A DNA stretch of 64,000 bases, from assembly GCA_902522015.1 (NCBI GenBank), contig CABYTX010000001.1:5003-69002 (forward strand), given 5' to 3'. The position numbers were made by a program, and so were the translations under genes. A model generated the notes under the pieces. That model worked only from the letters and a program-made list of their open reading frames with translations. It was not told the DNA's origin and made no database searches. Positions 1 to 64,000 of this stretch are shown here, in pieces. This stretch comes from an uncultured Alphaproteobacteria bacterium. GTDB taxonomy: Bacteria; Pseudomonadota; Alphaproteobacteria; HIMB59; GCA-002718135. Numbering within the stretch: position 1 is the stretch's first letter; each line of letters starts with the position of its first letter.

Positions 1-109
1 ACTGTCAACCCATTCCCCATTTATAAAACATTTTTGTTTAAAGAGTGATTTGTTATTTAATTCCATAAGTTTTAATTATAATGCATAGTTTTAAATTAAG
101 GAAAAAATA

Positions 110-1213
110 ATGACAATAGTTAATTCTTGGAATGAATGGGATCCATTAAAGCATGTTATAGTTGGAGCAGTTGAAAATGCCAACATACCTCCAATGGAAC
201 CAGCGCTTGAGCCGAAAATTAGTAAAGATAGTGGTATGGCAGGATCTCACGGACCACGTTCAAAAGAGTCAATTGATAAAGCAAATATACAATTAGAAAA
301 CTTTGTTAAAATTTTAAATTCTCTAAATATAAAAGTTGATAGACCAACACCAATTGACTTTTCTCAGAGTATCGAGACGCCCGATTGGTCTAATGATGGT
401 ATGTTTGGTTGTATGCCTCCAAGAGATGTTATTCTCACTGTAGGAAATGAAATGCTGGAAGCACCAATGTCTTATAGATGTAGATGGTTTGAGTATCTTG
501 CCTATAGACCTTTACTTGAAAAATATTATTCAGAAGATAAAAATATGAGATGGGAATCGGCACCTAAACCAAGATTAACAAATCAATCTTATAAGTCTAA
601 TTATCTTCCTGAAGGCATAACGGAAGAAGAACGATATAAAAAAATCGAAAATAGAGACATGATATTGACAGAAAAAGAACCACTTTTTGATGCAGCAGAA
701 ATTTTACGCTTTGGAAAAGATCTTTTTTATCATAACAATTTTACATCAAATTTAAGCGGTTTAGATTGGTTAAGAAGACATTATCCCAATCATCGCGTTC
801 ATCAAATTAATTTACCAGGTGATTTAATTCCAACTCACATAGATGCATGTTTTACTCCTATTAAACCAGGAGTTATAATCATTAATCCGAATAGAAAAAT
901 ATCATCAGAGCAAAGAAAAATTTTCGATGATAATAAATGGGAAATTCATGAGGCAGCACCTTCCATTCATAATAGTCCACCACCTATGTGTTATTCATCA
1001 ATCTGGTTATCAATGAACGTTTTGATAATTGATCCTAAAACTATATGTGTTGAAGCAACTGAAGAAAAAATGATTAAACAAATGGAAAGTTTTGGATTGG
1101 ATGTTATTCCAGTTCCTTTTAGGGACGTTTATGCATTTGGGGGTAGTTTACATTGTGCCACTACTGATGTTCATAGAGAGGGTGAGTGTGAGGATTATTT
1201 TCCAAATCAATAA
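110..1213 (+). CDS. Amidinotransferase family protein (L-arginine:glycine / inosamine-phosphate amidinotransferase-like)
   Basis: 367-aa ORF. The N-terminal 'NSWNEWDPLKHVIVG' and C-terminal 'GGSLHCATTDV' (putative catalytic Cys) match my recollection of the AGAT/StrB1 family. No search run. Confidence 0.7.
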   Translation: MTIVNSWNEWDPLKHVIVGAVENANIPPMEPALEPKISKDSGMAGSHGPRSKESIDKANIQLENFVKILNSLNIKVDRPTPIDFSQSIETPDWSNDGMFGCMPPRDVILTVGNEMLEAPMSYRCRWFEYLAYRPLLEKYYSEDKNMRWESAPKPRLTNQSYKSNYLPEGITEEERYKKIENRDMILTEKEPLFDAAEILRFGKDLFYHNNFTSNLSGLDWLRRHYPNHRVHQINLPGDLIPTHIDACFTPIKPGVIIINPNRKISSEQRKIFDDNKWEIHEAAPSIHNSPPPMCYSSIWLSMNVLIIDPKTICVEATEEKMIKQMESFGLDVIPVPFRDVYAFGGSLHCATTDVHREGECEDYFPNQ

Positions 1214-1968
1214 TGTATAGTTTTAATCAAAATAACGTTAAGGCCAATTTACATGATACAAAATTTTCTAGAATTGGTGTAATTACACTATCGACTGATT
1301 TTACAATTGAGCAAGATTTTAGAAAAATTTGTCATAATTTACCAGTTGACCTATTTTTTAATAGGATACCTTTTTTAAATCCTCTAACTCATGAAAATTA
1401 TATAAAGATGGCTGATCATCTTACAGAAATAACAAATCAAATATTACCCAATGAGAAAATACAAGTTGTAGCGTATGGATGTACTTCGGGCACTATTGAA
1501 ATTGGTGAAAAAAGAATAAGATCTGAAATCTTCAAAGCTAAACCTGATGCTTTAATTACCACACCTATTACATCAGCTGTCAAAGCACTTAAATTGTTAA
1601 ATCATAAAAAAATTGCTGTTCTTACCCCTTATCCAAAAGAAGTGAATATTAAAGTTTACAAATATTTAATTGATAGTGGATTTGAAATTAAATCATTTAC
1701 TTCGTTTAATTTAAATTATGACTCCGAAATTGCCAAAGTTACTCATGATAGTTTAATACAAACAATTTCCTCAATTGATTTAACAGATGTTGATAGTATT
1801 TTTGTTTCTTGTACTGCATTAAAAATAATTGATATTATCGAAGAATTAGAGTCAAAATTAGGCACAGATATCATTTCAAGTAATCAAGCTATTATTTGGG
1901 ATTCATTAAGATTGTCTAATATTAATCAAAAAATTGATGGTTATGGTAACCTATTTAAATTACATTAA
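1213..1968 (+). CDS. Asp/Glu/hydantoin racemase superfamily protein (maleate isomerase / arylmalonate decarboxylase-like, EutA-like)
   Basis: 251 aa with two Cys motifs, 'YGCTSGT' and 'VSCTALK', typical of this fold. The start overlaps the upstream stop by 1 nt (TAATG). First gene of an EutA-B-C-like order. Confidence 0.65.
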   Translation: MYSFNQNNVKANLHDTKFSRIGVITLSTDFTIEQDFRKICHNLPVDLFFNRIPFLNPLTHENYIKMADHLTEITNQILPNEKIQVVAYGCTSGTIEIGEKRIRSEIFKAKPDALITTPITSAVKALKLLNHKKIAVLTPYPKEVNIKVYKYLIDSGFEIKSFTSFNLNYDSEIAKVTHDSLIQTISSIDLTDVDSIFVSCTALKIIDIIEELESKLGTDIISSNQAIIWDSLRLSNINQKIDGYGNLFKLH

Positions 1969-1980
1969 ATAGAGATTAAA

Positions 1981-2943
1981 TTGATTACACTTCAGCAAAT
2001 ACAAGATGCACATAAGAAAATTTTACCTTATGTTAATTATACACCATTAATTAATTCTAATTTTTTATCAAAAAGTAATACAGTAAAACTAAAGTTAGAA
2101 AATTTTCAAATCACTGGATCATTTAAGTTAAGAGGCGCGGTTAATAAGCTTCTTTCTTTAAGTGAAGATGACAAGAACAAAGGAGTCATCGCAGTTTCTA
2201 CAGGCAATCATGGCAAAGGTGTTGCTTATGCTTCAAAGGTATTGGGTATTCAATCAACAATATATATGTCTTCAATGGTTCCAGAATATAGAAAAGAGGC
2301 TATTGAAAAATTAGGAGCAAAAGTAGAAATTATTGGAAAGAATAGTGATGAAGCTGATTTTCATGCTAAACAAATTGCGAAAGAAAAAAATATCCCATTA
2401 ATTCACCCCTTTGATGATGAAGACATTATTATAGGCCAAGGTACAGTTGGGCTTGAAATGCTTACTGAATATCCTGAAGTTGATACTGTAATTATACCAA
2501 CATCTGGTGGCGGTCTTATATCTGGAATAGCACAAGCTATTAAACTTCAAAAACCTGACACAAAAATTATTGCCGTATCTATGGAAAGAGGTCCTTCAAT
2601 GTATGAAAGTCTAAAAAAAGGCAGACCTGTTGATGTAGAGGAAATTGAAACTTTAGCTGATTGTCTAGGGGGGAGTATTGGTCTAGATAATAAATTTACC
2701 TTTAATATTGTACAAAAATACGTTGATGACTTTGTTTTAGTAAGTGAAGAAAAAATAGCTGAGGGAATTAGAATAAATTTTTTAGAACATAAAATTGTAT
2801 CTGAAGGTGCTGCAGCAACAAGTGTAATGGTTGTTAAAGAAAAACTAACATCACACTTAGGAAAAAATATAATTTGTTTAATTTGTGGTGGAAATATTGA
2901 CTCGGAACTATTTAATAAAGTTTTAAGCCATGCTCATCCTTAA
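1981..2943 (+). CDS. PLP-dependent threonine/serine dehydratase family protein (EutB-like)
   Basis: 320 aa with the PLP-lysine motif 'TGSFKLRGA' and the glycine loop 'PTSGGGLISG'. TTG start. Confidence 0.8.
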   Translation: MITLQQIQDAHKKILPYVNYTPLINSNFLSKSNTVKLKLENFQITGSFKLRGAVNKLLSLSEDDKNKGVIAVSTGNHGKGVAYASKVLGIQSTIYMSSMVPEYRKEAIEKLGAKVEIIGKNSDEADFHAKQIAKEKNIPLIHPFDDEDIIIGQGTVGLEMLTEYPEVDTVIIPTSGGGLISGIAQAIKLQKPDTKIIAVSMERGPSMYESLKKGRPVDVEEIETLADCLGGSIGLDNKFTFNIVQKYVDDFVLVSEEKIAEGIRINFLEHKIVSEGAAATSVMVVKEKLTSHLGKNIICLICGGNIDSELFNKVLSHAHP

Positions 2944-3904
2944 TAAAAATGATATTATTCAACATGTAGATTTGAATAAAAATCTCATTCCAATAATAGA
3001 AGACGCATTTAATAGTTTATCAAAGGGATTGGTAATGATGCCGCCTATAATGAGAATTGATATTGAAAAATATCATGGTGAATCAGATGTTAAAGCTGCA
3101 TACGTTGAAGGTCTTGATAGTTTTGCAATAAAAATTGCCTCAGGTTTTTTTGATAATCCAAAACTTGGTTTGCCATCTAGTAATGGACTGATGGTTTTAT
3201 TAGATTCAAAGACTGGAGTTGTAAAATCTGTTTTATTAGATGAAGGTTATCTTACAGATACTAGAACAGCTATAGCAGGAGCAATAGCTACAAAATATTT
3301 ATCAAATGAAAATGCTAATTCCGTTGGTATTGTTGGGGCTGGAATTCAAGCCAAATTACAACTTCAAGCAATAATGTTAGTTAGAAAAATCAATAAAATT
3401 ATAGTCTGGGCAAGAGATGAGACAAAAGCGAACCAATTTATAGAAAGTTTCAAAAATTTAGATATAGATTTGTATGTAGCTTCTTCTTGTAAAGAATTGG
3501 CAAGCTTATCTGAAATAATTGTTACGACTACTCCTAGTAAAAAACCGCTTTTGGAATTTGATTGGATAAATAAAGGAACTCACATAACAGCAATGGGATC
3601 AGATGCAGAACAAAAAAATGAATTAGACCCTCATATGATAAAACATTGCGATCAATATGTGCCTGACAATCAATTACAAACAAGTGTTTTGGGTGAATTA
3701 CATCATGCTTTAAAACAAAATATAATTTCTTCCAAAGAAAAATTTAATGAACTTGGCGATATTATTAACGATCCAAGATTAGGAAGAAAAAATAAAGAAG
3801 ATATAACGATATGTGATTTGACAGGAACTGGTGTACAAGATACTGCAATAGCAAGATTTGCTTATAATCTTTGTAAAAAAAATAATTTAGGCATCAATAT
3901 TTAA
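2930..3904 (+). CDS. Ornithine cyclodeaminase / mu-crystallin family protein (EutC-like)
   Basis: 324 aa with the Rossmann motif 'GIVGAGIQAK'. Family-typical length and N-terminus. 14-nt overlap with the upstream gene. Confidence 0.8.
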   Translation: MLILNKNDIIQHVDLNKNLIPIIEDAFNSLSKGLVMMPPIMRIDIEKYHGESDVKAAYVEGLDSFAIKIASGFFDNPKLGLPSSNGLMVLLDSKTGVVKSVLLDEGYLTDTRTAIAGAIATKYLSNENANSVGIVGAGIQAKLQLQAIMLVRKINKIIVWARDETKANQFIESFKNLDIDLYVASSCKELASLSEIIVTTTPSKKPLLEFDWINKGTHITAMGSDAEQKNELDPHMIKHCDQYVPDNQLQTSVLGELHHALKQNIISSKEKFNELGDIINDPRLGRKNKEDITICDLTGTGVQDTAIARFAYNLCKKNNLGINI

Positions 3905-3907
3905 TTT

Positions 3908-5350
3908 ATGAGTCAAGCAATAGTAAAAAAAACGTCTGATTATTTCAAATCAAAAGGAGTTGTCTTGCCAAGTATAAGTGAACTTCAAGATCCTCAAATT
4001 ATTAATGATGATATTAAAAATTCTCTAAAAAAAATAGATAATAATGATATCAATCCTCTTAACCTCTTTAGAGTTCATTGGTTTAATAAAAGAGATCAAT
4101 CAGGTTTTGGAAATGAGCCTGAATACATTGTGCTTCCAACAGAATTCACAGGTGTAAAGGCAAAGATAATTGTAAATATGGGACGATATTTTCCCTTAAT
4201 AACAGCTCATAAAGTTTTGGCAGCTTATGGTTGTTTGCTTCCAAGAATATTAAATGGCACTTTTGATTATGAAAAACATAAAGCAGTTTGGCCTTCTACA
4301 GGAAATTATTGTAGGGGCGGAGTAGCAATATCTCGGATAATGGGTCTTAATAGTATTGCAATACTTCCTGAAGGAATGAGTAATGAGAGATTTGAATGGT
4401 TGAATAATTGGGTTGAAGATAAAAAAAATATCATAAAGACAAAAGGCACAGAAAGTAATGTTAAAGAAATTTACGATGCTTGTAATGAATTAAAAAAAGA
4501 TAATCAAAATGATATCATAAATCAATTTGATGAGTATTATAATTACAGTATTCATCGTTCTATAACGGGTCCATCTTTTGAAAAATCATTTCTTAAAGTT
4601 AAAGGTAACAGCAATTTAACTCCTAGGTTTTATGTAAGTGCTTCAGGATCAAGCGGTACTCTAGCAGCAGGAGATTATCTTAAAGATAAATTACAGACAA
4701 AGATAGCAGTTGTTGAAGCTTTAGAGTGCCCAACTTTGCTCCATGGAGGTTATGGTGAACATAATATACAAGGAATTGGTGACAAACATGTTCCCCTTAT
4801 TCATAATGTAATGAATACAGATTTTGTGGTCGATGTTTCTGATCAAGCTACCAATAATCTAAATATGATTTTTAATACTGAAATAGGAAAAAATTTTTTA
4901 ATTGAGAAAAAAAATTTTGATCCTGATTTTGTTTCTCGTCTTCCTGAGTTTGGTTTTTCAGCAATAGCAAATATATTGGCTTCAATAAAGCTAGCTAAAT
5001 ATATGGATTTAAATAGTGATGACGCAATTATAACGGTTGCTACTGATGGTGCAGATTTATATATGTCAGAATTAAACAAGACCATTGCTGATTTTAAAAA
5101 TAATTATGATGAAATAGTTTGTGCTGAATTATTTGGACGACACTTATCAGGAGTATCTACTGATAATATGCTTGAACTCTCTCAAATGGATAAGAAAAGA
5201 ATATTTAATTTAGGTTACTTTACTTGGGTAGAGCAACAAGGTGTTAGTCTTGAAGAATTTGAAAAAAGAAAAGATCAAAAATTTTGGAATTCACATTATG
5301 ATTACATGCTTTCTCTAGACAATCAGATTAAAGAATTTAATAATATGTAG
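3908..5350 (+). CDS. Atypical long PLP-dependent fold-type II enzyme (Trp-synthase beta / cysteine synthase superfamily)
   Basis: 480 aa. 'LITAHKVLAAYG' is a candidate PLP lysine resembling the TrpB 'GAHK' motif. 'SASGSSGTLAAG' is a candidate phosphate-binding loop. The protein is about 130-180 aa longer than CysK/CysM. Confidence 0.5.
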   Translation: MSQAIVKKTSDYFKSKGVVLPSISELQDPQIINDDIKNSLKKIDNNDINPLNLFRVHWFNKRDQSGFGNEPEYIVLPTEFTGVKAKIIVNMGRYFPLITAHKVLAAYGCLLPRILNGTFDYEKHKAVWPSTGNYCRGGVAISRIMGLNSIAILPEGMSNERFEWLNNWVEDKKNIIKTKGTESNVKEIYDACNELKKDNQNDIINQFDEYYNYSIHRSITGPSFEKSFLKVKGNSNLTPRFYVSASGSSGTLAAGDYLKDKLQTKIAVVEALECPTLLHGGYGEHNIQGIGDKHVPLIHNVMNTDFVVDVSDQATNNLNMIFNTEIGKNFLIEKKNFDPDFVSRLPEFGFSAIANILASIKLAKYMDLNSDDAIITVATDGADLYMSELNKTIADFKNNYDEIVCAELFGRHLSGVSTDNMLELSQMDKKRIFNLGYFTWVEQQGVSLEEFEKRKDQKFWNSHYDYMLSLDNQIKEFNNM

Positions 5351-5353
5351 ATT

Positions 5354-6508
5354 ATGAAAACTCAGTCATTACATAACCAATTAGTAGAATGGCGTCATGA
5401 TCTTCATATGCACCCTCAAATAAGTTTTGAAGAAGAATATGCTGCTGCAAAAGTGTCAACACTTCTAAAAGAGTTTGGAATAGAAGTTCATTCTGGTATT
5501 GCCAGAACTGGAGTAGTTGGAATTTTAAAAAAAGGAAATAGCTCCAAATCAATAGGTATAAGAGCTGACATGGATGCTCTTCCTATAAATGAAACTAATA
5601 ATTTTAGTTATAAGTCAAAGTTTGATAACAGAATGCATGCATGTGGACATGATGGTCACACTACAATGTTATTAGGTGCAGCAAAATATTTATCAGAAAA
5701 AGGTAACTTTAACGGCACAGTATATTTTATTTTTCAGCCTGATGAAGAGAATACTTTTGGCGCAAGAACAATGATAGATGAAGGTTTGTTTGATAAGTTT
5801 AACATTGATGAAGTTTACGCTATGCACAATATTCCTAACATGGAAATTGGAACATTTGGCACTAGAAAAGGAGCAATCACAGCAAGTGAAAATTTATTTG
5901 AAATTGAAATAAAAGCCAAAGGTGGGCATGCTGCATTACCTCATATGGGCGTTGATGCAATAACTGTTGGCTCTCAAATAGCAGTAGCACTTCAATCTAT
6001 AGTCTCTAGGAAATTAAATCCAGCAGATAATGGTATAGTTTCTATCACTGAATTTATAACCGATGGTAAAAAAAACGTTCTGCCAGGTATGGTAAAAATG
6101 ACTGGTGATGCAAGAGCTTTATCAAAAGAAACAAATGAAAAAATTGCATCAAAAATGTTGCAAATTGTTGAGGGCATTTGCAATGCACATGGTGTTAATG
6201 GCAGTGTTAAATATGAAACAACCTGTCCTGTAACTTTTAATTCAAAAAACCAAACTGAGTCTGCAACAAAAGCTGCAGTTTCATTACTTGGAAACGATAA
6301 ATGTAACGGCGATATTGAACCGCGTTTATTCTCAGAAGATTTTTCAGTGATGGCAAATGAAAAACCTGGCTGCTTTGTTTTAATGGGTAACGGTACATCA
6401 GAGCAGCATTCTAGACCTTTACATGCTGATAATTACGATTTTAATGATGAATTATTAGTCATAGGTTCTTCATATTGGACTGAATTAGTAGAACAACAAT
6501 TAAAATAA
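5354..6508 (+). CDS. M20D family amidohydrolase (hippurate hydrolase / N-acyl-L-amino acid amidohydrolase-like)
   Basis: 384 aa with the hallmark 'MHACGHDGHT' motif and family-typical length. Confidence 0.8.
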   Translation: MKTQSLHNQLVEWRHDLHMHPQISFEEEYAAAKVSTLLKEFGIEVHSGIARTGVVGILKKGNSSKSIGIRADMDALPINETNNFSYKSKFDNRMHACGHDGHTTMLLGAAKYLSEKGNFNGTVYFIFQPDEENTFGARTMIDEGLFDKFNIDEVYAMHNIPNMEIGTFGTRKGAITASENLFEIEIKAKGGHAALPHMGVDAITVGSQIAVALQSIVSRKLNPADNGIVSITEFITDGKKNVLPGMVKMTGDARALSKETNEKIASKMLQIVEGICNAHGVNGSVKYETTCPVTFNSKNQTESATKAAVSLLGNDKCNGDIEPRLFSEDFSVMANEKPGCFVLMGNGTSEQHSRPLHADNYDFNDELLVIGSSYWTELVEQQLK

Positions 6509-7666
6509 ATGTTTTCTGAAAACTTAAATAAACTTAAGAAAAAAATGTCTGAGAATAATATTGATCTCTCAATTATAACAGATGATGACTCGATATATTA
6601 TTTTACAGGATATCATGACTTTCTTCATATGGATTTTAATCGACCAACATTATTAATTGTTTCAAATGATCATAAAACTTACTTAATTACACCTCTTCTT
6701 GATGTTTTATTAGTACCAGATGATTGTCCTGTGGATGCAATTGAAACATGGAATGATGGTATTGGAAATGAATGGAGAGAATTATTGCCTCAAATTATTA
6801 ATCAACATAAAAATATTTTTATTGAAAAATTTAAAATCAATCCAATGGTTAAAAGTTTTTTAGACGAATTACTTCAAGATCATCCTGGGGATTTAACCAA
6901 ATTAATAGATAATATAAGAATGATTAAATCTAATCATGAATTGAATATAGCTCGCCATGCCGGTGAAGTTGGTATGGCTATGATGGAGGCAGCAAAAAAA
7001 ACAATTGGCCATAATGTTCCTGAGTATGAGGTTGCACTTGCACAATCACAAGCTGGAACAAGAAAAGCTGCAGATCTTTTAAAAGAATTTTATCCTGATA
7101 ATATCAATATGTCTCCAAATATTCACTTTTTACCTGTTATGACATCGGGTCATGATTTACCTAAAACTCACCATCGTGCTTCAACCAAAATTATACAAAA
7201 AGGTGATCCCGTATTTGTGTGTTATTGTGGTTCTACAAATTTTCATAGGTTTAAATTAGGTTTTGACAGAATATTTTGGGTAGAAGAAATTCAATCCGAT
7301 GAACAAATAAAAGCTTTTGAGACTGCAGTTAAATCTCAAAAAGCTGCTCTTGAAATTCTTGGCCCTGGAGTAACAGCTGAAGAAGTTCATGCTGCTTATG
7401 CAGATACTATACAGTCTGAGGGATACCCTTATCCTACATTTCGATGTGGAAGAGGTACAGGCTTTAGCTTTTTAGAGGAACCACAATTAGTAGTTGGGAA
7501 CAAAACAGTTCTTGAGCCTGGAATGGTATTTGCTGTTGATGGCGGGGCAAGTGCAAATAATTTTAGATCACAAGTTGGTGATAGTTTTATTATAACAAAA
7601 GATGGATACGAACAAATTACCCATCATTCTAAAAATATTGATGATCTAATAATTCCACATGGATGA
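6509..7666 (+). CDS. M24 family protein (creatinase / Xaa-Pro peptidase fold), metal ligands apparently not conserved
   Basis: 385 aa with a creatinase_N-like N-terminus ('DLSIITDDDSIYYFTGY') and a pita-bread C-terminal domain. The start abuts the upstream stop. Confidence 0.7.
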   Translation: MFSENLNKLKKKMSENNIDLSIITDDDSIYYFTGYHDFLHMDFNRPTLLIVSNDHKTYLITPLLDVLLVPDDCPVDAIETWNDGIGNEWRELLPQIINQHKNIFIEKFKINPMVKSFLDELLQDHPGDLTKLIDNIRMIKSNHELNIARHAGEVGMAMMEAAKKTIGHNVPEYEVALAQSQAGTRKAADLLKEFYPDNINMSPNIHFLPVMTSGHDLPKTHHRASTKIIQKGDPVFVCYCGSTNFHRFKLGFDRIFWVEEIQSDEQIKAFETAVKSQKAALEILGPGVTAEEVHAAYADTIQSEGYPYPTFRCGRGTGFSFLEEPQLVVGNKTVLEPGMVFAVDGGASANNFRSQVGDSFIITKDGYEQITHHSKNIDDLIIPHG

Positions 7667-8684
7667 AATCACAGTATTTAACACACATTGCTGTGGTGAA
7701 ATTGGGGATGTCGTAACTGGAATTAAAGGTTTGAAATTTAATTCACCTGAGGAAGCTTCTAAAAAACTTTTTTTAGATAAAAAATGGAGAAATTTTTTTT
7801 TAAATGAACCTCGAGGAGGGGTCTTTAAACATTGTAATATTATTCTAGAACCTTCAAATAAAAATGCAGATGCTGGATTTGTCATTATGGAACCAGAAGA
7901 TAATCCTCCAATGAGCGGATCAAATGCAATTTGTGTAACAACAGTCTTATTAGAAAAAAATATTCTTCAAATGAAATATCCTAAAACCATGCTTACACTT
8001 GAAGCTCCCGGTGGTTTAATAAAAGTTGTTGCTGATTGTGAAAATAAGAAAGTTAAAAGTGTCACTTTAACTAATCTTGCCTGCTTCGCATATAAAATAG
8101 ATGTAGATTTAAAGACAAAAAATTACGGCACAATTAAAGTAAGTACCGCTTTTGGAGGTGACAGTTTTTTAATTTGTAATGCTAGTGATTTTAATCTTAA
8201 AATTGAACCAAAGAATGCAAATAAATTTGTAATTGTTGCCAAAGAATTATTGAAAGAAGCAAACGCATCTATAGGATTTGAACATCCTACTATTAAAGGA
8301 TTAGATTATCTTTCCTTTTGCCAATTTATTGAACCTTTAAAAAAAAATAATCAATCATTACTTACAGGATTAAATACAGTTGTTATACGACCTGGAAAAC
8401 TTGATCGCTCACCTTGTGGTACAGGCACTTCAGCAAGATTAGCAGTAATGAGAGAAAAAAATGAAATACAAATAAATGAAGAATTTATATCAAAGTCTAT
8501 TATAGGATCTACATTTAAAGCAAGTATTGAAAAGGAAATTACAATTAATAACAAAAATTGTATTATTCCAAAAATAACAGGCAGTGCATTTATTACTGGA
8601 AAACAAAGTTTATATATCGATAAGGATGATCCTTTTCCAGAAGGTTATAGATTAAATGACACATGGCCAGATTCATTAAGTTAA
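7659..8684 (+). CDS. Proline racemase / 4-hydroxyproline epimerase superfamily protein with a Ser/Cys catalytic pair
   Basis: 341 aa. 'DRSPCGTGTSARLA' is the second catalytic motif. The first motif reads 'PPMSGSNAI' instead of 'MCGH'. 8-nt overlap with the upstream gene. Confidence 0.8.
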   Translation: MDEITVFNTHCCGEIGDVVTGIKGLKFNSPEEASKKLFLDKKWRNFFLNEPRGGVFKHCNIILEPSNKNADAGFVIMEPEDNPPMSGSNAICVTTVLLEKNILQMKYPKTMLTLEAPGGLIKVVADCENKKVKSVTLTNLACFAYKIDVDLKTKNYGTIKVSTAFGGDSFLICNASDFNLKIEPKNANKFVIVAKELLKEANASIGFEHPTIKGLDYLSFCQFIEPLKKNNQSLLTGLNTVVIRPGKLDRSPCGTGTSARLAVMREKNEIQINEEFISKSIIGSTFKASIEKEITINNKNCIIPKITGSAFITGKQSLYIDKDDPFPEGYRLNDTWPDSLS

Positions 8685-8760
8685 CTGTGATTAAATAACA
8701 CTAGCATGGCGATTTAATTCATTTTACTTTCATCAACTATTCTAATAATTAATAAAACAA

Positions 8761-10026
8761 ATGACAAAATTTAATGCCTGGAATGTAATTAAAAACGGTT
8801 TAAACGGTCAGTCTTATTGGACTAGACAATGGCGTGATCCAGAACCAAAAAGTAGTTATGATGTTGTAATAATTGGAGGAGGTTTACACGGTCTTGCCAC
8901 AGCATATTATTTGGCAAAGAATCATAATATAAAAAATGTAGCTGTCTTAGAAAAAGGCTGGATTGGTGGAGGAAACGCTGGACGTAATACAACTATTGTA
9001 AGATCAAATTATATGATGCCAGGCAACCACGAATTTTATGAACATTCTTTAAAGTTATGGGAAAATTTAAGTCACGAATTAAATTATAATGTAATGTTTA
9101 GCCAACGAGCTCATGTCTCATTATTTCATAGCCCTGGTGCTAAAGATTCAGTTTCACGGATTTATAATATTATGCGACTCCATGGAACTGATGCAGAACT
9201 TTGGGATTTAAAAACTTTAAAGAAAAAAATTCCACATTTAAATTATCATAATTCTAGATTTCCAATACTTGGAGCTGCAGTTCAAAAAAGAGCAGGCAAT
9301 GCAAGACACGATGCAGTTGCATGGGGTTATGCAAGGGCTGCAGATACATTAGGTGTAGACATTCTGCAAAATTGTGAAGTTACAGGTTTTACAAGAAAGA
9401 ATGGAAATATTGAAAGTATTCAAACTTCAAGAGGAATTATAAAAGGAAAGAAAATAGGATTTGCTGTTGCAGGCAATACTTCAGTATTATGGCAAATGGC
9501 AGAATTAGGCAACCTGCCAATTGAGTCTCATAAACTACAAGCATTTGTATCTGAGGCTGTTAAGCCACTTCTAGATCAGGTTGTTGTTTACGGTGTAGGT
9601 GGTGCACATTTCTATATATCGCAATCAGATAAAGGAAGTATGGTGTTTGGTGGTGATCTTGACTGGTATAAATCATATGCTCAGAGAGGAAATCTTCCTA
9701 TGGTTCAAGATGTTGCCGAAGCCGCCATGGCAATATTTCCTTCACTTGGAAGAATAAGATTACTTCGTCATTGGGCAGGTGTTATGGACATGACAATGGA
9801 TGGATCATTTTTTATTTGTAAAACGCCAATATCTAATCTCTATTTAAATGCTGGTTGGAACTATGGGGGTTTTAAAGCAAGTCCAGCATCAGGTTGGTAT
9901 TTTGCTGACTTAATTGCAAATGAAAGCCCGCATAACTACGTGCAAAATCATAATTTAGAAAGATTTGAAAAAGGTATCAATATAGATGAACGTGGTGCAG
10001 GACCTGATCCGAAATTGCACGGTTAA
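8761..10026 (+). CDS. soxB: Sarcosine oxidase beta subunit
   Basis: 421 aa with the FAD motif 'DVVIIGGGLHGLATAYYLA'. It is followed by the canonical delta-alpha-gamma gene order. Confidence 0.9.
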   Translation: MTKFNAWNVIKNGLNGQSYWTRQWRDPEPKSSYDVVIIGGGLHGLATAYYLAKNHNIKNVAVLEKGWIGGGNAGRNTTIVRSNYMMPGNHEFYEHSLKLWENLSHELNYNVMFSQRAHVSLFHSPGAKDSVSRIYNIMRLHGTDAELWDLKTLKKKIPHLNYHNSRFPILGAAVQKRAGNARHDAVAWGYARAADTLGVDILQNCEVTGFTRKNGNIESIQTSRGIIKGKKIGFAVAGNTSVLWQMAELGNLPIESHKLQAFVSEAVKPLLDQVVVYGVGGAHFYISQSDKGSMVFGGDLDWYKSYAQRGNLPMVQDVAEAAMAIFPSLGRIRLLRHWAGVMDMTMDGSFFICKTPISNLYLNAGWNYGGFKASPASGWYFADLIANESPHNYVQNHNLERFEKGINIDERGAGPDPKLHG

Positions 10027-10311
10027 ATGATTAGAATCAATTGTCCTTATTGTGGTGAAAGAGATCATAGTGAATTTAGTTATGGAGGAGATGCAACAAT
10101 CAATTATCCTTCGTTAGATGCATCAGAGAAAGAATGGACTGAAGCTATATTTTTCAGAAAAAATATAAAAGGTTTTCAATTTGAAACATGGCATCATTCT
10201 AATGGATGTAGAATGTGGTTGGTAGTTGAACGTTCTACAGTCACTCATGAAATAAAAAGTGTCAAACCATGTCATCCGAACTTACAGAAGGTTGTAGAAA
10301 ATAATAAATGA
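10027..10311 (+). CDS. soxD: Sarcosine oxidase delta subunit
   Basis: 94 aa with 'INCPYCGERDHSEF' at the N-terminus, typical of SoxD. It abuts soxB and overlaps soxA by 4 nt. Confidence 0.85.
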   Translation: MIRINCPYCGERDHSEFSYGGDATINYPSLDASEKEWTEAIFFRKNIKGFQFETWHHSNGCRMWLVVERSTVTHEIKSVKPCHPNLQKVVENNK

Positions 10312-13265
10312 AAACAAGAAGATTAGATAATTATGGAAAAATTAATAGAGATAAAATTCTATCCTTTAGATGGGATAAAAAGAATTACAAAGGTTTTGAA
10401 GGAGATACTCTAGCATCAGCATTACTTGCAAATAATATTGGTATAGTTGGTAGAAGTTTTAAATATCATAGACCAAGAGGAATATTTTCTAGTGGAGTCG
10501 AAGAATCCGGCGCCTTAGTTACTATTGGTTCAAAAGATAGAAGAGATCCAAATGTAAGAGCAACAACACAAGAATTATATAATGGTTTGGAAGCAAGTGG
10601 TCAAAACGCATTCCCAAATGTAAATTTTGATCTAGCGGGAATAAATAATTACTTAGGTAGATTTTTTGCAGCTGGCTTTTATTATAAAACTTTTATGGGA
10701 ATACCTCCATTTGAATGGGGTAGAGGGACAGCTATATGGATGTTTTTCGAAAAGTTTATTAGAAAAGCGGCGGGAATGGGAAGTGCTTCTGAGTTACCTG
10801 ATCCAGATTCTTATGAACATGCTCATGATTTTTGTGATTTAATTGTTGTAGGATCAGGACCTGCTGGTGTTGCAGCTGCAATAGAGGCAGCAGAAAAAAA
10901 ATTAGATGTTATTTTAGTTGAGCAAGATAGTCTTGTTGGAGGAGATCAACTTGCAGAAAATAATTTTGATAACTCACGGATTAAAAATCAACTTGAAAAT
11001 CTAGGAATAAAAATAATGACTAGAACTACTGCGTTCGGACTATATGATAATTGTGTTGTTGGTTTATTAGAGAGAGTAACAGATCATATATCAGCACCAA
11101 ATGTAAACATTCCACGTCAAAGATTTTGGACTATTAGAGCAAAGCATATAATTGTTGGCGCTGGAGCAATTGAAAGACATATTGCATTTAATAATAATGA
11201 TATTCCTGGTGTAATGACTGTAAATGCATCAAAGCATTATTTGAATAGATATGGTGTATTAACAGGAAAAAGAATTGCGATAGCTACAAATAATGATTCT
11301 GTTTATGAAACAGCACAACAATTATCGGAAGCTGGAGCCAATGTAACTGTTCTTGACTCACGAACTAATCTTGAAATTGAAACAAATAAAAGTTTTGAAA
11401 TTAGAAAAGGGTATGTGCCTTATAATATTAATGGTTCAAAAAAAATTCATAGTTTAGATGTATCAAAAAGTGAAGATATAAATAAATCTGAAACTATAAA
11501 TTGTGATCAGGTTCTATTATCAGGCGGTTGGTCGCCTGCTGTACATTTGTTATCTCACAGGGGTGTAAGGCCTAAATGGGATTATAGCAATGCTTGTTTT
11601 TTACCGAGTGACTCAAAAGAAAATATTACAATGGTAGGTTCTTCTAGAGGTTTATGGAATAAAAATGATTGTATTGCTTCTGGGATAGCAGGAACTACAG
11701 ATGCGTTGAACCGTTTAGGTATTTCTAAAACAAATTATTTTTTCCCAAAACCTGGTGGATGGAAAAATCCCATACAACCACTTTATGAAGTAAAATATAA
11801 AAAATCTAGATCAAAAAGTTTTGTAGATTATCAACATGATGTAACGACAGATGACGTAAGACTCGCACATCGTGAAGGTTTCATTTCTGTAGAGCATCTT
11901 AAAAGATACACAACTTTAGGTATGGCAAACGATCAAGGAAAAATGGGAAATATCATTGGATTATCTTTAATGGCTGAACTTTTAAATAAAGAAATTCCAG
12001 AAGTTGGAACTACTGTTTTCAGACCTCCTTATACTCCTGTATCTATAGGTGCCTTAAGCGGAAGAAATGTTGGAAAACATTTTAGGCCGTTAAGAGTAAC
12101 ACCAATGCATCAATGGAATATTGATCATGGTGCAAAAATGATTGAAGTTGGATTGTATCAAAGACCTTGGTATTATCCCAAAGAAAATGAAACTTTAAGT
12201 GACTCTTATATAAGAGAAGCATCAACAGTAAGAAAAACAGTTGGAATTTGTGATATAACATCATTAGGCAAAATTGCTATTCAAGGACCAGACTCTTCCG
12301 AATTTTTAAATAGAATTTATTCGAATGGTTTTTCAAAACTACAAGTTGGAAAAGCTAGATACGGTATCATGTTGCGTGATGACGGTATTGTAATGGATGA
12401 TGGCACATCTTGGAGATTAGCAGAAAATGAATATTTTATGACGACGTCTACAGGTGAAGCTGCAAAAGTGATGTCATGGTTAGAAGAATTACTTCAAACT
12501 AGATGGACAAATCTTAATGTTAATGTGACTAGTGTTTCTGAACAATGGGCTGGCGTATCAATTGCAGGACCTAAATCTAGAGAAGTTCTCAATAATTGTG
12601 TCGATGATTCTTTGGTTGTAACTAATAATAACTTACCTTTTATGGGTGTTACTTCAACATTTCTTAAAGGTAATATTCCTTGTAGAATTGCAAGAATTAG
12701 TTTTTCTGGTGAATTAGCTTTTGAAGTTTATGTCAAATCAGATTTTGCCAATACAATGATGGACCTACTTTGGGAAAATGCAAAAAAATATGATGGATGT
12801 TTATATGGATTAGAAGCTTTAGGTGCACTTAGAGTTGAAAAAGGTCATGTAACAGCCGCTGAGCTTGATGGAAGAGTAACAATTGATGATGCAGGTTTAA
12901 GCAAAATGGCTTCTACAAAAAAATCATATATTGGAAGCGCAATGAGAAAACGAGGAGTATTAAAAAATAATGATCGAGAAATTCTAGTAGGTTTCTTTCC
13001 TACAAACTTAAAGGAAACTTTTAATGCTGGAACTATTGTCTGTGAAAAAAATAATATTAAAGGACAGGGTATCGGAAGAATTACCTCAGTTACTTATTCT
13101 CCTGAACTTGGACATTGGATTGGGTTAGGTTTTGTCAAAGGGGGTTTAGATAAATGGAAAGATACCAATTTAGTTGGGGCAGATCCTGTAAGAAATAAAC
13201 AAATGAATTTAAAAGTTGTTTCACCACATATGATTGATCCTAATGGAGAAAGAATGTATGCATAG
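10308..13265 (+). CDS. soxA: Sarcosine oxidase alpha subunit
   Basis: 985 aa with the dinucleotide motif 'DLIVVGSGPAGVAAA' and a C-terminal aminomethyltransferase (GcvT)-like region. Confidence 0.9.
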   Translation: MKTRRLDNYGKINRDKILSFRWDKKNYKGFEGDTLASALLANNIGIVGRSFKYHRPRGIFSSGVEESGALVTIGSKDRRDPNVRATTQELYNGLEASGQNAFPNVNFDLAGINNYLGRFFAAGFYYKTFMGIPPFEWGRGTAIWMFFEKFIRKAAGMGSASELPDPDSYEHAHDFCDLIVVGSGPAGVAAAIEAAEKKLDVILVEQDSLVGGDQLAENNFDNSRIKNQLENLGIKIMTRTTAFGLYDNCVVGLLERVTDHISAPNVNIPRQRFWTIRAKHIIVGAGAIERHIAFNNNDIPGVMTVNASKHYLNRYGVLTGKRIAIATNNDSVYETAQQLSEAGANVTVLDSRTNLEIETNKSFEIRKGYVPYNINGSKKIHSLDVSKSEDINKSETINCDQVLLSGGWSPAVHLLSHRGVRPKWDYSNACFLPSDSKENITMVGSSRGLWNKNDCIASGIAGTTDALNRLGISKTNYFFPKPGGWKNPIQPLYEVKYKKSRSKSFVDYQHDVTTDDVRLAHREGFISVEHLKRYTTLGMANDQGKMGNIIGLSLMAELLNKEIPEVGTTVFRPPYTPVSIGALSGRNVGKHFRPLRVTPMHQWNIDHGAKMIEVGLYQRPWYYPKENETLSDSYIREASTVRKTVGICDITSLGKIAIQGPDSSEFLNRIYSNGFSKLQVGKARYGIMLRDDGIVMDDGTSWRLAENEYFMTTSTGEAAKVMSWLEELLQTRWTNLNVNVTSVSEQWAGVSIAGPKSREVLNNCVDDSLVVTNNNLPFMGVTSTFLKGNIPCRIARISFSGELAFEVYVKSDFANTMMDLLWENAKKYDGCLYGLEALGALRVEKGHVTAAELDGRVTIDDAGLSKMASTKKSYIGSAMRKRGVLKNNDREILVGFFPTNLKETFNAGTIVCEKNNIKGQGIGRITSVTYSPELGHWIGLGFVKGGLDKWKDTNLVGADPVRNKQMNLKVVSPHMIDPNGERMYA

Positions 13266-13821
13266 ACATTCTGCACTAGAAACAATTTATAAGGTCGGAA
13301 AATATTCATCAAGTGAGAAACAATCTCTAACATTTAAAGAATTAAAAAGTTTAGAAATTTTGCAAATTGCTTGTTGGCCTGACAAAATTGATGAAATGAA
13401 TAATTTACTATCAAAAGAACTAAAAATTAAAAATATTCCTAGTTTTAATAAAGGGATAATTTTTGAAAATAAATCATTATGGAGAATGGAACCTTTGAAA
13501 TGGTGGTTATTTAATAAAGAAATTGAAATAAGTGAGCAAATCGCAACAATTTTAGACATGTCTCATGCTTTCACAGGTATTGAAATTACAGGAGATAATT
13601 CATCATTATTTTTAAATAGACATCTTCCAATTGATTTAAGAGCTAGAAAATTTCCAGATCTATCTTCTGCTAGCACAGCCATTCATCATGTCAGTGTTAA
13701 GTTATTTAAAATATCCTCTAATAATTACTGTCTATATATGCCAAGAGGTTTTGCCTTATCAATTTGGGAGATCCTTCTTGAAACAGCAGATCAGTTTGGA
13801 TATGAAGTATTAGAGAGATAA
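13258..13821 (+). CDS. soxG: Sarcosine oxidase gamma subunit
   Basis: Called from its position after soxA and its size (~187 aa). I prefer the ATG at 13258 ('MHRHSALE', 8-nt overlap with soxA) over the TTG at 13234 given in the ORF track. Start uncertain. Confidence 0.7.
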   Translation: MHRHSALETIYKVGKYSSSEKQSLTFKELKSLEILQIACWPDKIDEMNNLLSKELKIKNIPSFNKGIIFENKSLWRMEPLKWWLFNKEIEISEQIATILDMSHAFTGIEITGDNSSLFLNRHLPIDLRARKFPDLSSASTAIHHVSVKLFKISSNNYCLYMPRGFALSIWEILLETADQFGYEVLER

Positions 13822-13840
13822 AGAGATTATCTAAAAAATT

Positions 13841-15016
13841 ATGATTTTTTCACAAGAAGAATTTAATTCAAGAATTGCAAAAGTAAAACAGTCTATGAAT
13901 AAAAGAGGTGTTGATATTCTATTAACTACTGATCCCTCTAATATGAATTATCTAACTGGCTATGATGGATGGTCATTTTATGTTCCACAAGGAGTAATAA
14001 TTTCTATAGATGAAGATCAACCATTTTGGTTTGGAAGAAAGCAAGATTCGAATGGTGCAAGGATTACAACTTTTTTAAATGAAGAAAATATATTTGGTTA
14101 TCCTGAGCGACTTATTCAATCACCACCATTACATCCATATGATTACGTAGTTAAATTATTTAAAGACAAAAATTGGTCAAGTAAAAATATTGGCGTTGAA
14201 ATGGATAGCTATTATTATACTGCAGAAAATCATAGGAGATTAAAAGATAATTTAACGAATGCTAAATTTATTAATGCACATCTTCTAATTAATTGGGTAA
14301 GATATGTAAAATCTAAAAATGAAATAAAATTTATGAAAGATGCTGGCACACTTGTGAAAGCAGGAATGACAACAGCATTTGATTCAATAAAAGAAGGTGT
14401 AAAACAAAGTTTAGTTGCAGGAAAAATTCAAAATACTCTAATTGCTGGAAATGATTCAACACAAATTGGAGGAGAATATTCAGGTTTAGGTATAATACTT
14501 GCAAGTGGGAGATCAGCATCAGCATCACACTTAACTCCTAGTGATAAAAAATTTGAAAATAATGAAGGAACAATTATTGAATTAGGTGGTGTGAAACATC
14601 GTTATCACTGTGCCTTATCCAGAACTGTATATGTTGGTAAACCTGATCCAAAGATATCGGATACATTAAAAATAACAAATGAAGGTATTGAGAAAGCTTT
14701 AGAACAGACAAACCCAGGAAATAGTTGTCATAATGTTGCAGTTGCTTTTTGGTCAGTATTAGAAAAATATGGATTAGAAAAAGAATCAAGAGCTGGCTAC
14801 TCAATTGGTATTGGTTATCCTCCTGATTGGGGGGAACACACACTTAGTATCCGGAAAAATGAAAAGACACTTTTAGAACCTAATGTTACTTTTCATCTTA
14901 TGTGTGGAATGTGGATGGATACGTGGGGATTAGAACTAAGTGAGTCAGTTAGAGTAACAGAGAGAGGTTACGAGTTACTTACTCAAGTCCCAAGAGATTT
15001 GCATTTAGTAAATTAA
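13841..15016 (+). CDS. Ectoine hydrolase-like M24 protein (DoeA/EutD-like)
   Basis: 391 aa. 'DPSNMNYLTGYDGWSFYV', 'RYHCALSRT' and 'GYPPDWGEHT' match my recollection of DoeA/EutD sequences. No search run. Confidence 0.75.
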   Translation: MIFSQEEFNSRIAKVKQSMNKRGVDILLTTDPSNMNYLTGYDGWSFYVPQGVIISIDEDQPFWFGRKQDSNGARITTFLNEENIFGYPERLIQSPPLHPYDYVVKLFKDKNWSSKNIGVEMDSYYYTAENHRRLKDNLTNAKFINAHLLINWVRYVKSKNEIKFMKDAGTLVKAGMTTAFDSIKEGVKQSLVAGKIQNTLIAGNDSTQIGGEYSGLGIILASGRSASASHLTPSDKKFENNEGTIIELGGVKHRYHCALSRTVYVGKPDPKISDTLKITNEGIEKALEQTNPGNSCHNVAVAFWSVLEKYGLEKESRAGYSIGIGYPPDWGEHTLSIRKNEKTLLEPNVTFHLMCGMWMDTWGLELSESVRVTERGYELLTQVPRDLHLVN

Positions 15017-15729
15017 TCATTTGCATCACCACCTCCAGCACCTTTGGCTCTAGATTCCTCTGACTCAGGTACAAAAGTTCTAAAAGCGATCTTAGATATT
15101 TGATCCCAAGATTCTTTATCAGGATTTATGCCTTCAGATAGAAAATTATTTATATTTGATGATGGAATATTAATATCTAACTTTTGTTCATTTAAAATAT
15201 TTTTTGTAAGTAAAAGATCAAAATTTCTTTGATAATTTGTAGAGATAATATCTCTATTAATACTAATATTTTTATTTGTTATTTGTGCATCAACTTTTTT
15301 ATCTAACAAAAACTGTGAATTGATATTTTTTTTTGCATACTTATAAAGCAAAGGTATAAGGAATATGGGATCATTGCAATTTTTTATAGTTAATTTTAAA
15401 TTTTCTTTTTTATCTACTTTTGATATCAAATAATCAATTAATCCTGGCCCTATCATCAATGAAGACTTATTTTTACAATCAAACTCATCATTTATATTTG
15501 ATGGATCTATGCTAGCATTAAAAGTGTTATCTAATTCTTTAATTTTTAATGTTAATAATTTGATTCCGTCTAAACCAAGTATTTCAAGCCAAGTTGTAAT
15601 AAATGCAGCGTCTTCATCTGATCCATAAGTGAACCCTAATCCTGAAAAAGCTCGCTGTGAATTAGTGTAGACTTCATAATAAGAGTAACTCACAGATATT
15701 AATATGAATTCATTGTTGCAAAACCCCAT
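15013..15729 (-). CDS. Conserved hypothetical protein (possibly DUF3726-like), function unknown
   Basis: 238-aa ORF with no TM segment or cofactor motif seen. The N-terminal 'GLGFTYGSDEDAAFITTWLEILGLDG' and C-terminal 'ESRAKGAGGGDAND' recall DUF3726-type proteins (memory only). An in-frame GTG at 15693 would remove the 31-nt overlap with the upstream gene, so the start is uncertain. Confidence 0.6.
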   Translation of the reverse strand: MGFCNNEFILISVSYSYYEVYTNSQRAFSGLGFTYGSDEDAAFITTWLEILGLDGIKLLTLKIKELDNTFNASIDPSNINDEFDCKNKSSLMIGPGLIDYLISKVDKKENLKLTIKNCNDPIFLIPLLYKYAKKNINSQFLLDKKVDAQITNKNISINRDIISTNYQRNFDLLLTKNILNEQKLDINIPSSNINNFLSEGINPDKESWDQISKIAFRTFVPESEESRAKGAGGGDAND

Positions 15730-17363
15730 TCATCAACATTTTTATTATTTAGATCTGATAAATAAGGAGCTCCAGAAAAAAAACTTACTCTTAACCATCT
15801 ATCTGACTTAGGATCATATCGATTGGCACCAAAAAAAGATAATTTAAATCTTAACATATCAATTGGTATTGTTTTTTTATCGAGAACATTATCTTGAACT
15901 TCCGAATAAGGATAATTTTTTAAAGATTGTATTCTTTTAACAATTCCTCTGTATTCAGGATGTGTTAATAAAAATTCACAAATTAATTGATTTTCATCTA
16001 CATTTTTTATTTGCTTAAATAAGTCACTGACCATTTTTGCAATTCCTAAATTTTGCTCCAATTCACTTCCTTTCTCATTATATCTTTCACCTAGCCTAGG
16101 TTCTAACTTTGCTGCTGAAACATACCAAAATAAATAATTGCTATCTTTGTTATTAAAATCAATATCTTTTATCCAAGAATATTTATCATTGATTATTTGT
16201 TTTAAATCTCCGATAGATTGATTTCCATCAATTTCCATTATCTCCTCATCTGCCATATCCTCTGCTAACTCTTCTGATATTTGAGGATACAACTCAATTA
16301 GTTGTACTCTTGCAATTTCTTGAGTATCATTATTAAAATTTGAATCACAATAATCTAGAATATCTAACCATTTAAATTTTTGAGAAAGATCTAAGTCATT
16401 AATATAGAAAATATATTTTTTTAAATCTTCAGTAGTTAATTTATTTTTATTAATTTGGAATTCATCACTTGTGTTTACTTCCTCAAGATAATTAAGAGCT
16501 TTATTCAACAGTTTTTTATATTTTTCGAAAATTATACTATCTAACTCAATTTGAGAAATTGCTTCTAATGTATTTGTGTACTGTTTCATCCACTTATTAA
16601 TCAACTTTGGATGTTTAATGATAAAAGGTGCCATGCCTAAACCTGTTGAATTACCAATACCTAAATGTTGTTTAATTTTTCTATCTAACTTTACTGCTTT
16701 TTTTGGATTAATTTGCCTTGCAACATGCTCAACTAATTCAATACTAAATTCTCTAATTAAATAAACTGATAACATTTCTGCTCTAAAGGGTTGATTGAAA
16801 ACAGTTGTATTTTTTGTGTTAGTAAAATCTGATAATCCAAATTTACCACTACCATAAACAGCAGTAGTTCTCAGTAAATACCCAACTTTATTTATTTCGT
16901 AAATATCTGGCTGATTACCATTTGAAAGACAATCGACAACATACTGAAATAATCTTACACTTTTATTTGCTCTGCTAAGAATTAACTCATCTGGAGAATT
17001 GCGACCTGATTCTTGAAGAGGAATTGTTTTTTTTAATCTATTTAGATCTTGATCAGATAATTTACCTACATGTAACGTATAGGCTGTATCCCATTTACTA
17101 GCAATAACTCTATCACTTCTATCCTTATCATCTAGAAAAGCAGAGAAACATACAAGTGAATAAGTTTGCTTATTAATAATTATTTCATAAACAACAGTGC
17201 CGAAACCATATTTATCTAAATCAAATTTTGACTTATGTATTTCCCAGTTGTCATTGATCAATCTTCTTAACATACTTCTAGAAAAACTAAGGCGAGAAGG
17301 ATAGCGTGAACCCATTCTTGATAGTTTCATGTAGTTATCGTTTTCTCTTACTTTTTGTAACAT
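15699..17363 (-). CDS. Hypothetical protein, 554 aa, no family recognised
   Basis: Long uninterrupted ORF in a dense coding context. It looks soluble, contains the acidic stretch 'EELAEDMADEEIMEIDG', and has no Rossmann, P-loop, PLP or Cys-cluster motif that I can identify. Confidence 0.7.
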   Translation of the reverse strand: MLQKVRENDNYMKLSRMGSRYPSRLSFSRSMLRRLINDNWEIHKSKFDLDKYGFGTVVYEIIINKQTYSLVCFSAFLDDKDRSDRVIASKWDTAYTLHVGKLSDQDLNRLKKTIPLQESGRNSPDELILSRANKSVRLFQYVVDCLSNGNQPDIYEINKVGYLLRTTAVYGSGKFGLSDFTNTKNTTVFNQPFRAEMLSVYLIREFSIELVEHVARQINPKKAVKLDRKIKQHLGIGNSTGLGMAPFIIKHPKLINKWMKQYTNTLEAISQIELDSIIFEKYKKLLNKALNYLEEVNTSDEFQINKNKLTTEDLKKYIFYINDLDLSQKFKWLDILDYCDSNFNNDTQEIARVQLIELYPQISEELAEDMADEEIMEIDGNQSIGDLKQIINDKYSWIKDIDFNNKDSNYLFWYVSAAKLEPRLGERYNEKGSELEQNLGIAKMVSDLFKQIKNVDENQLICEFLLTHPEYRGIVKRIQSLKNYPYSEVQDNVLDKKTIPIDMLRFKLSFFGANRYDPKSDRWLRVSFFSGAPYLSDLNNKNVDEWGFATMNSY

Positions 17364-17417
17364 TTATTAAATATCTGTAGTTAATTTTGGTTTTTTCATT
17401 AATAGAAGTATTAATCT

Positions 17418-18404
17418 ATGTCAAAAATAAGTGAAGATATACTTCTAATTGATGGATTGGAATATTGTAACTGGAATAGGGAATTATTTGAAAATGCCCA
17501 CCAATCTGGATTAACTGCAATTCATGCGACATTAGTGTATTGGGAAAATACTGAAGAGTCTTTTGAAAAAATTAATTATTGGCACCGTCTTTTTACAGAG
17601 CATCATGATATTATTGCTCACGCAAAAACTACCGAAGATATTTTGGATGCTAAAAAAAATAATAAAGTTGCAATTATTTTTGGTTTTCAAAATTCTGCTC
17701 CTATTGCGAATGATATATTTTTAATTGAAAAATTTTTTGAAGCAGGTGTAAGATTTATGCAACTCACCTATAATAATCAAACCCCACTCGCTGGAGGATG
17801 TTTTGAACCTAAAGACTCAGGTGTTTCACGATTTGGAAAAGCTGTTATTGAAGAAATGAATAGACTTGGCATGATTGTAGATTTAAGTCATGCAGGAAAG
17901 CAAACTTGTCTTGATGCTATTGAAGTCTCAAATAAACCTGTGGCAATTTCTCATGCTAACCCAAATTTCTTTCATAAATCTAAAAGAAACATTGATACTG
18001 ATATTTTACAAAAACTTGTTAAAAAAAATGGTTTTATTGGGTTAAGTTTATATCCTTACCATCTTAAAAATTTAGGTGATTGTACCATAGAAGATTTTTG
18101 TGAAATGATTAAGGAGCTAGTAAACCTAATTGGTGAAGACAATATTGGAATAGGGTCTGATCTTTGTTTAAATTGGCCTGATGATGTAGTTATGTGGATG
18201 AGAAATGGAAAGTGGACCAAAAATATCGACTATGGAGAATCTAAAGATAAAAATCCAAAATGGCCTAAGTTACCAAGTTGGTATAAACAACCAAGTGACT
18301 TAAATAATTTTTTTTACTTAATGTGTGAAAATAATATTCCAGAAAAAGTTTCTACAAAAATAATAGGTCAGAATTGGTTTAACTTCATGAAAAATCAATT
18401 TTAG
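17418..18404 (+). CDS. M19 (renal/membrane dipeptidase) family homologue, N-terminal HxD motif substituted
   Basis: 328 aa. 'DLSHAG', 'ISHANP' and 'GIGSDL' are family-like, but 'IDGLEYCNW' stands where 'DGHxD' is expected. Confidence 0.75.
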   Translation: MSKISEDILLIDGLEYCNWNRELFENAHQSGLTAIHATLVYWENTEESFEKINYWHRLFTEHHDIIAHAKTTEDILDAKKNNKVAIIFGFQNSAPIANDIFLIEKFFEAGVRFMQLTYNNQTPLAGGCFEPKDSGVSRFGKAVIEEMNRLGMIVDLSHAGKQTCLDAIEVSNKPVAISHANPNFFHKSKRNIDTDILQKLVKKNGFIGLSLYPYHLKNLGDCTIEDFCEMIKELVNLIGEDNIGIGSDLCLNWPDDVVMWMRNGKWTKNIDYGESKDKNPKWPKLPSWYKQPSDLNNFFYLMCENNIPEKVSTKIIGQNWFNFMKNQF

Positions 18405-19264
18405 TTTCTACGACTAATAAAAGAAGCTGATAGCAAACTTATAATTACAATCGAAGCACCAATCATTTGATAAGTTTCTAAATTTTCTTTTAATAAAAAA
18501 ACAGCCCCAAGAACACCTACCACAGGTTCTAAATACAAAAATAAAGCAGTATATGATTGTCCAATCTTTGGGATAGCAATTAATTGTGATAAAAGTGCAA
18601 AGCTATAACATACCGAAGGAATTAAAATTAAAAGATAAATATTGATATCAAAATTAAAATTTAAAGAAAAAAATATTTTTAATATTACAAAGAAGAAAAA
18701 AGTATTAAAAACATTTATAAAGATATTAATTGGTATTGGTGAAATACCTTTAATAGACATTTTTTGATTTACTATAATCATACTAGTTGATCCAAGTGAG
18801 GCAAGAAAAGCTAAAAGAATACCTACTATATTTATGACTTTAAAAGATGGTCCTATAACTAAAACAATTCCTAAAAATGTAACAAAAAAGAGAATCTTTA
18901 CAGTTAATGAAATTTTTTCTTTATCGACAATAATAGAAAACAAAAGAACATATATTGGATAGAGGCAAAAAATAAGAATTGTTAAACTAACTTCAATAAA
19001 TATAACTGAAGTCAATAATCCAAGCGTTAATAATATTGAACCCGCTGAAATAGATAAAAAGTATTTTAGGTTCTTTTTAAAAATTTCTAATAGATTCTTT
19101 TGATAAGGGATAAAAGGTAATATAATTATCGAGGCAACTGCGTAACGTAAAAAAATAGTTAATGCTACAGAGGCGCCTGAATTATATGCTATTTTTGTAG
19201 TAGGGCCAATTAAGCCAAACAAAATTCCAGCAACTAAAGCAAAAATAACTCCAAATATGAACAT
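18401..19264 (-). CDS. EamA/DMT family transporter
   Basis: 287 aa, about ten hydrophobic spans, with the two-fold EamA-like organisation. Confidence 0.8.
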   Translation of the reverse strand: MFIFGVIFALVAGILFGLIGPTTKIAYNSGASVALTIFLRYAVASIIILPFIPYQKNLLEIFKKNLKYFLSISAGSILLTLGLLTSVIFIEVSLTILIFCLYPIYVLLFSIIVDKEKISLTVKILFFVTFLGIVLVIGPSFKVINIVGILLAFLASLGSTSMIIVNQKMSIKGISPIPINIFINVFNTFFFFVILKIFFSLNFNFDINIYLLILIPSVCYSFALLSQLIAIPKIGQSYTALFLYLEPVVGVLGAVFLLKENLETYQMIGASIVIISLLSASFISRRN

Positions 19265-19329
19265 TTTTTAAATTAACTTTTGACTATTTGTTTTCATGCA
19301 GTTATTCAAGCTTCATTACAAAATATATT

Positions 19330-20418
19330 ATGAATGACGCATCTCAAAGTTTCGTTAAATTTGAAAAGATCGATAAAAGTTATGATGGAGAAGTACTAGT
19401 AGTAAAAAACTTAAACTTGGATATTGCTAAGGGTGAGTTTGTAACAATGTTGGGTCCATCAGGATCAGGTAAAACAACAACTTTGATGATGTTAGCTGGT
19501 TTTGAAACACCTACAAACGGTGAAATATTTTTAGATACTAAACCAATAAGTAAAATACCTCCTTATGAAAGAGAAATTGGAATGGTATTTCAAAACTATG
19601 CTTTATTTCCCCACATGACTGTTGCAGAAAATTTATCATTCCCTCTAGAAGTAAGAAAAATTTCAAAACCAGATATTAAAGAAAAAGTGCAGAAAGCTCT
19701 TGAAATGGTTGAGTTAGGTAATTTTGGTACTAGATTTCCTGCTCAATTATCTGGTGGACAACAACAAAGAGTTGCTTTGGCTAGAGCACTTGTATTTGAA
19801 CCACGCCTTGTATTAATGGATGAGCCTTTAGGTGCACTTGATAAGAATTTGCGTGAACAGATGCAATACGAAATCAAACATATTCATGATAGGATTGGTA
19901 TAACAGTTGTCTATGTTACACATGATCAAAGTGAAGCATTAACAATGTCCAACAGAATTGCAGTATTCAATGATGGTGTAGTACAACAATTATCTACTCC
20001 TGATATTTTGTATGAAAAACCTGAAAATTCTTTTGTTGCTAAATTTATAGGTGAAAATAATACATTAAATGGTGTTGTTAAAGAAGTAAATGGTTCGTCA
20101 TGTACTGTTGAATTAGATGGTGGTTTTGGAATGGTGAAAGCGTTAAAAATTAATGTGAATGAAGTTGGAGAAAAAACTCAACTATCTATTAGACCAGAAC
20201 GTGTTTCAATAGACAGTTCTACTTCTGGCTCAAACAATTTTTCAGGAAAAATTGAAGAATTAATTTACCTAGGTGATCATATTAGAGCTAGGCTTGATGT
20301 TTGTGGAAATAATGAGTTTATAGTAAAAGTCCCTAATGAAGGAAGTTTTAGTCATAAAGAAGGAGATCAACTTAATTTAAGCTGGGATTCCGAGGATGTT
20401 AGAGCACTAGATATTTAA
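19330..20418 (+). CDS. ABC transporter ATP-binding protein, PotA-like (polyamine/amine importer)
   Basis: Walker A 'GPSGSGKTT', signature 'LSGGQQQRVALARA', Walker B 'LVLMDEPLGALD'. The ATG at 19330 ('MNDASQSFVKFEKI') is preferred over the TTG at 19288 in the ORF track. Confidence 0.9.
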   Translation: MNDASQSFVKFEKIDKSYDGEVLVVKNLNLDIAKGEFVTMLGPSGSGKTTTLMMLAGFETPTNGEIFLDTKPISKIPPYEREIGMVFQNYALFPHMTVAENLSFPLEVRKISKPDIKEKVQKALEMVELGNFGTRFPAQLSGGQQQRVALARALVFEPRLVLMDEPLGALDKNLREQMQYEIKHIHDRIGITVVYVTHDQSEALTMSNRIAVFNDGVVQQLSTPDILYEKPENSFVAKFIGENNTLNGVVKEVNGSSCTVELDGGFGMVKALKINVNEVGEKTQLSIRPERVSIDSSTSGSNNFSGKIEELIYLGDHIRARLDVCGNNEFIVKVPNEGSFSHKEGDQLNLSWDSEDVRALDI

Positions 20419-20537
20419 ATCTATTTTTTTATCGGTATTTGGCCAAAATTTTTTATTTTTACCTCTTTTTTTTCATTTAACGACATGTTATTACACCACC
20501 ATTACGGACATAATCTTAAGATTAAATAATTAAAAAT

Positions 20538-20543
20538 AGGAGG
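20538..20543 (+). promoter_or_regulatory. Consensus Shine-Dalgarno AGGAGG, 6 nt upstream of the binding-protein start
   Basis: The sequence 'aataGGAGGatatatATG' is read directly. Most other genes in the window lack such a site. Confidence 0.7.
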
Positions 20544-20549
20544 ATATAT

Positions 20550-21653
20550 ATGTCTAAATTTTTAAAAGCCTTCTTATTTGTGTCACTTGTCTTTGCTCCT
20601 TTTGCAGCTAGCGCTGTAACGGTTGCATCATGGGGTGGTGCTTATACAGAAAGTCAACAAAAAGCTTATGCTGATACATATTCTGATCCTAGCTCAATCG
20701 TTTTTGAGAACTACAATGGAGGATTAGGAGAAGTTAGAGCACAAGTTGAAAGTGGAAACGTTGTATGGGATTTAGTAGACGTTTTACCATCTGATGCAAT
20801 CACGGGTTGTGATGAAGGTCTATTTGAAGATATTTCTTCTGAAATTGCTGAATTATCAACTCCAGGCCCTGATGGTGAATCAATGTTAGAAGATATGGAA
20901 AATAATGGTCTTGAATACCACTCTGGTTGGGACTGTTGTGTACCACAAATCTTTTGGACATACGTTGTATTTTATGACCCAGATGCATTCCCTGGCGAAA
21001 AACCAGACAGCATGGCAGACTTTTTTGACACAGAAAAATTTCCTGGTAAAAGAGGTATTCATACTTGGGCAACAGGTATAATCGAAAAAGCTATGGTAGC
21101 AGATGGTGTAAAACCAAATGCAGTACCTACAGTTTTAGCTAATCAAACAGGTGCTATTGATAGAGCATTTGAAGTTTTAGATAGAATCAAAGACGATGTT
21201 GTATTCTGGTCAGCTGGTTCACAACCACTTGAGTTAGTAAAAAGTGGTGAAGTTATTATGGCTATTGCATATAACGGTCGTGTAGGTGCAGCAAACTTAG
21301 CTGAAGGTGAAAACTTTGAGTATATTTGGGAAGGTCAGGTTTTAGACCAAGAGTATCTTTGTCTAACTGCTGGAGCTCCTAATAGAGATGCAGCTATTGA
21401 CTTTATGATGCATGCTTCAACTCCTGAAGCACAAGCTGAACAAGCTAAATATATTACATATGGACCAATGAGAGCATCTGGTATTCCAATCATTGAAAAC
21501 AATGAGCCTTGGGGACCAGGAGGTGTTGATATTATGCCTCATATGCCTAATACACCAGAACGTTTAGCAGTTTCAATCGTAAGTGATCCACAATGGTGGG
21601 CAGATTACGGTGCTGAAATTGGAGAGCGTTATGCTGCATGGATGGGCAACTAA
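20550..21653 (+). CDS. Periplasmic substrate-binding protein, PotD/PotF-like
   Basis: 367 aa with signal peptide 'MSKFLKAFLFVSLVFAPFAASA' and a 'VASWGGAY' N-terminus typical of polyamine-type SBPs. Acidic, Lys-poor composition. Confidence 0.8.
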   Translation: MSKFLKAFLFVSLVFAPFAASAVTVASWGGAYTESQQKAYADTYSDPSSIVFENYNGGLGEVRAQVESGNVVWDLVDVLPSDAITGCDEGLFEDISSEIAELSTPGPDGESMLEDMENNGLEYHSGWDCCVPQIFWTYVVFYDPDAFPGEKPDSMADFFDTEKFPGKRGIHTWATGIIEKAMVADGVKPNAVPTVLANQTGAIDRAFEVLDRIKDDVVFWSAGSQPLELVKSGEVIMAIAYNGRVGAANLAEGENFEYIWEGQVLDQEYLCLTAGAPNRDAAIDFMMHASTPEAQAEQAKYITYGPMRASGIPIIENNEPWGPGGVDIMPHMPNTPERLAVSIVSDPQWWADYGAEIGERYAAWMGN

Positions 21654-21685
21654 GCTTGATAAATTAAATTTTGTAATTTAATCTA

Positions 21686-21714
21686 AAGGCGAGAATTATC
21701 TCGCCTTTTTTATT
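21686..21714 (+). terminator. Rho-independent terminator / attenuator between the SBP and permease genes
   Basis: 'aaGGCGAGAattaTCTCGCCtttttta ttt'. The GC core stem is 7 bp (9 bp with A-U pairs), the loop is 4 nt, and a T-run follows. Confidence 0.8.
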
Positions 21715-22991
21715 TGGAGGTTACTATTTCTACTGCTGAATTATTAACTACGGACGGAGTTCCACTCAAACAAAGTTTGCGAAAAGCTGAAAGAAGAAAT
21801 AAACTAAGAGCTTTTCTTTTAGTCTTTCCTTTACTTTTTTTTATTGTCGTTACTTTTGTAATGCCAATTGGTGACATGCTTCTTAGAAGTATTGATGACA
21901 GTCAAATTAATTCAGTTTTTCCTAATACTTTTAAAGAATACAAAAACTGGGATAAAGCAGCTGACGAACTACCTCCAGAAGAAGTATATAAAAGTCTTTT
22001 TTTTGAATTAGCCAATGGAGATAAGAGACAAATAGGTAAAGCTCTAACAAGAATGAATTATGCTAAATCTGGTTGGAAAAGTTTAATTAAAAAAACCACT
22101 AGAGAAATAAAAAAAATTGTAAAAAAAGGTGAAGAACCAGTTTCATATAAAGAGACATTTATCAAAATAAATAAGTTCTGGGGCGATCCAACTTACTGGT
22201 ACTCTTTTAACCAAATGGTAAACGATAGATCATCAATTTATTATTGGAATGCAGTTGATAGAACATATAGCGAAGATGGTGATGTTGTCTTACAGGATGA
22301 AAGAAGACGAATGTATATTAAAACTTGGTTTAGAACTTTCAAAGTAAGTGTTTACGTAACAATTTTTTGTTTAATACTTGGTTTTCCTGTTGCACATTTG
22401 TTAGCAAATTTACCTTTAAGATATAGTAATCTTTTAATGATTTTTGTTTTACTTCCGTTTTGGACTTCATTACTTGTTAGGACAACAGCATGGATTGTAA
22501 TGCTTCAACAAAATGGAGTTATAAACGGAATATTAGTTTGGTTAGGTATTGTAAGTGATGAGGGTCGATTACAAATGGTTTATAATGAAACAGGTACTTT
22601 AATAGCTATGACTCAAATTTTATTACCTTTTATGATTTTACCCTTGTACAGTGTGATGAGAGTAATTCCAAAAAGTCATATGAGAGCAGCTCAAAACTTA
22701 GGCGCTAAACCTGCAATGGCATTTTGGCGTGTTTATTTACCACAAACTATTCCAGGTATAAGCGCTGGCGGTTTATTAGTATTTGTTCTTGCGATTGGAT
22801 ATTTTATCACCCCTGAATTAGTTGGTGGAAAAGATGGTAAATTAATTGGAAGTTGGATAGCTTACCATTTAAAAACTACTCTCAATTGGGGATTATGCGC
22901 TGCTCTAGGAGGTATACTTCTAGGGATAATGTTAATTTTGTACTGGCTGTACAACAAAATTGTTGGCATAGACAACATAAAGTTAGGATAA
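21714..22991 (+). CDS. ABC transporter permease, PotB-like, with a long extra loop after TM1
   Basis: 425 aa with the C-terminal permease core and EAA-type region 'AAQNLGAKPAMAFWRVYLP'. The TTG start overlaps the terminator T-run, so the start is uncertain. Confidence 0.8.
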   Translation: MEVTISTAELLTTDGVPLKQSLRKAERRNKLRAFLLVFPLLFFIVVTFVMPIGDMLLRSIDDSQINSVFPNTFKEYKNWDKAADELPPEEVYKSLFFELANGDKRQIGKALTRMNYAKSGWKSLIKKTTREIKKIVKKGEEPVSYKETFIKINKFWGDPTYWYSFNQMVNDRSSIYYWNAVDRTYSEDGDVVLQDERRRMYIKTWFRTFKVSVYVTIFCLILGFPVAHLLANLPLRYSNLLMIFVLLPFWTSLLVRTTAWIVMLQQNGVINGILVWLGIVSDEGRLQMVYNETGTLIAMTQILLPFMILPLYSVMRVIPKSHMRAAQNLGAKPAMAFWRVYLPQTIPGISAGGLLVFVLAIGYFITPELVGGKDGKLIGSWIAYHLKTTLNWGLCAALGGILLGIMLILYWLYNKIVGIDNIKLG

Positions 22992-22994
22992 CAA

Positions 22995-23891
22995 ATGGCT
23001 CTTCCAAGTTATGCAACTCCTATACAAAGAACTTATTACTATTTTTATTTATTCTTTTGTGCGGTAGTGTTCTTCTTTCTAATTGCACCTCTATTCGCAA
23101 TCATTCCAATATCTTTTAGTGTTTCACCTTTTATGGTTTTTACTGAAGGAATGTTAGCTTGGCCACCTGATCCAGAAGCTTGGTCATTAAGGTGGTACAA
23201 AAATATGATTGGCGATTGTAGTGCTGATGTTGTTTCTTCTACAGTTCCATGTTCAACAAAGTGGATGGTTGGTACTGTAAATAGTTTTTATATTGGTATT
23301 ATAGCAACTGTTATTGCTACAGCTTTAGGAACACTGGCAGCTCTTGGTTTAAGTAGACCTCATATGCCATATAAAGGTTTGATAATGGCTATATTAATTT
23401 CACCAATGATTGTTCCACTAATTATAACAGCTGCAGGAATGTTCTTCTTCTATGCAAGAATAAATCTTGTTTATACTTTCACAGGTGTAATTCTTGCACA
23501 TGTTGCTCTTGCTACACCTTTTGTAGTAATCACTGTAACGGCAACATTAGTTGGTTTTGATATGAATATGGTAAAAGCAGCTCAAAGCTTAGGTGCTAAA
23601 CCAATGAGAACATTTTTTAAAGTCATTATGCCATTAATTTTACCAGGTATTATATCAGGAGCTTTATTTGCTTTTATTACATCGTTTGATGAAGTTGTTA
23701 TAGTTATGTTTATGGCTAGTATTGATCAGTTAACTATTCCAAAACAAATGTGGGCTGGAATACGACAAGAAATTAGCCCTGTTATTTTATGTATGGCTAC
23801 TTGTTTAGTGCTTCTTTCTATATTTTTATTAACTACAGTTGAGCTACTTAGAAGAAGATCTGAAAAACTCAGAGGTATTAAACCTCGATAG
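22995..23891 (+). CDS. ABC transporter permease, PotC-like
   Basis: 298 aa, six hydrophobic spans, EAA region 'AAQSLGAKPMRTFFKVIMP'. Confidence 0.85.
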   Translation: MALPSYATPIQRTYYYFYLFFCAVVFFFLIAPLFAIIPISFSVSPFMVFTEGMLAWPPDPEAWSLRWYKNMIGDCSADVVSSTVPCSTKWMVGTVNSFYIGIIATVIATALGTLAALGLSRPHMPYKGLIMAILISPMIVPLIITAAGMFFFYARINLVYTFTGVILAHVALATPFVVITVTATLVGFDMNMVKAAQSLGAKPMRTFFKVIMPLILPGIISGALFAFITSFDEVVIVMFMASIDQLTIPKQMWAGIRQEISPVILCMATCLVLLSIFLLTTVELLRRRSEKLRGIKPR

Positions 23892-23895
23892 AACA

Positions 23896-25125
23896 GTGAA
23901 GAACATTGCTGTTATTGGTGCTGGCATAGTTGGTATATGTAGCGCATATTTTTTAAAAAAATCTGGATTTAATGTAACTTTAATTGACAGGGAGCAGCCT
24001 GGCTCAATGACAAGTTTTGGTCATGCTTGTACTTTTGCAGACTATGCAAATGTTCCTGTTAATTATCCTGGATTGATCTGGGATATACCATCAATGCTTT
24101 TAAGAAAAGATGGACCTTTGGCAGTTGATTTTTTTTATATTTTAAAGAACTTGCCTTGGGCAATAAGTTTTTTAAAAAACTGTAAAAAAGAAAAAGTTAA
24201 TAAAATAGCAAATTCTCTCACCAATTTATTAAAGCACTCACAAATATCTTACGATGAAATTTTTCAAGATGTAAATGTAAAAGAATATATTAGCTATGAA
24301 GAAAATCTTTATCTTTTTGATTCAAAAAAATCTTATGAAAATTATGAATACGCAAACATTATTAGAAAAAATAATAACGTTAAAGTAAGAAATTTAAAAA
24401 AAGATGAAGTTAAGGAATTGGAACCAAATTTAGCTGATGTTTATTTTGCTGGGCAAGTTTTTACTGGATCAAGACACACAACAAATCCATTAGCAATAAG
24501 TACTAAGATTTTTAAAAAATTTTTAGAACTAGGCGGTGTTTACATAAATCAAAATATAAAAAATTTAACACAGAAAGAAAAAAATATAGAATTATTTTTA
24601 GAAAATAAAAAACTTAAATTTGATAAAATAATTGTAAGTGCTGGTGCTTGGTCCAATCAAATTGCAAATATGCTTGGAGATAAATTCCCTCTTGATAACG
24701 AAAGAGGGTATCACCTTTTATTTGAAACTGAAGAGAAATTAATAAATCGTCCCGTTGCTTGGTCTGAGTCTGGATTTTACTTAATACAAATTCATGATGG
24801 TATAAGAGCTGCTGGTACAGTTGAAATAGCAGGTTTAAATAAACCACCCAATAAAAAACGTCTTGAAATGATAGAGAGACAATCAAGAAAGGTTTTGCCC
24901 CAATTAAAAGAAGTAAGATCAACATGGATGGGTAGAAGGCCTACCTTACCAGACTCATTACCTGTTATTGGAAAATCTCAGAAAAATAATAATGTCATTT
25001 ATGCATTTGGACATCAACATATTGGCTGGACTTTAGGAGCTGTTACGGGAAAAATTATTGATAGTTTATCAAAAGATCAACTGCCGAATATAGATATTAG
25101 CGCTTATTCTCCTGGCCGATTTTAA
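23896..25125 (+). CDS. FAD-dependent oxidoreductase (DAO family; DadA / PuuB-like)
   Basis: 'KNIAVIGAGIVGICSAYFL' is the dinucleotide motif at the N-terminus. The GTG at 23896 is preferred over the TTG at 23839, which would overlap the permease gene by 53 nt. Confidence 0.8.
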   Translation: MKNIAVIGAGIVGICSAYFLKKSGFNVTLIDREQPGSMTSFGHACTFADYANVPVNYPGLIWDIPSMLLRKDGPLAVDFFYILKNLPWAISFLKNCKKEKVNKIANSLTNLLKHSQISYDEIFQDVNVKEYISYEENLYLFDSKKSYENYEYANIIRKNNNVKVRNLKKDEVKELEPNLADVYFAGQVFTGSRHTTNPLAISTKIFKKFLELGGVYINQNIKNLTQKEKNIELFLENKKLKFDKIIVSAGAWSNQIANMLGDKFPLDNERGYHLLFETEEKLINRPVAWSESGFYLIQIHDGIRAAGTVEIAGLNKPPNKKRLEMIERQSRKVLPQLKEVRSTWMGRRPTLPDSLPVIGKSQKNNNVIYAFGHQHIGWTLGAVTGKIIDSLSKDQLPNIDISAYSPGRF

Positions 25126-26555
25126 CCTAAACTAATTCCAACATTTTTGACTTGAAGATAAGATTTAAGTCCATCCACTCCTTTTTCACGGCTATATCCT
25201 GATTGTTTATAACCTCCAAAAGGTGTTGCATGATTTCCAGTGAACCATTTATTTACATATACTTGACCAGCTTCTAATTTACTTGCGGTCCAAGATGCTT
25301 TTTTTAGATCTTTTGTAAAAACACCAGCACCTAAACCATACTCAGTATCATTCGCAATATCAATTGCTTCCTCTTGATCTTCATATTCAAGAACTGAGAG
25401 TACTGGACCAAAAATTTCTTCTCTGGCTACAGTCATACTTTGTTTAACATTGTTTAGAACTGTTGGTTCCATAAAATATCCTTCACGATCTAATCTTTTT
25501 CCACCATATGCTGCTTCTGCTCCTTGTTGGATTCCTGATCTTGCATAACCTTCAACTTTTTGAAGCTGATTTTCAGATATAACTGGAGTTAGATCTGTAT
25601 CTTTTTCTATACCAGGTCCAATTTTTAAAGATTTACTCATATCAATTAGCTTATCTACTAATTCATCCTTGATTGATTTATGAACTACCAATCTAGACAT
25701 CGCTGTACAAATTTGTCCTGCAACACTAAATATTCCTGAACGTGCACTTTCCAAAACTTCATTTAGATCTGCGTCAGGGTACACTATACCAGCTGACTTA
25801 CCACCTAATTCAACAACAGCAGGTATAGCTTTGTCAGCACAAGCATGAAGTATCTTTTTTCCAGTTGCGACCGAACCCGTAAAGACTACGTGATTTACAT
25901 CTTCATGAGATACAAGATAAGATCCTGCTTCATTTCCATATCCACAAATTATGTTGATTAGTCCTTCTGGTACGCCAGCATTTTGTATTGCTTTAGCAAA
26001 AATTGTTGCGGACAAAGGAGTTAATTCTGCAGTTTTTATAATTGTTGAATTTCCTGTAGCAAAAGAACATGACAGTGATCTTCCAATCATTGATAATGGA
26101 AAATTCCATGGAACAACATGTGCTGATACACCAAATGGTTCTAAAATTGTGTAATCAAAAACATTTTTTGCAACAGGTATTGTTTTACCCTCAAGTTTAT
26201 CTGTTAAGCCTGCATAATAATCAAACATATCTGCTACATCATTGAATTCTTTAATTGCTGAAGCGATATTTTTTCCATTTTCATAACAAAGAAGCTCACC
26301 ACCTTCTTTTGAAACCTTTCTTGTCTCTTCTGCAATTTTTCTCATTAGTTTCGCTCTTGAAAGTAAAGGCATATCAACAAGTACTCTGCTGTTATAAGAA
26401 TTTTTAGCTGCTTCAACCGCAAGATCAACTTCATTTTTTTTTGCACATGAAATTTCACCAATGATTTTACCATTTGAAGGATCATCAACCTTTATTGTTT
26501 CTTTGGACTCACTTTCAATCCATTTATTATTTATAAAATTCTTATATTTTTCCAT
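25122..26555 (-). CDS. NAD(P)-dependent aldehyde dehydrogenase (PuuC-like)
   Basis: 477 aa with 'VELGGKSA' and the catalytic Cys motif 'GQICTAMSR'. Confidence 0.9.
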   Translation of the reverse strand: MEKYKNFINNKWIESESKETIKVDDPSNGKIIGEISCAKKNEVDLAVEAAKNSYNSRVLVDMPLLSRAKLMRKIAEETRKVSKEGGELLCYENGKNIASAIKEFNDVADMFDYYAGLTDKLEGKTIPVAKNVFDYTILEPFGVSAHVVPWNFPLSMIGRSLSCSFATGNSTIIKTAELTPLSATIFAKAIQNAGVPEGLINIICGYGNEAGSYLVSHEDVNHVVFTGSVATGKKILHACADKAIPAVVELGGKSAGIVYPDADLNEVLESARSGIFSVAGQICTAMSRLVVHKSIKDELVDKLIDMSKSLKIGPGIEKDTDLTPVISENQLQKVEGYARSGIQQGAEAAYGGKRLDREGYFMEPTVLNNVKQSMTVAREEIFGPVLSVLEYEDQEEAIDIANDTEYGLGAGVFTKDLKKASWTASKLEAGQVYVNKWFTGNHATPFGGYKQSGYSREKGVDGLKSYLQVKNVGISLG

Positions 26556-26639
26556 TTTCTGCGTTTTTTAATTAATTATTTTTGTTTCATTCTTTATCAT
26601 TTAGGATATGAAAATGATACAAATTTAATTTTAAGAAAC

Positions 26640-27998
26640 ATGAGTATTACATTTAATCAGTTAAAAAAACTAATAACAAAAAAAGAAATAGATACAGTTT
26701 TAGTTTGTGTATCAGATATGCAAGGTAGACTAAATGGTAAAAGAGTTACTGGAAAAGCTTTTATTGATTATGTCTATAAAGAAACGCATATGTGCGATTA
26801 TCTCTATACCGTCGATATGGATATGTTTACTGTACCCGGATATAAATCTTCTTCATGGGAAACGGGTTATGGAGATATGACTGTAATTCCAGATCTCAAA
26901 ACGATAAAGATAGCAAATTGGTTAAATAAAACAGCTATAGTAATATGTGATTGTTTAGACCATTCAGGAAAAAAACCACTTATTCATTCAACAAGACAGA
27001 TATTAAAAGATGTTTTAGCTAAGGCAGACAAAATGGGATTTCAATCTATGGTTGGTTCAGAATTAGAATTTTTTCTTTTTAATCAAACTTATGAAGAAAT
27101 TCATAATAATAATTATACAAAACTTAAAGAGTCTTCTTGGTATATTGAAGATTATATGATTTTCCAAACTACGAAAGAAGAGGATGTGATGCAGGAATTA
27201 AGGAATTCTCTTCTAGATAGTGGAATTTATGTAGAATGTTCAAAGGGTGAAGCAGCTCCAGGACAAGAAGAAATCAATGTTGTATTTTCCGATGCATTAA
27301 ACATGGCTGACAATCATATTTTAATTAAAAATGCGACAAAAGAAATTGCTTATAAACATAACAAAGCCGTAACCTTTATGGCTAAATATAACAAAGAAGT
27401 TTGTGGAAGTTCATGTCATATTCATAACTCTTTATTCGATAAGAAAACAAAGAAAAATATTTTTTATAACCCTAAGGATAAATATGGAATGTCTGATATT
27501 TTTAAAAGTTATCTTGCGGGACAAATTAAATTATTACCAGATATTTCAATTTTTTTAGCACCAAATATTAATTCTTATAAAAGATTTCAAGATGGATCAT
27601 TTGCTCCTACAAAATCTGTTTGGGGCATTGATAATCGTACTGCTGGGTTTAGACTAGCTGGTCATGGATCATCCATAAGAATTGAATGTCGAGTCCCAGG
27701 AGCAGATGTAAATCCTTATCTTTCTTTTGCAGCTTTAGTTGGTGCTGGGTTATATGGTATTAAAAATAAACTTAAATTAGATAAACCTTATTCAGGGAAT
27801 ATATATGAGAAAAAAGTAAATGAAGTTCCTAAAACACTTAACGAAGCAATCCAACTTGCTAAAAAATCTAAATTTTTAAAAGAGATATTTCCACAAGATG
27901 TACTTGATCATTATATCCATGCTGCTGAATGGGAGCAAAAAGATTATGATGGATCAGTTAATGATTGGCAATTACGAAGATATTTCGAACGAGGCTAA
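26640..27998 (+). CDS. Glutamine synthetase family protein (gamma-glutamyl-polyamine/amine synthetase, PuuA-like)
   Basis: 452 aa with the GS catalytic-domain motifs 'GSELEFFLF', 'CGSSCHIHNSL' and 'NSYKRF'. Confidence 0.85.
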   Translation: MSITFNQLKKLITKKEIDTVLVCVSDMQGRLNGKRVTGKAFIDYVYKETHMCDYLYTVDMDMFTVPGYKSSSWETGYGDMTVIPDLKTIKIANWLNKTAIVICDCLDHSGKKPLIHSTRQILKDVLAKADKMGFQSMVGSELEFFLFNQTYEEIHNNNYTKLKESSWYIEDYMIFQTTKEEDVMQELRNSLLDSGIYVECSKGEAAPGQEEINVVFSDALNMADNHILIKNATKEIAYKHNKAVTFMAKYNKEVCGSSCHIHNSLFDKKTKKNIFYNPKDKYGMSDIFKSYLAGQIKLLPDISIFLAPNINSYKRFQDGSFAPTKSVWGIDNRTAGFRLAGHGSSIRIECRVPGADVNPYLSFAALVGAGLYGIKNKLKLDKPYSGNIYEKKVNEVPKTLNEAIQLAKKSKFLKEIFPQDVLDHYIHAAEWEQKDYDGSVNDWQLRRYFERG

Positions 27999-28007
27999 TT
28001 TTACTAA

Positions 28008-29384
28008 ATGTTTGAGACTATTACTCCAATAGACAACTCCGTCTTAGTTAAAAGAGAATATGCAACAGAAGAAGATATTGAAAAAAGTCTAAGTAATTCC
28101 TATTCTGTAAGAGAGCATTGGAAAAATATATCTTTAGAAGAAAGAAAAAAGTCAGTTTTAAATTTTGTAGAAATATTTTTAAAAAATAAGGATGTTTCTA
28201 GTAATTTATGTAAGCAAATAGGCAGACCTATAGCACAGTGCCCTGGAGAGATGCGAGGTTTTGAAGAAAGAGCTCGTTATATGATTGAAAATGCTGATAG
28301 AGCACTATCAAGAGTTATATCAATTAAAAATGATGAATTTGATAATTATATAAACAAAGAACCACTAGGGACTATATTTGTAATTGCACCATGGAATTAC
28401 CCTTTCAACACTTCTGTTAATTCAATTGTACCAAGTTTACTTGCAGGTAATGCAGTTATATTAAAACATTCTTCTCAAACTCCACTCTGTGCTGAAGAAT
28501 TATATGAGGCAGCTAAACAATCTTCATTGCCAAAAAATATTTTTCAGTATTTACATTTAGATCATGATCAAACATCAAGAATAATTTCAGATTCAAGAAT
28601 TAATCATGTTTTATTTACAGGTTCTGTAAGTGGTGGAAAACAAATAAAAAAATCTATAGGCACTAGATTTATTGGAGCCGGTCTAGAGTTAGGTGGAAAA
28701 GATCCTGCTTATGTTAGAGCTGATTGTGACTTAGATCATGCTGTTGAAAATTTAGTTGATGGATCATACTTCAATTCTGGTCAATCTTGTTGTGGTATCG
28801 AAAGAATTTATGTTGATAAAAAAATATACAATACATTTGTAGAAAAATTTAAAGATGTAACTGAGAAATATATTTTAGGAAACCCACTAGAGATGGAGAC
28901 AAATTTAGGTCCAGTAGTGAAGCAATCTGCTGCAAATTATATTAGATCTGAAGTTAACAGCGCAATTAGTCAAGGTGGAAAGAATATTATAGATAACAAA
29001 AAATTTAATTTAGATGATGGTAATAATTGTTATGTAAGCCCAAGTGCACTTATTAATGTCGATCATTCGATGAAATATATGATGGAAGAAATATTTGGTC
29101 CTTCAGTTGGAATAATGAAAGTAGAAAATGAAAATGAAGCTTTATCTCTAATGAATGATAGTTCTTATGGGTTAACAGCAAGTATTTGGACAAATGATAA
29201 GTCTTTTGCAGAAAATTTTGGAAAAAATGTTGAGACAGGAACTTTTTTTATGAATAGATGTGATTACTTAGATCCCGGCTTAGCATGGACCGGTGTAAAA
29301 GATACTGGAATTGGCGTTACTTTATCTGTTCTAGGATTTGATCATTTAACAAGAGCAAAAAGCTATCATATAAGAAATATTTAA
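28008..29384 (+). CDS. NAD(P)-dependent aldehyde dehydrogenase
   Basis: 458 aa with 'LELGGKDP' and 'GQSCCGIER'. Confidence 0.9.
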   Translation: MFETITPIDNSVLVKREYATEEDIEKSLSNSYSVREHWKNISLEERKKSVLNFVEIFLKNKDVSSNLCKQIGRPIAQCPGEMRGFEERARYMIENADRALSRVISIKNDEFDNYINKEPLGTIFVIAPWNYPFNTSVNSIVPSLLAGNAVILKHSSQTPLCAEELYEAAKQSSLPKNIFQYLHLDHDQTSRIISDSRINHVLFTGSVSGGKQIKKSIGTRFIGAGLELGGKDPAYVRADCDLDHAVENLVDGSYFNSGQSCCGIERIYVDKKIYNTFVEKFKDVTEKYILGNPLEMETNLGPVVKQSAANYIRSEVNSAISQGGKNIIDNKKFNLDDGNNCYVSPSALINVDHSMKYMMEEIFGPSVGIMKVENENEALSLMNDSSYGLTASIWTNDKSFAENFGKNVETGTFFMNRCDYLDPGLAWTGVKDTGIGVTLSVLGFDHLTRAKSYHIRNI

Positions 29385-29388
29385 GATT

Positions 29389-30537
29389 ATGGAAAATATT
29401 AATTGGAATTATCCTACTACAATCTGGTTTGGTGTTGATAGAATAAAAGAAATACAAAAAGCCTGTGAAGAATTAAATATTCAAAAACCATTAATTGTTA
29501 CTGATAATGGAATTTTAAAAACAAACATTATTAATAAGTTAAATGATTGTTTAGATAAACAGGCAATTGTCTATAGTGATGTTAAATCAAATCCTACAGG
29601 TAAGAATGTTGAAGATGGTGTTAAAGCATTTAATGAAAATAAACATGATGGAGTAATAGCTGTTGGTGGAGGCTCGGGTATGGATACAGGAAAGGCAATT
29701 GCATTCATGGCCAAGCAAGAAAGACCAATCTGGGATTTTGAAGATATTGGTGACTGGTGGACTAGAGCTAATGCAGATTCAATTTTTCCTGTAATTGCTC
29801 TACCTACTACAGCTGGAACAGGTTCTGAAACTGGAAGAGCGTCAGTCTTTACAAACGAACAAACACAAGAAAAAAAAATAATTTTCCATCCAAAAATGCT
29901 TCCATCAATTGTTATCCTTGATCCAAATTTGACAATTCCACTTCCTGCAAATCTAACAGCCTTTACAGGAATGGACGCGCTTGCTCATTGCTTAGAAGCA
30001 TATTTGTCAAATATTTTTCATCCTTATTCTCAAGGTATTGCATTAGAGGGCATTAGATTAGTAAAAAATAATCTTGTTCTTGCTTTTAATGATGGATCAA
30101 ATCTACAAGCTAGATCGCATATGCTAGCATCTTCATCTATGGGCTCAATAGCTTTTCAAAAGGGTTTAGGTGCTATCCATTCTTTAAGTCATCCTGTTGG
30201 TGCAATTTATAATACACATCATGGATTAACCAATGCAGTATTTATGCCATATGTTTTACAATATAATAAAAAAGGAATTGAAGAAAAAATTATTGATATT
30301 TCAAGATATATAAATTTAAAATCAGCAACATTTAATAATTTTATGGATTGGATTTTAGAGCTTAGATCTAATTTAAATATTCCTCATACTTTAAGTGAAA
30401 TAATTGATGATGACAAAAATTTAGAAAAAATGAGTTTAATGGCTTTTAATGATCCATCAACAAGTACAAATCCTATACCAGTTAACGCAGAAGATTTTTT
30501 AAAAATGTATATAAACGCCTTTAAAGGTGATTTATAA
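29389..30537 (+). CDS. Iron-containing (group III) alcohol dehydrogenase
   Basis: 382 aa with 'AVGGGSGMDTGKAIA' and the His-rich 'HSLSHPVGAIYNTHHG'. Confidence 0.9.
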   Translation: MENINWNYPTTIWFGVDRIKEIQKACEELNIQKPLIVTDNGILKTNIINKLNDCLDKQAIVYSDVKSNPTGKNVEDGVKAFNENKHDGVIAVGGGSGMDTGKAIAFMAKQERPIWDFEDIGDWWTRANADSIFPVIALPTTAGTGSETGRASVFTNEQTQEKKIIFHPKMLPSIVILDPNLTIPLPANLTAFTGMDALAHCLEAYLSNIFHPYSQGIALEGIRLVKNNLVLAFNDGSNLQARSHMLASSSMGSIAFQKGLGAIHSLSHPVGAIYNTHHGLTNAVFMPYVLQYNKKGIEEKIIDISRYINLKSATFNNFMDWILELRSNLNIPHTLSEIIDDDKNLEKMSLMAFNDPSTSTNPIPVNAEDFLKMYINAFKGDL

Positions 30538-30539
30538 AT

Positions 30540-32042
30540 TTATAGCGTTGCTCCAATTATCCAAGGATTAAATTCATCGTCACCATAATCATTTATTTCA
30601 CTCTTTGATTTTTTACCCGATGCAACTGAAATTATTTTATCAAATATTTCTTTGCCAACTTCATTAACGCTTGCAATATTATCCATAATAGTACCAGCAT
30701 TGATGTCCATATCTTCACTAAGTTTATTATACATATTTGTATTTGTTGCTATTTTAATACTTGGAGTGGGTTTAAATCCAAAGCACGAACCTCGACCAGT
30801 AGTAAAACAAATAACATTAGCGCCAGAAGCAACTTGACCAGTTACAGATACAGGATCATAACCTGGAGAATTCATAAAGTTAAAACCTTTGGTTTTTACC
30901 TGTTCAGCATAATCGAGAACATCAACCATATTTCTATTTCCAGCTTTGGATACTGCACCTAATGACTTTTCCAGAATTGTAGTTAAACCTCCTTTTTTAT
31001 TACCAGGACTTGGATTATTATCTAATGTGCTATCGTTGCTAGCAACATATTTTTTCCACCATTCAATTTGTTTATTTAGTTTTTCTATATTTTTTTCGTT
31101 TAATGATTTTTCAAATAATAAATGTTCGGCTCCATATATTTCTGGAGTCTCTGATAGTAATGTTGTTCCACCATGATCAATAATCATATCTGAAGCAAAG
31201 CCTAGTGCAGGATTTGCAGTTATCCCAGAATACGAATCTGAACCACCACATTGCAAAGCAACTGTTAGTTCTGAAATGGGTATATTTGTTCTAGAAATAC
31301 TATTAATTTCATTTAGTTGATTAAAAATTTTTGAAGTTACTTTCGTTATTATTTCATTTGTTCCACCTTCATCTTGAATATTCAAATATTCAATATTTCT
31401 TTTTTCCTGATCATTGTTGTACAAACTTATTTGGGCACATTCGCATCCAAGTCCAATAACAAAAACTTTTCCAAAATTAGGATGAATTTTAAAACCTTCA
31501 ATAGTTCTGTTAAATACATTCATGGCATATCCAGAAGTATTCATCCCACAACCAGATGAATGTTTTAAACAAACTGCCCCATCAATGTTATCAAAATTAT
31601 TATCTTTTAAATAATTATTTATTTTATCAGATATTTTTTTAACAACTGTTGCCGAACAATTAACTGTACTAATTAAACCTATATAATTCCTAGTACCTGA
31701 TGATCCATTATTCCTTTTAAAGCCTTTAAAGTATTCTGTTTTTTCACTTTTATTAATATCATTTCTAATATCTTTACGGATATATTCTCTTTTGAATTCA
31801 CTATATCCCATATTATGGGAATGTACATGTTCACCAGGTTCTATATTTTTATTTGAGATTCCTATTATCTGACCATACTTAAAAATAAAATCACCACTTT
31901 TAATTTTTTTTAAAGAAATTTTATGGCCATAAGGAATATTATTTATAGATTTAATTCCATAATTTATATTAATATTCTGAGGAATATCCATTGGAGCAAT
32001 TCCAATATTATCTTTTTCATTTAATTTGATTATGTTAAACAT
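30540..32042 (-). CDS. UxaA family sugar-acid dehydratase (altronate / galactarate dehydratase-like)
   Basis: 500 aa with an N-terminal SAF-like domain ('NDNIGIAPMDI') and the 'IGLGCECAQ' core motif. Confidence 0.8.
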   Translation of the reverse strand: MFNIIKLNEKDNIGIAPMDIPQNININYGIKSINNIPYGHKISLKKIKSGDFIFKYGQIIGISNKNIEPGEHVHSHNMGYSEFKREYIRKDIRNDINKSEKTEYFKGFKRNNGSSGTRNYIGLISTVNCSATVVKKISDKINNYLKDNNFDNIDGAVCLKHSSGCGMNTSGYAMNVFNRTIEGFKIHPNFGKVFVIGLGCECAQISLYNNDQEKRNIEYLNIQDEGGTNEIITKVTSKIFNQLNEINSISRTNIPISELTVALQCGGSDSYSGITANPALGFASDMIIDHGGTTLLSETPEIYGAEHLLFEKSLNEKNIEKLNKQIEWWKKYVASNDSTLDNNPSPGNKKGGLTTILEKSLGAVSKAGNRNMVDVLDYAEQVKTKGFNFMNSPGYDPVSVTGQVASGANVICFTTGRGSCFGFKPTPSIKIATNTNMYNKLSEDMDINAGTIMDNIASVNEVGKEIFDKIISVASGKKSKSEINDYGDDEFNPWIIGATL

Positions 32043-32070
32043 AACTTAGATTAATATATCATAAATAATC

Positions 32071-32841
32071 ATGAACGAAATCGCAACTTATCCATCACTA
32101 AAAGATAGAGTAGTGCTTATTACAGGAGGTGCCTCAGGAATTGGGGAAAGTATTGTCGAACAATTTGCTTCTCAAAAATCAAAAGTTGCATTTTTAGATA
32201 TAAATGATGAGTTAGGTAACGAATTATCAAAAAAAATTAAAAACAAATATGATATTGATAGTCTATTTGTAAAATGTGATTTAAAAAATATAGAACAACT
32301 TAAAAGTTCATTAGAGAAAGTAAAAAAAGAAATTGGGCCAATTTCAATTCTGGTAAATAATGCAGCAAATGATGAGAGACATGATCTAGATAGTGTCACC
32401 CCTGAATATTGGGATGATAGAATGAATATTAATTTAAGACATTATTTTTTTGCAACCCAAGCTGTCTATAAAGACATGAAAGATTTAGGTAAAGGTTCTG
32501 TTGTAAATATAGGTAGTTTTTCATGGATGATTTCTCAAGGCGGTATGCCTGGATATACCACTGCAAAATCTGCTATTATGGGATTAACAAGAACTTTAGC
32601 AAGAGATTTAGGTGTCTATAACATTAGAGTAAATTGTATTGTTCCTGGTTGGATCATTACGGAGAGGCAAAAAAAATTATGGCTTACTCCAGAAATTAAA
32701 AAAACTCAACTTGAGAGACAATGTATTAAGAGAATGCTTATGCCTGAAGATATATCAAAGCCAGTTTTGTTTTTTGCATCCGATCAAAGTTCTGGTTGTA
32801 CCGCACAAAATTATGTAATTGATGGCGGCATAGTTAATTAA
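32071..32841 (+). CDS. Short-chain dehydrogenase/reductase
   Basis: 'ITGGASGIGESI' and the catalytic 'YTTAKSA'. Confidence 0.9.
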   Translation: MNEIATYPSLKDRVVLITGGASGIGESIVEQFASQKSKVAFLDINDELGNELSKKIKNKYDIDSLFVKCDLKNIEQLKSSLEKVKKEIGPISILVNNAANDERHDLDSVTPEYWDDRMNINLRHYFFATQAVYKDMKDLGKGSVVNIGSFSWMISQGGMPGYTTAKSAIMGLTRTLARDLGVYNIRVNCIVPGWIITERQKKLWLTPEIKKTQLERQCIKRMLMPEDISKPVLFFASDQSSGCTAQNYVIDGGIVN

Positions 32842-34028
32842 TGAAAAAAAAATCCAAAATTGCTTTTGGTAGATTAGACTTACTTAGAAATGATACTTTA
32901 AATAATAAAAATAAAATTAGAATTGGTTTTATTGGTGGAGGTCCTAACTCATTTATTGGATACACTCATAGGTTATCAGCAAGATTTGATAATAAATTTG
33001 AATTTGTTGCTGGAATATTTTCAAAAGATAAAAAAAAATCTAAATCTTTTGGTTCTTCATTAGGATTAGCTGATAATCGTTGTTACAGTGATTATAAGTC
33101 TATGGCATCCGCTGAGTCAAAAAGAAATGATGGTATTCAAGCGCTTGGAATAATGACTCCATCGGGTGATCATTATAAGATAGCAAAAGTATTTATTGAA
33201 AAAGGAATACATATTATTTGTGACAAACCTTTAACCGCAACGGTTGAGGATGCTGTTAAATTAAAAAAAATAATTTTAAAAAATAAAATTGTATTTGCAT
33301 TAACACACAATTACTCAAGCTATCCAATGCTACGAGAGGCAAAAAATATTATTTCAAATCATAAATTAGGAAAAATCAATTTAATAAATGTTGAGTACCC
33401 CCAAGGTTATACAGTCGGAGTAAAAAAGAAAGATGAAAAAAGAACATTAAAATGGAGACTAGATAAAAAACAATCTGGGCCCTCAATGATATTATCTGAA
33501 ATTGGAACTCACGCGTATCATTTGCTGAGATATGTGACTGGATTAGAAGCAAATGAAATATCAGCAGAAGTAAATTCATTATCCTCAGAAATTTCAGTTG
33601 ATGATAATGCTTTTGTATTATTAAGAATGCGAAATAAGGCAAGAGGTATGATCTGGGTATCGTCTGCTGCTACTGGTGGAGAAAATGGTCTAAAAATTAG
33701 AGTGTATGGAACAAAAGGTTCAATAGAATGGTTACAGGATGATCCAAATAATCTAAAGTTTACAGAATTAGATAAACCAATGAAAGTTATAACAAGAGCA
33801 AGTAAATTAGTATCTAAATTTTCACTATCATCTTCAAGAATTGCTGCTGGTCACCCAGAAGGTTTCTTTGAAGCTTTTGCAAATATTTATTCAGAATTTG
33901 CTGATCAGATTCATAATAAAAATAAAAAATATTCATTTCCAACAATTGATGATGGTGTCGCTGGTATTAAATTTATTTATGCAGCAAAAAAATCTTCTAA
34001 TTTAAATTCAAAGTGGATAAAAATCTAA
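32841..34028 (+). CDS. Gfo/Idh/MocA family oxidoreductase
   Basis: 395 aa with 'GFIGGGPNSFIG' and 'ICDKPL'. 1-nt overlap with the upstream stop. Confidence 0.8.
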   Translation: MKKKSKIAFGRLDLLRNDTLNNKNKIRIGFIGGGPNSFIGYTHRLSARFDNKFEFVAGIFSKDKKKSKSFGSSLGLADNRCYSDYKSMASAESKRNDGIQALGIMTPSGDHYKIAKVFIEKGIHIICDKPLTATVEDAVKLKKIILKNKIVFALTHNYSSYPMLREAKNIISNHKLGKINLINVEYPQGYTVGVKKKDEKRTLKWRLDKKQSGPSMILSEIGTHAYHLLRYVTGLEANEISAEVNSLSSEISVDDNAFVLLRMRNKARGMIWVSSAATGGENGLKIRVYGTKGSIEWLQDDPNNLKFTELDKPMKVITRASKLVSKFSLSSSRIAAGHPEGFFEAFANIYSEFADQIHNKNKKYSFPTIDDGVAGIKFIYAAKKSSNLNSKWIKI

Positions 34029-34029
34029 A

Positions 34030-35031
34030 ATGATTAATTTTACCTTATTAGGAACAGGAAGAATTGGGAAATTACATGCGTCAATCATAAATGATCATCC
34101 AGAAGCGAGCCTCAAATATGTTTATGACATTGATACAAGCTCTGCTAAAAAAATTGCAAAAAAATATAGTTGTGAAATTGCAAAGACTGCAAAGGAAGCA
34201 ATTTCTTCAGATCAAATAAATGCTATTTTAATTGCTTCTGCCACACCGACTCATACAGATTATATTTCTCTAGGAGCAGAATGTAATAAAGCTATATTAT
34301 GTGAAAAGCCAATTGATTTAGATTTAAATAAAGTAAATAAATGTTGGCAAAAAATTAAAAAATATAAACCAACTATACAAATTGGTTTTAATCGTAGATT
34401 TGATCCTAATCATAATAAAGTACAAAGTGAGGTTCTATCAGGAAAGATTGGTAAAATTGAAATGATTGTAATCACAAGTAGAGATCCTTCTCCACCTGGT
34501 ATTGATTATTTAAAACAATCGGGTGGAATTTTTAGAGATTGTTCAATTCATGATTTTGATTTGGCACGATTTATTCTTAATAATGATCCAATTGTAGAAG
34601 TTTTTGCACAAGGTTCTGTAAATGTATCAAATGATTTTAAGGTTACCAATGATTATGACACAACTATGTGTTTTATGAAATCAAAAAAAGGTGTTTTAGT
34701 TCATATAAATAATTCAAGAAGAGCCGTCTATGGTTATGATCAAAGACTCGAAGTATTTGGAAGTAATGGAATGTTAATTTCTGATAATGTTCCAAATAAT
34801 GATATCAATTACTATAATCAAAATTTATCATTTGCAAAAAAACCTATTAAAAATTTTTTTATTGAAAGATACAAAGATGCTTATCAAATTCAATTAGATC
34901 AATTTATTAAATCAATAAAAAATAAAAAAAATATATCAGTCACTTTTGAGGATGGAAAGAATGCTTTAATTCTTGCTAATTCAGCTACTAAATCAGCAAA
35001 ATTAAATAAAGTTGTAAAACCAAAATTTTAG
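34030..35031 (+). CDS. Gfo/Idh/MocA family oxidoreductase (inositol 2-dehydrogenase-like)
   Basis: 333 aa with 'LLGTGRIGKLH' and 'LCEKPI'. Confidence 0.75.
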   Translation: MINFTLLGTGRIGKLHASIINDHPEASLKYVYDIDTSSAKKIAKKYSCEIAKTAKEAISSDQINAILIASATPTHTDYISLGAECNKAILCEKPIDLDLNKVNKCWQKIKKYKPTIQIGFNRRFDPNHNKVQSEVLSGKIGKIEMIVITSRDPSPPGIDYLKQSGGIFRDCSIHDFDLARFILNNDPIVEVFAQGSVNVSNDFKVTNDYDTTMCFMKSKKGVLVHINNSRRAVYGYDQRLEVFGSNGMLISDNVPNNDINYYNQNLSFAKKPIKNFFIERYKDAYQIQLDQFIKSIKNKKNISVTFEDGKNALILANSATKSAKLNKVVKPKF

Positions 35032-35046
35032 TTATAGATAAATTCT

Positions 35047-35877
35047 ATGAATGAACAATTTAAAGATAAGGTCATTATAGTTACAGGTAGTACACAAGGT
35101 AGTGGTGCTGAAACAGCGAGATTATTAGCTAGCAGAGGTGCTAAAGCAATTACAATTTGTGGGAGACAAGAAAATAAAGGTCTTGAAGTTAAAAATCAGA
35201 TTGAAAAATTAGGCACTGAGTGTTTGTATATAAAAGCAGACCTTAAAAATGTTGATGATTGCAAAAAAATTGTTTTAGAGACTGATAAAAAATTTGGAAC
35301 AATAAATTCTTTAATTAATGTTGCAGGATACACAGAAAGAGGAACAATTCTAAGTGCTACTCTAGAAAATTATGAAAATAATTATAATATTAATACCCGT
35401 GCACCTTTCATATTAATGCAAGAGACAATTAAAATAATGATTAGAGATAAGAACAAAGGAACAATTGCAAATGTATTATCTATGGCAATGTATAGTGGTA
35501 TGCCATTTATTGTTGCTTATAGTGGTTCAAAAGCTGCTTTAGCTACAATGACAAAAAATATTGCAAATTCTGTCGTTAGTTATCAAATAAGAGTAAATGC
35601 CTTAAATATTGGATGGACAGACACTCCTGCTGAACATGATATTCAAACAAGAGTTCATAAAAAAAATCCTAATTGGTTGCAAGATGAAGAAAAAAAAGTT
35701 CCTTTTAACAGATTGATTAAGCCTATCGATGTAGCAAAGGGATTAGCTTTTATGTGCTCAGAAGAATCTGGATTAATGACAGGTAGTGTAATTGATTTTG
35801 ATCAAACAGTACATGGCTGGCACTCTTACTCAGCATATGAAACTAGAGTTTTGGATGATTCTCTACTAGGAGAATAA
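35047..35877 (+). CDS. Short-chain dehydrogenase/reductase
   Basis: 276 aa with 'VTGSTQGSGAET' and 'YSGSKAA'. Confidence 0.85.
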   Translation: MNEQFKDKVIIVTGSTQGSGAETARLLASRGAKAITICGRQENKGLEVKNQIEKLGTECLYIKADLKNVDDCKKIVLETDKKFGTINSLINVAGYTERGTILSATLENYENNYNINTRAPFILMQETIKIMIRDKNKGTIANVLSMAMYSGMPFIVAYSGSKAALATMTKNIANSVVSYQIRVNALNIGWTDTPAEHDIQTRVHKKNPNWLQDEEKKVPFNRLIKPIDVAKGLAFMCSEESGLMTGSVIDFDQTVHGWHSYSAYETRVLDDSLLGE

Positions 35878-35963
35878 TTAATCACTTATTTCTCAACCAT
35901 TTTTTAATTTTTAACTATAATTTATAATTTACACAAATTTAAATATTAATTAATAAACTAAAA

Positions 35964-37040
35964 ATGGGAAAAAAAATAATTTCTATTAATGAAGGAAAAT
36001 TATCAGAGTTTAAACTTCATAGCATTTGGCTTCGTGAAAGATTAAATGGGAGTGAATTTGTAGACCAAAATAATTTACAACGTTTATATGAACCAAGCCT
36101 TTTAGATGATAATCTATTTATAAATTCTCATAATGTTAACGAAAATATATTAAATGTTGAATTTAGTGATGGAGCAAAAGGATCTTTTAATATTGATGAT
36201 CTTTATAATGAAATCAATAATATTGATGTCATACCTGAAAAAAAAATATGGAATGTCAGTGAACAAAATTTGGAAATTTTTGATAATAATAAAATCTTTG
36301 AGAATAAAAAGGAACTTATCAATATGCTTAAAGTATTTTATCAATATGGTTATGTAATAATTGAAAATACAAAAGCAGAAGAAGATGAAGTTATAAATTT
36401 TGCTGAAAAATTAGGCCCAGTTCGAGCAACAAATTTTGGAAAATTATTTAACGTTGTCTCAAAACCAAATCCAAATGATCTTGCCTATACTGCATTAGAG
36501 TTAACTTCGCATTCTGATAACCCATATAGAAAGCCTGTTCCTGGAATTCAATTACTTCATTGTATTGCTAATGAATCTACAGGAGGAGACTCAAGTTTAG
36601 TTGATGGTTTTAGTGTTGCAAATTTTTTAAAACATAACCAACCTGAATTTTATAAAGTATTAACTGAAACTAATGTTACTTTTAAATTTACAGATATTGA
36701 TACTATTTTAGTTGATGAAGCAAAATTAATTGAACTAGACCATAATAATAACTTTAGACAAATACGATTTAGTGGAAGACTTGATTATGTTCCATTATTA
36801 GAGGAAAACAATCTTGATCTCTTTTATAATGCTAGAAAATATATGTTCAAACTTTGTAACTCTGATGATTTCAAAATTAAATTTAGATTATCTAGAGGAA
36901 TGATTGCAATGTTTGATAACCTGAGATTATTACATGGAAGAACTAAATTTGATCCAAATACTGGTTTTAGACATCTACAAGGATGTTATATTGATCATGA
37001 TGTCACTGAGGGTAAGCTTAGAAGGTTACTAAAACCCTAA
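35964..37040 (+). CDS. Fe(II)/2-oxoglutarate dioxygenase, gamma-butyrobetaine hydroxylase / TauD family
   Basis: 358 aa with a DUF971-like N-terminus ('FKLHSIWLRERL'), the facial triad candidates 'HSDNPY' and 'LLHGRTKF', and 'PGIQLLHC'. Confidence 0.7.
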   Translation: MGKKIISINEGKLSEFKLHSIWLRERLNGSEFVDQNNLQRLYEPSLLDDNLFINSHNVNENILNVEFSDGAKGSFNIDDLYNEINNIDVIPEKKIWNVSEQNLEIFDNNKIFENKKELINMLKVFYQYGYVIIENTKAEEDEVINFAEKLGPVRATNFGKLFNVVSKPNPNDLAYTALELTSHSDNPYRKPVPGIQLLHCIANESTGGDSSLVDGFSVANFLKHNQPEFYKVLTETNVTFKFTDIDTILVDEAKLIELDHNNNFRQIRFSGRLDYVPLLEENNLDLFYNARKYMFKLCNSDDFKIKFRLSRGMIAMFDNLRLLHGRTKFDPNTGFRHLQGCYIDHDVTEGKLRRLLKP

Positions 37041-38104
37041 TTGACTTCGAAGATCTTTTCAGCAGGATAAAAATTTAATATTTTACTATACCAATTACTA
37101 TAATTATTTCTTTCAATTAATGAAACTGTAAAACCACCAAATCCACCACCAGTCAATCTGGCGCCTAGAGCACCACATTCAACCGATCTCTGAACAATTA
37201 AATCAACATCTAAAGTAGATGCTTCAAAATCTTTAGAATATGATACGTGACTTTCATTCATTAATTTTCCAAACTCCTGAATATTATTTTCTATTAAATT
37301 TTTTTTTGCATTAATCACTCTATCATTTTCAAAAACTACATGCTTTGCTCTTTTTGCTATAGTATTATTGTCAAATTTATTTGTTTGAAAATTTTCTTTT
37401 TTAACTTCACCTAAATATTCTACACCAAGTTTTTTTTCAGCCTCTTCGAGTTCAGCAAATCTTTCATTATAAGAGCTATCTCTTAAATTTCGTTGTACTT
37501 CAGAGTCAATCAAACAAAATTTCCAATTTTCTGGAAAATTAATAAGTTCGTATTCTAAATTCTTACAATTCATAAAAAATGCTTTGCCATGAATACCAAT
37601 AGAAGAGACCATTTGATCCATTATTCCACCAGAAACACCTATATAGTTGAATTCTACTTTCTTTGCTAATTTTGCAATTTCTGGATCTTTGATTTTTGTT
37701 TCAAAAAAAGTATTAAGTGCTTTTAGTGTAGCAACACACAATGCTGAAGATGATGAAATACCTCTTTCTAAAGGTATATCAGATGAAATAAAAATGTTTA
37801 AAAATCTAGATGAAATCTTATTTTCATCAAAAAAAATATGCAAACAACCTTTTATATAATCAACCCACTCATTGTTTATTGATTTTTTGAAATCATTGAA
37901 TATTTTTTTTTCTTTAAAATGTTGAGAATAAACTGTGAATTCATTAGAATTATTTTGAGATATCTCAATGGTATTTTTAAAAGATAAAAGTGTAGGCATG
38001 ACATATCCACCAGTATAATCGGTATGTTCACCAATTAAATTTACTCTTGCATGAGCACTTCCCTTTACTTCTGCGTCTATATTAAATATATCTTTAAAAC
38101 TCAT
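37037..38104 (-). CDS. galK: Galactokinase-type GHMP kinase
   Basis: 355 aa with the galactokinase signature 'RVNLIGEHTDYTGG', the GHMP motif 'PLERGISSSSA', and 'GARLTGGGFGG'. Confidence 0.8.
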   Translation of the reverse strand: MSFKDIFNIDAEVKGSAHARVNLIGEHTDYTGGYVMPTLLSFKNTIEISQNNSNEFTVYSQHFKEKKIFNDFKKSINNEWVDYIKGCLHIFFDENKISSRFLNIFISSDIPLERGISSSSALCVATLKALNTFFETKIKDPEIAKLAKKVEFNYIGVSGGIMDQMVSSIGIHGKAFFMNCKNLEYELINFPENWKFCLIDSEVQRNLRDSSYNERFAELEEAEKKLGVEYLGEVKKENFQTNKFDNNTIAKRAKHVVFENDRVINAKKNLIENNIQEFGKLMNESHVSYSKDFEASTLDVDLIVQRSVECGALGARLTGGGFGGFTVSLIERNNYSNWYSKILNFYPAEKIFEVN

Positions 38105-38117
38105 ATAATTACTACTT

Positions 38118-39980
38118 ATGACTAATCAAATTAATATATCTTTTACAAATGAAAATAAATTAAAAATTATTCTTGATGATAAATTAGTAGTTTCAAATTT
38201 GAAACTGTGTTTCTCATTAGTTTATTCAATAAAATCTATATCAGGAGGTGAAATAACAAAGCAAATTGGACGTTATTACGAGTTATCTATAAAAAAAAAT
38301 ACAATTTTATTAGATTTACAAATTCCTAAAATTGGTAACTTCAACCTTTCGTGTGGTCCGGAAGGTATTTTCATTATTGATACATTAAACAATAGTAAAT
38401 TAAATATAAATGTTTCAGATTTGATATTTGAAAAACCAATTAAAAAGAAAACTTATGAAGATTTAAAAACAAAAAATTTTATACCTATTATTCCTGAGCC
38501 AGAAAAAATTTATTTACAAAATGAATTTGTAAATATTGAAAATAAAACATTTAATCTAAATACGGAAATTGAAATTATTTCTAATTTGCAAAATATTATT
38601 TACAAATTGGATATTAATTTTACTTCTGAAAAAGGATTTCCAATTTTTTTTAAAAAAGATGATCAGTTATTAAACGATCAATATTTTATGCAGATAACAA
38701 AAGATAATATTGAGATTAAATACAATACTTATGGTGGAAAGCTATATGGTCTTATATCTTTAGTTCATTTAATTGATTATTATCAAACAAAGCTTCCAAT
38801 TTGTACAATTCACGATAATCCAAAATATCAATGGAGAGGAATGCATCTCGATTGTGCAAGACAATTCTATACTATTAATGAAATCAAACGTTTATTTAAT
38901 TACATGGCATTATTTAAGCTTAATAGATTTCATTGGCATTTAACAGATAACGAAGCGTGGAGAATTGAAATTAGAAAATATCCAGATCTAGCATTAAATG
39001 GGGGATACAGAGGGTATAATTTTAAAATACCACCATTGTACGGAAGTGGTTATGATAAATACGGCGGATATTACTCACAGGAAGATATCAAAGATTTAAT
39101 TATATATGCAAAAAAATTAAATATCGAAATTATGCCTGAAATTGATTTACCAGCACATTCTTGGGCATTACTAGAAATTATGCCAGAACTTAGAGAACAG
39201 TCTTCAAATATAGTTAGTGAAGATGTTGGTTCGTATAAGAATAATACAATAAATCCTTCCTTAGAAAAAACTATAACTTTTTTAAAAGATATGTTGAATG
39301 AAGTAAGTGATATCTTCTCATATGATGTAATTCATGTTGGCGTTGATGAAAGACCAAGTAATGCCTGGGAAGGTTCTCCAGCAATTATCGAGTTTATGAA
39401 AAAAAATAATATTAAATCACAAGAGGAATATCAAGATTACTATATGAATTTTTTAATAGATTTTCTAAAATCAAAAAATAAAAGAACAGCTGCATGGAAT
39501 GAGGCGGCAGTGTCTCCTCATATCGATCATGGTGTGGGTGGAAGTGCTGGAAAAATTGATAAATCATGTTTGATCTTTTCATGGGAGCATTCAGATGTTG
39601 CAAAAGAAACTACAAATAAGGGATTTGAAACAATACTTTGTCCCGGTCAAAAAACATATTTTGATATGGCTTATAATAATTCAACTGAAGAAAGAGGTAT
39701 TTGTTGGGCTGCAACTATAGAAGTAAAAGATATTTATGAATGGGACCCAATAAAAGATTTAAATAAATCAGAATTGATAAAAGGGTTACAAGGTCAACTG
39801 TGGTCAGAGACAATTACAGATAAAAAATTTTTTGATCAAATGATCAACCCAAGATTAGCAACTTTATCAGAAGTTGCATGGAAAGGAAAAATTTCAAGAA
39901 AATGGATAGAATTTCGTTCAGCACTTCTACATTCTATGGATTTTTTAAAAAAATTAGGCTGGCGATATCACAATTTTTAA
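38118..39980 (+). CDS. GH20 beta-N-acetylhexosaminidase, no signal peptide
   Basis: 620 aa with 'NRFHWHLTDNEAWR' and the catalytic 'IHVGVDE'. The N-terminus is not signal-like. Confidence 0.85.
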   Translation: MTNQINISFTNENKLKIILDDKLVVSNLKLCFSLVYSIKSISGGEITKQIGRYYELSIKKNTILLDLQIPKIGNFNLSCGPEGIFIIDTLNNSKLNINVSDLIFEKPIKKKTYEDLKTKNFIPIIPEPEKIYLQNEFVNIENKTFNLNTEIEIISNLQNIIYKLDINFTSEKGFPIFFKKDDQLLNDQYFMQITKDNIEIKYNTYGGKLYGLISLVHLIDYYQTKLPICTIHDNPKYQWRGMHLDCARQFYTINEIKRLFNYMALFKLNRFHWHLTDNEAWRIEIRKYPDLALNGGYRGYNFKIPPLYGSGYDKYGGYYSQEDIKDLIIYAKKLNIEIMPEIDLPAHSWALLEIMPELREQSSNIVSEDVGSYKNNTINPSLEKTITFLKDMLNEVSDIFSYDVIHVGVDERPSNAWEGSPAIIEFMKKNNIKSQEEYQDYYMNFLIDFLKSKNKRTAAWNEAAVSPHIDHGVGGSAGKIDKSCLIFSWEHSDVAKETTNKGFETILCPGQKTYFDMAYNNSTEERGICWAATIEVKDIYEWDPIKDLNKSELIKGLQGQLWSETITDKKFFDQMINPRLATLSEVAWKGKISRKWIEFRSALLHSMDFLKKLGWRYHNF

Positions 39981-39998
39981 TGTTAAAGTAAAATAAAT

Positions 39999-41144
39999 AT
40001 GAAAATAGGGGCAGTCGGTTTTGGGAGTAGGACAGCAGGTGTTTATAATGAATTTTCAAAAGTTAATCCAAATTTTGAAATGGTTGCTTATGTAGATCCT
40101 CAGCCAATAGGTAAAGATTTTGCTGAGAAAAATAATTTTTTTCCAAATAAATCATATTCAAGTTTAAACGAAATGTTGGATCGAGAGAAACTAGATATGT
40201 TAATGATTGGGTCCCCCAATCATTTACATTTAGATCATATTAAGCTTGGATTAAGAGCAGGATTACAAATATTTGCTGAGAAACCTTTAGTAATAAGCGA
40301 ACAAGAAACTTTTGAGTTAGCAAAATTAATAAAAGAATATGGCAAAGAAAGAATTATTGTTGGCTTAGTTTTAAGATATTCACAGCAAGCAAGATCTGTG
40401 AGAAAATTATTAGATCAAAATGCTATTGGAAATATAATATCGATTGAAGCTTCAGAACATATCGTACCTTCGCACGGTGCTTTTTTTATGAGAAACTGGA
40501 GAAGAAAACAAAAATATTCTGGAGGCTTTATGCTGGAAAAATGTTGTCATGACATTGACTTTTATTCAATGATTACGAAGAGCAGACCTATTAAAGTTGC
40601 TAGTTTTGGTTCAAGAAGATCTTTTATACCCGAAAATCTTCCAGAGGGTTCTCATGAACAATATACAAAAGACAGATTAAAAGGTTGGGAGTCAAAATCA
40701 AATGTTTTTGATAGTGATGCTGATATTGTCGATCATCAAGTAGCAATAATAGAATATGCAAATAAAGCAGTACTATCTTTTCATACTAATATGAAAGTTC
40801 CAGACGAATTTCGAAGATTTGCAGTCATAGGATCTGCGGGAATGATTGAGGGAGATTTTGTTAAAGGATTTATGAAAGCTCATGATGAAAATAATAATGT
40901 ACTTATTGATGAAGATTATGGAGCAGCTTTTGGAAAAGAAATTAAAGGTCATTATGGCGCAGATAGCATGATGGCTCAAGATATTAACAATTATTTATTA
41001 AAAAATAATAAAGAATTACCAGTTGGTGTAATAGAATGTATGGAGGCAGGAATTGTTGCTATGAAAATTGATGAAGCTAGAAATACTGGTAAAGTAATTG
41101 ACTTAACAAGCACTTGGGATAAATTCGACTCACTATTAAATTAG
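39999..41144 (+). CDS. Gfo/Idh/MocA family oxidoreductase
   Basis: 381 aa with 'GAVGFGSRTAG' and 'FAEKPL'. Confidence 0.8.
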   Translation: MKIGAVGFGSRTAGVYNEFSKVNPNFEMVAYVDPQPIGKDFAEKNNFFPNKSYSSLNEMLDREKLDMLMIGSPNHLHLDHIKLGLRAGLQIFAEKPLVISEQETFELAKLIKEYGKERIIVGLVLRYSQQARSVRKLLDQNAIGNIISIEASEHIVPSHGAFFMRNWRRKQKYSGGFMLEKCCHDIDFYSMITKSRPIKVASFGSRRSFIPENLPEGSHEQYTKDRLKGWESKSNVFDSDADIVDHQVAIIEYANKAVLSFHTNMKVPDEFRRFAVIGSAGMIEGDFVKGFMKAHDENNNVLIDEDYGAAFGKEIKGHYGADSMMAQDINNYLLKNNKELPVGVIECMEAGIVAMKIDEARNTGKVIDLTSTWDKFDSLLN

Positions 41145-41149
41145 TAATT

Positions 41150-42049
41150 ATGAATCAAAAATTAAAATCATATACCGCCCAAACATATATAGCATATGCA
41201 CTAATTGCTCCTGCTGCTATTTATATAATTCTTATTGTTGCTTGGCCATTATTAGAAACAATTAGATTATCTTTTACAAATTCTAGTTTAGCAGGAGAAG
41301 ATTATGTTGGTTTTGAAAATTATCAAAAAATGTTTTCTAGTAAAAAATTTAATGGAATAGTGACCAGAACATTTGTTTGGATGTTTTTTTCAGTCTCTTT
41401 AAAACTTATCATTGGTTTAATTGGAGCTGTTTTACTTAATGCTAATTTAAAAGGAAGATCAATTTTCAGAGTGCTTGTAATGCCTCCATGGGTAGTTCCA
41501 ATTGCAATTGGTATGCTTGGCTGGTTATGGTTATATAACGGGTATTTTGGAATTATCGCAGGTGTAGGTATGCGAACTGGTATTTTGGACGGTCCTTTTG
41601 GATTTCTTGCTTACAAACAAAGTGCCTTTATTTCTACAATCATTGCCGATGTTTGGGTTGGAACACCAATGGTAACCGTTTTCTTTCTAGCTGCAATGCA
41701 GGGTGTGCCAAGAGATTTATATGAAGCTGCTTATTGTGATGGCGCTTCAAGATGGGATAGATTTTTTAAAATCACATTACCTCAAATCACTCCTGTCATT
41801 ATTACAATGTCATTACTATCTGCTATTTGGACATTCAACTCATTTGAAATAATTTGGATATTGACTGAAGGTGGGCCAAGAGGTTCAACAACTACATTAA
41901 TTATCGACACCTATAAACAAGCATTAGGCAATTATAAATTTGGAAGAGGTGCTGCTAGAGCCGTAGTCGTAATGATTTTACTAATGTTATTTGCAGGATT
42001 TTACTTAGCTTTACTTGCTAGAATTAATAAGAAAATTTCTCATGAATAA
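41150..42049 (+). CDS. CUT1 sugar ABC transporter permease (MalF/UgpA-type)
   Basis: 299 aa, six TM segments, EAA region 'EAAYCDGASRWDRFFKITLP'. Confidence 0.85.
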   Translation: MNQKLKSYTAQTYIAYALIAPAAIYIILIVAWPLLETIRLSFTNSSLAGEDYVGFENYQKMFSSKKFNGIVTRTFVWMFFSVSLKLIIGLIGAVLLNANLKGRSIFRVLVMPPWVVPIAIGMLGWLWLYNGYFGIIAGVGMRTGILDGPFGFLAYKQSAFISTIIADVWVGTPMVTVFFLAAMQGVPRDLYEAAYCDGASRWDRFFKITLPQITPVIITMSLLSAIWTFNSFEIIWILTEGGPRGSTTTLIIDTYKQALGNYKFGRGAARAVVVMILLMLFAGFYLALLARINKKISHE

Positions 42050-42881
42050 ATATAATCCTTTTGAAAAAATATTGATCTATTTTGGCATCTTTGTCTTCAT
42101 GACTTTTATTCTTTTGCCTTTTATTGAAATGTTTTATGCATCGCTTCGTCCCTTAGATCATTTATTTAGATCTCCATACCAATTTTATTCAGATGATTTA
42201 TCTTTTTGGGCTTATCAAGAAATGTGGAATACGGTACCAATGCTTGGAAGATATATCTTTAATAGTTTTTTTCTGGCTTCCTGCGTTGCTATACTAACTC
42301 TTATATTTGTTATTCCTGCAGCCTACGCATACGCACGTTTTAAATTTCCAGCTAAGAATACGAGCTTATACATACTCTTAGCAATTAATATGTTTTCAGG
42401 AGCAGTAATTTTAATACCTTTATACAAATTGTTAAGGACTTTAGGTTTATTAAATAGTTATCAATCTATGATAATTCCTGGTGTTGCTTTTTTAATTCCA
42501 ACTGCAATTTGGCTGCTAAAGTCTTACTTTGAAAAAATACCAATAGATTTAGAAGAGGCAGCTTTTGTAGATGGTGCTTCAAGAGTACAAATACTCAGAC
42601 ATATCATTGCACCTCTTAGTACCCCTGGTCTGGTAGTTGTTGGGATATACGCTTTTATTGGATCTTATGCTCAACAATTCTTATTTGCGATTACATTTAA
42701 TCAGAAAAAAGAATATATGCCAATTCCAACAGGGTTATATGAATTTATAGGATATCAAAGCGTTAAATGGAATGAAATGATGGCAGCAGCCTTAGTAGGG
42801 ATGTTACCAGTTTTATTATTATTTGTATTTTTACAAAAGTATATTGTAGAGGGGCTTACTGCTGGTGCGGTAAAAAACTAA
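42042..42881 (+). CDS. CUT1 sugar ABC transporter permease (MalG/UgpE-type), paralogue 1
   Basis: 279 aa from the ATG at 42042 ('MNKYNPFEK', 8-nt overlap with the upstream stop). The ORF-track TTG at 42015 is less likely. EAA region 'EAAFVDGASRVQILRHIIAP'. Confidence 0.85.
   Translation: MNKYNPFEKILIYFGIFVFMTFILLPFIEMFYASLRPLDHLFRSPYQFYSDDLSFWAYQEMWNTVPMLGRYIFNSFFLASCVAILTLIFVIPAAYAYARFKFPAKNTSLYILLAINMFSGAVILIPLYKLLRTLGLLNSYQSMIIPGVAFLIPTAIWLLKSYFEKIPIDLEEAAFVDGASRVQILRHIIAPLSTPGLVVVGIYAFIGSYAQQFLFAITFNQKKEYMPIPTGLYEFIGYQSVKWNEMMAAALVGMLPVLLLFVFLQKYIVEGLTAGAVKN
42480..42721. repeat. Near-identical tract shared by the tandem permease paralogues (copy 1)
   Basis: 242 nt matching 43321-43562 with 3 mismatches (42575, 42602, 42605), all synonymous. 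The 60-nt flanks that I aligned by hand show 75-76 % identity. Confidence 0.9.
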
Positions 42882-42882
42882 A

Positions 42883-43722
42883 TTGGATAAATATAATATA
42901 TACGAAAAGATATTATTATATTCAGGAATACTAGTCTTTATGATTTTTATTCTTTTGCCTTTTGTCGAAATGTTTTATGCATCACTTCGACCGTTAGATC
43001 ATTTATTTAGATCTCCATATCAATTTTATTCAGATGATTTATCTTTTTGGGCCTATAGAGAAATGTGGAATACAGTACCAATGCTTCCACGATATATTTT
43101 TAACAGTTTTTTTCTTGCCTCAGTAACTTCTATTATTACTTTGCTTTTTGTAATTCCTGCAGCTTACTCTTATGCACGTTTTAAATTTCCTTTTAAAAAT
43201 TCTTCACTCTATATTTTATTAGCAATTAATATGTTTTCAGGAGCAGTTTTATTAATTCCTCTCTATAAAGTATTAAGAACATTTGGTTTGCTAAATACAT
43301 ATCAAGCTATGATTGTTCCCGGTGTTGCTTTTTTAATTCCAACTGCAATTTGGCTGCTAAAGTCTTACTTTGAAAAAATACCAATAGATTTAGAAGAGGC
43401 AGCTTTTGTAGATGGGGCTTCAAGAGTACAAATACTCAGACACATAATTGCACCTCTTAGTACCCCTGGTCTGGTAGTTGTTGGGATATACGCTTTTATT
43501 GGATCTTATGCTCAACAATTCTTATTTGCGATTACATTTAATCAGAAAAAAGAATATATGCCTATCCCTTCAGGGCTGTATGAATTTATTGGTTACACAA
43601 CAGTCAAATGGAATGAAATGATGGCAGCCTCTCTTGTTGGGATTGCCCCTGTCTTAATAATTTTCCTTTTTCTACAGAAATATATTGTTGCTGGACTCAC
43701 TTCTGGGGCAGTAAAAAACTAG
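42883..43722 (+). CDS. CUT1 sugar ABC transporter permease (MalG/UgpE-type), paralogue 2
   Basis: 279 aa with a TTG start 1 nt after the paralogue 1 stop. It is collinear with paralogue 1 over its full length, with roughly 85-90 % aa identity by eye. Confidence 0.85.
   Translation: MDKYNIYEKILLYSGILVFMIFILLPFVEMFYASLRPLDHLFRSPYQFYSDDLSFWAYREMWNTVPMLPRYIFNSFFLASVTSIITLLFVIPAAYSYARFKFPFKNSSLYILLAINMFSGAVLLIPLYKVLRTFGLLNTYQAMIVPGVAFLIPTAIWLLKSYFEKIPIDLEEAAFVDGASRVQILRHIIAPLSTPGLVVVGIYAFIGSYAQQFLFAITFNQKKEYMPIPSGLYEFIGYTTVKWNEMMAASLVGIAPVLIIFLFLQKYIVAGLTSGAVKN
43321..43562. repeat. Near-identical tract shared by the tandem permease paralogues (copy 2)
   Basis: Partner of 42480-42721 at an offset of 841 nt. 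Confidence 0.9.
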
Positions 43723-43788
43723 AAAAATACCCAAAAACTAACTTGCTTCATAGAGCCAGTTAATGTTATCTCTTTTTTATATTTAAAT

Positions 43789-43793
43789 GGAGG
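43789..43793 (+). promoter_or_regulatory. Shine-Dalgarno GGAGG, 4 nt upstream of the binding-protein start
   Basis: 'aaatGGAGGaattATG' read directly. Confidence 0.65.
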
Positions 43794-43797
43794 AATT

Positions 43798-45009
43798 ATG
43801 AATTTCAAAAAACTATCTTCATTTCTTACAATAGCTATACTTTCACTAGTTGGTTTTAAAACTTATGCTGCTGAAGTACACGGAGTATTTTGTGGCGGTG
43901 AGCTTCGACCTAATTATGTTGAAATAGCTGATAAGTACATGGAAGACAATCCTGGAGTTACTGTAACTCTAGAGGCTGTTCCTTGGGGAACATGTCAGGA
44001 CAAAGTAATCAATCTTGCTATTGCAGGTGATCCTGTTGCATTTTCATATGTTGGATCAAGAACTCTAAAAGGTCTTGCAGAAAACGGACATATTTTAGAA
44101 ACAAATATACCTGCTTCTCAAAAAGCAATGTATCAACCAGGTATCCTAAACACAGTTACACACATGGGTAAAACTTGGGGTTTCCCTCATGCGTTTTCAA
44201 CTAAAGCACTTTTCATGAATTGTGGTCTTTTAGAAAAAGCAGGTGTTGCATGTGAAGGTCCTCAAACTTGGGATGAATTATATTCAATGGCTGAAGCTGT
44301 AACAAAAAATGTTGATGGAGCAGCAGGAATTGGACTAGCTGGTAAAGATTTTGATAATACTATGCACCAATTCTTAAACTACCTATACAGTAATGGAGGA
44401 CAAGTTATTGATCCAATGTCAAACGAAATAACTTTGAATTCATCTAATACTGTTGAAACATTAGAATTTTATGGAAAGTTAGCAAACGTTGCTCAGGAAG
44501 GTCCTTTAGCTTGGGAGAGATCTCAGTTAACAGAACTATTTAATGATGAAAAAATTGCTATGTATATTAATGGACCTTGGGGTAGAGGTCAGCATAAGGA
44601 AGGCCTAGATGTTAAAACAGTTAGAATTCCTGCTGGACCACAAGGAAATCAAGGTACTCTTTTAATCACTGATAGTGTTGCAGTTTTCTCAAACACAGGT
44701 GTTGAAAAAGAAGCAATGGAATTAGCTAGCATAATCACATCAGGTGACTCTCAATACAGTCTTGATACTGATTGGGGTCTAACACCAATTATGCAATATC
44801 CTCAAATTGGAAATGAAGCTCCATACAATGAAGATTATTGGATGATGTTTATTGATGCGATTGGCGATGGTGGACCAGAGCCACTATTTGTAGACTACAA
44901 AGCTTTTCAAACTGTTATGAACTCTATGATCCAAGGGGCAATTCTTGGTGAAGGAGATGCTGCGGATTTAGTAGCTGAAGCAGCTGAAGAGTTAGAAGAA
45001 TACAAATAA
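43798..45009 (+). CDS. Periplasmic sugar-binding protein (SBP family 1, CUT1)
   Basis: 403 aa with signal peptide 'MNFKKLSSFLTIAILSLVGFKTYA'. Acidic, Lys-poor composition. Follows three permease genes. Confidence 0.85.
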   Translation: MNFKKLSSFLTIAILSLVGFKTYAAEVHGVFCGGELRPNYVEIADKYMEDNPGVTVTLEAVPWGTCQDKVINLAIAGDPVAFSYVGSRTLKGLAENGHILETNIPASQKAMYQPGILNTVTHMGKTWGFPHAFSTKALFMNCGLLEKAGVACEGPQTWDELYSMAEAVTKNVDGAAGIGLAGKDFDNTMHQFLNYLYSNGGQVIDPMSNEITLNSSNTVETLEFYGKLANVAQEGPLAWERSQLTELFNDEKIAMYINGPWGRGQHKEGLDVKTVRIPAGPQGNQGTLLITDSVAVFSNTGVEKEAMELASIITSGDSQYSLDTDWGLTPIMQYPQIGNEAPYNEDYWMMFIDAIGDGGPEPLFVDYKAFQTVMNSMIQGAILGEGDAADLVAEAAEELEEYK

Positions 45010-45020
45010 TTACATTATTT

Positions 45021-45045
45021 TGCTAGGGCAATATTTGCCCTAGCA
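45021..45045 (+). terminator. Perfect 11-bp hairpin after the SBP gene (no U-run); possible terminator or mRNA-stabilising element
   Basis: 'TGCTAGGGCAAtatTTGCCCTAGCA'. No T-tract follows, so an intrinsic-terminator call is weak. Confidence 0.4.
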
Positions 45046-45062
45046 TCTAATATAAAATCTAA

Positions 45063-45791
45063 ATGAGTAAATTAACAAGATCTTATTCCTCAAAAATTAA
45101 TTCAATTTTAAAGAAGATATTAAAAGAAGAAGAAAAAAAATTTTTACAGTGTGCTAAGTTAATTAGTAAATCATATAAAAAGGGTGGGCAGTTATATATT
45201 TTTGGAACTGGACACTCTAGATTACTCGGAGAAGAATCATTTCATAGAGCAGGTGGTTTTGCTGCCGCATGTCCAATAAGAGATGATGATCTCAGTTTTA
45301 AAAAAGGAGCAAGAAAGGCCACTGCTTTAGAAAGAACTCCAAATATTGCAAAAAAAGCTCTAGCTAAATATAAAATTACTAGCAAAGATATATTGATGAT
45401 TGTATCTAATTCAGGTGTCAATCACGCTCCTGTTGAAGCAGCTTTGATTGCTAAGAAAAAGAAAATAAAAACTATTTCACTAACATCTGTAAAATACTCA
45501 AAACAAGCTCCTCTATCTAAATTGAATAAAAGATTATTTGAAATAACGGATATATTCATTGATAATAAGATTCCACCTGGTGATGCAATTATAAATATTA
45601 AAGATAACATGGTTGGACCAGCTTCAACAATTACAGGATCTTTTATTTTAAATTCAATTTTAATTGAAGTTGCAAATATCTTAAAAAATGAAAAATTGTT
45701 TCCATTCTATATCAGTGTAAATATGCCAAATGCTAAAAGAAATAATGACAAATTAGAGAAAAAATTTAGTAAGATTAATCCTCATTTATAA
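45063..45791 (+). CDS. SIS (sugar isomerase) domain protein, UPF0309-like
   Basis: 242 aa with the SIS-type motif 'LYIFGTGHS' and 'IVSNSGVN'. No HTH segment is visible. Confidence 0.65.
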   Translation: MSKLTRSYSSKINSILKKILKEEEKKFLQCAKLISKSYKKGGQLYIFGTGHSRLLGEESFHRAGGFAAACPIRDDDLSFKKGARKATALERTPNIAKKALAKYKITSKDILMIVSNSGVNHAPVEAALIAKKKKIKTISLTSVKYSKQAPLSKLNKRLFEITDIFIDNKIPPGDAIINIKDNMVGPASTITGSFILNSILIEVANILKNEKLFPFYISVNMPNAKRNNDKLEKKFSKINPHL

Positions 45792-45846
45792 GTTTTTTTA
45801 ATTTTTTTAAAAATCAATAAATTACTATATAAGATAATAAGTTTAG

Positions 45847-46941
45847 ATGACTGATCAAAATAAAGTTAGTGGAAAAATTATTAATTATAATTCTTCCTGT
45901 ATTGGTGATGTATATTTTAGTGAAAAAATTAGTGACTTAAAAATAAAGGACTCTGATGATTATAATAATTTTATAATTCCTGGTTTTATTGATCTCCATT
46001 GTCATGGTGGTAATGGTTTTGATGTAATGGAGGGCTCACAATCAATTATTGAAATGTCTAAGTATCATTTACGACATGGAACCACTTCAATAATGCCAAC
46101 TACTTGGACCAATACCTTAGAAAATACTATTTCAGCTTTAAAAGGATTTAATGAAATAAAGAAAGATAATGGTAATAATATCCTTGGAGTTCATTTAGAA
46201 GGACCTTTTATTAATCCTAATAAACTTGGCGCTCAACCAAATTTAACTGAGAAACCATCTTTAGAGTTTATAAAAAAAATTCTTGAAATTGCCGATGTAA
46301 AAATCATTACCTTAGCCCCAGAAATTGATGGAATGCAAGAATTTATAAATGATTTAGTGGAGCTAAATATTAAGATTCAATTTGGCCACACTTTGGCAGA
46401 CTTTGATTGCTGTGAAAAAATTATGAAAGATCATGAAATTGGTTTTACACATTTGTATAATGCTATGTCTGGTAATCATCATAGATCCCCAGGAGTTTTA
46501 TCAGCTGCTCTTTCAAAAGGAAAATATGCTGAAATAATTTGTGATAATATTCATGTTAGTAAAGAAGCAATAAAAATTGCAAAAAAATGTATTCCTGGTC
46601 TTTATGCGATAACAGATTCTATTAACGCTAGCGGAATGAATGATGGAGAATATATTTTTGCAAAAAATAATATAAAAAAAGAAAATCATTCAGTAAAAAT
46701 TAAGTCTGACGGTACTTTAGCAGGAAGTATTGTTACTATGGATCAAACTTTTAAAAATTTAATATCAATGAGTTTTTCATTAGAAGAAGCAGTCGCTTTA
46801 ACTAGTTATAATGCTTCTAAATATATGAATCTAGACAATGTCGGTGTAATTCAAAAAAATTTTTTAAGTAATTTTCTTATTTTAGATAAAGAATTTAATC
46901 TTAAAGAAGTTTATTTAAGAGGAAAAAAAATTAATGTCTAA
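45847..46941 (+). CDS. nagA: N-acetylglucosamine-6-phosphate deacetylase
   Basis: 364 aa with 'GFIDLHCHGGNGFD' and 'HLEGPFINP', plus family-typical length. Confidence 0.85.
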   Translation: MTDQNKVSGKIINYNSSCIGDVYFSEKISDLKIKDSDDYNNFIIPGFIDLHCHGGNGFDVMEGSQSIIEMSKYHLRHGTTSIMPTTWTNTLENTISALKGFNEIKKDNGNNILGVHLEGPFINPNKLGAQPNLTEKPSLEFIKKILEIADVKIITLAPEIDGMQEFINDLVELNIKIQFGHTLADFDCCEKIMKDHEIGFTHLYNAMSGNHHRSPGVLSAALSKGKYAEIICDNIHVSKEAIKIAKKCIPGLYAITDSINASGMNDGEYIFAKNNIKKENHSVKIKSDGTLAGSIVTMDQTFKNLISMSFSLEEAVALTSYNASKYMNLDNVGVIQKNFLSNFLILDKEFNLKEVYLRGKKINV

Positions 46942-47956
46942 TTCCCAAGTTTTATCTGAAGCTCTCTCTATTCCAAATAAAATTAATCATTTTATCTTGA
47001 ATGATAAAAATAATTATCAGGAAATATCAAGTTTAATATCAGAAAAAAAAATTGATTATGTTGTTACTGTAGCAAGGGGGACTTCAGATTGTGCTGCTCT
47101 TTATTTATCTTATATGTTTGCAAAATATCTTGGTCTACCAACGTACAGCATGCCTCCATCTATAATAACTTTAGAAGAATCAAAATTTAATTTTTCGAGA
47201 GCATTAGTTTTCATTATTTCTCAATCAGGAAAAAGTGAAGATTTGGTTGAATGTCATAAAATGGTACAAAAAATGGGAGCAAAGACTATATTAATAAGTA
47301 ATAACTTAAATAGCCCAATTGCAAACATATCCAATTATTTTTTTGATATAAATGCTGGAGAAGAAAAAAGTGTTGCAGCGACAAAAACTTTTGTTTTGTC
47401 TTTATTGATAATTTTAAAGCTTGTTTTTAATACCCTTAATAAAAAAGATATTAATAAACAAATTGAAAAGTTAAGTGATCATTTAATTTTAGATAATCAA
47501 AATCAATGGAATCCAAATATATTAGATAAAACTATAAGTAATGGATACATAATTAGTAGAGGTGTTGGATATGCAATTTCTAATGAAATATCTTTAAAGT
47601 TTAAAGAGTTATGTCAAGAAATGATAGAACCTTTCAGTAGTGCTGAAGTAATGCATGGGCCAAAAAGCTTGATACAAAACTCATTCAAATTATTTACTAT
47701 ATCGCTTAGAGATAAAAGTGGGATGATAGTAGCAAAAGATGCCAGTCAAATTATTTCATTAACCAATCTTCACTATGAAATAACCTATGATAAAAAATCT
47801 AACACTAAACTTCTATATAGCCCTAATGATATGATAGAGTTAGATCCAATTATAGTTCTATCAAAATTTTATCCATGGATAGTTAATTACTCTTTTCAAA
47901 AGGGATTAGATCCAGACAATCCTAGATATTTAACTAAAGTAACACAAACATTCTAA
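46934..47956 (+). CDS. Tandem-SIS sugar-phosphate deaminase/isomerase (AgaS / GlmS C-terminal-like, NagB-II type)
   Basis: 340 aa with 'VTVARGTSDCAALY' and 'FIISQSGKSEDL' SIS motifs. 8-nt overlap with nagA. Confidence 0.7.
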   Translation: MSNSQVLSEALSIPNKINHFILNDKNNYQEISSLISEKKIDYVVTVARGTSDCAALYLSYMFAKYLGLPTYSMPPSIITLEESKFNFSRALVFIISQSGKSEDLVECHKMVQKMGAKTILISNNLNSPIANISNYFFDINAGEEKSVAATKTFVLSLLIILKLVFNTLNKKDINKQIEKLSDHLILDNQNQWNPNILDKTISNGYIISRGVGYAISNEISLKFKELCQEMIEPFSSAEVMHGPKSLIQNSFKLFTISLRDKSGMIVAKDASQIISLTNLHYEITYDKKSNTKLLYSPNDMIELDPIIVLSKFYPWIVNYSFQKGLDPDNPRYLTKVTQTF

Positions 47957-47957
47957 T

Positions 47958-49571
47958 TTGAATAATATTGATATAGCAATTATTGGAGCAGGTTCTGCAG
48001 GAAGTATAATAGCAAATAAACTTCTGACTAAAACTAATTTTAATATAGTCCTTATTGAGGCTGGGCCTAAAGATAACAATCCTATCATTGACGTTCCTCT
48101 TGGTTATGGAATGACATTTTATAATAAAAAAATTAATTGGAACTTCTACTCGGAAAAACAAGATAATTTATTCAATAGGCAAATATATTATCCGAGAGGT
48201 AAAGTTTTAGGTGGCTCTGGCTCAATAAATGCAATGGTCTATGCAAGAGGATTAGAAACAGATTATGAAAATTGGGGTAGCAATAAGGAATGGAGTTTTG
48301 AAAATATAAAAAAAGTATACAGTTCTATGGAGCAACAAATAAATCATGATAAAGAATTTCTTACAAAAGAAAAGATTCCAGTAAATAATGTAAGTAAGCA
48401 TCATCATTCAATTTTAGAATATTTTTTTAATGCTAGTAATGAAATTGGTATTAAAAAAAATACAAATTTAACTACATCAATCGAAAATCAAGTAGGTCAT
48501 TATAATATTAATACTTACAACGGTACTAGACATTCATCATCAAAAGTATTTTTAAAGCCTGTAATAAAAAATCCAAGACTTACAATATTAGACAATACTC
48601 AAGTTAAAAATTTAATAATTAAAGATAAAAAAATTACTGGTATTAAAATTCAAAATAAATCAATAGAACAAATCATACACTTATCTCATGGAGCAATTTT
48701 ATGTTCTGGTTCTATAATGACACCTTATTTGTTAATGCATTCTGGTATTGGTGATAAAGAACATTTAAAAAAATTTGATAAAGAAATAGTAATTGATAAT
48801 TCTAATGTTGGAAGAAATCTTCAGGATCATCTTGGGTTAGATTATTTATTTAAAACTCACCATCATTCACTAAATAAATCGTTAGGAACTTGGCCAGGCA
48901 GAATTACTTCTGTATTAAAATATATTTATAATAGGAAAGGACCATTATCACTAAGTATTAATCAGTCTGGGGGATATGTAAATTGGAATTCAAAACATCA
49001 TTATCCCAACTTGCAGATATATTTCAATCCGTTGACTTATTCTATTACTCATAAAAATAAAAGACCTCTTCTAAAAACTGACAAATTTAATGGTTTTATT
49101 ATTGGTTATAATTCTTGTCGACCAAAAAGTTTGGGTAGAGTTGCATTGAACTCTCCTAATTTTGAAGTTGCTCCATTAATTGATCCAAATTTTCTATCAC
49201 ATGAAGAAGATATATATGATGTTAAATGTGCAATTAATTTTTCTCAAGTTTTGGCGAATACAAATAGTATAAAAAAAATAAGAAATGAAAGTGTTAAGCA
49301 TGATCTTTTAAATGCTACTGAAGAAGAAATGATTGATCACTTTAAATCTAATGCAGTTTCTATATATCACCCTTGTGGTACTTGTAAAATGGATGAAGAT
49401 CCTAAAAAGGGAGTTGTTTCTGAAAGATTAAAAGTTCATGGAATGGAGAATCTTTGGATTGCTGATGCATCTGTTTTTCCAAATATTACTTCTGGCAATA
49501 TAAATGCCCCTGTAATGATGCTTGCTAATCTTGGAAGTAAATTTATTATTGAGGATTTAAATAAGATTTAA
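47958..49571 (+). CDS. GMC family oxidoreductase (choline/sugar dehydrogenase-like)
   Basis: 537 aa with 'DIAIIGAGSAGSIIANKL', 'GGSGSINAMVY' and the C-terminal 'HPCGTCKMD'. TTG start. Confidence 0.9.
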   Translation: MNNIDIAIIGAGSAGSIIANKLLTKTNFNIVLIEAGPKDNNPIIDVPLGYGMTFYNKKINWNFYSEKQDNLFNRQIYYPRGKVLGGSGSINAMVYARGLETDYENWGSNKEWSFENIKKVYSSMEQQINHDKEFLTKEKIPVNNVSKHHHSILEYFFNASNEIGIKKNTNLTTSIENQVGHYNINTYNGTRHSSSKVFLKPVIKNPRLTILDNTQVKNLIIKDKKITGIKIQNKSIEQIIHLSHGAILCSGSIMTPYLLMHSGIGDKEHLKKFDKEIVIDNSNVGRNLQDHLGLDYLFKTHHHSLNKSLGTWPGRITSVLKYIYNRKGPLSLSINQSGGYVNWNSKHHYPNLQIYFNPLTYSITHKNKRPLLKTDKFNGFIIGYNSCRPKSLGRVALNSPNFEVAPLIDPNFLSHEEDIYDVKCAINFSQVLANTNSIKKIRNESVKHDLLNATEEEMIDHFKSNAVSIYHPCGTCKMDEDPKKGVVSERLKVHGMENLWIADASVFPNITSGNINAPVMMLANLGSKFIIEDLNKI

Positions 49572-49574
49572 TTC

Positions 49575-50675
49575 ATGAAAATAGTTAAACTTGAAACATT
49601 CACAAAACCATATGTAAGTTTTGTAAAAATAACAGTTGAGGATGGTTCAATTGGTTATGGTCAAATGTCAACTTATCATGCAGATATCACAGCTCAAATT
49701 TTTCATAAACAAGTAGCACCCTGGGTGTTAGGAAAAGAATATTTTGATTTCGATGATTTAGAAGATTTTGTCTTTGAAAGAGAGCATAAATTTCCAGGAT
49801 CCTATCTTTTACGTGCAATTGCTGGTTTAGATACAGCCTTGTGGGATTTGAAAGGTAAAATCGAAAGTAAACCTGTAGTCTCATTGATAGGAGGATCTCC
49901 AGGAAATTTAAGAATATATGGTTCATCAATGAAAAGAGATATTACACCGAATGATGAAGCAAATAGATTTAAAAAACTCTTTGATGAAAAGGGTGTTGAT
50001 GCTTTTAAATTTAGAGTTGGTTCAGAATGTGGAAGAGGGATCGATGAATGGGAAGGAAGAACGCCTAGTATAGTAAAAACAATAAATTCGACTCTAGATA
50101 AAAGTGTAATTAAGATGGTCGACGCAAACAGTTGTTATAGCTCTGTTCAAGCAATAGAAATTGGGAAACTTTTAGAAGATAATGATGTTACTCATTTTGA
50201 AGAACCTTGTCCTTACTGGAAACCAGAAGAAACAAAAAAAGTTACTGAAAGTTTGAAGATAGACGTTACTGGGGGAGAACAAGATTGTGATCTCAGAATT
50301 TGGAAAGATATGGTTAAAAGAAAAATTGTAAATATTTTTCAGCCAGATGTTATGTACATGGGAGGATTAACAAAAGCTTTGAAGGTCGCGAAAATTATTG
50401 AAAAGGGTGGTTTTATATGCACTCCACATACAGCTAATTTATCTTTAGTAACAATTTGTACAATGCATTTTTTAAAAGCAATAAATAATTCAGGTCCCTA
50501 TCTTGAATTTTCAATTGAAGGTAAAGATTATTATCCATGGCAACAGAATTTATTTTTAGGTGATCCTTTTAAAATATCTGATGGAATGGTTAAAATTGAA
50601 GATACTCCTGGTTGGGGTATAGAGATTAATCCTGATTGGTTAGAGAAATCAGAATATAAAAAGACAGAAATATAA
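49575..50675 (+). CDS. Enolase superfamily enzyme (mandelate racemase / acid-sugar dehydratase-like)
   Basis: 366 aa with metal-ligand candidates 'MVDANSCY', 'FEEPC' and 'GGEQD', plus 'FQPDVMYMGG'. Confidence 0.8.
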   Translation: MKIVKLETFTKPYVSFVKITVEDGSIGYGQMSTYHADITAQIFHKQVAPWVLGKEYFDFDDLEDFVFEREHKFPGSYLLRAIAGLDTALWDLKGKIESKPVVSLIGGSPGNLRIYGSSMKRDITPNDEANRFKKLFDEKGVDAFKFRVGSECGRGIDEWEGRTPSIVKTINSTLDKSVIKMVDANSCYSSVQAIEIGKLLEDNDVTHFEEPCPYWKPEETKKVTESLKIDVTGGEQDCDLRIWKDMVKRKIVNIFQPDVMYMGGLTKALKVAKIIEKGGFICTPHTANLSLVTICTMHFLKAINNSGPYLEFSIEGKDYYPWQQNLFLGDPFKISDGMVKIEDTPGWGIEINPDWLEKSEYKKTEI

Positions 50676-50679
50676 AATA

Positions 50680-51339
50680 ATGATTAAAAATATAATTTTT
50701 GATTTTGATGGAGTAATAGTTGATAGTGAGGTCTTAGCTTCTAAGGCATTTTCCAAATATTTTAGTAAATTTGATCAATCAATTAAAGAGGAGCAATTTT
50801 ATAAATATGCTGGAAAAAAAACAGTCGAAGTAATAGATTTATTATCTGATAAATATAAGATTGAAAACAAAGAAAAATTTACAAATGAAATATTTGATAT
50901 TGTTTCAGAAGTTTATTCTAAGGATTTAAAACTAGTTGATGGAGCAAAAGATTATATTGGTAAATCAGATAGAAATCACTTTATTGGATCTAACAGTAAT
51001 AAGGATAGAATTCTTGATGGATTGAAGCTTGTTGGGTTAGATAAATTTTTTTTAAGTGATCAGGTTTATTCATTCGATATGGTAAAAAGACCAAAACCTG
51101 ATCCAGATATATACTTAAAGGTTTTAAATGATAATTCACTTATTAGAGAAGAGTCAGTCATTATTGAAGATAGTGGCGTAGGTGTTAAAGCAGCAACTGC
51201 AGCAGGAGTAAGGGTATTTGGTCTTACTGCAGGAAAACATTGGCATTCAGATAGAGATACAAATGAATTATTTGACAATGGTGCTTTGAATGTATTTAGT
51301 GATTATGAAAGTTTAGGTAAGGCAATAGAGGAGCTTTAA
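50680..51339 (+). CDS. HAD-IA family phosphatase / phosphomutase-like hydrolase
   Basis: 219 aa with motif I 'IIFDFDGVIVDSE' and motif IV 'IIEDSGVGVKAA'. Confidence 0.85.
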   Translation: MIKNIIFDFDGVIVDSEVLASKAFSKYFSKFDQSIKEEQFYKYAGKKTVEVIDLLSDKYKIENKEKFTNEIFDIVSEVYSKDLKLVDGAKDYIGKSDRNHFIGSNSNKDRILDGLKLVGLDKFFLSDQVYSFDMVKRPKPDPDIYLKVLNDNSLIREESVIIEDSGVGVKAATAAGVRVFGLTAGKHWHSDRDTNELFDNGALNVFSDYESLGKAIEEL

Positions 51340-51798
51340 ATGGGGCCAGATGTAAAAGGAAATCCACTTTATATTTCAGTCTATCTTTTGATAGCCTCCT
51401 ATATTTTAGGTGAATTTATTTTTCCTAAATATCCACTGCTATATATTCTTAATCTTTTTGGATTATTAATTATAATTTTAATGCCAATTGTATTTTTTTC
51501 GTCAAGAAATGCATTTAATGCACATGAAGAAAAATTACCTCCTCAAACTGAAACAAATAGAATTATAAAAACTGGAATTTATGCTTACTCTAGAAATCCA
51601 ATTTATCTATGTTTTGTTTTATTTCATTTTGGTATGTTTCTTACTTTTGAAAACATTATGTATTTTATTTGTTCTATAGGATTATTTTTTTGGTTAAATA
51701 ATTTTGTAATATACGAAGAGGAAAAATATTTAAAAGATAAATTTGGGGATGAATTTGTAAGATATTGTAATTCGGTTAAAAGATGGATTTTTTTCTAG
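51340..51798 (+). CDS. Membrane methyltransferase family protein (isoprenylcysteine carboxyl / phospholipid methyltransferase-like)
   Basis: 152 aa, four hydrophobic spans, with 'YAYSRNPIYL' and 'EEEKYLKDKFGDEFVRY' resembling the ICMT/PEMT C-terminal motif. Confidence 0.6.
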   Translation: MGPDVKGNPLYISVYLLIASYILGEFIFPKYPLLYILNLFGLLIIILMPIVFFSSRNAFNAHEEKLPPQTETNRIIKTGIYAYSRNPIYLCFVLFHFGMFLTFENIMYFICSIGLFFWLNNFVIYEEEKYLKDKFGDEFVRYCNSVKRWIFF

Positions 51799-52655
51799 TT
51801 AAAATTTATTGAAGAAATTTTATGATTTTTTTCAAATTTAATAACGATCTGAGCTTTTTTATTTAGATCCTTCATCATCCATTTAGTTATTTTCTCATAA
51901 TGTTGAACAAAATATTTAATTTCATTTGGAGTCATTCTTTTTGATTTTTTGTTTTTTGATTGATTAGTTTTTTCCTGCTTTAACCTCCATTTGAAAACAT
52001 TACCAAAAGAGGATGTCTTCAAAAAAATAAGTTCATCGAATAATTTAAATAATTTTTTATATTCTAATTTTAATTTATTATTATAGAAATTTCTCCATTT
52101 ATATTTTGGATCTTTAATTTTTTCTAAATTATTTATATTTTTATGAAGAATTTTTTTTGGAATTTCTGAACTTCCACAACACCAACCTTCTAAGAAAAGA
52201 ATATCACATTTAGTTTTAGTTATTTTTGTTGATTTAGTCGTATCATCAATCAACTTATCAAATAGAGGGGATGTGATAGGGTATTTACTTTTATTGAATT
52301 GTTTTATATTTTTAATTAATTTTTTAATATCATGTGTTCCAGGAACACCTCGAGTTATTAACAATTGATGTATTTTATTTGATAATTCAGATCGTTGTTT
52401 TCTTGATAAATAATAATTATCTAAACTAAGCAAAAGTATTTTCTTATTATAAAACTTTTCAATAGTTTTAGAGATAATATTAATAAATGATGATTTTCCA
52501 ATACCCTGAGAGCCTCCAAATAGGAATTTTTTCGACTTACTAGAGCAAATATAATTTATGATTGGAATTAATTTATCTTCTATATACTTTTTGGAATATT
52601 TTTTATTATATGTTTTATGTATTTCTATTTGAATATAGTCTATTAATGCACTCAT
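51795..52655 (-). CDS. P-loop kinase (D-glycerate 3-kinase / uridine-kinase-fold-like)
   Basis: 286 aa with Walker A 'GGSQGIGKSS'. The resemblance to plant/yeast-type glycerate kinases is from memory only. Confidence 0.5.
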   Translation of the reverse strand: MSALIDYIQIEIHKTYNKKYSKKYIEDKLIPIINYICSSKSKKFLFGGSQGIGKSSFINIISKTIEKFYNKKILLLSLDNYYLSRKQRSELSNKIHQLLITRGVPGTHDIKKLIKNIKQFNKSKYPITSPLFDKLIDDTTKSTKITKTKCDILFLEGWCCGSSEIPKKILHKNINNLEKIKDPKYKWRNFYNNKLKLEYKKLFKLFDELIFLKTSSFGNVFKWRLKQEKTNQSKNKKSKRMTPNEIKYFVQHYEKITKWMMKDLNKKAQIVIKFEKNHKISSINFN

Positions 52656-52687
52656 TTAATATTTATTTATAAACAAAATACTTATAC

Positions 52688-53293
52688 ATGAAATTCCTTT
52701 TTGATTTAGGTGGTGTTTTTTTTGATTGGGACCCTCATTATTTTTATAAAGATGTAATTAAAGACAAAGAAGAGAGAGACAATTTTCTCAATAATATTTG
52801 CAATGATGAATGGAATATCCAACAAGATGCTGGAAGACTTATAAAAGATGCTGAAACTGATCTAATCAAAATTTATCCTGATTATGAAGATAAAATTAAA
52901 TTATATTATAAAAATCATCATAAAATGTTCAGAAAAATTTTTCAGTATTCAGTGGATGTTTTAGATGATTTAAAAAACAAAAAATATGAGTGTTATGTTT
53001 TGTCAAATTGGTCTTGGGAAACATTTCAAGGTATGGATAAAAAATATCCATTCTTAAATAAATTTGATGGCCTAATAATATCTGGAAAAGAAAAAATGGT
53101 TAAACCTAATGCTGAAATATATAAATTAGCTACAAGTCGTTTTAATCTAATTCCAGAGGAAACTGTATTTATTGATGATAAAAAAGAGAATATTGAGGCT
53201 GCAAAGAAACTTGGTTTTTTAACTATACATTTAACTGACCCTGAAATAATAATTCACGAAATTAATAGATTTATTAAATTTAAGCATGAATGA
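52688..53293 (+). CDS. HAD family hydrolase
   Basis: 201 aa with motif I 'FLFDLGGVFFDW' and 'FIDDKKENIEAA'. Confidence 0.8.
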   Translation: MKFLFDLGGVFFDWDPHYFYKDVIKDKEERDNFLNNICNDEWNIQQDAGRLIKDAETDLIKIYPDYEDKIKLYYKNHHKMFRKIFQYSVDVLDDLKNKKYECYVLSNWSWETFQGMDKKYPFLNKFDGLIISGKEKMVKPNAEIYKLATSRFNLIPEETVFIDDKKENIEAAKKLGFLTIHLTDPEIIIHEINRFIKFKHE

Positions 53294-54437
53294 AACTTTT
53301 GATATTTTAGTTATTGGTGGAGGTATTAATGGTGCTGGAATTGTTAGAGATGCATCAGGCAGAAATTTAAAAGTTTGTTTAGTTGAAAAAAACACAGTTG
53401 GCTCAGCTACTTCATCTTGGTCTACAAAATTAATACACGGTGGATTAAGGTATCTTGAAAATTATGAATTTCGCCTTGTACGTGAATCTCTCAAGGAAAG
53501 AGAGGTAATTAAAAAAATTGCCAGTAATATAACAACACCATTACCTTTTATTATACCTTATCAAAAATCTTTAAGACCTAAATGGTTAATTAAATTAGGA
53601 TTATTTTTATATGATAATATTGGTGGCAAAATGACTATACCAAAATCTTCAACTATAAATATTAAAAAGGAAATTCCTAACATTTTAAAAGATCCATTTA
53701 AAATTGGTTTCCAATATTATGATTTACAAGTTGACGATAAAAAACTCGTTCAGTTAAATGTTGAAGATGCAAAGAAAAAAGGTGCTATTATTATTCAAAA
53801 TAGAAAAGTTATAGATGCAAAACGAAATAAAAATATTTGGGATATAGCTTTAGATGATAATACTATACTTAAATCTAAAATTCTTATTAATGCTGCTGGA
53901 CCTTGGATAAATGAAGTTTTAAGTAATGTTATTAAATTAAATTCAAATAAATCAATTCGACTTGTAAAAGGTAGTCACATAATAACTAAAAGTCTTTATA
54001 GTCAGAAAAAAGCTTTCACTTTACAAAATGAAGATAACAGAATAATTTTTGTTATACCTTATAAAGATGAATATTCCCTTATTGGCACCACCGAAACAGA
54101 AGTCTTTTCACCAGAAAATCCAAAAATTGATGAAAGTGAAATTGATTATTTATTAAATTCAGTAAATAAATATTTCATTAAACAAATATCGAGAGATGAT
54201 GTGGTAAGTTCTTATTCTGGAATTAGACCACTTATTGAAGATTTCAAAGAAGCTTCAAAAGTTACTAGAGACTATATATTCGACTTAAATGAGGATGGTT
54301 CACAGGCACCATTATTAAACATCTATGGAGGAAAACTAACGACTTATAGAAAATTAGCTGAAAATGTTCTTTTAACTCTTAATAAACATATTCCAATAAA
54401 TAAGGAAAGTTCTTGGACTGCTAAACAAAAACTATAA
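53286..54437 (+). CDS. glpD: Glycerol-3-phosphate dehydrogenase (FAD, GlpD-type), lacking the C-terminal domain
   Basis: 383 aa with 'DILVIGGGINGAGIVRDASGRNLKV' and 'TKLIHGGLRYLENYEFRLV', collinear with GlpD. It ends at '...SSWTAKQKL', where full-length GlpD continues for about 110-120 aa. Confidence 0.75.
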   Translation: MNETFDILVIGGGINGAGIVRDASGRNLKVCLVEKNTVGSATSSWSTKLIHGGLRYLENYEFRLVRESLKEREVIKKIASNITTPLPFIIPYQKSLRPKWLIKLGLFLYDNIGGKMTIPKSSTINIKKEIPNILKDPFKIGFQYYDLQVDDKKLVQLNVEDAKKKGAIIIQNRKVIDAKRNKNIWDIALDDNTILKSKILINAAGPWINEVLSNVIKLNSNKSIRLVKGSHIITKSLYSQKKAFTLQNEDNRIIFVIPYKDEYSLIGTTETEVFSPENPKIDESEIDYLLNSVNKYFIKQISRDDVVSSYSGIRPLIEDFKEASKVTRDYIFDLNEDGSQAPLLNIYGGKLTTYRKLAENVLLTLNKHIPINKESSWTAKQKL

Positions 54438-54579
54438 TTGGTATCCCTCTTAAATAACTTTTCAAATTTGGTGGGCAGAAAAGTTTTATAAGAGGAATAC
54501 TTCTTATAGGAGGAAATAATATGAACCCTCTGCCCAACAATATATTAGTTTAAATTGATGATATTTAATGAATATTTTT

Positions 54580-54616
54580 AAAAAACGGGTGTATTGCCCC
54601 ATATATTAGGGGCAAT
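54580..54616 (-). terminator. Candidate terminator of the ABC ATPase gene
   Basis: The minus strand reads 'ATTGCCCCtaatatatGGGGCAATacacccgTTTTTT'. It has a perfect 8-bp stem, but a 7-nt spacer separates the stem from the T-run. Confidence 0.5.
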
Positions 54617-54632
54617 AATTAATACGATTCTA

Positions 54633-55712
54633 TTATTTAAATGCTTGTCCTGAACTATCAAATAACTGGCATCTCCCAGCAGGGAAACCAACTTTTACCG
54701 TATCACCAACTTTTATTTCTGAATGTCCTTCAGTTTCAGCAACTAATGGCTCTCCATCTTTTTCAAGGTATAGGTAAGTAACGTCACCAAGTTTTTCAAC
54801 AACAAATACTTTACTTTCCCAAGATCCATCTGCATCACCATTTACGACTAAGTGTTCAGGTCTAATACCTAGAGTTACTGAATCACCCTCTGAGGAGGAT
54901 GCTGACATCTTAGAGACTGATATTTTTGACATTCCCATAATATCAACTTCTGTAGCATCAGAACTTTTGCTTAATATTTTACTTGAAATAAAGTTCATTT
55001 TTGGTGATCCAATAAATCCACCTACGAACATATTATTTGGTCTATCATAAAGTTCTAATGGGGATCCTTTTTGTGAAACGATACCTGTATCAAGTACAAC
55101 AATATCATCAGCTAATGTCATAGCTTCTGTCTGATCGTGTGTAACGTAGATCATTGTTGCCTCTAGTTCATTATGCAGTTTTGCTAATTCAACTCTCATT
55201 TGAACCCTTAATGCAGCATCAAGGTTTGAAAGCGGTTCATCAAATAAGAAAACTTTTGGCTTTCTAGTAATTGCTCTTCCAATAGCAACACGCTGTCTTT
55301 GACCACCTGAAAGTTGTTTTGGTTTTCTTTGAAGATAATCTTCAATCTGAAGAATTCTTGCTGCCTCGTTAACTCTTTCATTAATTTCATCTTTTGATCT
55401 TTTTTCTAATTTCAAACCAAAAGCCATATTATCAAATACAGTCATATGAGGGTATAGTGCATATGATTGAAACACCATTGCAATATTTCTTTGCTTTGGC
55501 GGTAAATCATTAACTACTTGACCATCAATTGAAATTGTACCTGAATTAATATCTTCAAGTCCCGCTATCATTCTTAACATAGTTGATTTACCACAACCAC
55601 TTGGACCAACTAGAACTGTGAATGATTGACTTTTTATATCTAGAGATACGTCTTTAATTACATGGACGTCTCCAAAATATTTATTAACAGTATTTATATT
55701 TATATCTGCCAC
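54633..55712 (-). CDS. CUT1 ABC transporter ATP-binding protein (UgpC/MalK-like)
   Basis: Walker A 'GPSGCGKST', signature 'LSGGQRQRVAIGRA', Walker B 'VFLFDEPLSNLD'. The GTG at 55712 ('VADININTVNKYFG') sits 5 nt after AAGGAGG and is preferred over the TTG at 55763. Confidence 0.85.
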   Translation of the reverse strand: MADININTVNKYFGDVHVIKDVSLDIKSQSFTVLVGPSGCGKSTMLRMIAGLEDINSGTISIDGQVVNDLPPKQRNIAMVFQSYALYPHMTVFDNMAFGLKLEKRSKDEINERVNEAARILQIEDYLQRKPKQLSGGQRQRVAIGRAITRKPKVFLFDEPLSNLDAALRVQMRVELAKLHNELEATMIYVTHDQTEAMTLADDIVVLDTGIVSQKGSPLELYDRPNNMFVGGFIGSPKMNFISSKILSKSSDATEVDIMGMSKISVSKMSASSSEGDSVTLGIRPEHLVVNGDADGSWESKVFVVEKLGDVTYLYLEKDGEPLVAETEGHSEIKVGDTVKVGFPAGRCQLFDSSGQAFK

Positions 55713-55717
55713 TTCAT

Positions 55718-55724
55718 CCTCCTT
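55718..55724 (-). promoter_or_regulatory. Shine-Dalgarno AAGGAGG for the ATPase gene
   Basis: The minus strand reads 'AAGGAGGatgaaGTG', read directly. Confidence 0.6.
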
Positions 55725-55814
55725 TGAGCGATCTTTCAAGTGTATGAATACATCATCATACAAATATACTATTATTTAACGATAATTTAGATAAAAAATC
55801 AATAGTTTTTGATA

Positions 55815-56954
55815 TTAACCCTTAACTGATCCTGCCACTAATCCTCTTATGAAATACCTTTGTAGAGCAAAAAAGATAAATAAGGGAACTGTCATTGATA
55901 CAAATGCTCCAGTAGTTAATATTTCCCAATTTTCTCCCCTTGATCCTAGTAATTCTTTTAATTTTGCGGTTAATATTATTTCACTTGGAACTTGATCTAA
56001 GAATACTAAACCAACTAATAAATCATTCCAACACCATAAAAATTGTAAAATAAATATTGAGGCAAAAGCTGGTATAGATAGAGGAATAATTATTCGTAAA
56101 AAAATATCATAATGAGAAGCACCGTCAACTTTAGCAGCTTCCATCATTTCATTAGGTAAGCTTTTTAAAAAGTTTCTTAAAAGAAAAGTAGTTGATGCTA
56201 ATCCAAAACCAGTATGCGCCATCCAAACACCAGGATAAGATTTAGCCGCAACTCCAAATAATGCACCAAAATCATTATAGATTGTTAGTATAGGTATAAG
56301 GGACATTTGAAGAGGAACAACAAGAGACGCAATTATTATTGCTAATAAAGTATCTCTTCCATAAAATTTCATCCAAGTTAAGGAATATGCAAAGAAAGAG
56401 CATATTATTAAAGGAATTAGTGTTGAAGGTAATGCTACTGCCATTGTATTAACAAAAGCTCTGCCAATTCCTTCTTTGAATAAAACTTCTCTATAATTTT
56501 CAAAAGTAAATGCAGGAGGGCTTAATGATGTAGTAAATAATCTTTTACCTTTTTTCTTTTTAAATTCTGTTTTAGATCTCCATTCATAATTTCCATCTTC
56601 ATCAAGAAGCACTTCACTTTCATCTTTAAAAATTGCGACATCACCAATATTAAATTCATTAATTTTCTTTGAAGTAATTCCAAAACTTTCTATTTTTTTT
56701 CCTGAATTATCTTCAAATAACTTTCCTTTAATTTTGAAATAACCATCTTCTTCAATTTGGTTTTCCATTCCTGACATTCTATAAATTTCATTTACTTCTG
56801 TAGTAGTTAAGGAAGTCCACCATCCACTTATAGCTAATAAATCTTTATCTCTTAAAGAGCTAATAAACAGACCAAATGTAGGAATAATCCATATAATAAC
56901 AAAGAAGAGGAGTAATAGTTGAGATAATAAAGATGATATTGAAAATTTCTTCAT
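55815..56954 (-). CDS. CUT1 ABC transporter permease (UgpE/MalG-type) with a ~100-aa loop after TM1
   Basis: 379 aa with EAA region 'EAAKVDGASHYDIFLRIIIP'. Confidence 0.8.
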   Translation of the reverse strand: MKKFSISSLLSQLLLLFFVIIWIIPTFGLFISSLRDKDLLAISGWWTSLTTTEVNEIYRMSGMENQIEEDGYFKIKGKLFEDNSGKKIESFGITSKKINEFNIGDVAIFKDESEVLLDEDGNYEWRSKTEFKKKKGKRLFTTSLSPPAFTFENYREVLFKEGIGRAFVNTMAVALPSTLIPLIICSFFAYSLTWMKFYGRDTLLAIIIASLVVPLQMSLIPILTIYNDFGALFGVAAKSYPGVWMAHTGFGLASTTFLLRNFLKSLPNEMMEAAKVDGASHYDIFLRIIIPLSIPAFASIFILQFLWCWNDLLVGLVFLDQVPSEIILTAKLKELLGSRGENWEILTTGAFVSMTVPLFIFFALQRYFIRGLVAGSVKG

Positions 56955-57937
56955 TATATTTTTTGTTCCTGTCTATGTTTGTATAAATTCCATGCTAAGA
57001 TTGGTATTACACCAATCATAATAACAATTGCTAAAACACTTCCTCTTCCCGAGTCACCACCACCTCTAAACATCCAGTCGTACATTAAGTTCGCTAAGAC
57101 TCCGGTTTGCCATTCCCCATTAGTCATGGCAAAAATAATATCAAATATTCTTAAAACAATTATTGTAATTAAGGTCCAAATCACAAGTATCGTTTGTTCT
57201 AAATAAGGAATTATAATTGAAAAAAATATTTTTAATTCACTAGCCCCGTCAATTCTTGCTGCTTCAAGCATTTCTTTAGGTATGCTTCTTAATGCAGCAC
57301 TAAAAATAACTAAAGCTAATCCAGTTTGTATCCAAATCATAATAGCCATCAAAAAGAAATTGTTCCACATAGGTATTGTTAACCATGCTTGTGGCTCATA
57401 ACCAAGGGAAACAATTATTGCATTAAGTAGTCCAATTTGTGTATTCTCAGGTCCTCTATATTCATAAATAAATTTCCAAATTACACCAGCTCCTACAAAT
57501 GATATTGCCATAGGCATAAATATTATAGATTTTGCAATTGAACCCCACCAAATTCTATCAGCTAAGTTAGCAATTACTAATCCAAAAAAAGTGCTTAATG
57601 TTGGGACTACAAGTAACCATACTAAATTATTTAATATACTTCTTCTAAATTCAGGATCATTAATTGCCCATTTGTAATTGTATAGTCCCACAAATTCTCT
57701 TCCAAATTTATCATAAAAGCTAAGTCTAATAGTTTCAAACACAGGATATAAAATAAAAATAAATAAAACAATAAAAGCAGGCGTTATAAAAACTATAACT
57801 CTTATAGAATTTTCAAAATTATATCTCTTCAGCGTTTTATTGCCATAAATGTCTAAAATATAATTTGAGATATGAAAGTAGGCTATAAAAAATAACACTC
57901 CTAAAAAAACAATGAATACTAAATTCAGGATAGTCAT
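56954..57937 (-). CDS. CUT1 ABC transporter permease (UgpA/MalF-type)
   Basis: 327 aa with EAA region 'EAARIDGASELKIFFSIIIP'. 1-nt overlap (TAATG) with the downstream permease gene. Confidence 0.8.
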   Translation of the reverse strand: MTILNLVFIVFLGVLFFIAYFHISNYILDIYGNKTLKRYNFENSIRVIVFITPAFIVLFIFILYPVFETIRLSFYDKFGREFVGLYNYKWAINDPEFRRSILNNLVWLLVVPTLSTFFGLVIANLADRIWWGSIAKSIIFMPMAISFVGAGVIWKFIYEYRGPENTQIGLLNAIIVSLGYEPQAWLTIPMWNNFFLMAIMIWIQTGLALVIFSAALRSIPKEMLEAARIDGASELKIFFSIIIPYLEQTILVIWTLITIIVLRIFDIIFAMTNGEWQTGVLANLMYDWMFRGGGDSGRGSVLAIVIMIGVIPILAWNLYKHRQEQKI

Positions 57938-57953
57938 TAATGAGTAAATATAT

Positions 57954-57989
57954 AAAAAAAACAGGCGAACAAGTTAATTGTTCGCCTGT
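57954..57989 (-). terminator. Rho-independent terminator / attenuator between the SBP and permease genes
   Basis: The minus strand reads 'ACAGGCGAACAAttaacTTGTTCGCCTGTttttttt'. Perfect 12-bp stem, 5-nt loop, and a T-run of 7 or more. Confidence 0.85.
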
Positions 57990-58003
57990 AATTAATTGAA
58001 AAG

Positions 58004-59314
58004 TTACTTAATTGCGTCCCAACTATCTTGGATCGCATCTGCTACATCTTGGGCAGATTTTCCGTTAGTATAGTCAACCATACCAGTCCAGAAAGTTCCA
58101 GCACCAATAGCACCAGGCATTAAGTCTGACGCATCAAATCTAAATGTTGTTGCGCCTGTTAGAATTTCACCTAGTTTTCTAAATGTATCACTAGCATATT
58201 TGCTTCCATCAACGCCTTTATGAGGTGTTAGGAAGCCACCTTTAGCCATCCAATATTCATGAGCTTCAGGATGCATTAAGAATTTAATGAACTCTATAGT
58301 TGCTTGGTTATCATTAGTAGCAGCTACTAGTGTACCAGCTCCAAGTACAGGAGTTCCTAAATCTTTAGTTGCATATGCAGGGAAATAAAAGAAATCATAA
58401 TCAACACCAGCTTCTACACCTTCAGGGAAGAATGCAGGAATAAAACTAGCTTGTCTATGCATCATACACTCTGCAGGTGAAGTGAAAAGTCCGTTTGGAG
58501 CATCTCTAAAATCAGTAGTTGCTACTGCTTTAGAACCACCATTCACAAACTTGTCATTTAATGCAAAAGTTCCAAAGAAATTCATTGCTTCAATAACTCT
58601 TGGGTCATTAAAAGGCATTTCATTAGATACCCACATGTCATAAACATCAGGTGTATGCGTTCTTAGCATGATATCTTCCATCCAGTCAGTTGCAGGCCAA
58701 CCTGTAGCTGCACCTGAGCCTAGACCAATACACCACGGAGTATTTCCATCAGATGCCATTTGTCTTGTTAGTGCAATTAGTTCTTCCATAGTCCCTGGAA
58801 CTTCATAACCATTATCTTCAAAGTTATCTGGTGAATACCAAACTAAACTTTTTACGTTTGTTCTAAAGAAAATTGCATTAAACTGATCATTACCGTTTTC
58901 ATCTGCATAAGTTGAAAGATCTACCCATGATTGACCAGCAGCATAGTTATCTAAAACCATTTGCTTAATATCATTTCCAAGAGGAACTAATCCTCCCATT
59001 GCTGCAGCATTTGCAGCAAGTCCTGGTTGTGGAAATACAACTAGATCCGCTGCACTTCCAGCTTTTAAATCGATCATAACTTGTTGTTCAAAACTATCTG
59101 AACCACCATATTCAAATGTAGCTCCTGTAGCTTTTTCAAATATAGCACCAACTTCTCTCATTGTTTCTTGTTCAGGTGATAACCAAGGACCAAACATAAC
59201 TACCTTTTGTCCACTTAGATCTGGACCAGTATATTTGTGACCTCCAGCATAAGCTGAAAAACTTAGAAATAATGAAGAAACTAATACTATTAGACTTTTA
59301 ATTGAGTATTTCAT
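58004..59314 (-). CDS. Periplasmic substrate-binding protein (SBP family 1; UgpB-like)
   Basis: 437 aa from the ATG at 59314 ('MKYSIKSLIVLVSSLFLSFSAYA' signal peptide), which is preceded by AGGAGG. The ORF-track TTG at 59365 would run into the promoter repeats. Confidence 0.85.
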   Translation of the reverse strand: MKYSIKSLIVLVSSLFLSFSAYAGGHKYTGPDLSGQKVVMFGPWLSPEQETMREVGAIFEKATGATFEYGGSDSFEQQVMIDLKAGSAADLVVFPQPGLAANAAAMGGLVPLGNDIKQMVLDNYAAGQSWVDLSTYADENGNDQFNAIFFRTNVKSLVWYSPDNFEDNGYEVPGTMEELIALTRQMASDGNTPWCIGLGSGAATGWPATDWMEDIMLRTHTPDVYDMWVSNEMPFNDPRVIEAMNFFGTFALNDKFVNGGSKAVATTDFRDAPNGLFTSPAECMMHRQASFIPAFFPEGVEAGVDYDFFYFPAYATKDLGTPVLGAGTLVAATNDNQATIEFIKFLMHPEAHEYWMAKGGFLTPHKGVDGSKYASDTFRKLGEILTGATTFRFDASDLMPGAIGAGTFWTGMVDYTNGKSAQDVADAIQDSWDAIK

Positions 59315-59318
59315 TAAT

Positions 59319-59324
59319 CCTCCT
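59319..59324 (-). promoter_or_regulatory. Consensus Shine-Dalgarno AGGAGG, 4 nt upstream of the SBP start
   Basis: The minus strand reads 'ttAGGAGGattaATG', read directly. Confidence 0.7.
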
Positions 59325-59355
59325 AATTTATAAAGAACAAATATCCCATCATCGC

Positions 59356-59379
59356 TTATTGTCAATTTATAATAATTTT
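59356..59379 (-). repeat. Proximal copy of a 24-nt direct repeat containing TTGACA, upstream of the SBP gene
   Basis: Plus strand 'TTAtTGTCAATTTAtAATAATTTT'. The minus strand carries 'AAAATTATTATAAATTGACA'. Confidence 0.7.
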
Positions 59380-59392
59380 CTGATGTTGATTT

Positions 59393-59416
59393 TTACTGTC
59401 AATTTACAATAATTTT
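59393..59416 (-). repeat. Distal copy of the 24-nt direct repeat
   Basis: Plus strand 'TTAcTGTCAATTTAcAATAATTTT'. 22 of 24 positions match the proximal copy, and the period is 37 nt. Confidence 0.7.
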
Positions 59417-59470
59417 AAATTTTTTTAGTTTTGAACAATAATAAACCTTAAATTTATCTTAGATATTTAT

Positions 59471-60466
59471 TTATGATGGTACAATTTTAGCAATATAATA
59501 GGAATTATCCTTATGCTGTCTAATAATTGCTGGTATAATTTCCTTATATGCATCGTATAAACTAGTGTTTGCTTTAGGTAATTGATCTTTAATTAGATTA
59601 CTTAATTTTGGTAAGTTATATGACGGTACGGAAGGAAACATATGATGCTCTACATGATATTCCATATGCCAATAAAGAAAACTAAATATAGGATTGAAGC
59701 GAACAGACCTAGTAGTGTATCTGTGGTCTTTGATATTTTCTGGTAATCCAATATGCTGAGTCATATTAAATATATTTATTATATTTCCCCAGTATCTAGG
59801 AAAAAATATTAATAATGCAGGAAGAGGGTTCATTAAATAAAATGATAAAGCAAAAGAGGCGATCCATAAAGAAACATGTATTCTTGAAATAAGACGACAT
59901 TTCCAAATCTCATCTTGAGGAATACATTCCTTCATAACAGGTGTAGTCAATCCTAACGCGTGCTTTATAGTTTCAAATTTAAAGGAGTCCTTGAACTTAA
60001 TAAGTTCATAGAACGGAGCAAAACTAAAAAGGAAACTTTTTAGACTTGGATACTCATGGAACAGTGCTGCTTCAAAATCATGAGGGTCAGCAACAGAAGA
60101 GGTATTGCTATGGTGTCTAAAATGACTCCAAGTCCATCTAGTTGGTTCAAAGTCAGTCATAAAAGAACCAATTTGATAAAAAAATTCATTTAAAAATTTT
60201 GATTTAAACGCAGTTCTATGTCCGCATTCATGCCAAATTGGGTTACTGGAATAGAAAAGAACACCGTAAAGCCATAACCATAAAACTGCCCACCATGTTC
60301 CCCAACTAGCTACAGACATATATCCAAAAATAAATAAAAGAATAAAATATATAGTTACATGCTGTAATCCTTTTAGATCACTTTTTTTTGATAACTCTTT
60401 AAGATCTTTTTTACTTATATCGGCTCTAAACCATTTGTCATCGACATTATCTAATTTTTCTGACAT
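59471..60466 (-). CDS. Membrane fatty-acid desaturase family protein (di-iron, three His boxes)
   Basis: 331 aa with His boxes 'HECGH', 'HFRHH' and 'HVEHH' and hydrophobic spans between them. Confidence 0.8.
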   Translation of the reverse strand: MSEKLDNVDDKWFRADISKKDLKELSKKSDLKGLQHVTIYFILLFIFGYMSVASWGTWWAVLWLWLYGVLFYSSNPIWHECGHRTAFKSKFLNEFFYQIGSFMTDFEPTRWTWSHFRHHSNTSSVADPHDFEAALFHEYPSLKSFLFSFAPFYELIKFKDSFKFETIKHALGLTTPVMKECIPQDEIWKCRLISRIHVSLWIASFALSFYLMNPLPALLIFFPRYWGNIINIFNMTQHIGLPENIKDHRYTTRSVRFNPIFSFLYWHMEYHVEHHMFPSVPSYNLPKLSNLIKDQLPKANTSLYDAYKEIIPAIIRQHKDNSYYIAKIVPS

Positions 60467-60527
60467 TAGTTTTTCTTTATAAAACTATTATGAGATTTAA
60501 AAGAAAAATATTAACTATTTTGTCTCA

Positions 60528-61583
60528 CTAAATGTCAACCCATCTTCCAATTTCATTACTTTCTATACATTTGTCAATTATATTTTGAATTTTTGCACCT
60601 TGATAAAAATCGGGCTGCATATTCAAGTTTGTTTTTATTGACTCTATAAAGTTTTGATAATTACTTGGAGTTTTTGGACATTCAATTGTATCCCAAGCCA
60701 TTTTATTGATATTTTCGTCAATACAAATATGCAATGTAGACCACTTAGTCCTTTCCTCATCTAGTTCAACTTTTAAAGCACCTTTTGTACAAAATACTTC
60801 TAGAATTAAAGAGTTTGCATGTCCAGTTGCATATCTTGTATTAGTTATTGTACCGATAGCTCCATTTTCAAATCTAACTAATGAATTGAAACCATCATTA
60901 GCATCTAATGTATATTCTTTTATTTTATTTCCTTTATCGAAGTAAGTTTTTAAATCAGTACATATTTCTTTTATGTCACCTACAGCATTAACAGCAAAAT
61001 CAAAAATATGAACACCTGTATCTCCTAAAGCACCGTTACTTCCATGTTTCGTTGATAGTCTCCACAGCCATTTGTCTTCCTCTCTCCAATCACCCCATTT
61101 ATTACTTGTAAGCCAGGACTGATAATAACAAGCACTGACATGTCTAGGATTTCCTATTTCTCCAGATTTTAATAATTGAACTAATTTTTGATATGCGCTC
61201 GACTCTCTATAAGTAAAATTAACCATATTAATTTTTTTAGATTGAACTGCTGCATTTACCATATCTTTTGCATCACTATAATTTTCAGCAAGTGGTTTTT
61301 CACAAAAAACATTATAACCACTTTTTAAAATTTGCAGCGTAGTCTCTTTATGAAACTTATCAGGTGTTGTGTTGCTAATACCATCAAAAGTTTTTTCTTT
61401 TTCAAGCATTTCTTCTAAACTCAAATAACCTCTGATATCTGAATCTTTATTATTTGATAAAAATATTTCTAAATTTTTTTGATTTGTATCACAAACAGCT
61501 TCAACATTGACATTTGGCATATTGTTAAATTCATCAAGGTGTCTTGAAGAGATATTTCCTGTTCCAACAATACCAATTTTCAT
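60528..61583 (-). CDS. Gfo/Idh/MocA family oxidoreductase (ThuB-like partner of ThuA)
   Basis: 351 aa with 'GIVGTGNISSRH' and 'FCEKPL'. Confidence 0.85.
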   Translation of the reverse strand: MKIGIVGTGNISSRHLDEFNNMPNVNVEAVCDTNQKNLEIFLSNNKDSDIRGYLSLEEMLEKEKTFDGISNTTPDKFHKETTLQILKSGYNVFCEKPLAENYSDAKDMVNAAVQSKKINMVNFTYRESSAYQKLVQLLKSGEIGNPRHVSACYYQSWLTSNKWGDWREEDKWLWRLSTKHGSNGALGDTGVHIFDFAVNAVGDIKEICTDLKTYFDKGNKIKEYTLDANDGFNSLVRFENGAIGTITNTRYATGHANSLILEVFCTKGALKVELDEERTKWSTLHICIDENINKMAWDTIECPKTPSNYQNFIESIKTNLNMQPDFYQGAKIQNIIDKCIESNEIGRWVDI

Positions 61584-61584
61584 T

Positions 61585-62370
61585 TTATTTTTCTTCTGTT
61601 GGATGTCCTACACTAAAACCTTTCTTACTAATCTTTTCAATAGGTTTTGGTCTATTACTTTTTGGAGTTGGAGAATGTATATCTTCCCACAAAACTTTAT
61701 TTTTCTGTTTTACAAAATGTATTGCGTTTTTAATTACGATTTGCACATTTATATTATGATAAGTTGGATATGCTTCATGACCTGGTCGAAAATAAAATAT
61801 TTGACCATTTCCTCTTCTATATAATAATCCTGATCTAAAAGTTTCTCCTCCTTCAAACCAACTAGTAAAAAGTGTTTCATCTGGAGATGGAACCTGAAAA
61901 GGCTCACCATACATTTCTTCCATTTCTAGTTCAAAATATGGCTCTAAACCCTCACAGATAGGATGACCAGGATTACATATCCATAATCTTTCTTTTTCAC
62001 CGAATTCTCTCCACGTCAAATTACAATTAGTGCCCATTAATCTTTTAAATATCTTAGAATGATGTCCGGAATGTAATATTATTAAGCCCATTCCTTCAAG
62101 AACTCGTCGTTGTACTAAATCAACTGTCTTATCAAGTACTTCGTCATGTGCTTTGTGACCCCACCAAATAACAACATCACAATTTTTTAATAATTCCTCA
62201 CTTAATCCATTTTGATCTTCTTTGAGCGTAGCGGTTTTAATTTTTAAACTATTATCAGTTGATAAAAAATCTTTTATGCAGCCATGAATACCATTAGGAT
62301 AAATTTTTTTAACTTCTTCATTTTCTACTTCATGAATATTTTCATTCCAAATTATAATATTAGTCATCAA
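61585..62370 (-). CDS. ThuA (trehalose utilisation) domain protein
   Basis: 261 aa. 'NIIIWNENIHE' and 'DVVIWWGHKAHDEV' match the ThuA-domain pattern as I remember it. Confidence 0.7.
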   Translation of the reverse strand: MMTNIIIWNENIHEVENEEVKKIYPNGIHGCIKDFLSTDNSLKIKTATLKEDQNGLSEELLKNCDVVIWWGHKAHDEVLDKTVDLVQRRVLEGMGLIILHSGHHSKIFKRLMGTNCNLTWREFGEKERLWICNPGHPICEGLEPYFELEMEEMYGEPFQVPSPDETLFTSWFEGGETFRSGLLYRRGNGQIFYFRPGHEAYPTYHNINVQIVIKNAIHFVKQKNKVLWEDIHSPTPKSNRPKPIEKISKKGFSVGHPTEEK

Positions 62371-62373
62371 GTA

Positions 62374-63348
62374 CTATCTAACTCTTTCTCCGTGCAACCG
62401 ATGTCCTAGTAATGCTAGTAATATGATTAATCCATTAAAGAATTGTCTCCACTCACCACTCCAGCCAATGGCAATAATTCCTATTTCCATATAGGCAATT
62501 ATACCAACACCGAACACTGCTCCAATAATAGTTCCTAACCCACCCCAGTAAGGAGTGCCGCCAACAAAAACAGCTGCTAAAGCAAGCAATAAATAACCAA
62601 ATCCTTGAGTAGGGAAAAATGTATAAGTAATCATTGTCGTAAAAATTCCACCAATAGCAGAGCCAATACCTACAAACATGAACGCTTTAATCTTAACGGC
62701 ATTTACATTAATACCCATCTGTTCTGCGCTAACAGAATTATCACCTACATGCTGAATATGAATACCAAAAACATGTTTGTTAAAAAAATAATAGCAAAAA
62801 ATTACAAATATTGCTGCCCAAAAAATTTGCATTGGGAAGCCATAAAAATTTCCAACTAAAAGAGGGTAAATCCAGTGGCTATCTATTTCCATAATCGTAA
62901 TTGATCTGCTGTTAGATAATAAGAGTATTACACCTCTCAGTAAAAATAATACTCCAAGAGATGCAACAAGAGAGGAAAGTCTAAATACAACAATTAATGT
63001 TCCAACGAGAGCACCAATAGCTGCTCCAGTAAAAATACCAAGTACTAAACAAATAGCTGGATCAACTCCATTTTTAACAAGTAAAGCAAATACGTAAGCT
63101 GCTACTGCGTAAGTAGAGGCAAAGGAAAGATCTATTTCACCAGATGCAACTAGAAAAACTAATGGTATAGTTAAAAATATCAAAGTTGGCATCATTACAA
63201 ATACTGATTGATGAAGGTTAGGTCTTATCCAAGCTTCTGGTGCACCTACTAAAAAAATTACCATTAAAAGTACAAAATATCCAATGCTTCCTAAAGCTCT
63301 TCCATTTCTGTGAAAGTAATTACTTAAATATGAATTATTATTACTCAT
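62374..63348 (-). CDS. CUT2 (ribose/fructose-type) ABC transporter permease
   Basis: 324 aa with many Gly/Ala-rich TM segments and RbsC/FrcC-like organisation. Confidence 0.85.
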   Translation of the reverse strand: MSNNNSYLSNYFHRNGRALGSIGYFVLLMVIFLVGAPEAWIRPNLHQSVFVMMPTLIFLTIPLVFLVASGEIDLSFASTYAVAAYVFALLVKNGVDPAICLVLGIFTGAAIGALVGTLIVVFRLSSLVASLGVLFLLRGVILLLSNSRSITIMEIDSHWIYPLLVGNFYGFPMQIFWAAIFVIFCYYFFNKHVFGIHIQHVGDNSVSAEQMGINVNAVKIKAFMFVGIGSAIGGIFTTMITYTFFPTQGFGYLLLALAAVFVGGTPYWGGLGTIIGAVFGVGIIAYMEIGIIAIGWSGEWRQFFNGLIILLALLGHRLHGERVR

Positions 63349-64000
63349 TAGTGTGCTCCTATAGTATCTCTCATTATTTTCATGAGTTCTTCAGGAGTAG
63401 ATATGTCATTCTTATTGAGTTGATGAACAACTTCTCCTCTATCTAAAATTACAAATCTATCTGATATGTCGTATACATGATAAATATTATGACCAATAAA
63501 TAGAACAGATCTATTTGATTTTTTTACATTTAAGACAAAATCAAAAACTTTCTGTGTTTCATTAAGAGATAAGTTATTTGTTGGCTCATCAAGAACTATT
63601 AATTCTGCTTTATTATAAATTGCTCTTGCAATTGCTACGCCTTGTCTTTCACCTCCAGATAAATTCCCAACTGGAGATTCAGCATTTATTAATTTTGATG
63701 TAAAACCTATTTCTCTAATTAACCTATTTGCTTCAAAAATTTGTTCTTTTTCTTTTATAAAACCAAATGGATATCGAAGTTCCTTACCCATAAAAATATT
63801 TTTAACTATCGATTGTTGTGGAGTTAAAGCTCTATCTTGAAAAACAGTTTCTATACCAGACTCTCTAGCCTTGAGTGCATTCCAAGCGTTTACTTTTTTT
63901 CCTCTTATAAGTATATCACCTTCGTCAGGACTATAAACACCTACTAGTGTTTTAATTAATGTTGATTTACCTGCGCCATTATCACCAATTAAACCTACAA
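63348..64000 (-). CDS. CUT2 sugar ABC transporter ATP-binding protein, 5' end cut by the window edge
   Basis: The ORF-track entry 63348-63791 starts at an internal Met. I translated upstream to position 64000 in the same frame and obtained '...GLIGDNGAGKSTLIKTLVGVYSPDEGDILIRGK...' (Walker A). Signature 'LSGGERQGVAIARA', Walker B 'LIVLDEPT'. Confidence 0.85.
   Translation of the reverse strand, partial: VGLIGDNGAGKSTLIKTLVGVYSPDEGDILIRGKKVNAWNALKARESGIETVFQDRALTPQQSIVKNIFMGKELRYPFGFIKEKEQIFEANRLIREIGFTSKLINAESPVGNLSGGERQGVAIARAIYNKAELIVLDEPTNNLSLNETQKVFDFVLNVKKSNRSVLFIGHNIYHVYDISDRFVILDRGEVVHQLNKNDISTPEELMKIMRDTIGAH

Follow-up and report, generated by a model that had tools for sequence, protein, structure and literature searches.

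A conserved SAR11 gene array that may form a modular operon for the salvage of nitrogen-rich osmolytes

For EutB and EutC of the canonical ehu-eut clusters, 3-hydroxy-diaminobutyrate derived from hydroxyectoine is the proposed substrate. SAR11 (Pelagibacteraceae) is the ocean's most abundant bacterium, and tight gene packing, common in its genomes, is no proof of a functional link. The stretch of DNA that was analysed (64,000 nucleotides; the window) begins with an array of 13 genes, ∼15 kb long and entirely on the plus strand, for which an ORF check returned the coordinates and the overlaps given in the first-pass annotation, namely 1 nt (1213), 14 nt (2930–2943), 8 nt (7659–7666) and 4 nt (10308–10311). 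The longest ORF of SoxG, with a TTG start, additionally overlaps SoxA by 32 nt. The widest intergenic gap measures 76 nt (8685–8760), none of the gaps contains a terminator-like site, and no Rfam elements were found in the array. Families were assigned with Pfam and NCBIfam profiles and with phmmer searches against the PDB, NCBI equivalog cut-offs serving as thresholds; most of the earlier family calls were borne out by profile and PDB matches. The features are as follows.

1–109, no strand: short control region, common to the AGAT gene and a divergent GabD/Ssd-type aldehyde dehydrogenase gene
110–1213, plus: AGAT-type (pentein-fold) amidinotransferase, 367 aa, head of the array (phmmer against the PDB)
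1213–1968, plus: EutA-like Asp/Glu-racemase/Amdase-family protein, 251 aa (PF17645 Amdase)
1981–2943, plus: EutB-like PLP enzyme of the threonine-dehydratase family, 320 aa (PALP domain)
2930–3904, plus: EutC-like NAD(P) enzyme of the ornithine-cyclodeaminase/mu-crystallin family, 324 aa (PF02423)
3908–5350, plus: PLP480, fold-type-II PLP enzyme, 480 aa, whose CysK/CBS-like core is extended by helices at both the N and the C terminus
5354–6508, plus: M20D amidohydrolase, 384 aa, accessory gene (TIGR01891, 322 bits, cut-off 154)
6509–7666, plus: M24a, a 385-aa hydrolase of the M24 'pita-bread' type, non-metallo and carrying a Creatinase_N domain
7659–8684, plus: ProRac, a proline-racemase-superfamily enzyme with a Ser/Cys pair, 341 aa (PF05544, 326 bits)
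8761–10026, plus: SoxB-type beta subunit of a heterotetrameric folate-linked N-methyl-amino-acid oxidase/dehydrogenase
10027–10311, plus: SoxD-type delta subunit (TIGR01374, 104 bits, cut-off 116.5)
10308–13265, plus: SoxA-type alpha subunit with a GcvT-like folate-binding domain (TIGR01372, 1166.8 bits, cut-off 1164)
13234–13821, plus: SoxG-type gamma subunit, start codon uncertain (TIGR01375, 50 bits, cut-off 144)
13841–15016, plus: DoeA/EutD-family (ectoine-hydrolase-type) M24 protein, 391 aa, accessory gene

The EutA–EutB–EutC order proposed earlier is confirmed by a comparison with plasmid-borne homologues, numbering from hundreds to more than a thousand, in which the top matches of the three proteins are PGAP-annotated eutA (37–39% identity), exclusively eutB (46–47%) and eutC (50–52%), respectively. 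Those of the DoeA-like protein are M24 genes inside canonical ehuABCD-eutABCD clusters. The top matches of all four proteins lie in canonical ehu-eut clusters (36–52% identity). The S. medicae ehuABCD-eutABC locus encodes an EutA that is 36% identical to the EutA-like protein, and the M24 gene that follows its eutC is 46.5% identical to the DoeA-like protein. The DoeA/EutD-type identity previously given to 13841–15016 is strengthened by these matches and by similarity to DoeA of known structure (PDB 6TWK; E 3e-108, 43% identity), with which the array protein shares its active-site signature at the former metal positions (E/A/Y/M/S in the array protein, E/P/Y/M/T in 6TWK); the score lies below the equivalog cut-off (TIGR02993, 461.5 bits, cut-off 613). 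The EutA-like protein (TIGR02990, 216 bits, cut-off 318), the EutB-like protein (two EutB models as top NCBIfam matches, 378 and 350 bits, cut-offs 413) and the EutC-like protein (TIGR02992, 416 bits, cut-off 472) also fall short of their equivalog thresholds, and the substrate may therefore differ. The EutC-like protein exceeds the cut-off of the 'cyclodeaminase' model NF006141 (456 bits, cut-off 408) and is probably an imine reductase; it is more weakly related to the BhcD and Pyr2C-reductase models, and the BhcB family is related to the EutB-like protein.

The gene directly upstream of the EutA-like gene had been called an AGAT-type amidinotransferase. Its product matches no Pfam or NCBIfam model and aligns over its full length with human AGAT (1JDW/1JDX, E 3e-77, phmmer against the PDB), which upholds that call. 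It also matches SxtG, HsvA and StrB1. The catalytic residues of AGAT have aligned counterparts in an Asp motif (FDAAE), a His motif (PTHIDA) and a Cys motif (LHCAT), whereas the AGAT loop residues N300 and M302 are replaced by Ile and Thr. An AGGA motif lies 12 nt 5′ of the ATG at 110. On the minus strand, ∼43 nt upstream of this start (loci L001–L006), is a 483-aa Aldedh gene (TIGR01780 SSADH, 729 bits, cut-off 646) that lies almost wholly outside the window. The absence of DoeC noted earlier thus holds for the window, which contains almost no part of this gene, but not for the locus, where a DoeC/Ssd-type aldehyde dehydrogenase is divergently encoded. A scan of window ORFs, with a minimum length of 80 aa in the first 20 kb and of 100 aa between 20 and 50.7 kb, confirmed that none of them encodes a DoeB/EutE-fold deacetylase, DoeD or an Ehu/Ueh transporter. 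No DABA transaminase that would account for the fate of DABA was found among the same ORFs, which, like the missing transporter, counts against the modular reading favoured below. The pathway had been described as split and incomplete; part of that appearance comes from the window edge and from lineage-specific loss, because the Ssd/DoeC-class dehydrogenase lies upstream and EhuABCD is present in a sister lineage. Also nearby are sugar genes, hom-like genes and a polyamine-type ABC transporter that is accompanied by puu-like genes.

PLP480 gave weak PALP and CysK matches (Pfam, NCBIfam), and its AF2 model (pLDDT 86, pTM 0.90) predicts a CysK/CBS fold, the top Foldseek hits being cysteine synthases, CBS, beta-cyanoalanine synthase and S-methylcysteine synthase (target-normalised TM ∼0.8). 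K102 and the STGNY and HNIQGIG-type motifs are invariant. The family yielded at least 600 matched stretches from many phyla, and genes for a second PALP enzyme, for molybdoenzymes of XDH or BisC type and for amino-acid ABC transporters are commonly found beside it. The M20D protein is a candidate N-acyl-diamino-acid deacylase. The idea that it replaces the missing deacetylase is indirectly favoured by its joint absence with DoeA from one lineage (see below) and by the precedent of DoeB2, an M20D-type DABA deacetylase recognised by NCBI, but its score lies far below the DoeB2 cut-off (315 bits, cut-off 550; CpsA, 318 bits, cut-off 500).

In M24a all five M24 metal ligands are lost, the corresponding positions reading C/G/R/D/G invariantly in orthologues, which rules out a metallopeptidase. 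The top PDB match of its family profile is P. putida creatinase (1CHM, E 3e-32). Relative to creatinase, His232, Phe62 and Arg64 are kept and Glu262 and Glu358 are both Asp; however, Glu replaces Arg335, Arg replaces His324, His376 is missing through a deletion, and identity to real creatinases is only ∼25%. The protein labelled 'creatinase-like M24' earlier thus keeps a creatinase-like catalytic set, and M24a is predicted to be a creatinase-like amidino/guanidino hydrolase. The closest PDB entries to ProRac are 4K8L and 1TM0 (E 1e-102), and it carries MSGSN and DRSPCGTG motifs, scores below curated equivalog cut-offs and appears to be of hydroxyproline 2-epimerase or dehydratase type. In this superfamily, a Ser/Thr pair marks dehydratases (cluster 3) and a Ser/Cys pair 4-hydroxyproline epimerases (cluster 9) (PMC4113996). 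Known 3-hydroxyproline dehydratases carry Cys/Thr or Ser/Thr, whereas ProRac carries Ser/Cys, which points to an epimerase over a pure dehydratase and weakens the racemase-fold 3-hydroxyproline dehydratase suggested before. The sarcosine-oxidase-type set is complete, as had been stated, with all of SoxBDAG found: SoxB scores above its threshold (TIGR01373, 606 bits, cut-off 529), matches TSOX beta subunits (2GAG_B, 1VRQ_B; E 1e-121) and is 75% identical to SoxB of the MAG L027; the GcvT domain of SoxA spans residues 595–977; and the position of SoxG is kept in all arrays. Counting against the modular reading favoured below, SoxBDAG could instead be an N-methylglutamate dehydrogenase that works with the hom-like genes next to it.

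Comparison of neighbourhoods across SAR11 established that the array is retained at the same locus while its gene content is modular. The whole array recurs there in other SAR11 genomes and contigs (54–100% protein identity) and is therefore no chance juxtaposition; the exact AGAT sequence alone occurs in 388 indexed blocks of the assembly collection. AGAT (present in all SAR11-type arrays seen), EutABC, PLP480, M24a, the proline-racemase-family gene and SoxBDAG are invariant among SAR11 arrays. DoeA is cleanly deleted (window 13833–14948) in a single-cell locus with 96% DNA identity (L015), and DoeA and M20D are both missing from L096/L097, where the remaining genes persist. These two genes are thus dispensable, the ectoine genes are not core, and the Eut-like trio may act on a substrate other than hydroxyectoine. 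The EutC–PLP480 junction holds nothing in the window, a BisC fragment in L093 and an extra aldehyde dehydrogenase in L096, and L014 has two additional genes between ProRac and SoxB. M20D adjoins PLP480 and M24a in L095, L093, L027, L037 and L044. In L095, a SAR11-like contig with 30% GC, BisC-EhuABCD is directly upstream of PLP480-M20D-M24a-EutA2-ProRac; EhuA (391 bits, cut-off 345), EhuB (291, 191) and EhuC (236, 197) all exceed their thresholds, and EhuB is 53% identical to that of S. meliloti (2Q88) with ligand residues kept, so that by its sequence this is a bona fide ectoine transporter.

Outside SAR11, M24a orthologues (53–56% identity) head M24a-Amdase-SoxBDAG operons in Roseovarius pelagicus, Aminobacter sp. 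SR38 and the alphaproteobacterial MAG L027; a LysR regulator and an ABC transporter of Ehu-like type accompany these operons. AGAT, DoeA and orthologues of EutB and EutC are absent from these clusters, whose genes are divided among operons separately regulated by GntR, AsnC and LysR regulators. In the Roseobacter and rhizobial clusters the Ehu-like binding proteins share only 21–27% identity with EhuB and lack Glu21; these clusters probably import a solute other than ectoine.

The first-pass annotation knew of no pathway matching the array, and we found no publication assigning it. A single dedicated pathway, in which most or all of the 13 products work one after another on the same marine metabolite, such as an ectoine-related cyclic amidine or guanidine amino acid that is hydroxylated and N-methylated, is unlikely. 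M24a or DoeA would open the ring, M20D would deacylate, the amidino, hydroxyl and methyl groups would be taken off by AGAT, EutABC and Sox, respectively, and PLP480 would carry out a final beta-elimination. The single strand, the overlaps, the lack of internal terminators and the gene order kept across SAR11 lineages agree with this, as do the clustering of M20D, two M24 proteins, EutA-like racemases, PALP, SoxBDAG and an Ehu-like ABC transporter in L027, Roseovarius and Aminobacter and the EhuB-type binding protein mid-cluster in L095. However, genes are lost or gained singly or in pairs while others stay, the non-SAR11 clusters are split and lack the genes named above, and we know of no metabolite that requires all these chemistries. 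A by-product of streamlining, with unrelated catabolic genes packed by intergenic deletion and sharing neither regulation nor metabolic logic, is improbable: SAR11 genomes are extremely compact, the adjacent DNA holds unrelated catabolic sets and module boundaries are insertion/deletion hot spots, but order and content are kept between lineages with protein identity of only 54–87%, and some of these families are also grouped in Alphaproteobacteria with large genomes, in which packing pressure is absent.

It is doubtful that the array has no link to ectoine and that its Eut- and DoeA-like proteins are paralogues recruited for salvage of hydroxyproline or other hydroxy amino acids and of guanidino acids. 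AGAT and M24a would then act on guanidinoacetate, creatine or similar compounds, SoxBDAG would convert sarcosine to glycine, ProRac and the OCD-family reductase hydroxyprolines to proline, and EutB would use beta-hydroxy amino acids. The couplings suggested earlier, from amidinotransferase through ornithine to proline and from creatinase through sarcosine to glycine, may or may not operate. The sub-threshold Eut and DoeA scores, the core kept without DoeA and M20D, the lack of an ectoine transporter among the window ORFs scanned, the intact AGAT and the creatinase His232, Phe62, Arg64 and acidic pair of M24a favour such salvage, as do the usual pairing of proline-racemase-superfamily enzymes with OCD-family Pyr2C reductases (PMC4113996) and the listing of a 'creatinase' among core subgroup-Ia SAR11 genes (PMC3686209). 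Against it stand the top homologues of four proteins inside genuine ehu-eut clusters with the same A-B-C order, the DoeA-specific active-site substitutions, the EhuABCD embedded in the sister-lineage cluster and the distance of M24a from creatinases. The epimerase, an enzyme of chiral centres, is invariably encoded between M24a and Sox, and this speaks against creatine and sarcosine, both of them achiral.

We favour, at a probability of roughly 0.45, a modular multi-substrate operon in which an ectoine accessory module is joined to a conserved core. The array is probably co-transcribed in Pelagibacteraceae, and the substrates and reactions that we infer would form no single linear pathway. Several small, nitrogen-rich zwitterions, among them cyclic amidines and guanidino acids as well as hydroxy-imino acids and N-methyl amino acids, would enter as solutes, and glycine, proline or glutamate precursors, C4 amino acids, ammonia and C1 units would leave. 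In the invariant head (a), the AGAT-type amidinotransferase would be followed by EutA, which may set stereochemistry, and by EutB and EutC, which may act like the BhcB/BhcD pair: the PLP dehydratase would turn a beta-hydroxy-alpha-amino acid into an imine and the OCD-family reductase would reduce it, with net removal of the beta-hydroxyl. In the accessory ectoine module (b), the DoeA-family hydrolase would open the ectoine/hydroxyectoine ring, M20D would replace the missing EutE/DoeB deacetylase, and EhuABCD would import the substrate in the sister lineage. In the invariant module (c), metal-free, creatinase-like M24a may free an N-methylated or secondary-amine amino acid for demethylation by the folate-linked Sox enzyme. 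The Ser/Cys epimerase (d) may act on hydroxyproline-type rings, and CysK-fold PLP480 (e) may perform beta-replacement or beta-elimination. Oxidation of the semialdehyde so formed would fall to the divergently encoded GabD/Ssd-type dehydrogenase. The array may thus best be read as a modular operon that salvages nitrogen-rich osmolytes in SAR11.

The array proved as compact as the first-pass annotation had described it. An ORF scan recovered thirteen ORFs, all on the forward strand, that fill positions 110–15016 and overlap one another by 1, 14, 8 and 4 nt; a further overlap of 32 nt arises if SoxG starts at a TTG codon, and a single 76-nt gap precedes soxB. The family calls made from the sequence agreed with Pfam and NCBIfam profiles and, in the case of the amidinotransferase, with a PDB match. 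An Rfam scan of the array returned no riboswitch or other RNA control element at E ≤ 0.1. Promoter-like and terminator-like sites were rarer in the array than in shuffled sequence, with none inside the gaps, so that scan is uninformative. The G+C content of the window is ∼30%, and NCBI names identical or near-identical proteins 'Pelagibacteraceae bacterium', which assigns the window to SAR11. When metagenomic proteins are clustered at 90% identity, every array protein groups with hundreds to thousands of others. Among the papers searched, none assigns the array and none joins Pelagibacter with an amidinotransferase. The array gives no evidence of a new principle.

The EutA-, EutB- and EutC-like genes (1213–3904) are adjacent, stand in A-B-C order and encode members of the Amdase, threonine-dehydratase and OCD families. 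Two plasmids, S. medicae pSMED01 and one from Leisingera, show the same order. In tblastn searches, in which 581, 1268 and 1149 plasmid records contained homologues of eutA, eutB and eutC, respectively, the best matches were genes annotated by PGAP as eutA (37–39% identity), eutB (46–47%) and eutC (50–52%). The pSMED01 cluster has the order ehuA-ehuB-...-eutA-eutB-eutC-M24, and the window proteins match the last four of these genes in order with 36, 43, 51 and 46% identity. The fourth window protein, the DoeA-like protein encoded at 13841–15016, contains Pfam domains PF00557 and PF01321, i.e. the M24 pita-bread fold with Creatinase_N, and aligns over residues 3–388 with crystallised DoeA (6TWK; E 3e-108, 43% identity). 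At the five former metal-ligand positions it carries E/A/Y/M/S, compared with E/P/Y/M/T in 6TWK and D/D/H/E/E in prolidase. The profile scores of these proteins and of the M20D amidohydrolase (M20D, 5354–6508) were as follows.

Profile scores of the Eut/Doe-like proteins and M20D
EutA-like protein: TIGR02990, 216 bits (cut-off 318)
EutB-like protein: two EutB models, 378 and 350 bits (cut-off 413)
EutC-like protein: TIGR02992, 416 bits (cut-off 472)
EutC-like protein: NF006141 'cyclodeaminase', 456 bits (cut-off 408, passed)
DoeA-like protein: TIGR02993, 461.5 bits (cut-off 613)
M20D: DoeB2, 315 bits (cut-off 550)

Since their nearest relatives are genuine eut and doe genes, the window proteins are, judged by sequence, diverged members of the Eut/Doe families and not random paralogues, and their substrates are putative. 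A mechanistic analogy comes from the beta-hydroxyaspartate cycle, with its dehydratase BhcB and imine reductase BhcD. As in that system, a threonine-dehydratase-family PLP enzyme adjoins an OCD-family reductase, and the Bhc models match the EutB- and EutC-like proteins as relatives (211 and 184 bits; cut-offs 550 and 500). In contrast to the cycle, BhcA and BhcC are absent from the window array, and the EutB/EutC-like pair would presumably act on a diamino acid or another hydroxy amino acid and not on hydroxyaspartate. Even for R. pomeroyi, the reactions of EutABC have yet to be worked out (PMC8739950).

With the canonical ehu-eut cluster the window array shares the eutA-eutB-eutC order, a DoeA/EutD-family hydrolase further downstream and an adjoining Ssd-class aldehyde dehydrogenase; in a sister SAR11-like lineage, EhuABCD lies inside the cluster as well. 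Unlike the canonical cluster, however, the window array has no EutE, Atf/DoeD transaminase, EnuR, AsnC or Usp genes, ∼10 kb of other genes part eutABC from the hydrolase, and the array contains the amidinotransferase (AGAT), a 480-residue PLP enzyme (PLP480), M20D, a second M24 protein (M24a), a proline-racemase-family protein (ProRac) and SoxBDAG as extras. Comparison with H. elongata doeABCD gives a similar picture: the full-length identity of the DoeA-like protein is 43%, with DoeA-type replacements at the metal positions, whereas DoeB and DoeD are lacking in the window and the candidate DoeC equivalent is divergently transcribed. The absence of EutE, DoeD and a transporter, pointed out in the first-pass annotation, holds for the window ORFs scanned, among which neither an EutE/DoeB partner with the succinylglutamate-desuccinylase fold nor an Ehu ABC transporter (EhuA-D) was found. 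According to published work, the EutD-type hydrolase and the EutE/DoeB deacetylase are both required for activity (PMC8739950). As an ectoine hydrolase, the DoeA-like protein would turn ectoine or hydroxyectoine into N-alpha-acetyl-diaminobutyrate.

Several of these parts are located outside the window. On contigs with an identical AGAT, a divergent gene for a 483-aa aldehyde dehydrogenase lies 43 nt upstream of the AGAT start. This enzyme is of the GabD/SSADH type (TIGR01780, 729 bits; cut-off 646), the class to which annotation also assigns the Ssd/DoeC step of ectoine clusters. A SAR11-like contig with 30% G+C (L095), whose PLP480 is 76% identical to that of the window, has the gene order BisC-type molybdoenzyme, EhuA, EhuB, EhuC, EhuD, PLP480, M20D, M24a, second EutA-like gene and ProRac. 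Its transporter scores above the equivalog cut-offs for EhuA (391 bits; cut-off 345), EhuB (291; 191) and EhuC (236; 197), and its EhuB has 53% identity with that of S. meliloti (2Q88). E21, Y60 and R85 are retained and F24 and F80 are replaced by Tyr, so that aromatic residues occupy positions 24, 60 and 80; we take Glu21, these three aromatics and Arg85 to be the ectoine-binding residues of EhuB. A link to the orphan binding protein SAR11_1068, encoded beside soxBDAG in HTCC1062, was also considered. For the EhuB-like L095 protein, a PDB search gave 2Q88 as the best match, with no close Pu1068 structure among the matches. Among SAR11, an Ehu binding protein had been reported only in HTCC7211 (PMC3686209). 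On two further contigs (L093 and L094), AGAT-EutABC is followed by the N-terminal half of a BisC molybdoenzyme and then by PLP480. Pieced together from several contigs, these arrangements would fit an ancestral cluster that was longer and had BisC-EhuABCD between eutC and the PLP480 gene; the window lineage would then have lost this segment.

The site of the array is constant (rplQ ... mgtE ... bioY-glk-aldehyde dehydrogenase) also in two other lineages (L090 and L014), whose array proteins are 54–87% identical, and the content of the array varies around a fixed set of genes. A single-cell genome with 96% DNA identity (L015) has a clean deletion of DoeA corresponding to window positions 13833–14948, with the last ∼68 nt left. 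L096 and L097 lack both M20D and DoeA; in these two, eutC and PLP480 are separated by a second aldehyde dehydrogenase gene. MarineAlpha5_Bin9 (L014:14811–15900) carries two additional genes between ProRac and soxB, one for a DUF4396 membrane protein and one for a DsbA-like thioredoxin-fold protein, and in L093 and L095 a second EutA-like gene follows M24a. AGAT, EutA, EutB, EutC, PLP480, M24a, ProRac and SoxBDAG were constant in all arrays seen. As DoeA and M20D come and go while this core stays the same, we read DoeA and M20D, together with Ehu where present, as a putative accessory ectoine module on a conserved core. The earlier proposal that M20D replaces EutE finds its best available support, which is indirect, in the joint absence of M20D and DoeA from L096 and L097; against it stands the DoeB2 score of M20D, well below the cut-off. 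The ectoine-type reading of the whole array was thus partly right. The gene set is ectoine-type, but it is diverged and modular, with the ectoine hydrolase and the deacylase as optional additions to a conserved core whose substrates are putative. In five nanopore-derived ENA contigs with names ending in '_pilon' (L001, L002 and L004–L006), many genes around the array, such as EutB, EutC, PLP480 and rpoA, appear split into 2–3 ORFs, and M20D of L095 is split likewise; these are most likely assembly frameshift errors rather than pseudogenes.

Within the core, AGAT (110–1213) has no Pfam or NCBIfam match and aligns over its full length with human L-arginine:glycine amidinotransferase (1JDW, E 3e-77; pentein fold). 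The catalytic residues C407, H303 and D254 have their counterparts in the Cys of LHCAT, the His of PTHIDA and the Asp of FDAAE. By contrast, Ile and Thr replace N300 and M302, which belong to the loop that we take, from the structural literature on AGAT, to determine the specificity of the glycine-using enzyme, so homology does not fix the donor or the acceptor. A Photobacterium homologue is a stand-alone gene with an AraC regulator and no array context.

PLP480 (3908–5350) is a fold-type-II PLP enzyme. Its AlphaFold model (pLDDT 86, pTM 0.90) has cysteine synthases, cystathionine beta-synthase, beta-cyanoalanine synthase and S-methylcysteine synthase as the best structural matches. Motifs of the STGNY and HNIQGIG types, presumably the substrate loop and the signature of CysK, respectively, are unchanged over 30 diverse members, and the model predicts a beta-replacement or beta-elimination enzyme with added terminal helices. 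A genome scan gave at least 600 matched stretches in Proteobacteria, Actinobacteria, Chloroflexi, Acidobacteria and others. Among 82 clustered loci, the commonest neighbours are an XDH-type molybdoenzyme (24/82) and a second PALP enzyme (22/82). Homologue searches with PLP480 and with its Roseobacter counterpart gave no functional name in the sources, and near-identical SAR11 sequences dominated the PLP480 search. Outside the Alphaproteobacteria (among L016–L089), PLP480 usually lies beside a second PALP enzyme of ∼468 aa and an XDH-family molybdoenzyme, with an amidohydrolase, an OTCase-like gene and carbamate kinase also present, a set that by analogy recalls N-heterocycle degradation clusters. 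On rhizobial plasmids a TauE/SafE exporter is nearby and array partners are missing, and in Roseobacters (Phaeobacter, Nioella and L044) PLP480 has an Ehu-like ABC transporter on one side and a BisC/TorA-family molybdoenzyme on the other. The latter, a cytoplasmic molybdopterin S-/N-oxide reductase, recurs beside PLP480 in Roseobacters and SAR11-like contigs and is unexpected in SAR11-like genomes.

BisC/TorA-family genes beside PLP480, by comparison locus
L044: 11400–13736
L099: 11463–13787
L100: 11492–13789
L095: 2–1006
L093: 6251–7441

With such a neighbour, PLP480 may act on an oxidised sulfur or nitrogen compound.

M24a (6509–7666), like the DoeA-like protein, combines Creatinase_N and M24 domains. 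In a residue-level comparison its metal-ligand positions read C/G/R/D/G, and orthologues from SAR11, the MAG L027 and Boseongicola show no change at any of them. A prolidase is ruled out, as all five metal ligands are gone. With a family profile, the best solved relative of M24a is P. putida creatinase (1CHM, E 3e-32, full length); single-sequence E-values were 1e-15 for 1CHM and 6e-7 for 7YTO. Of the creatinase residues, His232, Phe62 and Arg64 are retained (H221, F43 and R45, invariant in orthologues), Glu262 and Glu358 are changed conservatively to Asp (D253 and D344), Arg335 and His324 are replaced by E323 and R315, and His376 falls in a deletion. We assume that His232 is catalytic, that Phe62 and Arg64 clamp the carboxylate, that Glu262 and Glu358 bind the guanidinium and that Arg335, His324 and His376 belong to the creatine site. 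An orthologous creatinase is ruled out by the ∼25% identity and the loss of the last three residues, and the pattern of kept and changed residues points to a metal-free amidino/guanidino hydrolase that would bind a carboxylate and a delocalised cation.

Orthologues of M24a with 53–56% identity are the first genes of M24a-Amdase-SoxBDAG(-Rieske) operons in Roseovarius pelagicus, Aminobacter sp. SR38 and the MAG L027, adjoined by a LysR gene, an Ehu-like ABC transporter and an M20D/diaminopropionate-ammonia-lyase operon. By sequence and synteny, the M24a-Sox association is conserved across three orders. The Roseovarius plasmid (L102, 1–20267), Aminobacter pSR3 (L103) and L027 have one uncharacterised cluster in common, composed of a GntR-regulated operon of M20D and diaminopropionate ammonia-lyase (plus metallo-M24), an Ehu-like ABC transporter accompanied by an AsnC regulator, and a LysR-regulated M24a-Amdase-SoxBDAG-Rieske operon; the Roseovarius version adds a dimethylglycine-dehydrogenase-like gene. 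PGAP labels the permeases and ATPase of this cluster as Ehu. The binding proteins are 21–27% identical to EhuB and have a Trp/Trp/Tyr cage and an Arg but no Glu21, so their ligand is probably not ectoine.

SoxBDAG (8761–13821) has the beta-delta-alpha-gamma order with a folate-binding domain in alpha, and gene order and sizes fit a heterotetrameric sarcosine oxidase. SoxB matches TSOX beta subunits with an E-value of 1e-121.

Profile scores of the SoxBDAG subunits
SoxB: 606 bits (cut-off 529)
SoxA: 1166.8 bits (cut-off 1164)
SoxD: 104 bits (cut-off 116.5, below)
SoxG: 50 bits (cut-off 144, below)

Its candidate substrates are sarcosine, N-methylglutamate or another N-methyl amino acid. The known path from creatinase to sarcosine oxidase (1CHM; 2GAG, 1VRQ) is matched by the metal-free M24a and its synteny with SoxBDAG in four lineages. 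A SAR11 'creatinase' was listed as core to subgroup Ia with a proposed creatine-to-glycine conversion (PMC3686209). HTCC1062 has two sox-type operons (PMC3160333). In contrast to that path, M24a and sox are in every case separated by a gene for a racemase or epimerase, be it Amdase-type, ProRac or both, a poor fit with creatine and sarcosine, which are achiral. TSOX is easily confused with N-methylglutamate dehydrogenase, a SoxBDAG look-alike that accompanies the homarine operon homABCDER as mgdABCD (PMC13236597, Nat Microbiol 2026). The homABCDER operon was reported in all Pelagibacter genomes. Three genes just downstream of the array fit HomA, HomB and HomC, matched by description.

Genes downstream of the array
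15013–15729, reverse strand: DUF3726 protein
15699–17363, reverse strand: 554-aa protein with no known domain
17418–18404, forward strand: M19 dipeptidase

Sulfitobacter and Shinella plasmid homologues (39–41% identity) are found in LysR-aldehyde dehydrogenase-dipeptidase-(BCCT)-hypothetical-DUF3726 operons. The homologue search with the 554-aa protein was filled by near-identical SAR11 sequences, and the source names were uninformative. If the three genes are hom genes, the neighbouring SoxBDAG might by analogy act as the N-methylglutamate dehydrogenase for them. However, unlike in the homABCDER/mgdABCD arrangement, the hom-like genes are on the opposite strand, and they stand beside the array in the window lineage only (compared with L090 and L096).

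A hydroxyproline route has in its favour that ProRac and an OCD-family enzyme share one operon and that the nearest structures of ProRac, 4K8L and 1TM0, come from a hydroxyproline cluster. ProRac itself (7659–8684) has the motifs MSGSN and DRSPCGTG, i.e. a Ser/Cys pair with an Asn positioning the Ser, whereas its nearest relatives are Ser/Thr enzymes: overall its similarity to the Ser/Thr cluster-3 structure 4K8L (E 8e-102) exceeds that to 4LB0, a Ser/Cys structure (E 6e-61). It scores 413 bits with NF047722 (cut-off 550). In a study of the superfamily, Ser/Thr denoted 3-hydroxyproline dehydratase and Ser/Cys 4-hydroxyproline epimerase (PMC4113996). A plain trans-3-hydroxyproline dehydratase is out, as the pair is neither Cys/Thr nor Ser/Thr, and the Ser/Cys pair makes epimerase chemistry more likely. 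In further contrast to hydroxyproline systems, the array lacks DAAO and DHDPS-type genes and its OCD gene is of the EutC type and not of the LhpI type. We infer that 5-hydroxyectoine might resemble 3-hydroxyproline sterically, with a ring nitrogen, an alpha-carboxylate and a beta-hydroxyl in common.

That the invariant core is an undescribed pathway for an abundant unrecognised marine solute, imported by an Ehu-family transporter and with ectoine only as an add-on, we consider improbable. Such a pathway would comprise AGAT, EutABC, PLP480, M24a, the Ser/Cys epimerase and SoxBDAG; its amidinotransferase would be catabolic, and the metal-free creatinase-like M24a and the CysK-fold PLP480 would carry out new reactions.

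The window also contains other catabolic genes. The stretch 19288–29384 begins with the ATPase, the binding protein and the two permeases of a PotA-type ABC transporter; next come a DAO-family flavoenzyme, two aldehyde dehydrogenases and a glutamine-synthetase-like gene. Together these genes resemble a Puu-type cluster for the catabolism of gamma-glutamyl-polyamines. Sugar and amino-sugar genes form a long run at 30540–50675, which includes an altronate/galactarate-dehydratase-family protein, several GFO/IDH/MocA and short-chain dehydrogenases, a TauD-family dioxygenase, a GHMP kinase, a GH20 hexosaminidase, a sugar ABC transporter, SIS-domain proteins, a NagA-like amidohydrolase, a GMC oxidoreductase and an enolase-superfamily enzyme. 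Carbohydrate genes are more plentiful here than is known from classic SAR11 subgroup Ia genomes.

No heterotroph of the surface ocean is more abundant than SAR11, which needs external glycine and reduced nitrogen and sulfur compounds. Ectoine, hydroxyectoine and related osmolytes are excreted by phytoplankton (PMC13012070), and the array would open a route to these compounds for SAR11, which would be ecologically relevant. Surveys of ectoine consumers demanded juxtaposed eutD and eutE (PMC8739950), so a route of the window type, although the array is very common, would be overlooked by them. The natural presence and absence variants for DoeA, M20D and EhuABCD are ready comparisons, and PLP480 and M24a are singled out as two enzyme families without known function that are experimentally approachable.

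Follow-up and report, generated by a model that had tools for sequence, protein, structure and literature searches.

The 64,000-nucleotide window analysed here comes from an uncultured alphaproteobacterium of the HIMB59 lineage and contains two adjacent MalG-type permease genes, G1 and G2, that are nearly identical in some segments and strongly diverged in others. The two genes very probably descend from an old tandem duplication in which both copies have been kept under selection and have repeatedly exchanged short segments by gene conversion in both directions, most recently from G2 to G1. The process is already well known, and the locus is a clear natural example of it rather than a new kind of system.

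The transporter cluster is transcribed from the forward strand and begins with a MalF/UgpA-type permease gene (299 aa; 41150–42049) with a Pfam BPD_transp_1 domain and UgpA and MalF as its top NCBIfam matches; its end, stop codon included, overlaps the start of G1 by 8 nt. G1 (42042–42881) and G2 (42883–43722) follow on the same strand with 279 codons each, and both are supported by their open reading frames, Pfam and NCBIfam. Downstream is the substrate-binding protein (SBP) gene of the same transporter (43798–45009, forward strand; Pfam SBP_bac_1 and SBP_bac_8), so that the operon partners of G1 and G2 are a MalF-type permease gene and a cluster-1 SBP gene. Open reading frames and direct comparison agree with the arrangement described in an earlier note on this DNA, of one MalF-type gene and then two collinear MalG-type genes 1 nt apart. 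Both copies match Pfam PF00528 (E=4.5e-13 and 7.5e-13) and the NCBIfam MalG model (E=3.6e-35 and 5.2e-33), the latter below the equivalog cut-off and thus at the family level only; the best matches to the MalG-type genes among solved structures (PDB) are SugB (E=1e-33) and MalG (E=1.5e-27). An EAA-X3-G loop lies between TM4 and TM5 in both copies (EEAAFVDG, residues 171–178) and aligns with the EAA region of SugB.

The start codons differ between the copies, with ATG in G1 and TTG in G2, and each is kept in 50/50 related genomes. The G2 start lies 1 nt past the G1 stop, in the window as in all 50 of those genomes, a position suggesting that translation of G2 may be coupled to that of G1. Codons 2–20 of G2 evolve as coding sequence (dN 0.20, dS 0.81), and gene callers miss the TTG and place the start at an internal ATG, giving a 260 aa product; a search for records with exactly the G2 protein sequence, read with M at residue 1, found none. 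When 37900–45200 was scanned for promoters and terminators, sites were no more frequent than in shuffled sequence, and the G1–G2 junction had no internal signal. Because G1 ends in an A-rich stretch, a G1–G2 fusion by frameshifting or read-through was considered; G2 lies in the +1 frame, the next stop is at most 3 codons past the G1 stop, and a +1 slip is unsupported, and this candidate was rejected.

G1 and G2 align without gaps over 840 nt each at an offset of 841, with 703/840 nucleotides identical (83.7%) and 244/280 aligned protein positions identical (87%, counting the stop). Identity is concentrated in a tract at 42480–42721 of G1 (forward strand; gene positions 439–680, codons 147–227) and 43321–43562 of G2 (forward strand), where 239 of 242 nucleotides match and all three differences are synonymous, as the earlier note had counted. 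Its estimates for the surrounding sequence are close to our recounts: 44/60 (73%) in the left and 46/60 (77%) in the right 60-nt flank, where it gave 75–76%, and 110/120 (91.7%) in a 5' segment (42121–42240) put at about 90–93%. Placed by alignment to the solved SugB structure, and to MalG, the tract encodes TM4, the EAA loop and TM5, in keeping with the claim that it covers the EAA loop and neighbouring helices. A second zone of concerted evolution lies towards the 5' end of G1 (42102–42281, forward strand; gene positions 61–240), with its counterpart in G2 at 42943–43122; in the window the two counterparts share about 92% identity, and several other genomes are 100% identical over positions 61–180.

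Synonymous divergence between the copies is far from uniform; uniformity would, by the earlier note's own criterion, have pointed to a misalignment. By the NG86 method dS is 0.075 in the tract, where dN is 0, and from 1.2 to saturated in the flanks (1.23 at gene positions 241–438, 2.87 at 682–837). Permutation testing points the same way: when polymorphic sites are shuffled in a Sawyer-type test, P<=2e-4, the floor of 5000 permutations, for 13/13 tested pairs including that of the window, and the tract as a whole has P=5e-5 by a scan statistic.

The tract is a composite: two blocks, at gene positions 439–560 and 625–680, are homogenised in most related genomes, and the segment between them is a recently converted patch in G1 (42608–42665, forward strand; gene positions 567–624), recognised by comparison with unconverted relatives, with its left edge within 42605–42608 and its right edge somewhere in 42665–42721. 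Unconverted relatives have 17–18 differences in the patch (16 in L028), almost all at third codon positions. In five of them (L002, L011, L013, L018 and L020), whose loci match that of the window at 97.4–99% identity, G1 has an allele of its own at 567–624, and G2 carries the sequence found in both window copies; G2 is therefore the donor and G1 the recipient. The transfer was non-reciprocal, since the window G2 matches the G2 of these relatives and the window G1 has lost its G1-specific allele. The earlier note had proposed recent conversion of a single, sharply bounded 242-bp tract; the conversion stands, but a single event does not, and the tract consists of two long-standing homogenised blocks and a recent patch of 58–116 nt. 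The window-specific junction, in which G1-type bases at 561 and 564 precede the G2-type patch, occurs in no other fetched locus, and its 38-mer has no match in JGI metagenome contigs. The fully converted state is seen in 0/12 JGI/GOS contigs and only in the window and four ENA scaffolds, a sample biased by having been fetched by exact G1 protein identity; a fifth scaffold so obtained, L004, retains two patch differences.

Both copies are present, with both genes complete, in 50 other HIMB59/AEGEAN-169 assemblies, single-cell genomes included. They are also present on the Sanger-era GOS contig L089, where G1 is cut by the contig end and the same variants occur at 438–475 in both copies; the two-copy arrangement is thus not an artefact of one record. 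Across the 50 genomes the homogenised blocks evolve in concert. Within-genome paralogue distances are 0.080 (439–566) and 0.041 (625–680), against orthologue distances of 0.138 and 0.091 in the same segments, and strain-specific SNPs are common to both copies of one genome; in the flanks (1–60, 241–438 and 681–840) the paralogue distance is 0.24–0.28 and 96–100% of sequences group by copy. A gene is nearer to its own paralogue than to the median orthologue in 40–41 of the 50 genomes in the two blocks, and in 1–11 in the flanks. Each copy has a dN/dS of about 0.03, with no stops or frameshifts in 100 genes, and both are under strong purifying selection. The earlier claim of recent gene conversion between the paralogues is upheld by the low dS of the tract, the permutation result, the unconverted close relatives and these concerted blocks.

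Conversion in other lineages differs in extent and direction. The copies are homogenised over about 435–705 in L034 and L045 and identical over 8–708 in L053, and tracts cover 58–360 in L043 and 241–300 in L023 and L031. Two further tracts run through whole clades and have picked up differences since they arose, at 301–360 in the L045–L054 clade and at 721–780 in the L035–L043 clade except L040. The direction is G1 to G2 in L053 and L043, opposite to that in the window. Three loci (L044, L058 and L069) have a single chimeric copy with a G1 5' part and a G2 3' part, with switch points in or overlapping the homogenised zones, and contig L091 has three copies, the middle one with a G2 5' part and a G1 3' part; these are the products expected of unequal crossing-over.

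One alternative, which we regard as unlikely, is that the copies do differ in the patch and that a short-read assembler or polisher merged the paralogous bubble and gave both copies a single consensus. At 122 and 56 nt, the identity blocks beside the patch reach or exceed the k-mer lengths typical of de Bruijn assemblers, the window-specific junction is without an independent match, and the related records, apart from the GOS contigs L089 and L094, probably all come from short-read assembly. Assemblers do struggle at this locus: L006 and L007 break off within the 5' repeat zone, and G2 is interrupted by 100-N gaps in L001 and L008. Short-read bulge collapse, repeat resolution and loop mis-traversal can yield identical copies, chimeric single copies and extra copies, and some individual records may be affected. 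However, the window retains differences at 534, 561 and 564, the last only 3 nt from the patch, which a bubble collapse would be expected to erase; only real recombinant molecules account for the partial tracts that whole clades share and that have since gained substitutions, and for the switch points within the patch in L012, L021 and L093. The two alleles also stay distinct in most single-cell assemblies.

Nucleotide-level purifying selection, for example on an RNA or regulatory element within the tract or through extreme constraint on codons, could in principle preserve the tract without recombination, and the tract does encode the part of the protein that is best conserved, with dN of 0. 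We consider this extremely improbable: orthologues diverge at a normal rate within the tract (0.138, compared with 0.12–0.14 outside), so constraint does not explain its identity, in agreement with the earlier argument that purifying selection alone is insufficient. Moreover, relatives 99% identical to the window show 17–18 mostly synonymous patch differences, and an Rfam search of 41000–45100 (E<=1) found no match, so that a known RNA element does not explain the conservation. It is also quite improbable that the patch came from the G2 of another cell in the population, recombined ectopically into G1, with the resident G2 not the donor. Such an import would give the same pattern, recombination is heavy in these populations, with the whole transporter module exchanged between divergent backbones, and replacement islands of HIMB59 are reported to be exchanged by homologous recombination (PMC10734472). 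Yet the G1 patch of the window equals its own G2, including a T at gene position 567 that is absent from most other G2 alleles, and an intragenomic donor is always present 841 nt away.

Conversion between resident copies, the reading that we prefer, very probably proceeded as follows. In marine HIMB59/AEGEAN-169 alphaproteobacteria, the MalG-type gene of an operon for an amino-sugar ABC importer was duplicated in tandem long ago, with selection retaining both copies, and homologous recombination between them, presumably by a RecA-type mechanism, repeatedly transfers short stretches non-reciprocally in both directions. The latest event in the window lineage, of 58–116 nt from G2 to G1, overwrote the sole patch that still diverged between the two blocks homogenised earlier in most relatives, and thereby completed the 242-nt tract. 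Its sharp outer edges may mark where sequence identity, and hence recombination efficiency, falls; since efficiency falls with identity, conversion would be self-reinforcing in the better-conserved parts of the genes.

Gene conversion and concerted evolution are known for other bacterial duplicates, such as tufA/tufB in Salmonella and rRNA operons. The duplicated PE_PGRS gene pair of tubercle bacilli is a further example (PMC1762029). G1 and G2 resemble all of these in non-reciprocal intragenomic exchange, mosaic identity, homogenised synonymous sites and grouping by genome, but differ in being tandem, 1 nt apart in one operon, in encoding a membrane subunit of an ABC importer, and in having tracts of tens to hundreds of nucleotides, converted in both directions, across about 50 uncultured single-cell genomes. 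A literature search returned nothing relevant on two MalG genes in one operon or on gene conversion in ABC permease genes; malG1 and malG2 of Thermotogales were set aside as a precedent because they sit in separate operons.

The transporter module as a whole has its own history, decoupled from that of the flanking sequence, and for this reason a midpoint-rooted tree of the MalF-type and SBP genes was dropped as a species tree. In this the module resembles the replacement flexible genomic islands that marine bacteria exchange by homologous recombination, the pst islands of HIMB59 among them (PMC10734472). The module here is instead a sugar importer within a catabolic locus, and the likeness concerns the module and not the conversion tract.

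Like the type I, CUT1 systems MalFGK2-MalE and LpqY-SugABC, the locus has MalF-type, MalG-type and SBP genes and an EAA loop, but it has two MalG-type genes rather than one and a cluster without an ATPase gene. The earlier note's statement that the cluster has no cognate ATPase gene holds for the cluster only. An ABC ATPase gene of the MalK type, belonging to a neighbouring CUT1 system (54633–55763, reverse strand; Pfam ABC_tran, OB_MalK and TOBE_2, with Walker A and LSGGQ motifs) lies 11 kb downstream, and a domain search of the window also finds an ABC ATPase gene with a TOBE_2 domain at 19288–20418 (forward strand). CUT1 systems commonly share ATPases, and the product of the downstream MalK-type gene is a candidate shared ATPase for the two-MalG transporter.

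The locus differs from those systems also in that its copies are distinct at the predicted tip of the scoop loop. Two differences are fixed in 50/50 genomes: QS in G1 and TT in G2 at residues 239–240, aligned with the scoop-loop tip of SugB, and A in G1 and S in G2 at residue 274 in the C-terminal tail. These are compatible with altered docking or substrate release, and the divergent 3' end of the genes is almost never homogenised. It is possible, if doubtful, that the two MalG-type proteins are alternative subunits, as the earlier note suggested, with a common MalF-type partner, ATPase and SBP but with unlike docking or release of substrate, conversion keeping TM4, the EAA loop and TM5 interchangeable and selection guarding the 3' end.

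The locus provides a clean natural data set on gene conversion, covering tract lengths, both directions, boundaries and two kinds of by-product, the three-copy array and the single-copy chimeras. The data are drawn from about 50 genomes of a marine bacterium that is abundant and for the most part uncultured, and in whose streamlined genome duplicated genes are rare. The locus is also a practical hazard, since it breaks or confuses short-read assemblies and leads gene callers to shorten G2. If the alternative-subunit reading is true, a CUT1 importer with three permease genes would be kept in a streamlined genome, and functionally distinct subunits would represent an unusual route to the diversification of ABC importers.

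The CUT1 sugar importer in the window includes two tandem MalG-type permease genes of 840 nt each, G1 (42042–42881, ATG start) and G2 (42883–43722, TTG start), which align without gaps and are spaced by 1 nt. A MalF/UgpA-type permease gene (41150–42049) lies directly 5' of G1 and the substrate-binding protein (SBP) gene (43798–45009) is downstream of G2. Aligned at an offset of 841, the copies share 83.7% DNA and 87% protein identity; a tract of 242 nt (42480–42721 and 43321–43562) differs at 3 sites, each synonymous, identity in the 60-nt stretches on either side is 73% and 77%, and a 5' segment (42121–42240) is 91.7% identical between copies. Direct comparison thus reproduces the description of the pair in the earlier note. 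Numbering each gene 1–840, the tract occupies gene positions 439–680 (codons 147–227), corresponding to TM4, the EAA coupling loop (EEAAFVDG) and TM5 in alignments to SugB of LpqY-SugABC and to MalG.

The duplication is real. Both genes are complete in 50 other assemblies, always as 840 + 1 + 840 nt and with no stops or frameshifts in these 100 genes, and a Sanger-era GOS contig (L089; L-numbers denote related loci) has both copies, with G1 running past the contig end. The sources of the related loci are single-cell genomes of GORG-Tropics, plus MAGs that carry a HIMB59, MarineAlpha5 or Pelagibacteraceae label. AG-891-K05 (L024) is placed in family GCA002718135, order HIMB59 (PMC10734472), and the lineage is AEGEAN-169 by another name, with streamlined, low G+C genomes and many sugar ABC transporters (PMC10308909). 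The repeat hampers assembly: two contigs stop after the first ~138 nt of G2, and 100-N gaps interrupt G2 in two scaffolds. Irregular loci include L064 (5223–6065), where a 1-nt insertion shifts the G1 frame near codon 256, reflecting either decay of the copy or an error in single-cell sequencing; L070 (5050–5840), where a G1-like gene passes into unrelated sequence after ~codon 263; and L008 (3124–3812), where the 3' part of G2 following a 100-N gap matches the window's G1 at 93% identity rather than ~84%, owing either to a more extensive G1-to-G2 conversion or to a misjoined scaffold.

Several lines of evidence strongly support gene conversion between the paralogues, as the earlier note had proposed. 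In a Sawyer-type permutation test on 438 polymorphic sites, the window pair and 12 others each reach P<=2e-4; the whole tract, assessed by a scan statistic, has P=5e-5. Synonymous divergence (dS) is 0.075 in the tract, 1.23 at gene positions 241–438 and 2.87 at 682–837, the latter values indicating that the duplication is old. Within a genome the paralogue distance is 0.080 (439–566) and 0.041 (625–680), compared with orthologue distances of 0.138 and 0.091, a pattern of concerted evolution; in the flanks (1–60, 241–438, 681–840) paralogue distance is 0.24–0.28 whichever genomes are compared, and the nearest neighbour is the same copy type for 96–100% of sequences. Orthologues diverge as fast inside the tract as outside, which rules out nucleotide-level constraint as the cause of the identity and bears out the argument that purifying selection alone is insufficient; no Rfam family matches were found.

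The converted state can be compared with its unconverted counterpart. In five loci 97.4–99% identical to that of the window (L002, L011, L013, L018 and L020), G1 carries a distinct allele at gene positions 567–624, with 17–18 differing sites, nearly all at third codon positions, and G2 has exactly the sequence present in both window copies, so sequence passed from G2 (donor) to G1 (recipient). Because the window's G1 keeps G1-type bases at 561 and 564, the left edge of this latest event is at 565–567 (42606–42608 in the window), and the right edge falls somewhere within 624–680. The tract is thus composite. Across most of the window's clade the two copies show few or no differences at gene positions 439–560 and 625–680, where strain-specific SNPs recur in both copies of one genome, and recent overwriting is limited to the patch (567–624) between them. 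The interpretation as a sharply bounded 242-bp tract from recent conversion consequently stands as to conversion but not as to a single recent event.

Other lineages have homogenised segments of their own, at gene positions 435–686 (L034), 472–705 (L045), 8–708 (L053, G1 to G2), 58–360 (L043, G1 to G2) and 241–300 (L023, L031), together with segments common to a clade and carrying later differences, at 301–360 (the L045–L054 clade) and 721–780 (all of the L035–L043 clade but L040). These differing tracts show that conversion is recurrent, patchy and bidirectional. The outer tract edges fall where identity drops, a coincidence suggesting that identity-dependent recombination would set them and that a fixed hotspot need not be invoked.

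Bubble collapse and subsequent repeat resolution could have written one consensus into both window copies. The window-specific junction matches no other locus or JGI metagenome contig, the G1 patch is unconverted in 12 of 12 JGI/GOS contigs (one only partly), and besides the window the converted haplotype is known only from four ENA scaffolds, a biased sample fetched by exact G1 protein identity; a fifth, L004, keeps two differences in the patch. However, the window retains differences at 534, 561 and 564 (position 564 is a mere 3 nt away from the patch), and a collapsed bubble would be expected to erase these too, judging from the behaviour of de Bruijn assemblers. Moreover, L012, L021 and L093 switch allele type within the patch, which only genuine recombinant molecules can explain, and assembly noise cannot produce tracts that a whole clade shares and that have since gained substitutions. 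The converted haplotype is very probably real in the source genome, and given the unconverted JGI/GOS contigs and the few converted scaffolds, it looks like a minority variant.

Recombination or assembly may likewise account for variation in copy number. Three loci placed among relatives with two copies have one MalG-type gene each, a G1-5'/G2-3' chimera with a single switch point, at 580–710 (L044), 475–546 (L058) or ~60–205 (L069), in or overlapping a homogenised zone. The JGI metagenome contig L091 (3583–6105) has three tandem MalG-type genes: G1, a G2(1–138)/G1(176–840) chimera, and G2. Unequal crossing-over would yield both outcomes as its reciprocal products, a deletion by recombination between copies and a real triplication; alternatively, a short-read assembler skipped one repeat unit in the former and went round the repeat loop twice in the latter.

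The importer genes are part of a cluster for amino-sugar utilisation, in which a leftwards-transcribed GHMP-type galactokinase-like gene is followed by genes coding for a GH20 hexosaminidase, a GFO/IDH/MocA oxidoreductase, the MalF-type permease, G1, G2, the SBP, a SIS protein, NagA, a second SIS protein and a GMC oxidoreductase. A TauD-family dioxygenase gene (35964–37040) adjoins it, for which the nearest NCBIfam models, 2-trimethylaminoethylphosphonate dioxygenase (TmpA) and gamma-butyrobetaine dioxygenase, both score below cut-off. No ATPase gene is present in the transporter cluster, as previously noted, but this does not extend to its surroundings, as a neighbouring CUT1 system has a MalK-type gene (54633–55763, minus strand; ABC_tran + OB_MalK + TOBE_2). 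The absence is unremarkable, because one ATPase commonly serves several CUT1 systems. The window codes for two further complete ABC importers, one at 19288–23891 (plus strand; ATPase with a TOBE_2 domain, SBP, two permeases) and one at 54633–59365 (minus strand; SBP, two permeases and the MalK-type ATPase). The transporter module (~40800–45000; the 3' part of the GFO/IDH/MocA gene, MalF-type, G1, G2 and SBP) has a different history from the remainder of the locus: relative to L073, with one MalG-type gene, the flanking enzyme genes have 90–98% DNA identity and the module only 65–78%, and relative to the two-copy L034 the module has 84–97% and the flanks mostly 54–79%. Close relatives therefore have deeply divergent transporter versions at the same site, reminiscent of replacement islands exchanged by homologous recombination.

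Both copies are under strong purifying selection, with a median dN/dS of 0.032 for G1 and 0.030 for G2 (43 orthologue pairs). The G2 start is TTG in 50 of 50 genomes, always 1 nt past the G1 stop, suggesting that G2 is translationally coupled to G1, perhaps at a lower level; its first 19 codons evolve as coding sequence. Public gene calls in this region (42883–42942) place the start at an internal ATG, giving a 260-aa product with TM1 cut. Fixed or nearly fixed protein differences are confined to eight positions (I12L, G69P, VA82-83TS, S139T, QS239-240TT and A274S), those at 239–240 and 274 being fixed in 50 of 50 genomes. Residues 239–240 align (HMMER) with SugB S236-Q237, at the end of the P3 'scoop loop', its tip, which reaches into the sugar pocket of the binding protein, and the SugB C-terminal tail inserts into the ATPase dimer interface (PMC7608808). 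Homogenisation almost never reaches the final 150 nt of the gene (0–1 of 50 genomes per 30-nt window), a pattern compatible with G1 and G2 being alternative subunits that differ in how they dock or release substrate, which is conceivable although rather unlikely. Low identity, together with the absence of an outer homology anchor where the repeat ends, would explain the divergent 3' end equally well.

Gene conversion between bacterial paralogues is textbook, with tufA/tufB and rRNA operons as examples. A PE_PGRS gene pair is described as another (PMC1762029). A literature keyword search returned no account of a CUT1 operon with tandem MalG-type genes, nor of conversion between such genes, which is weak evidence of absence. 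The conversion itself is well documented here and of an established type, and the question of two MalG-type subunits is modestly interesting.
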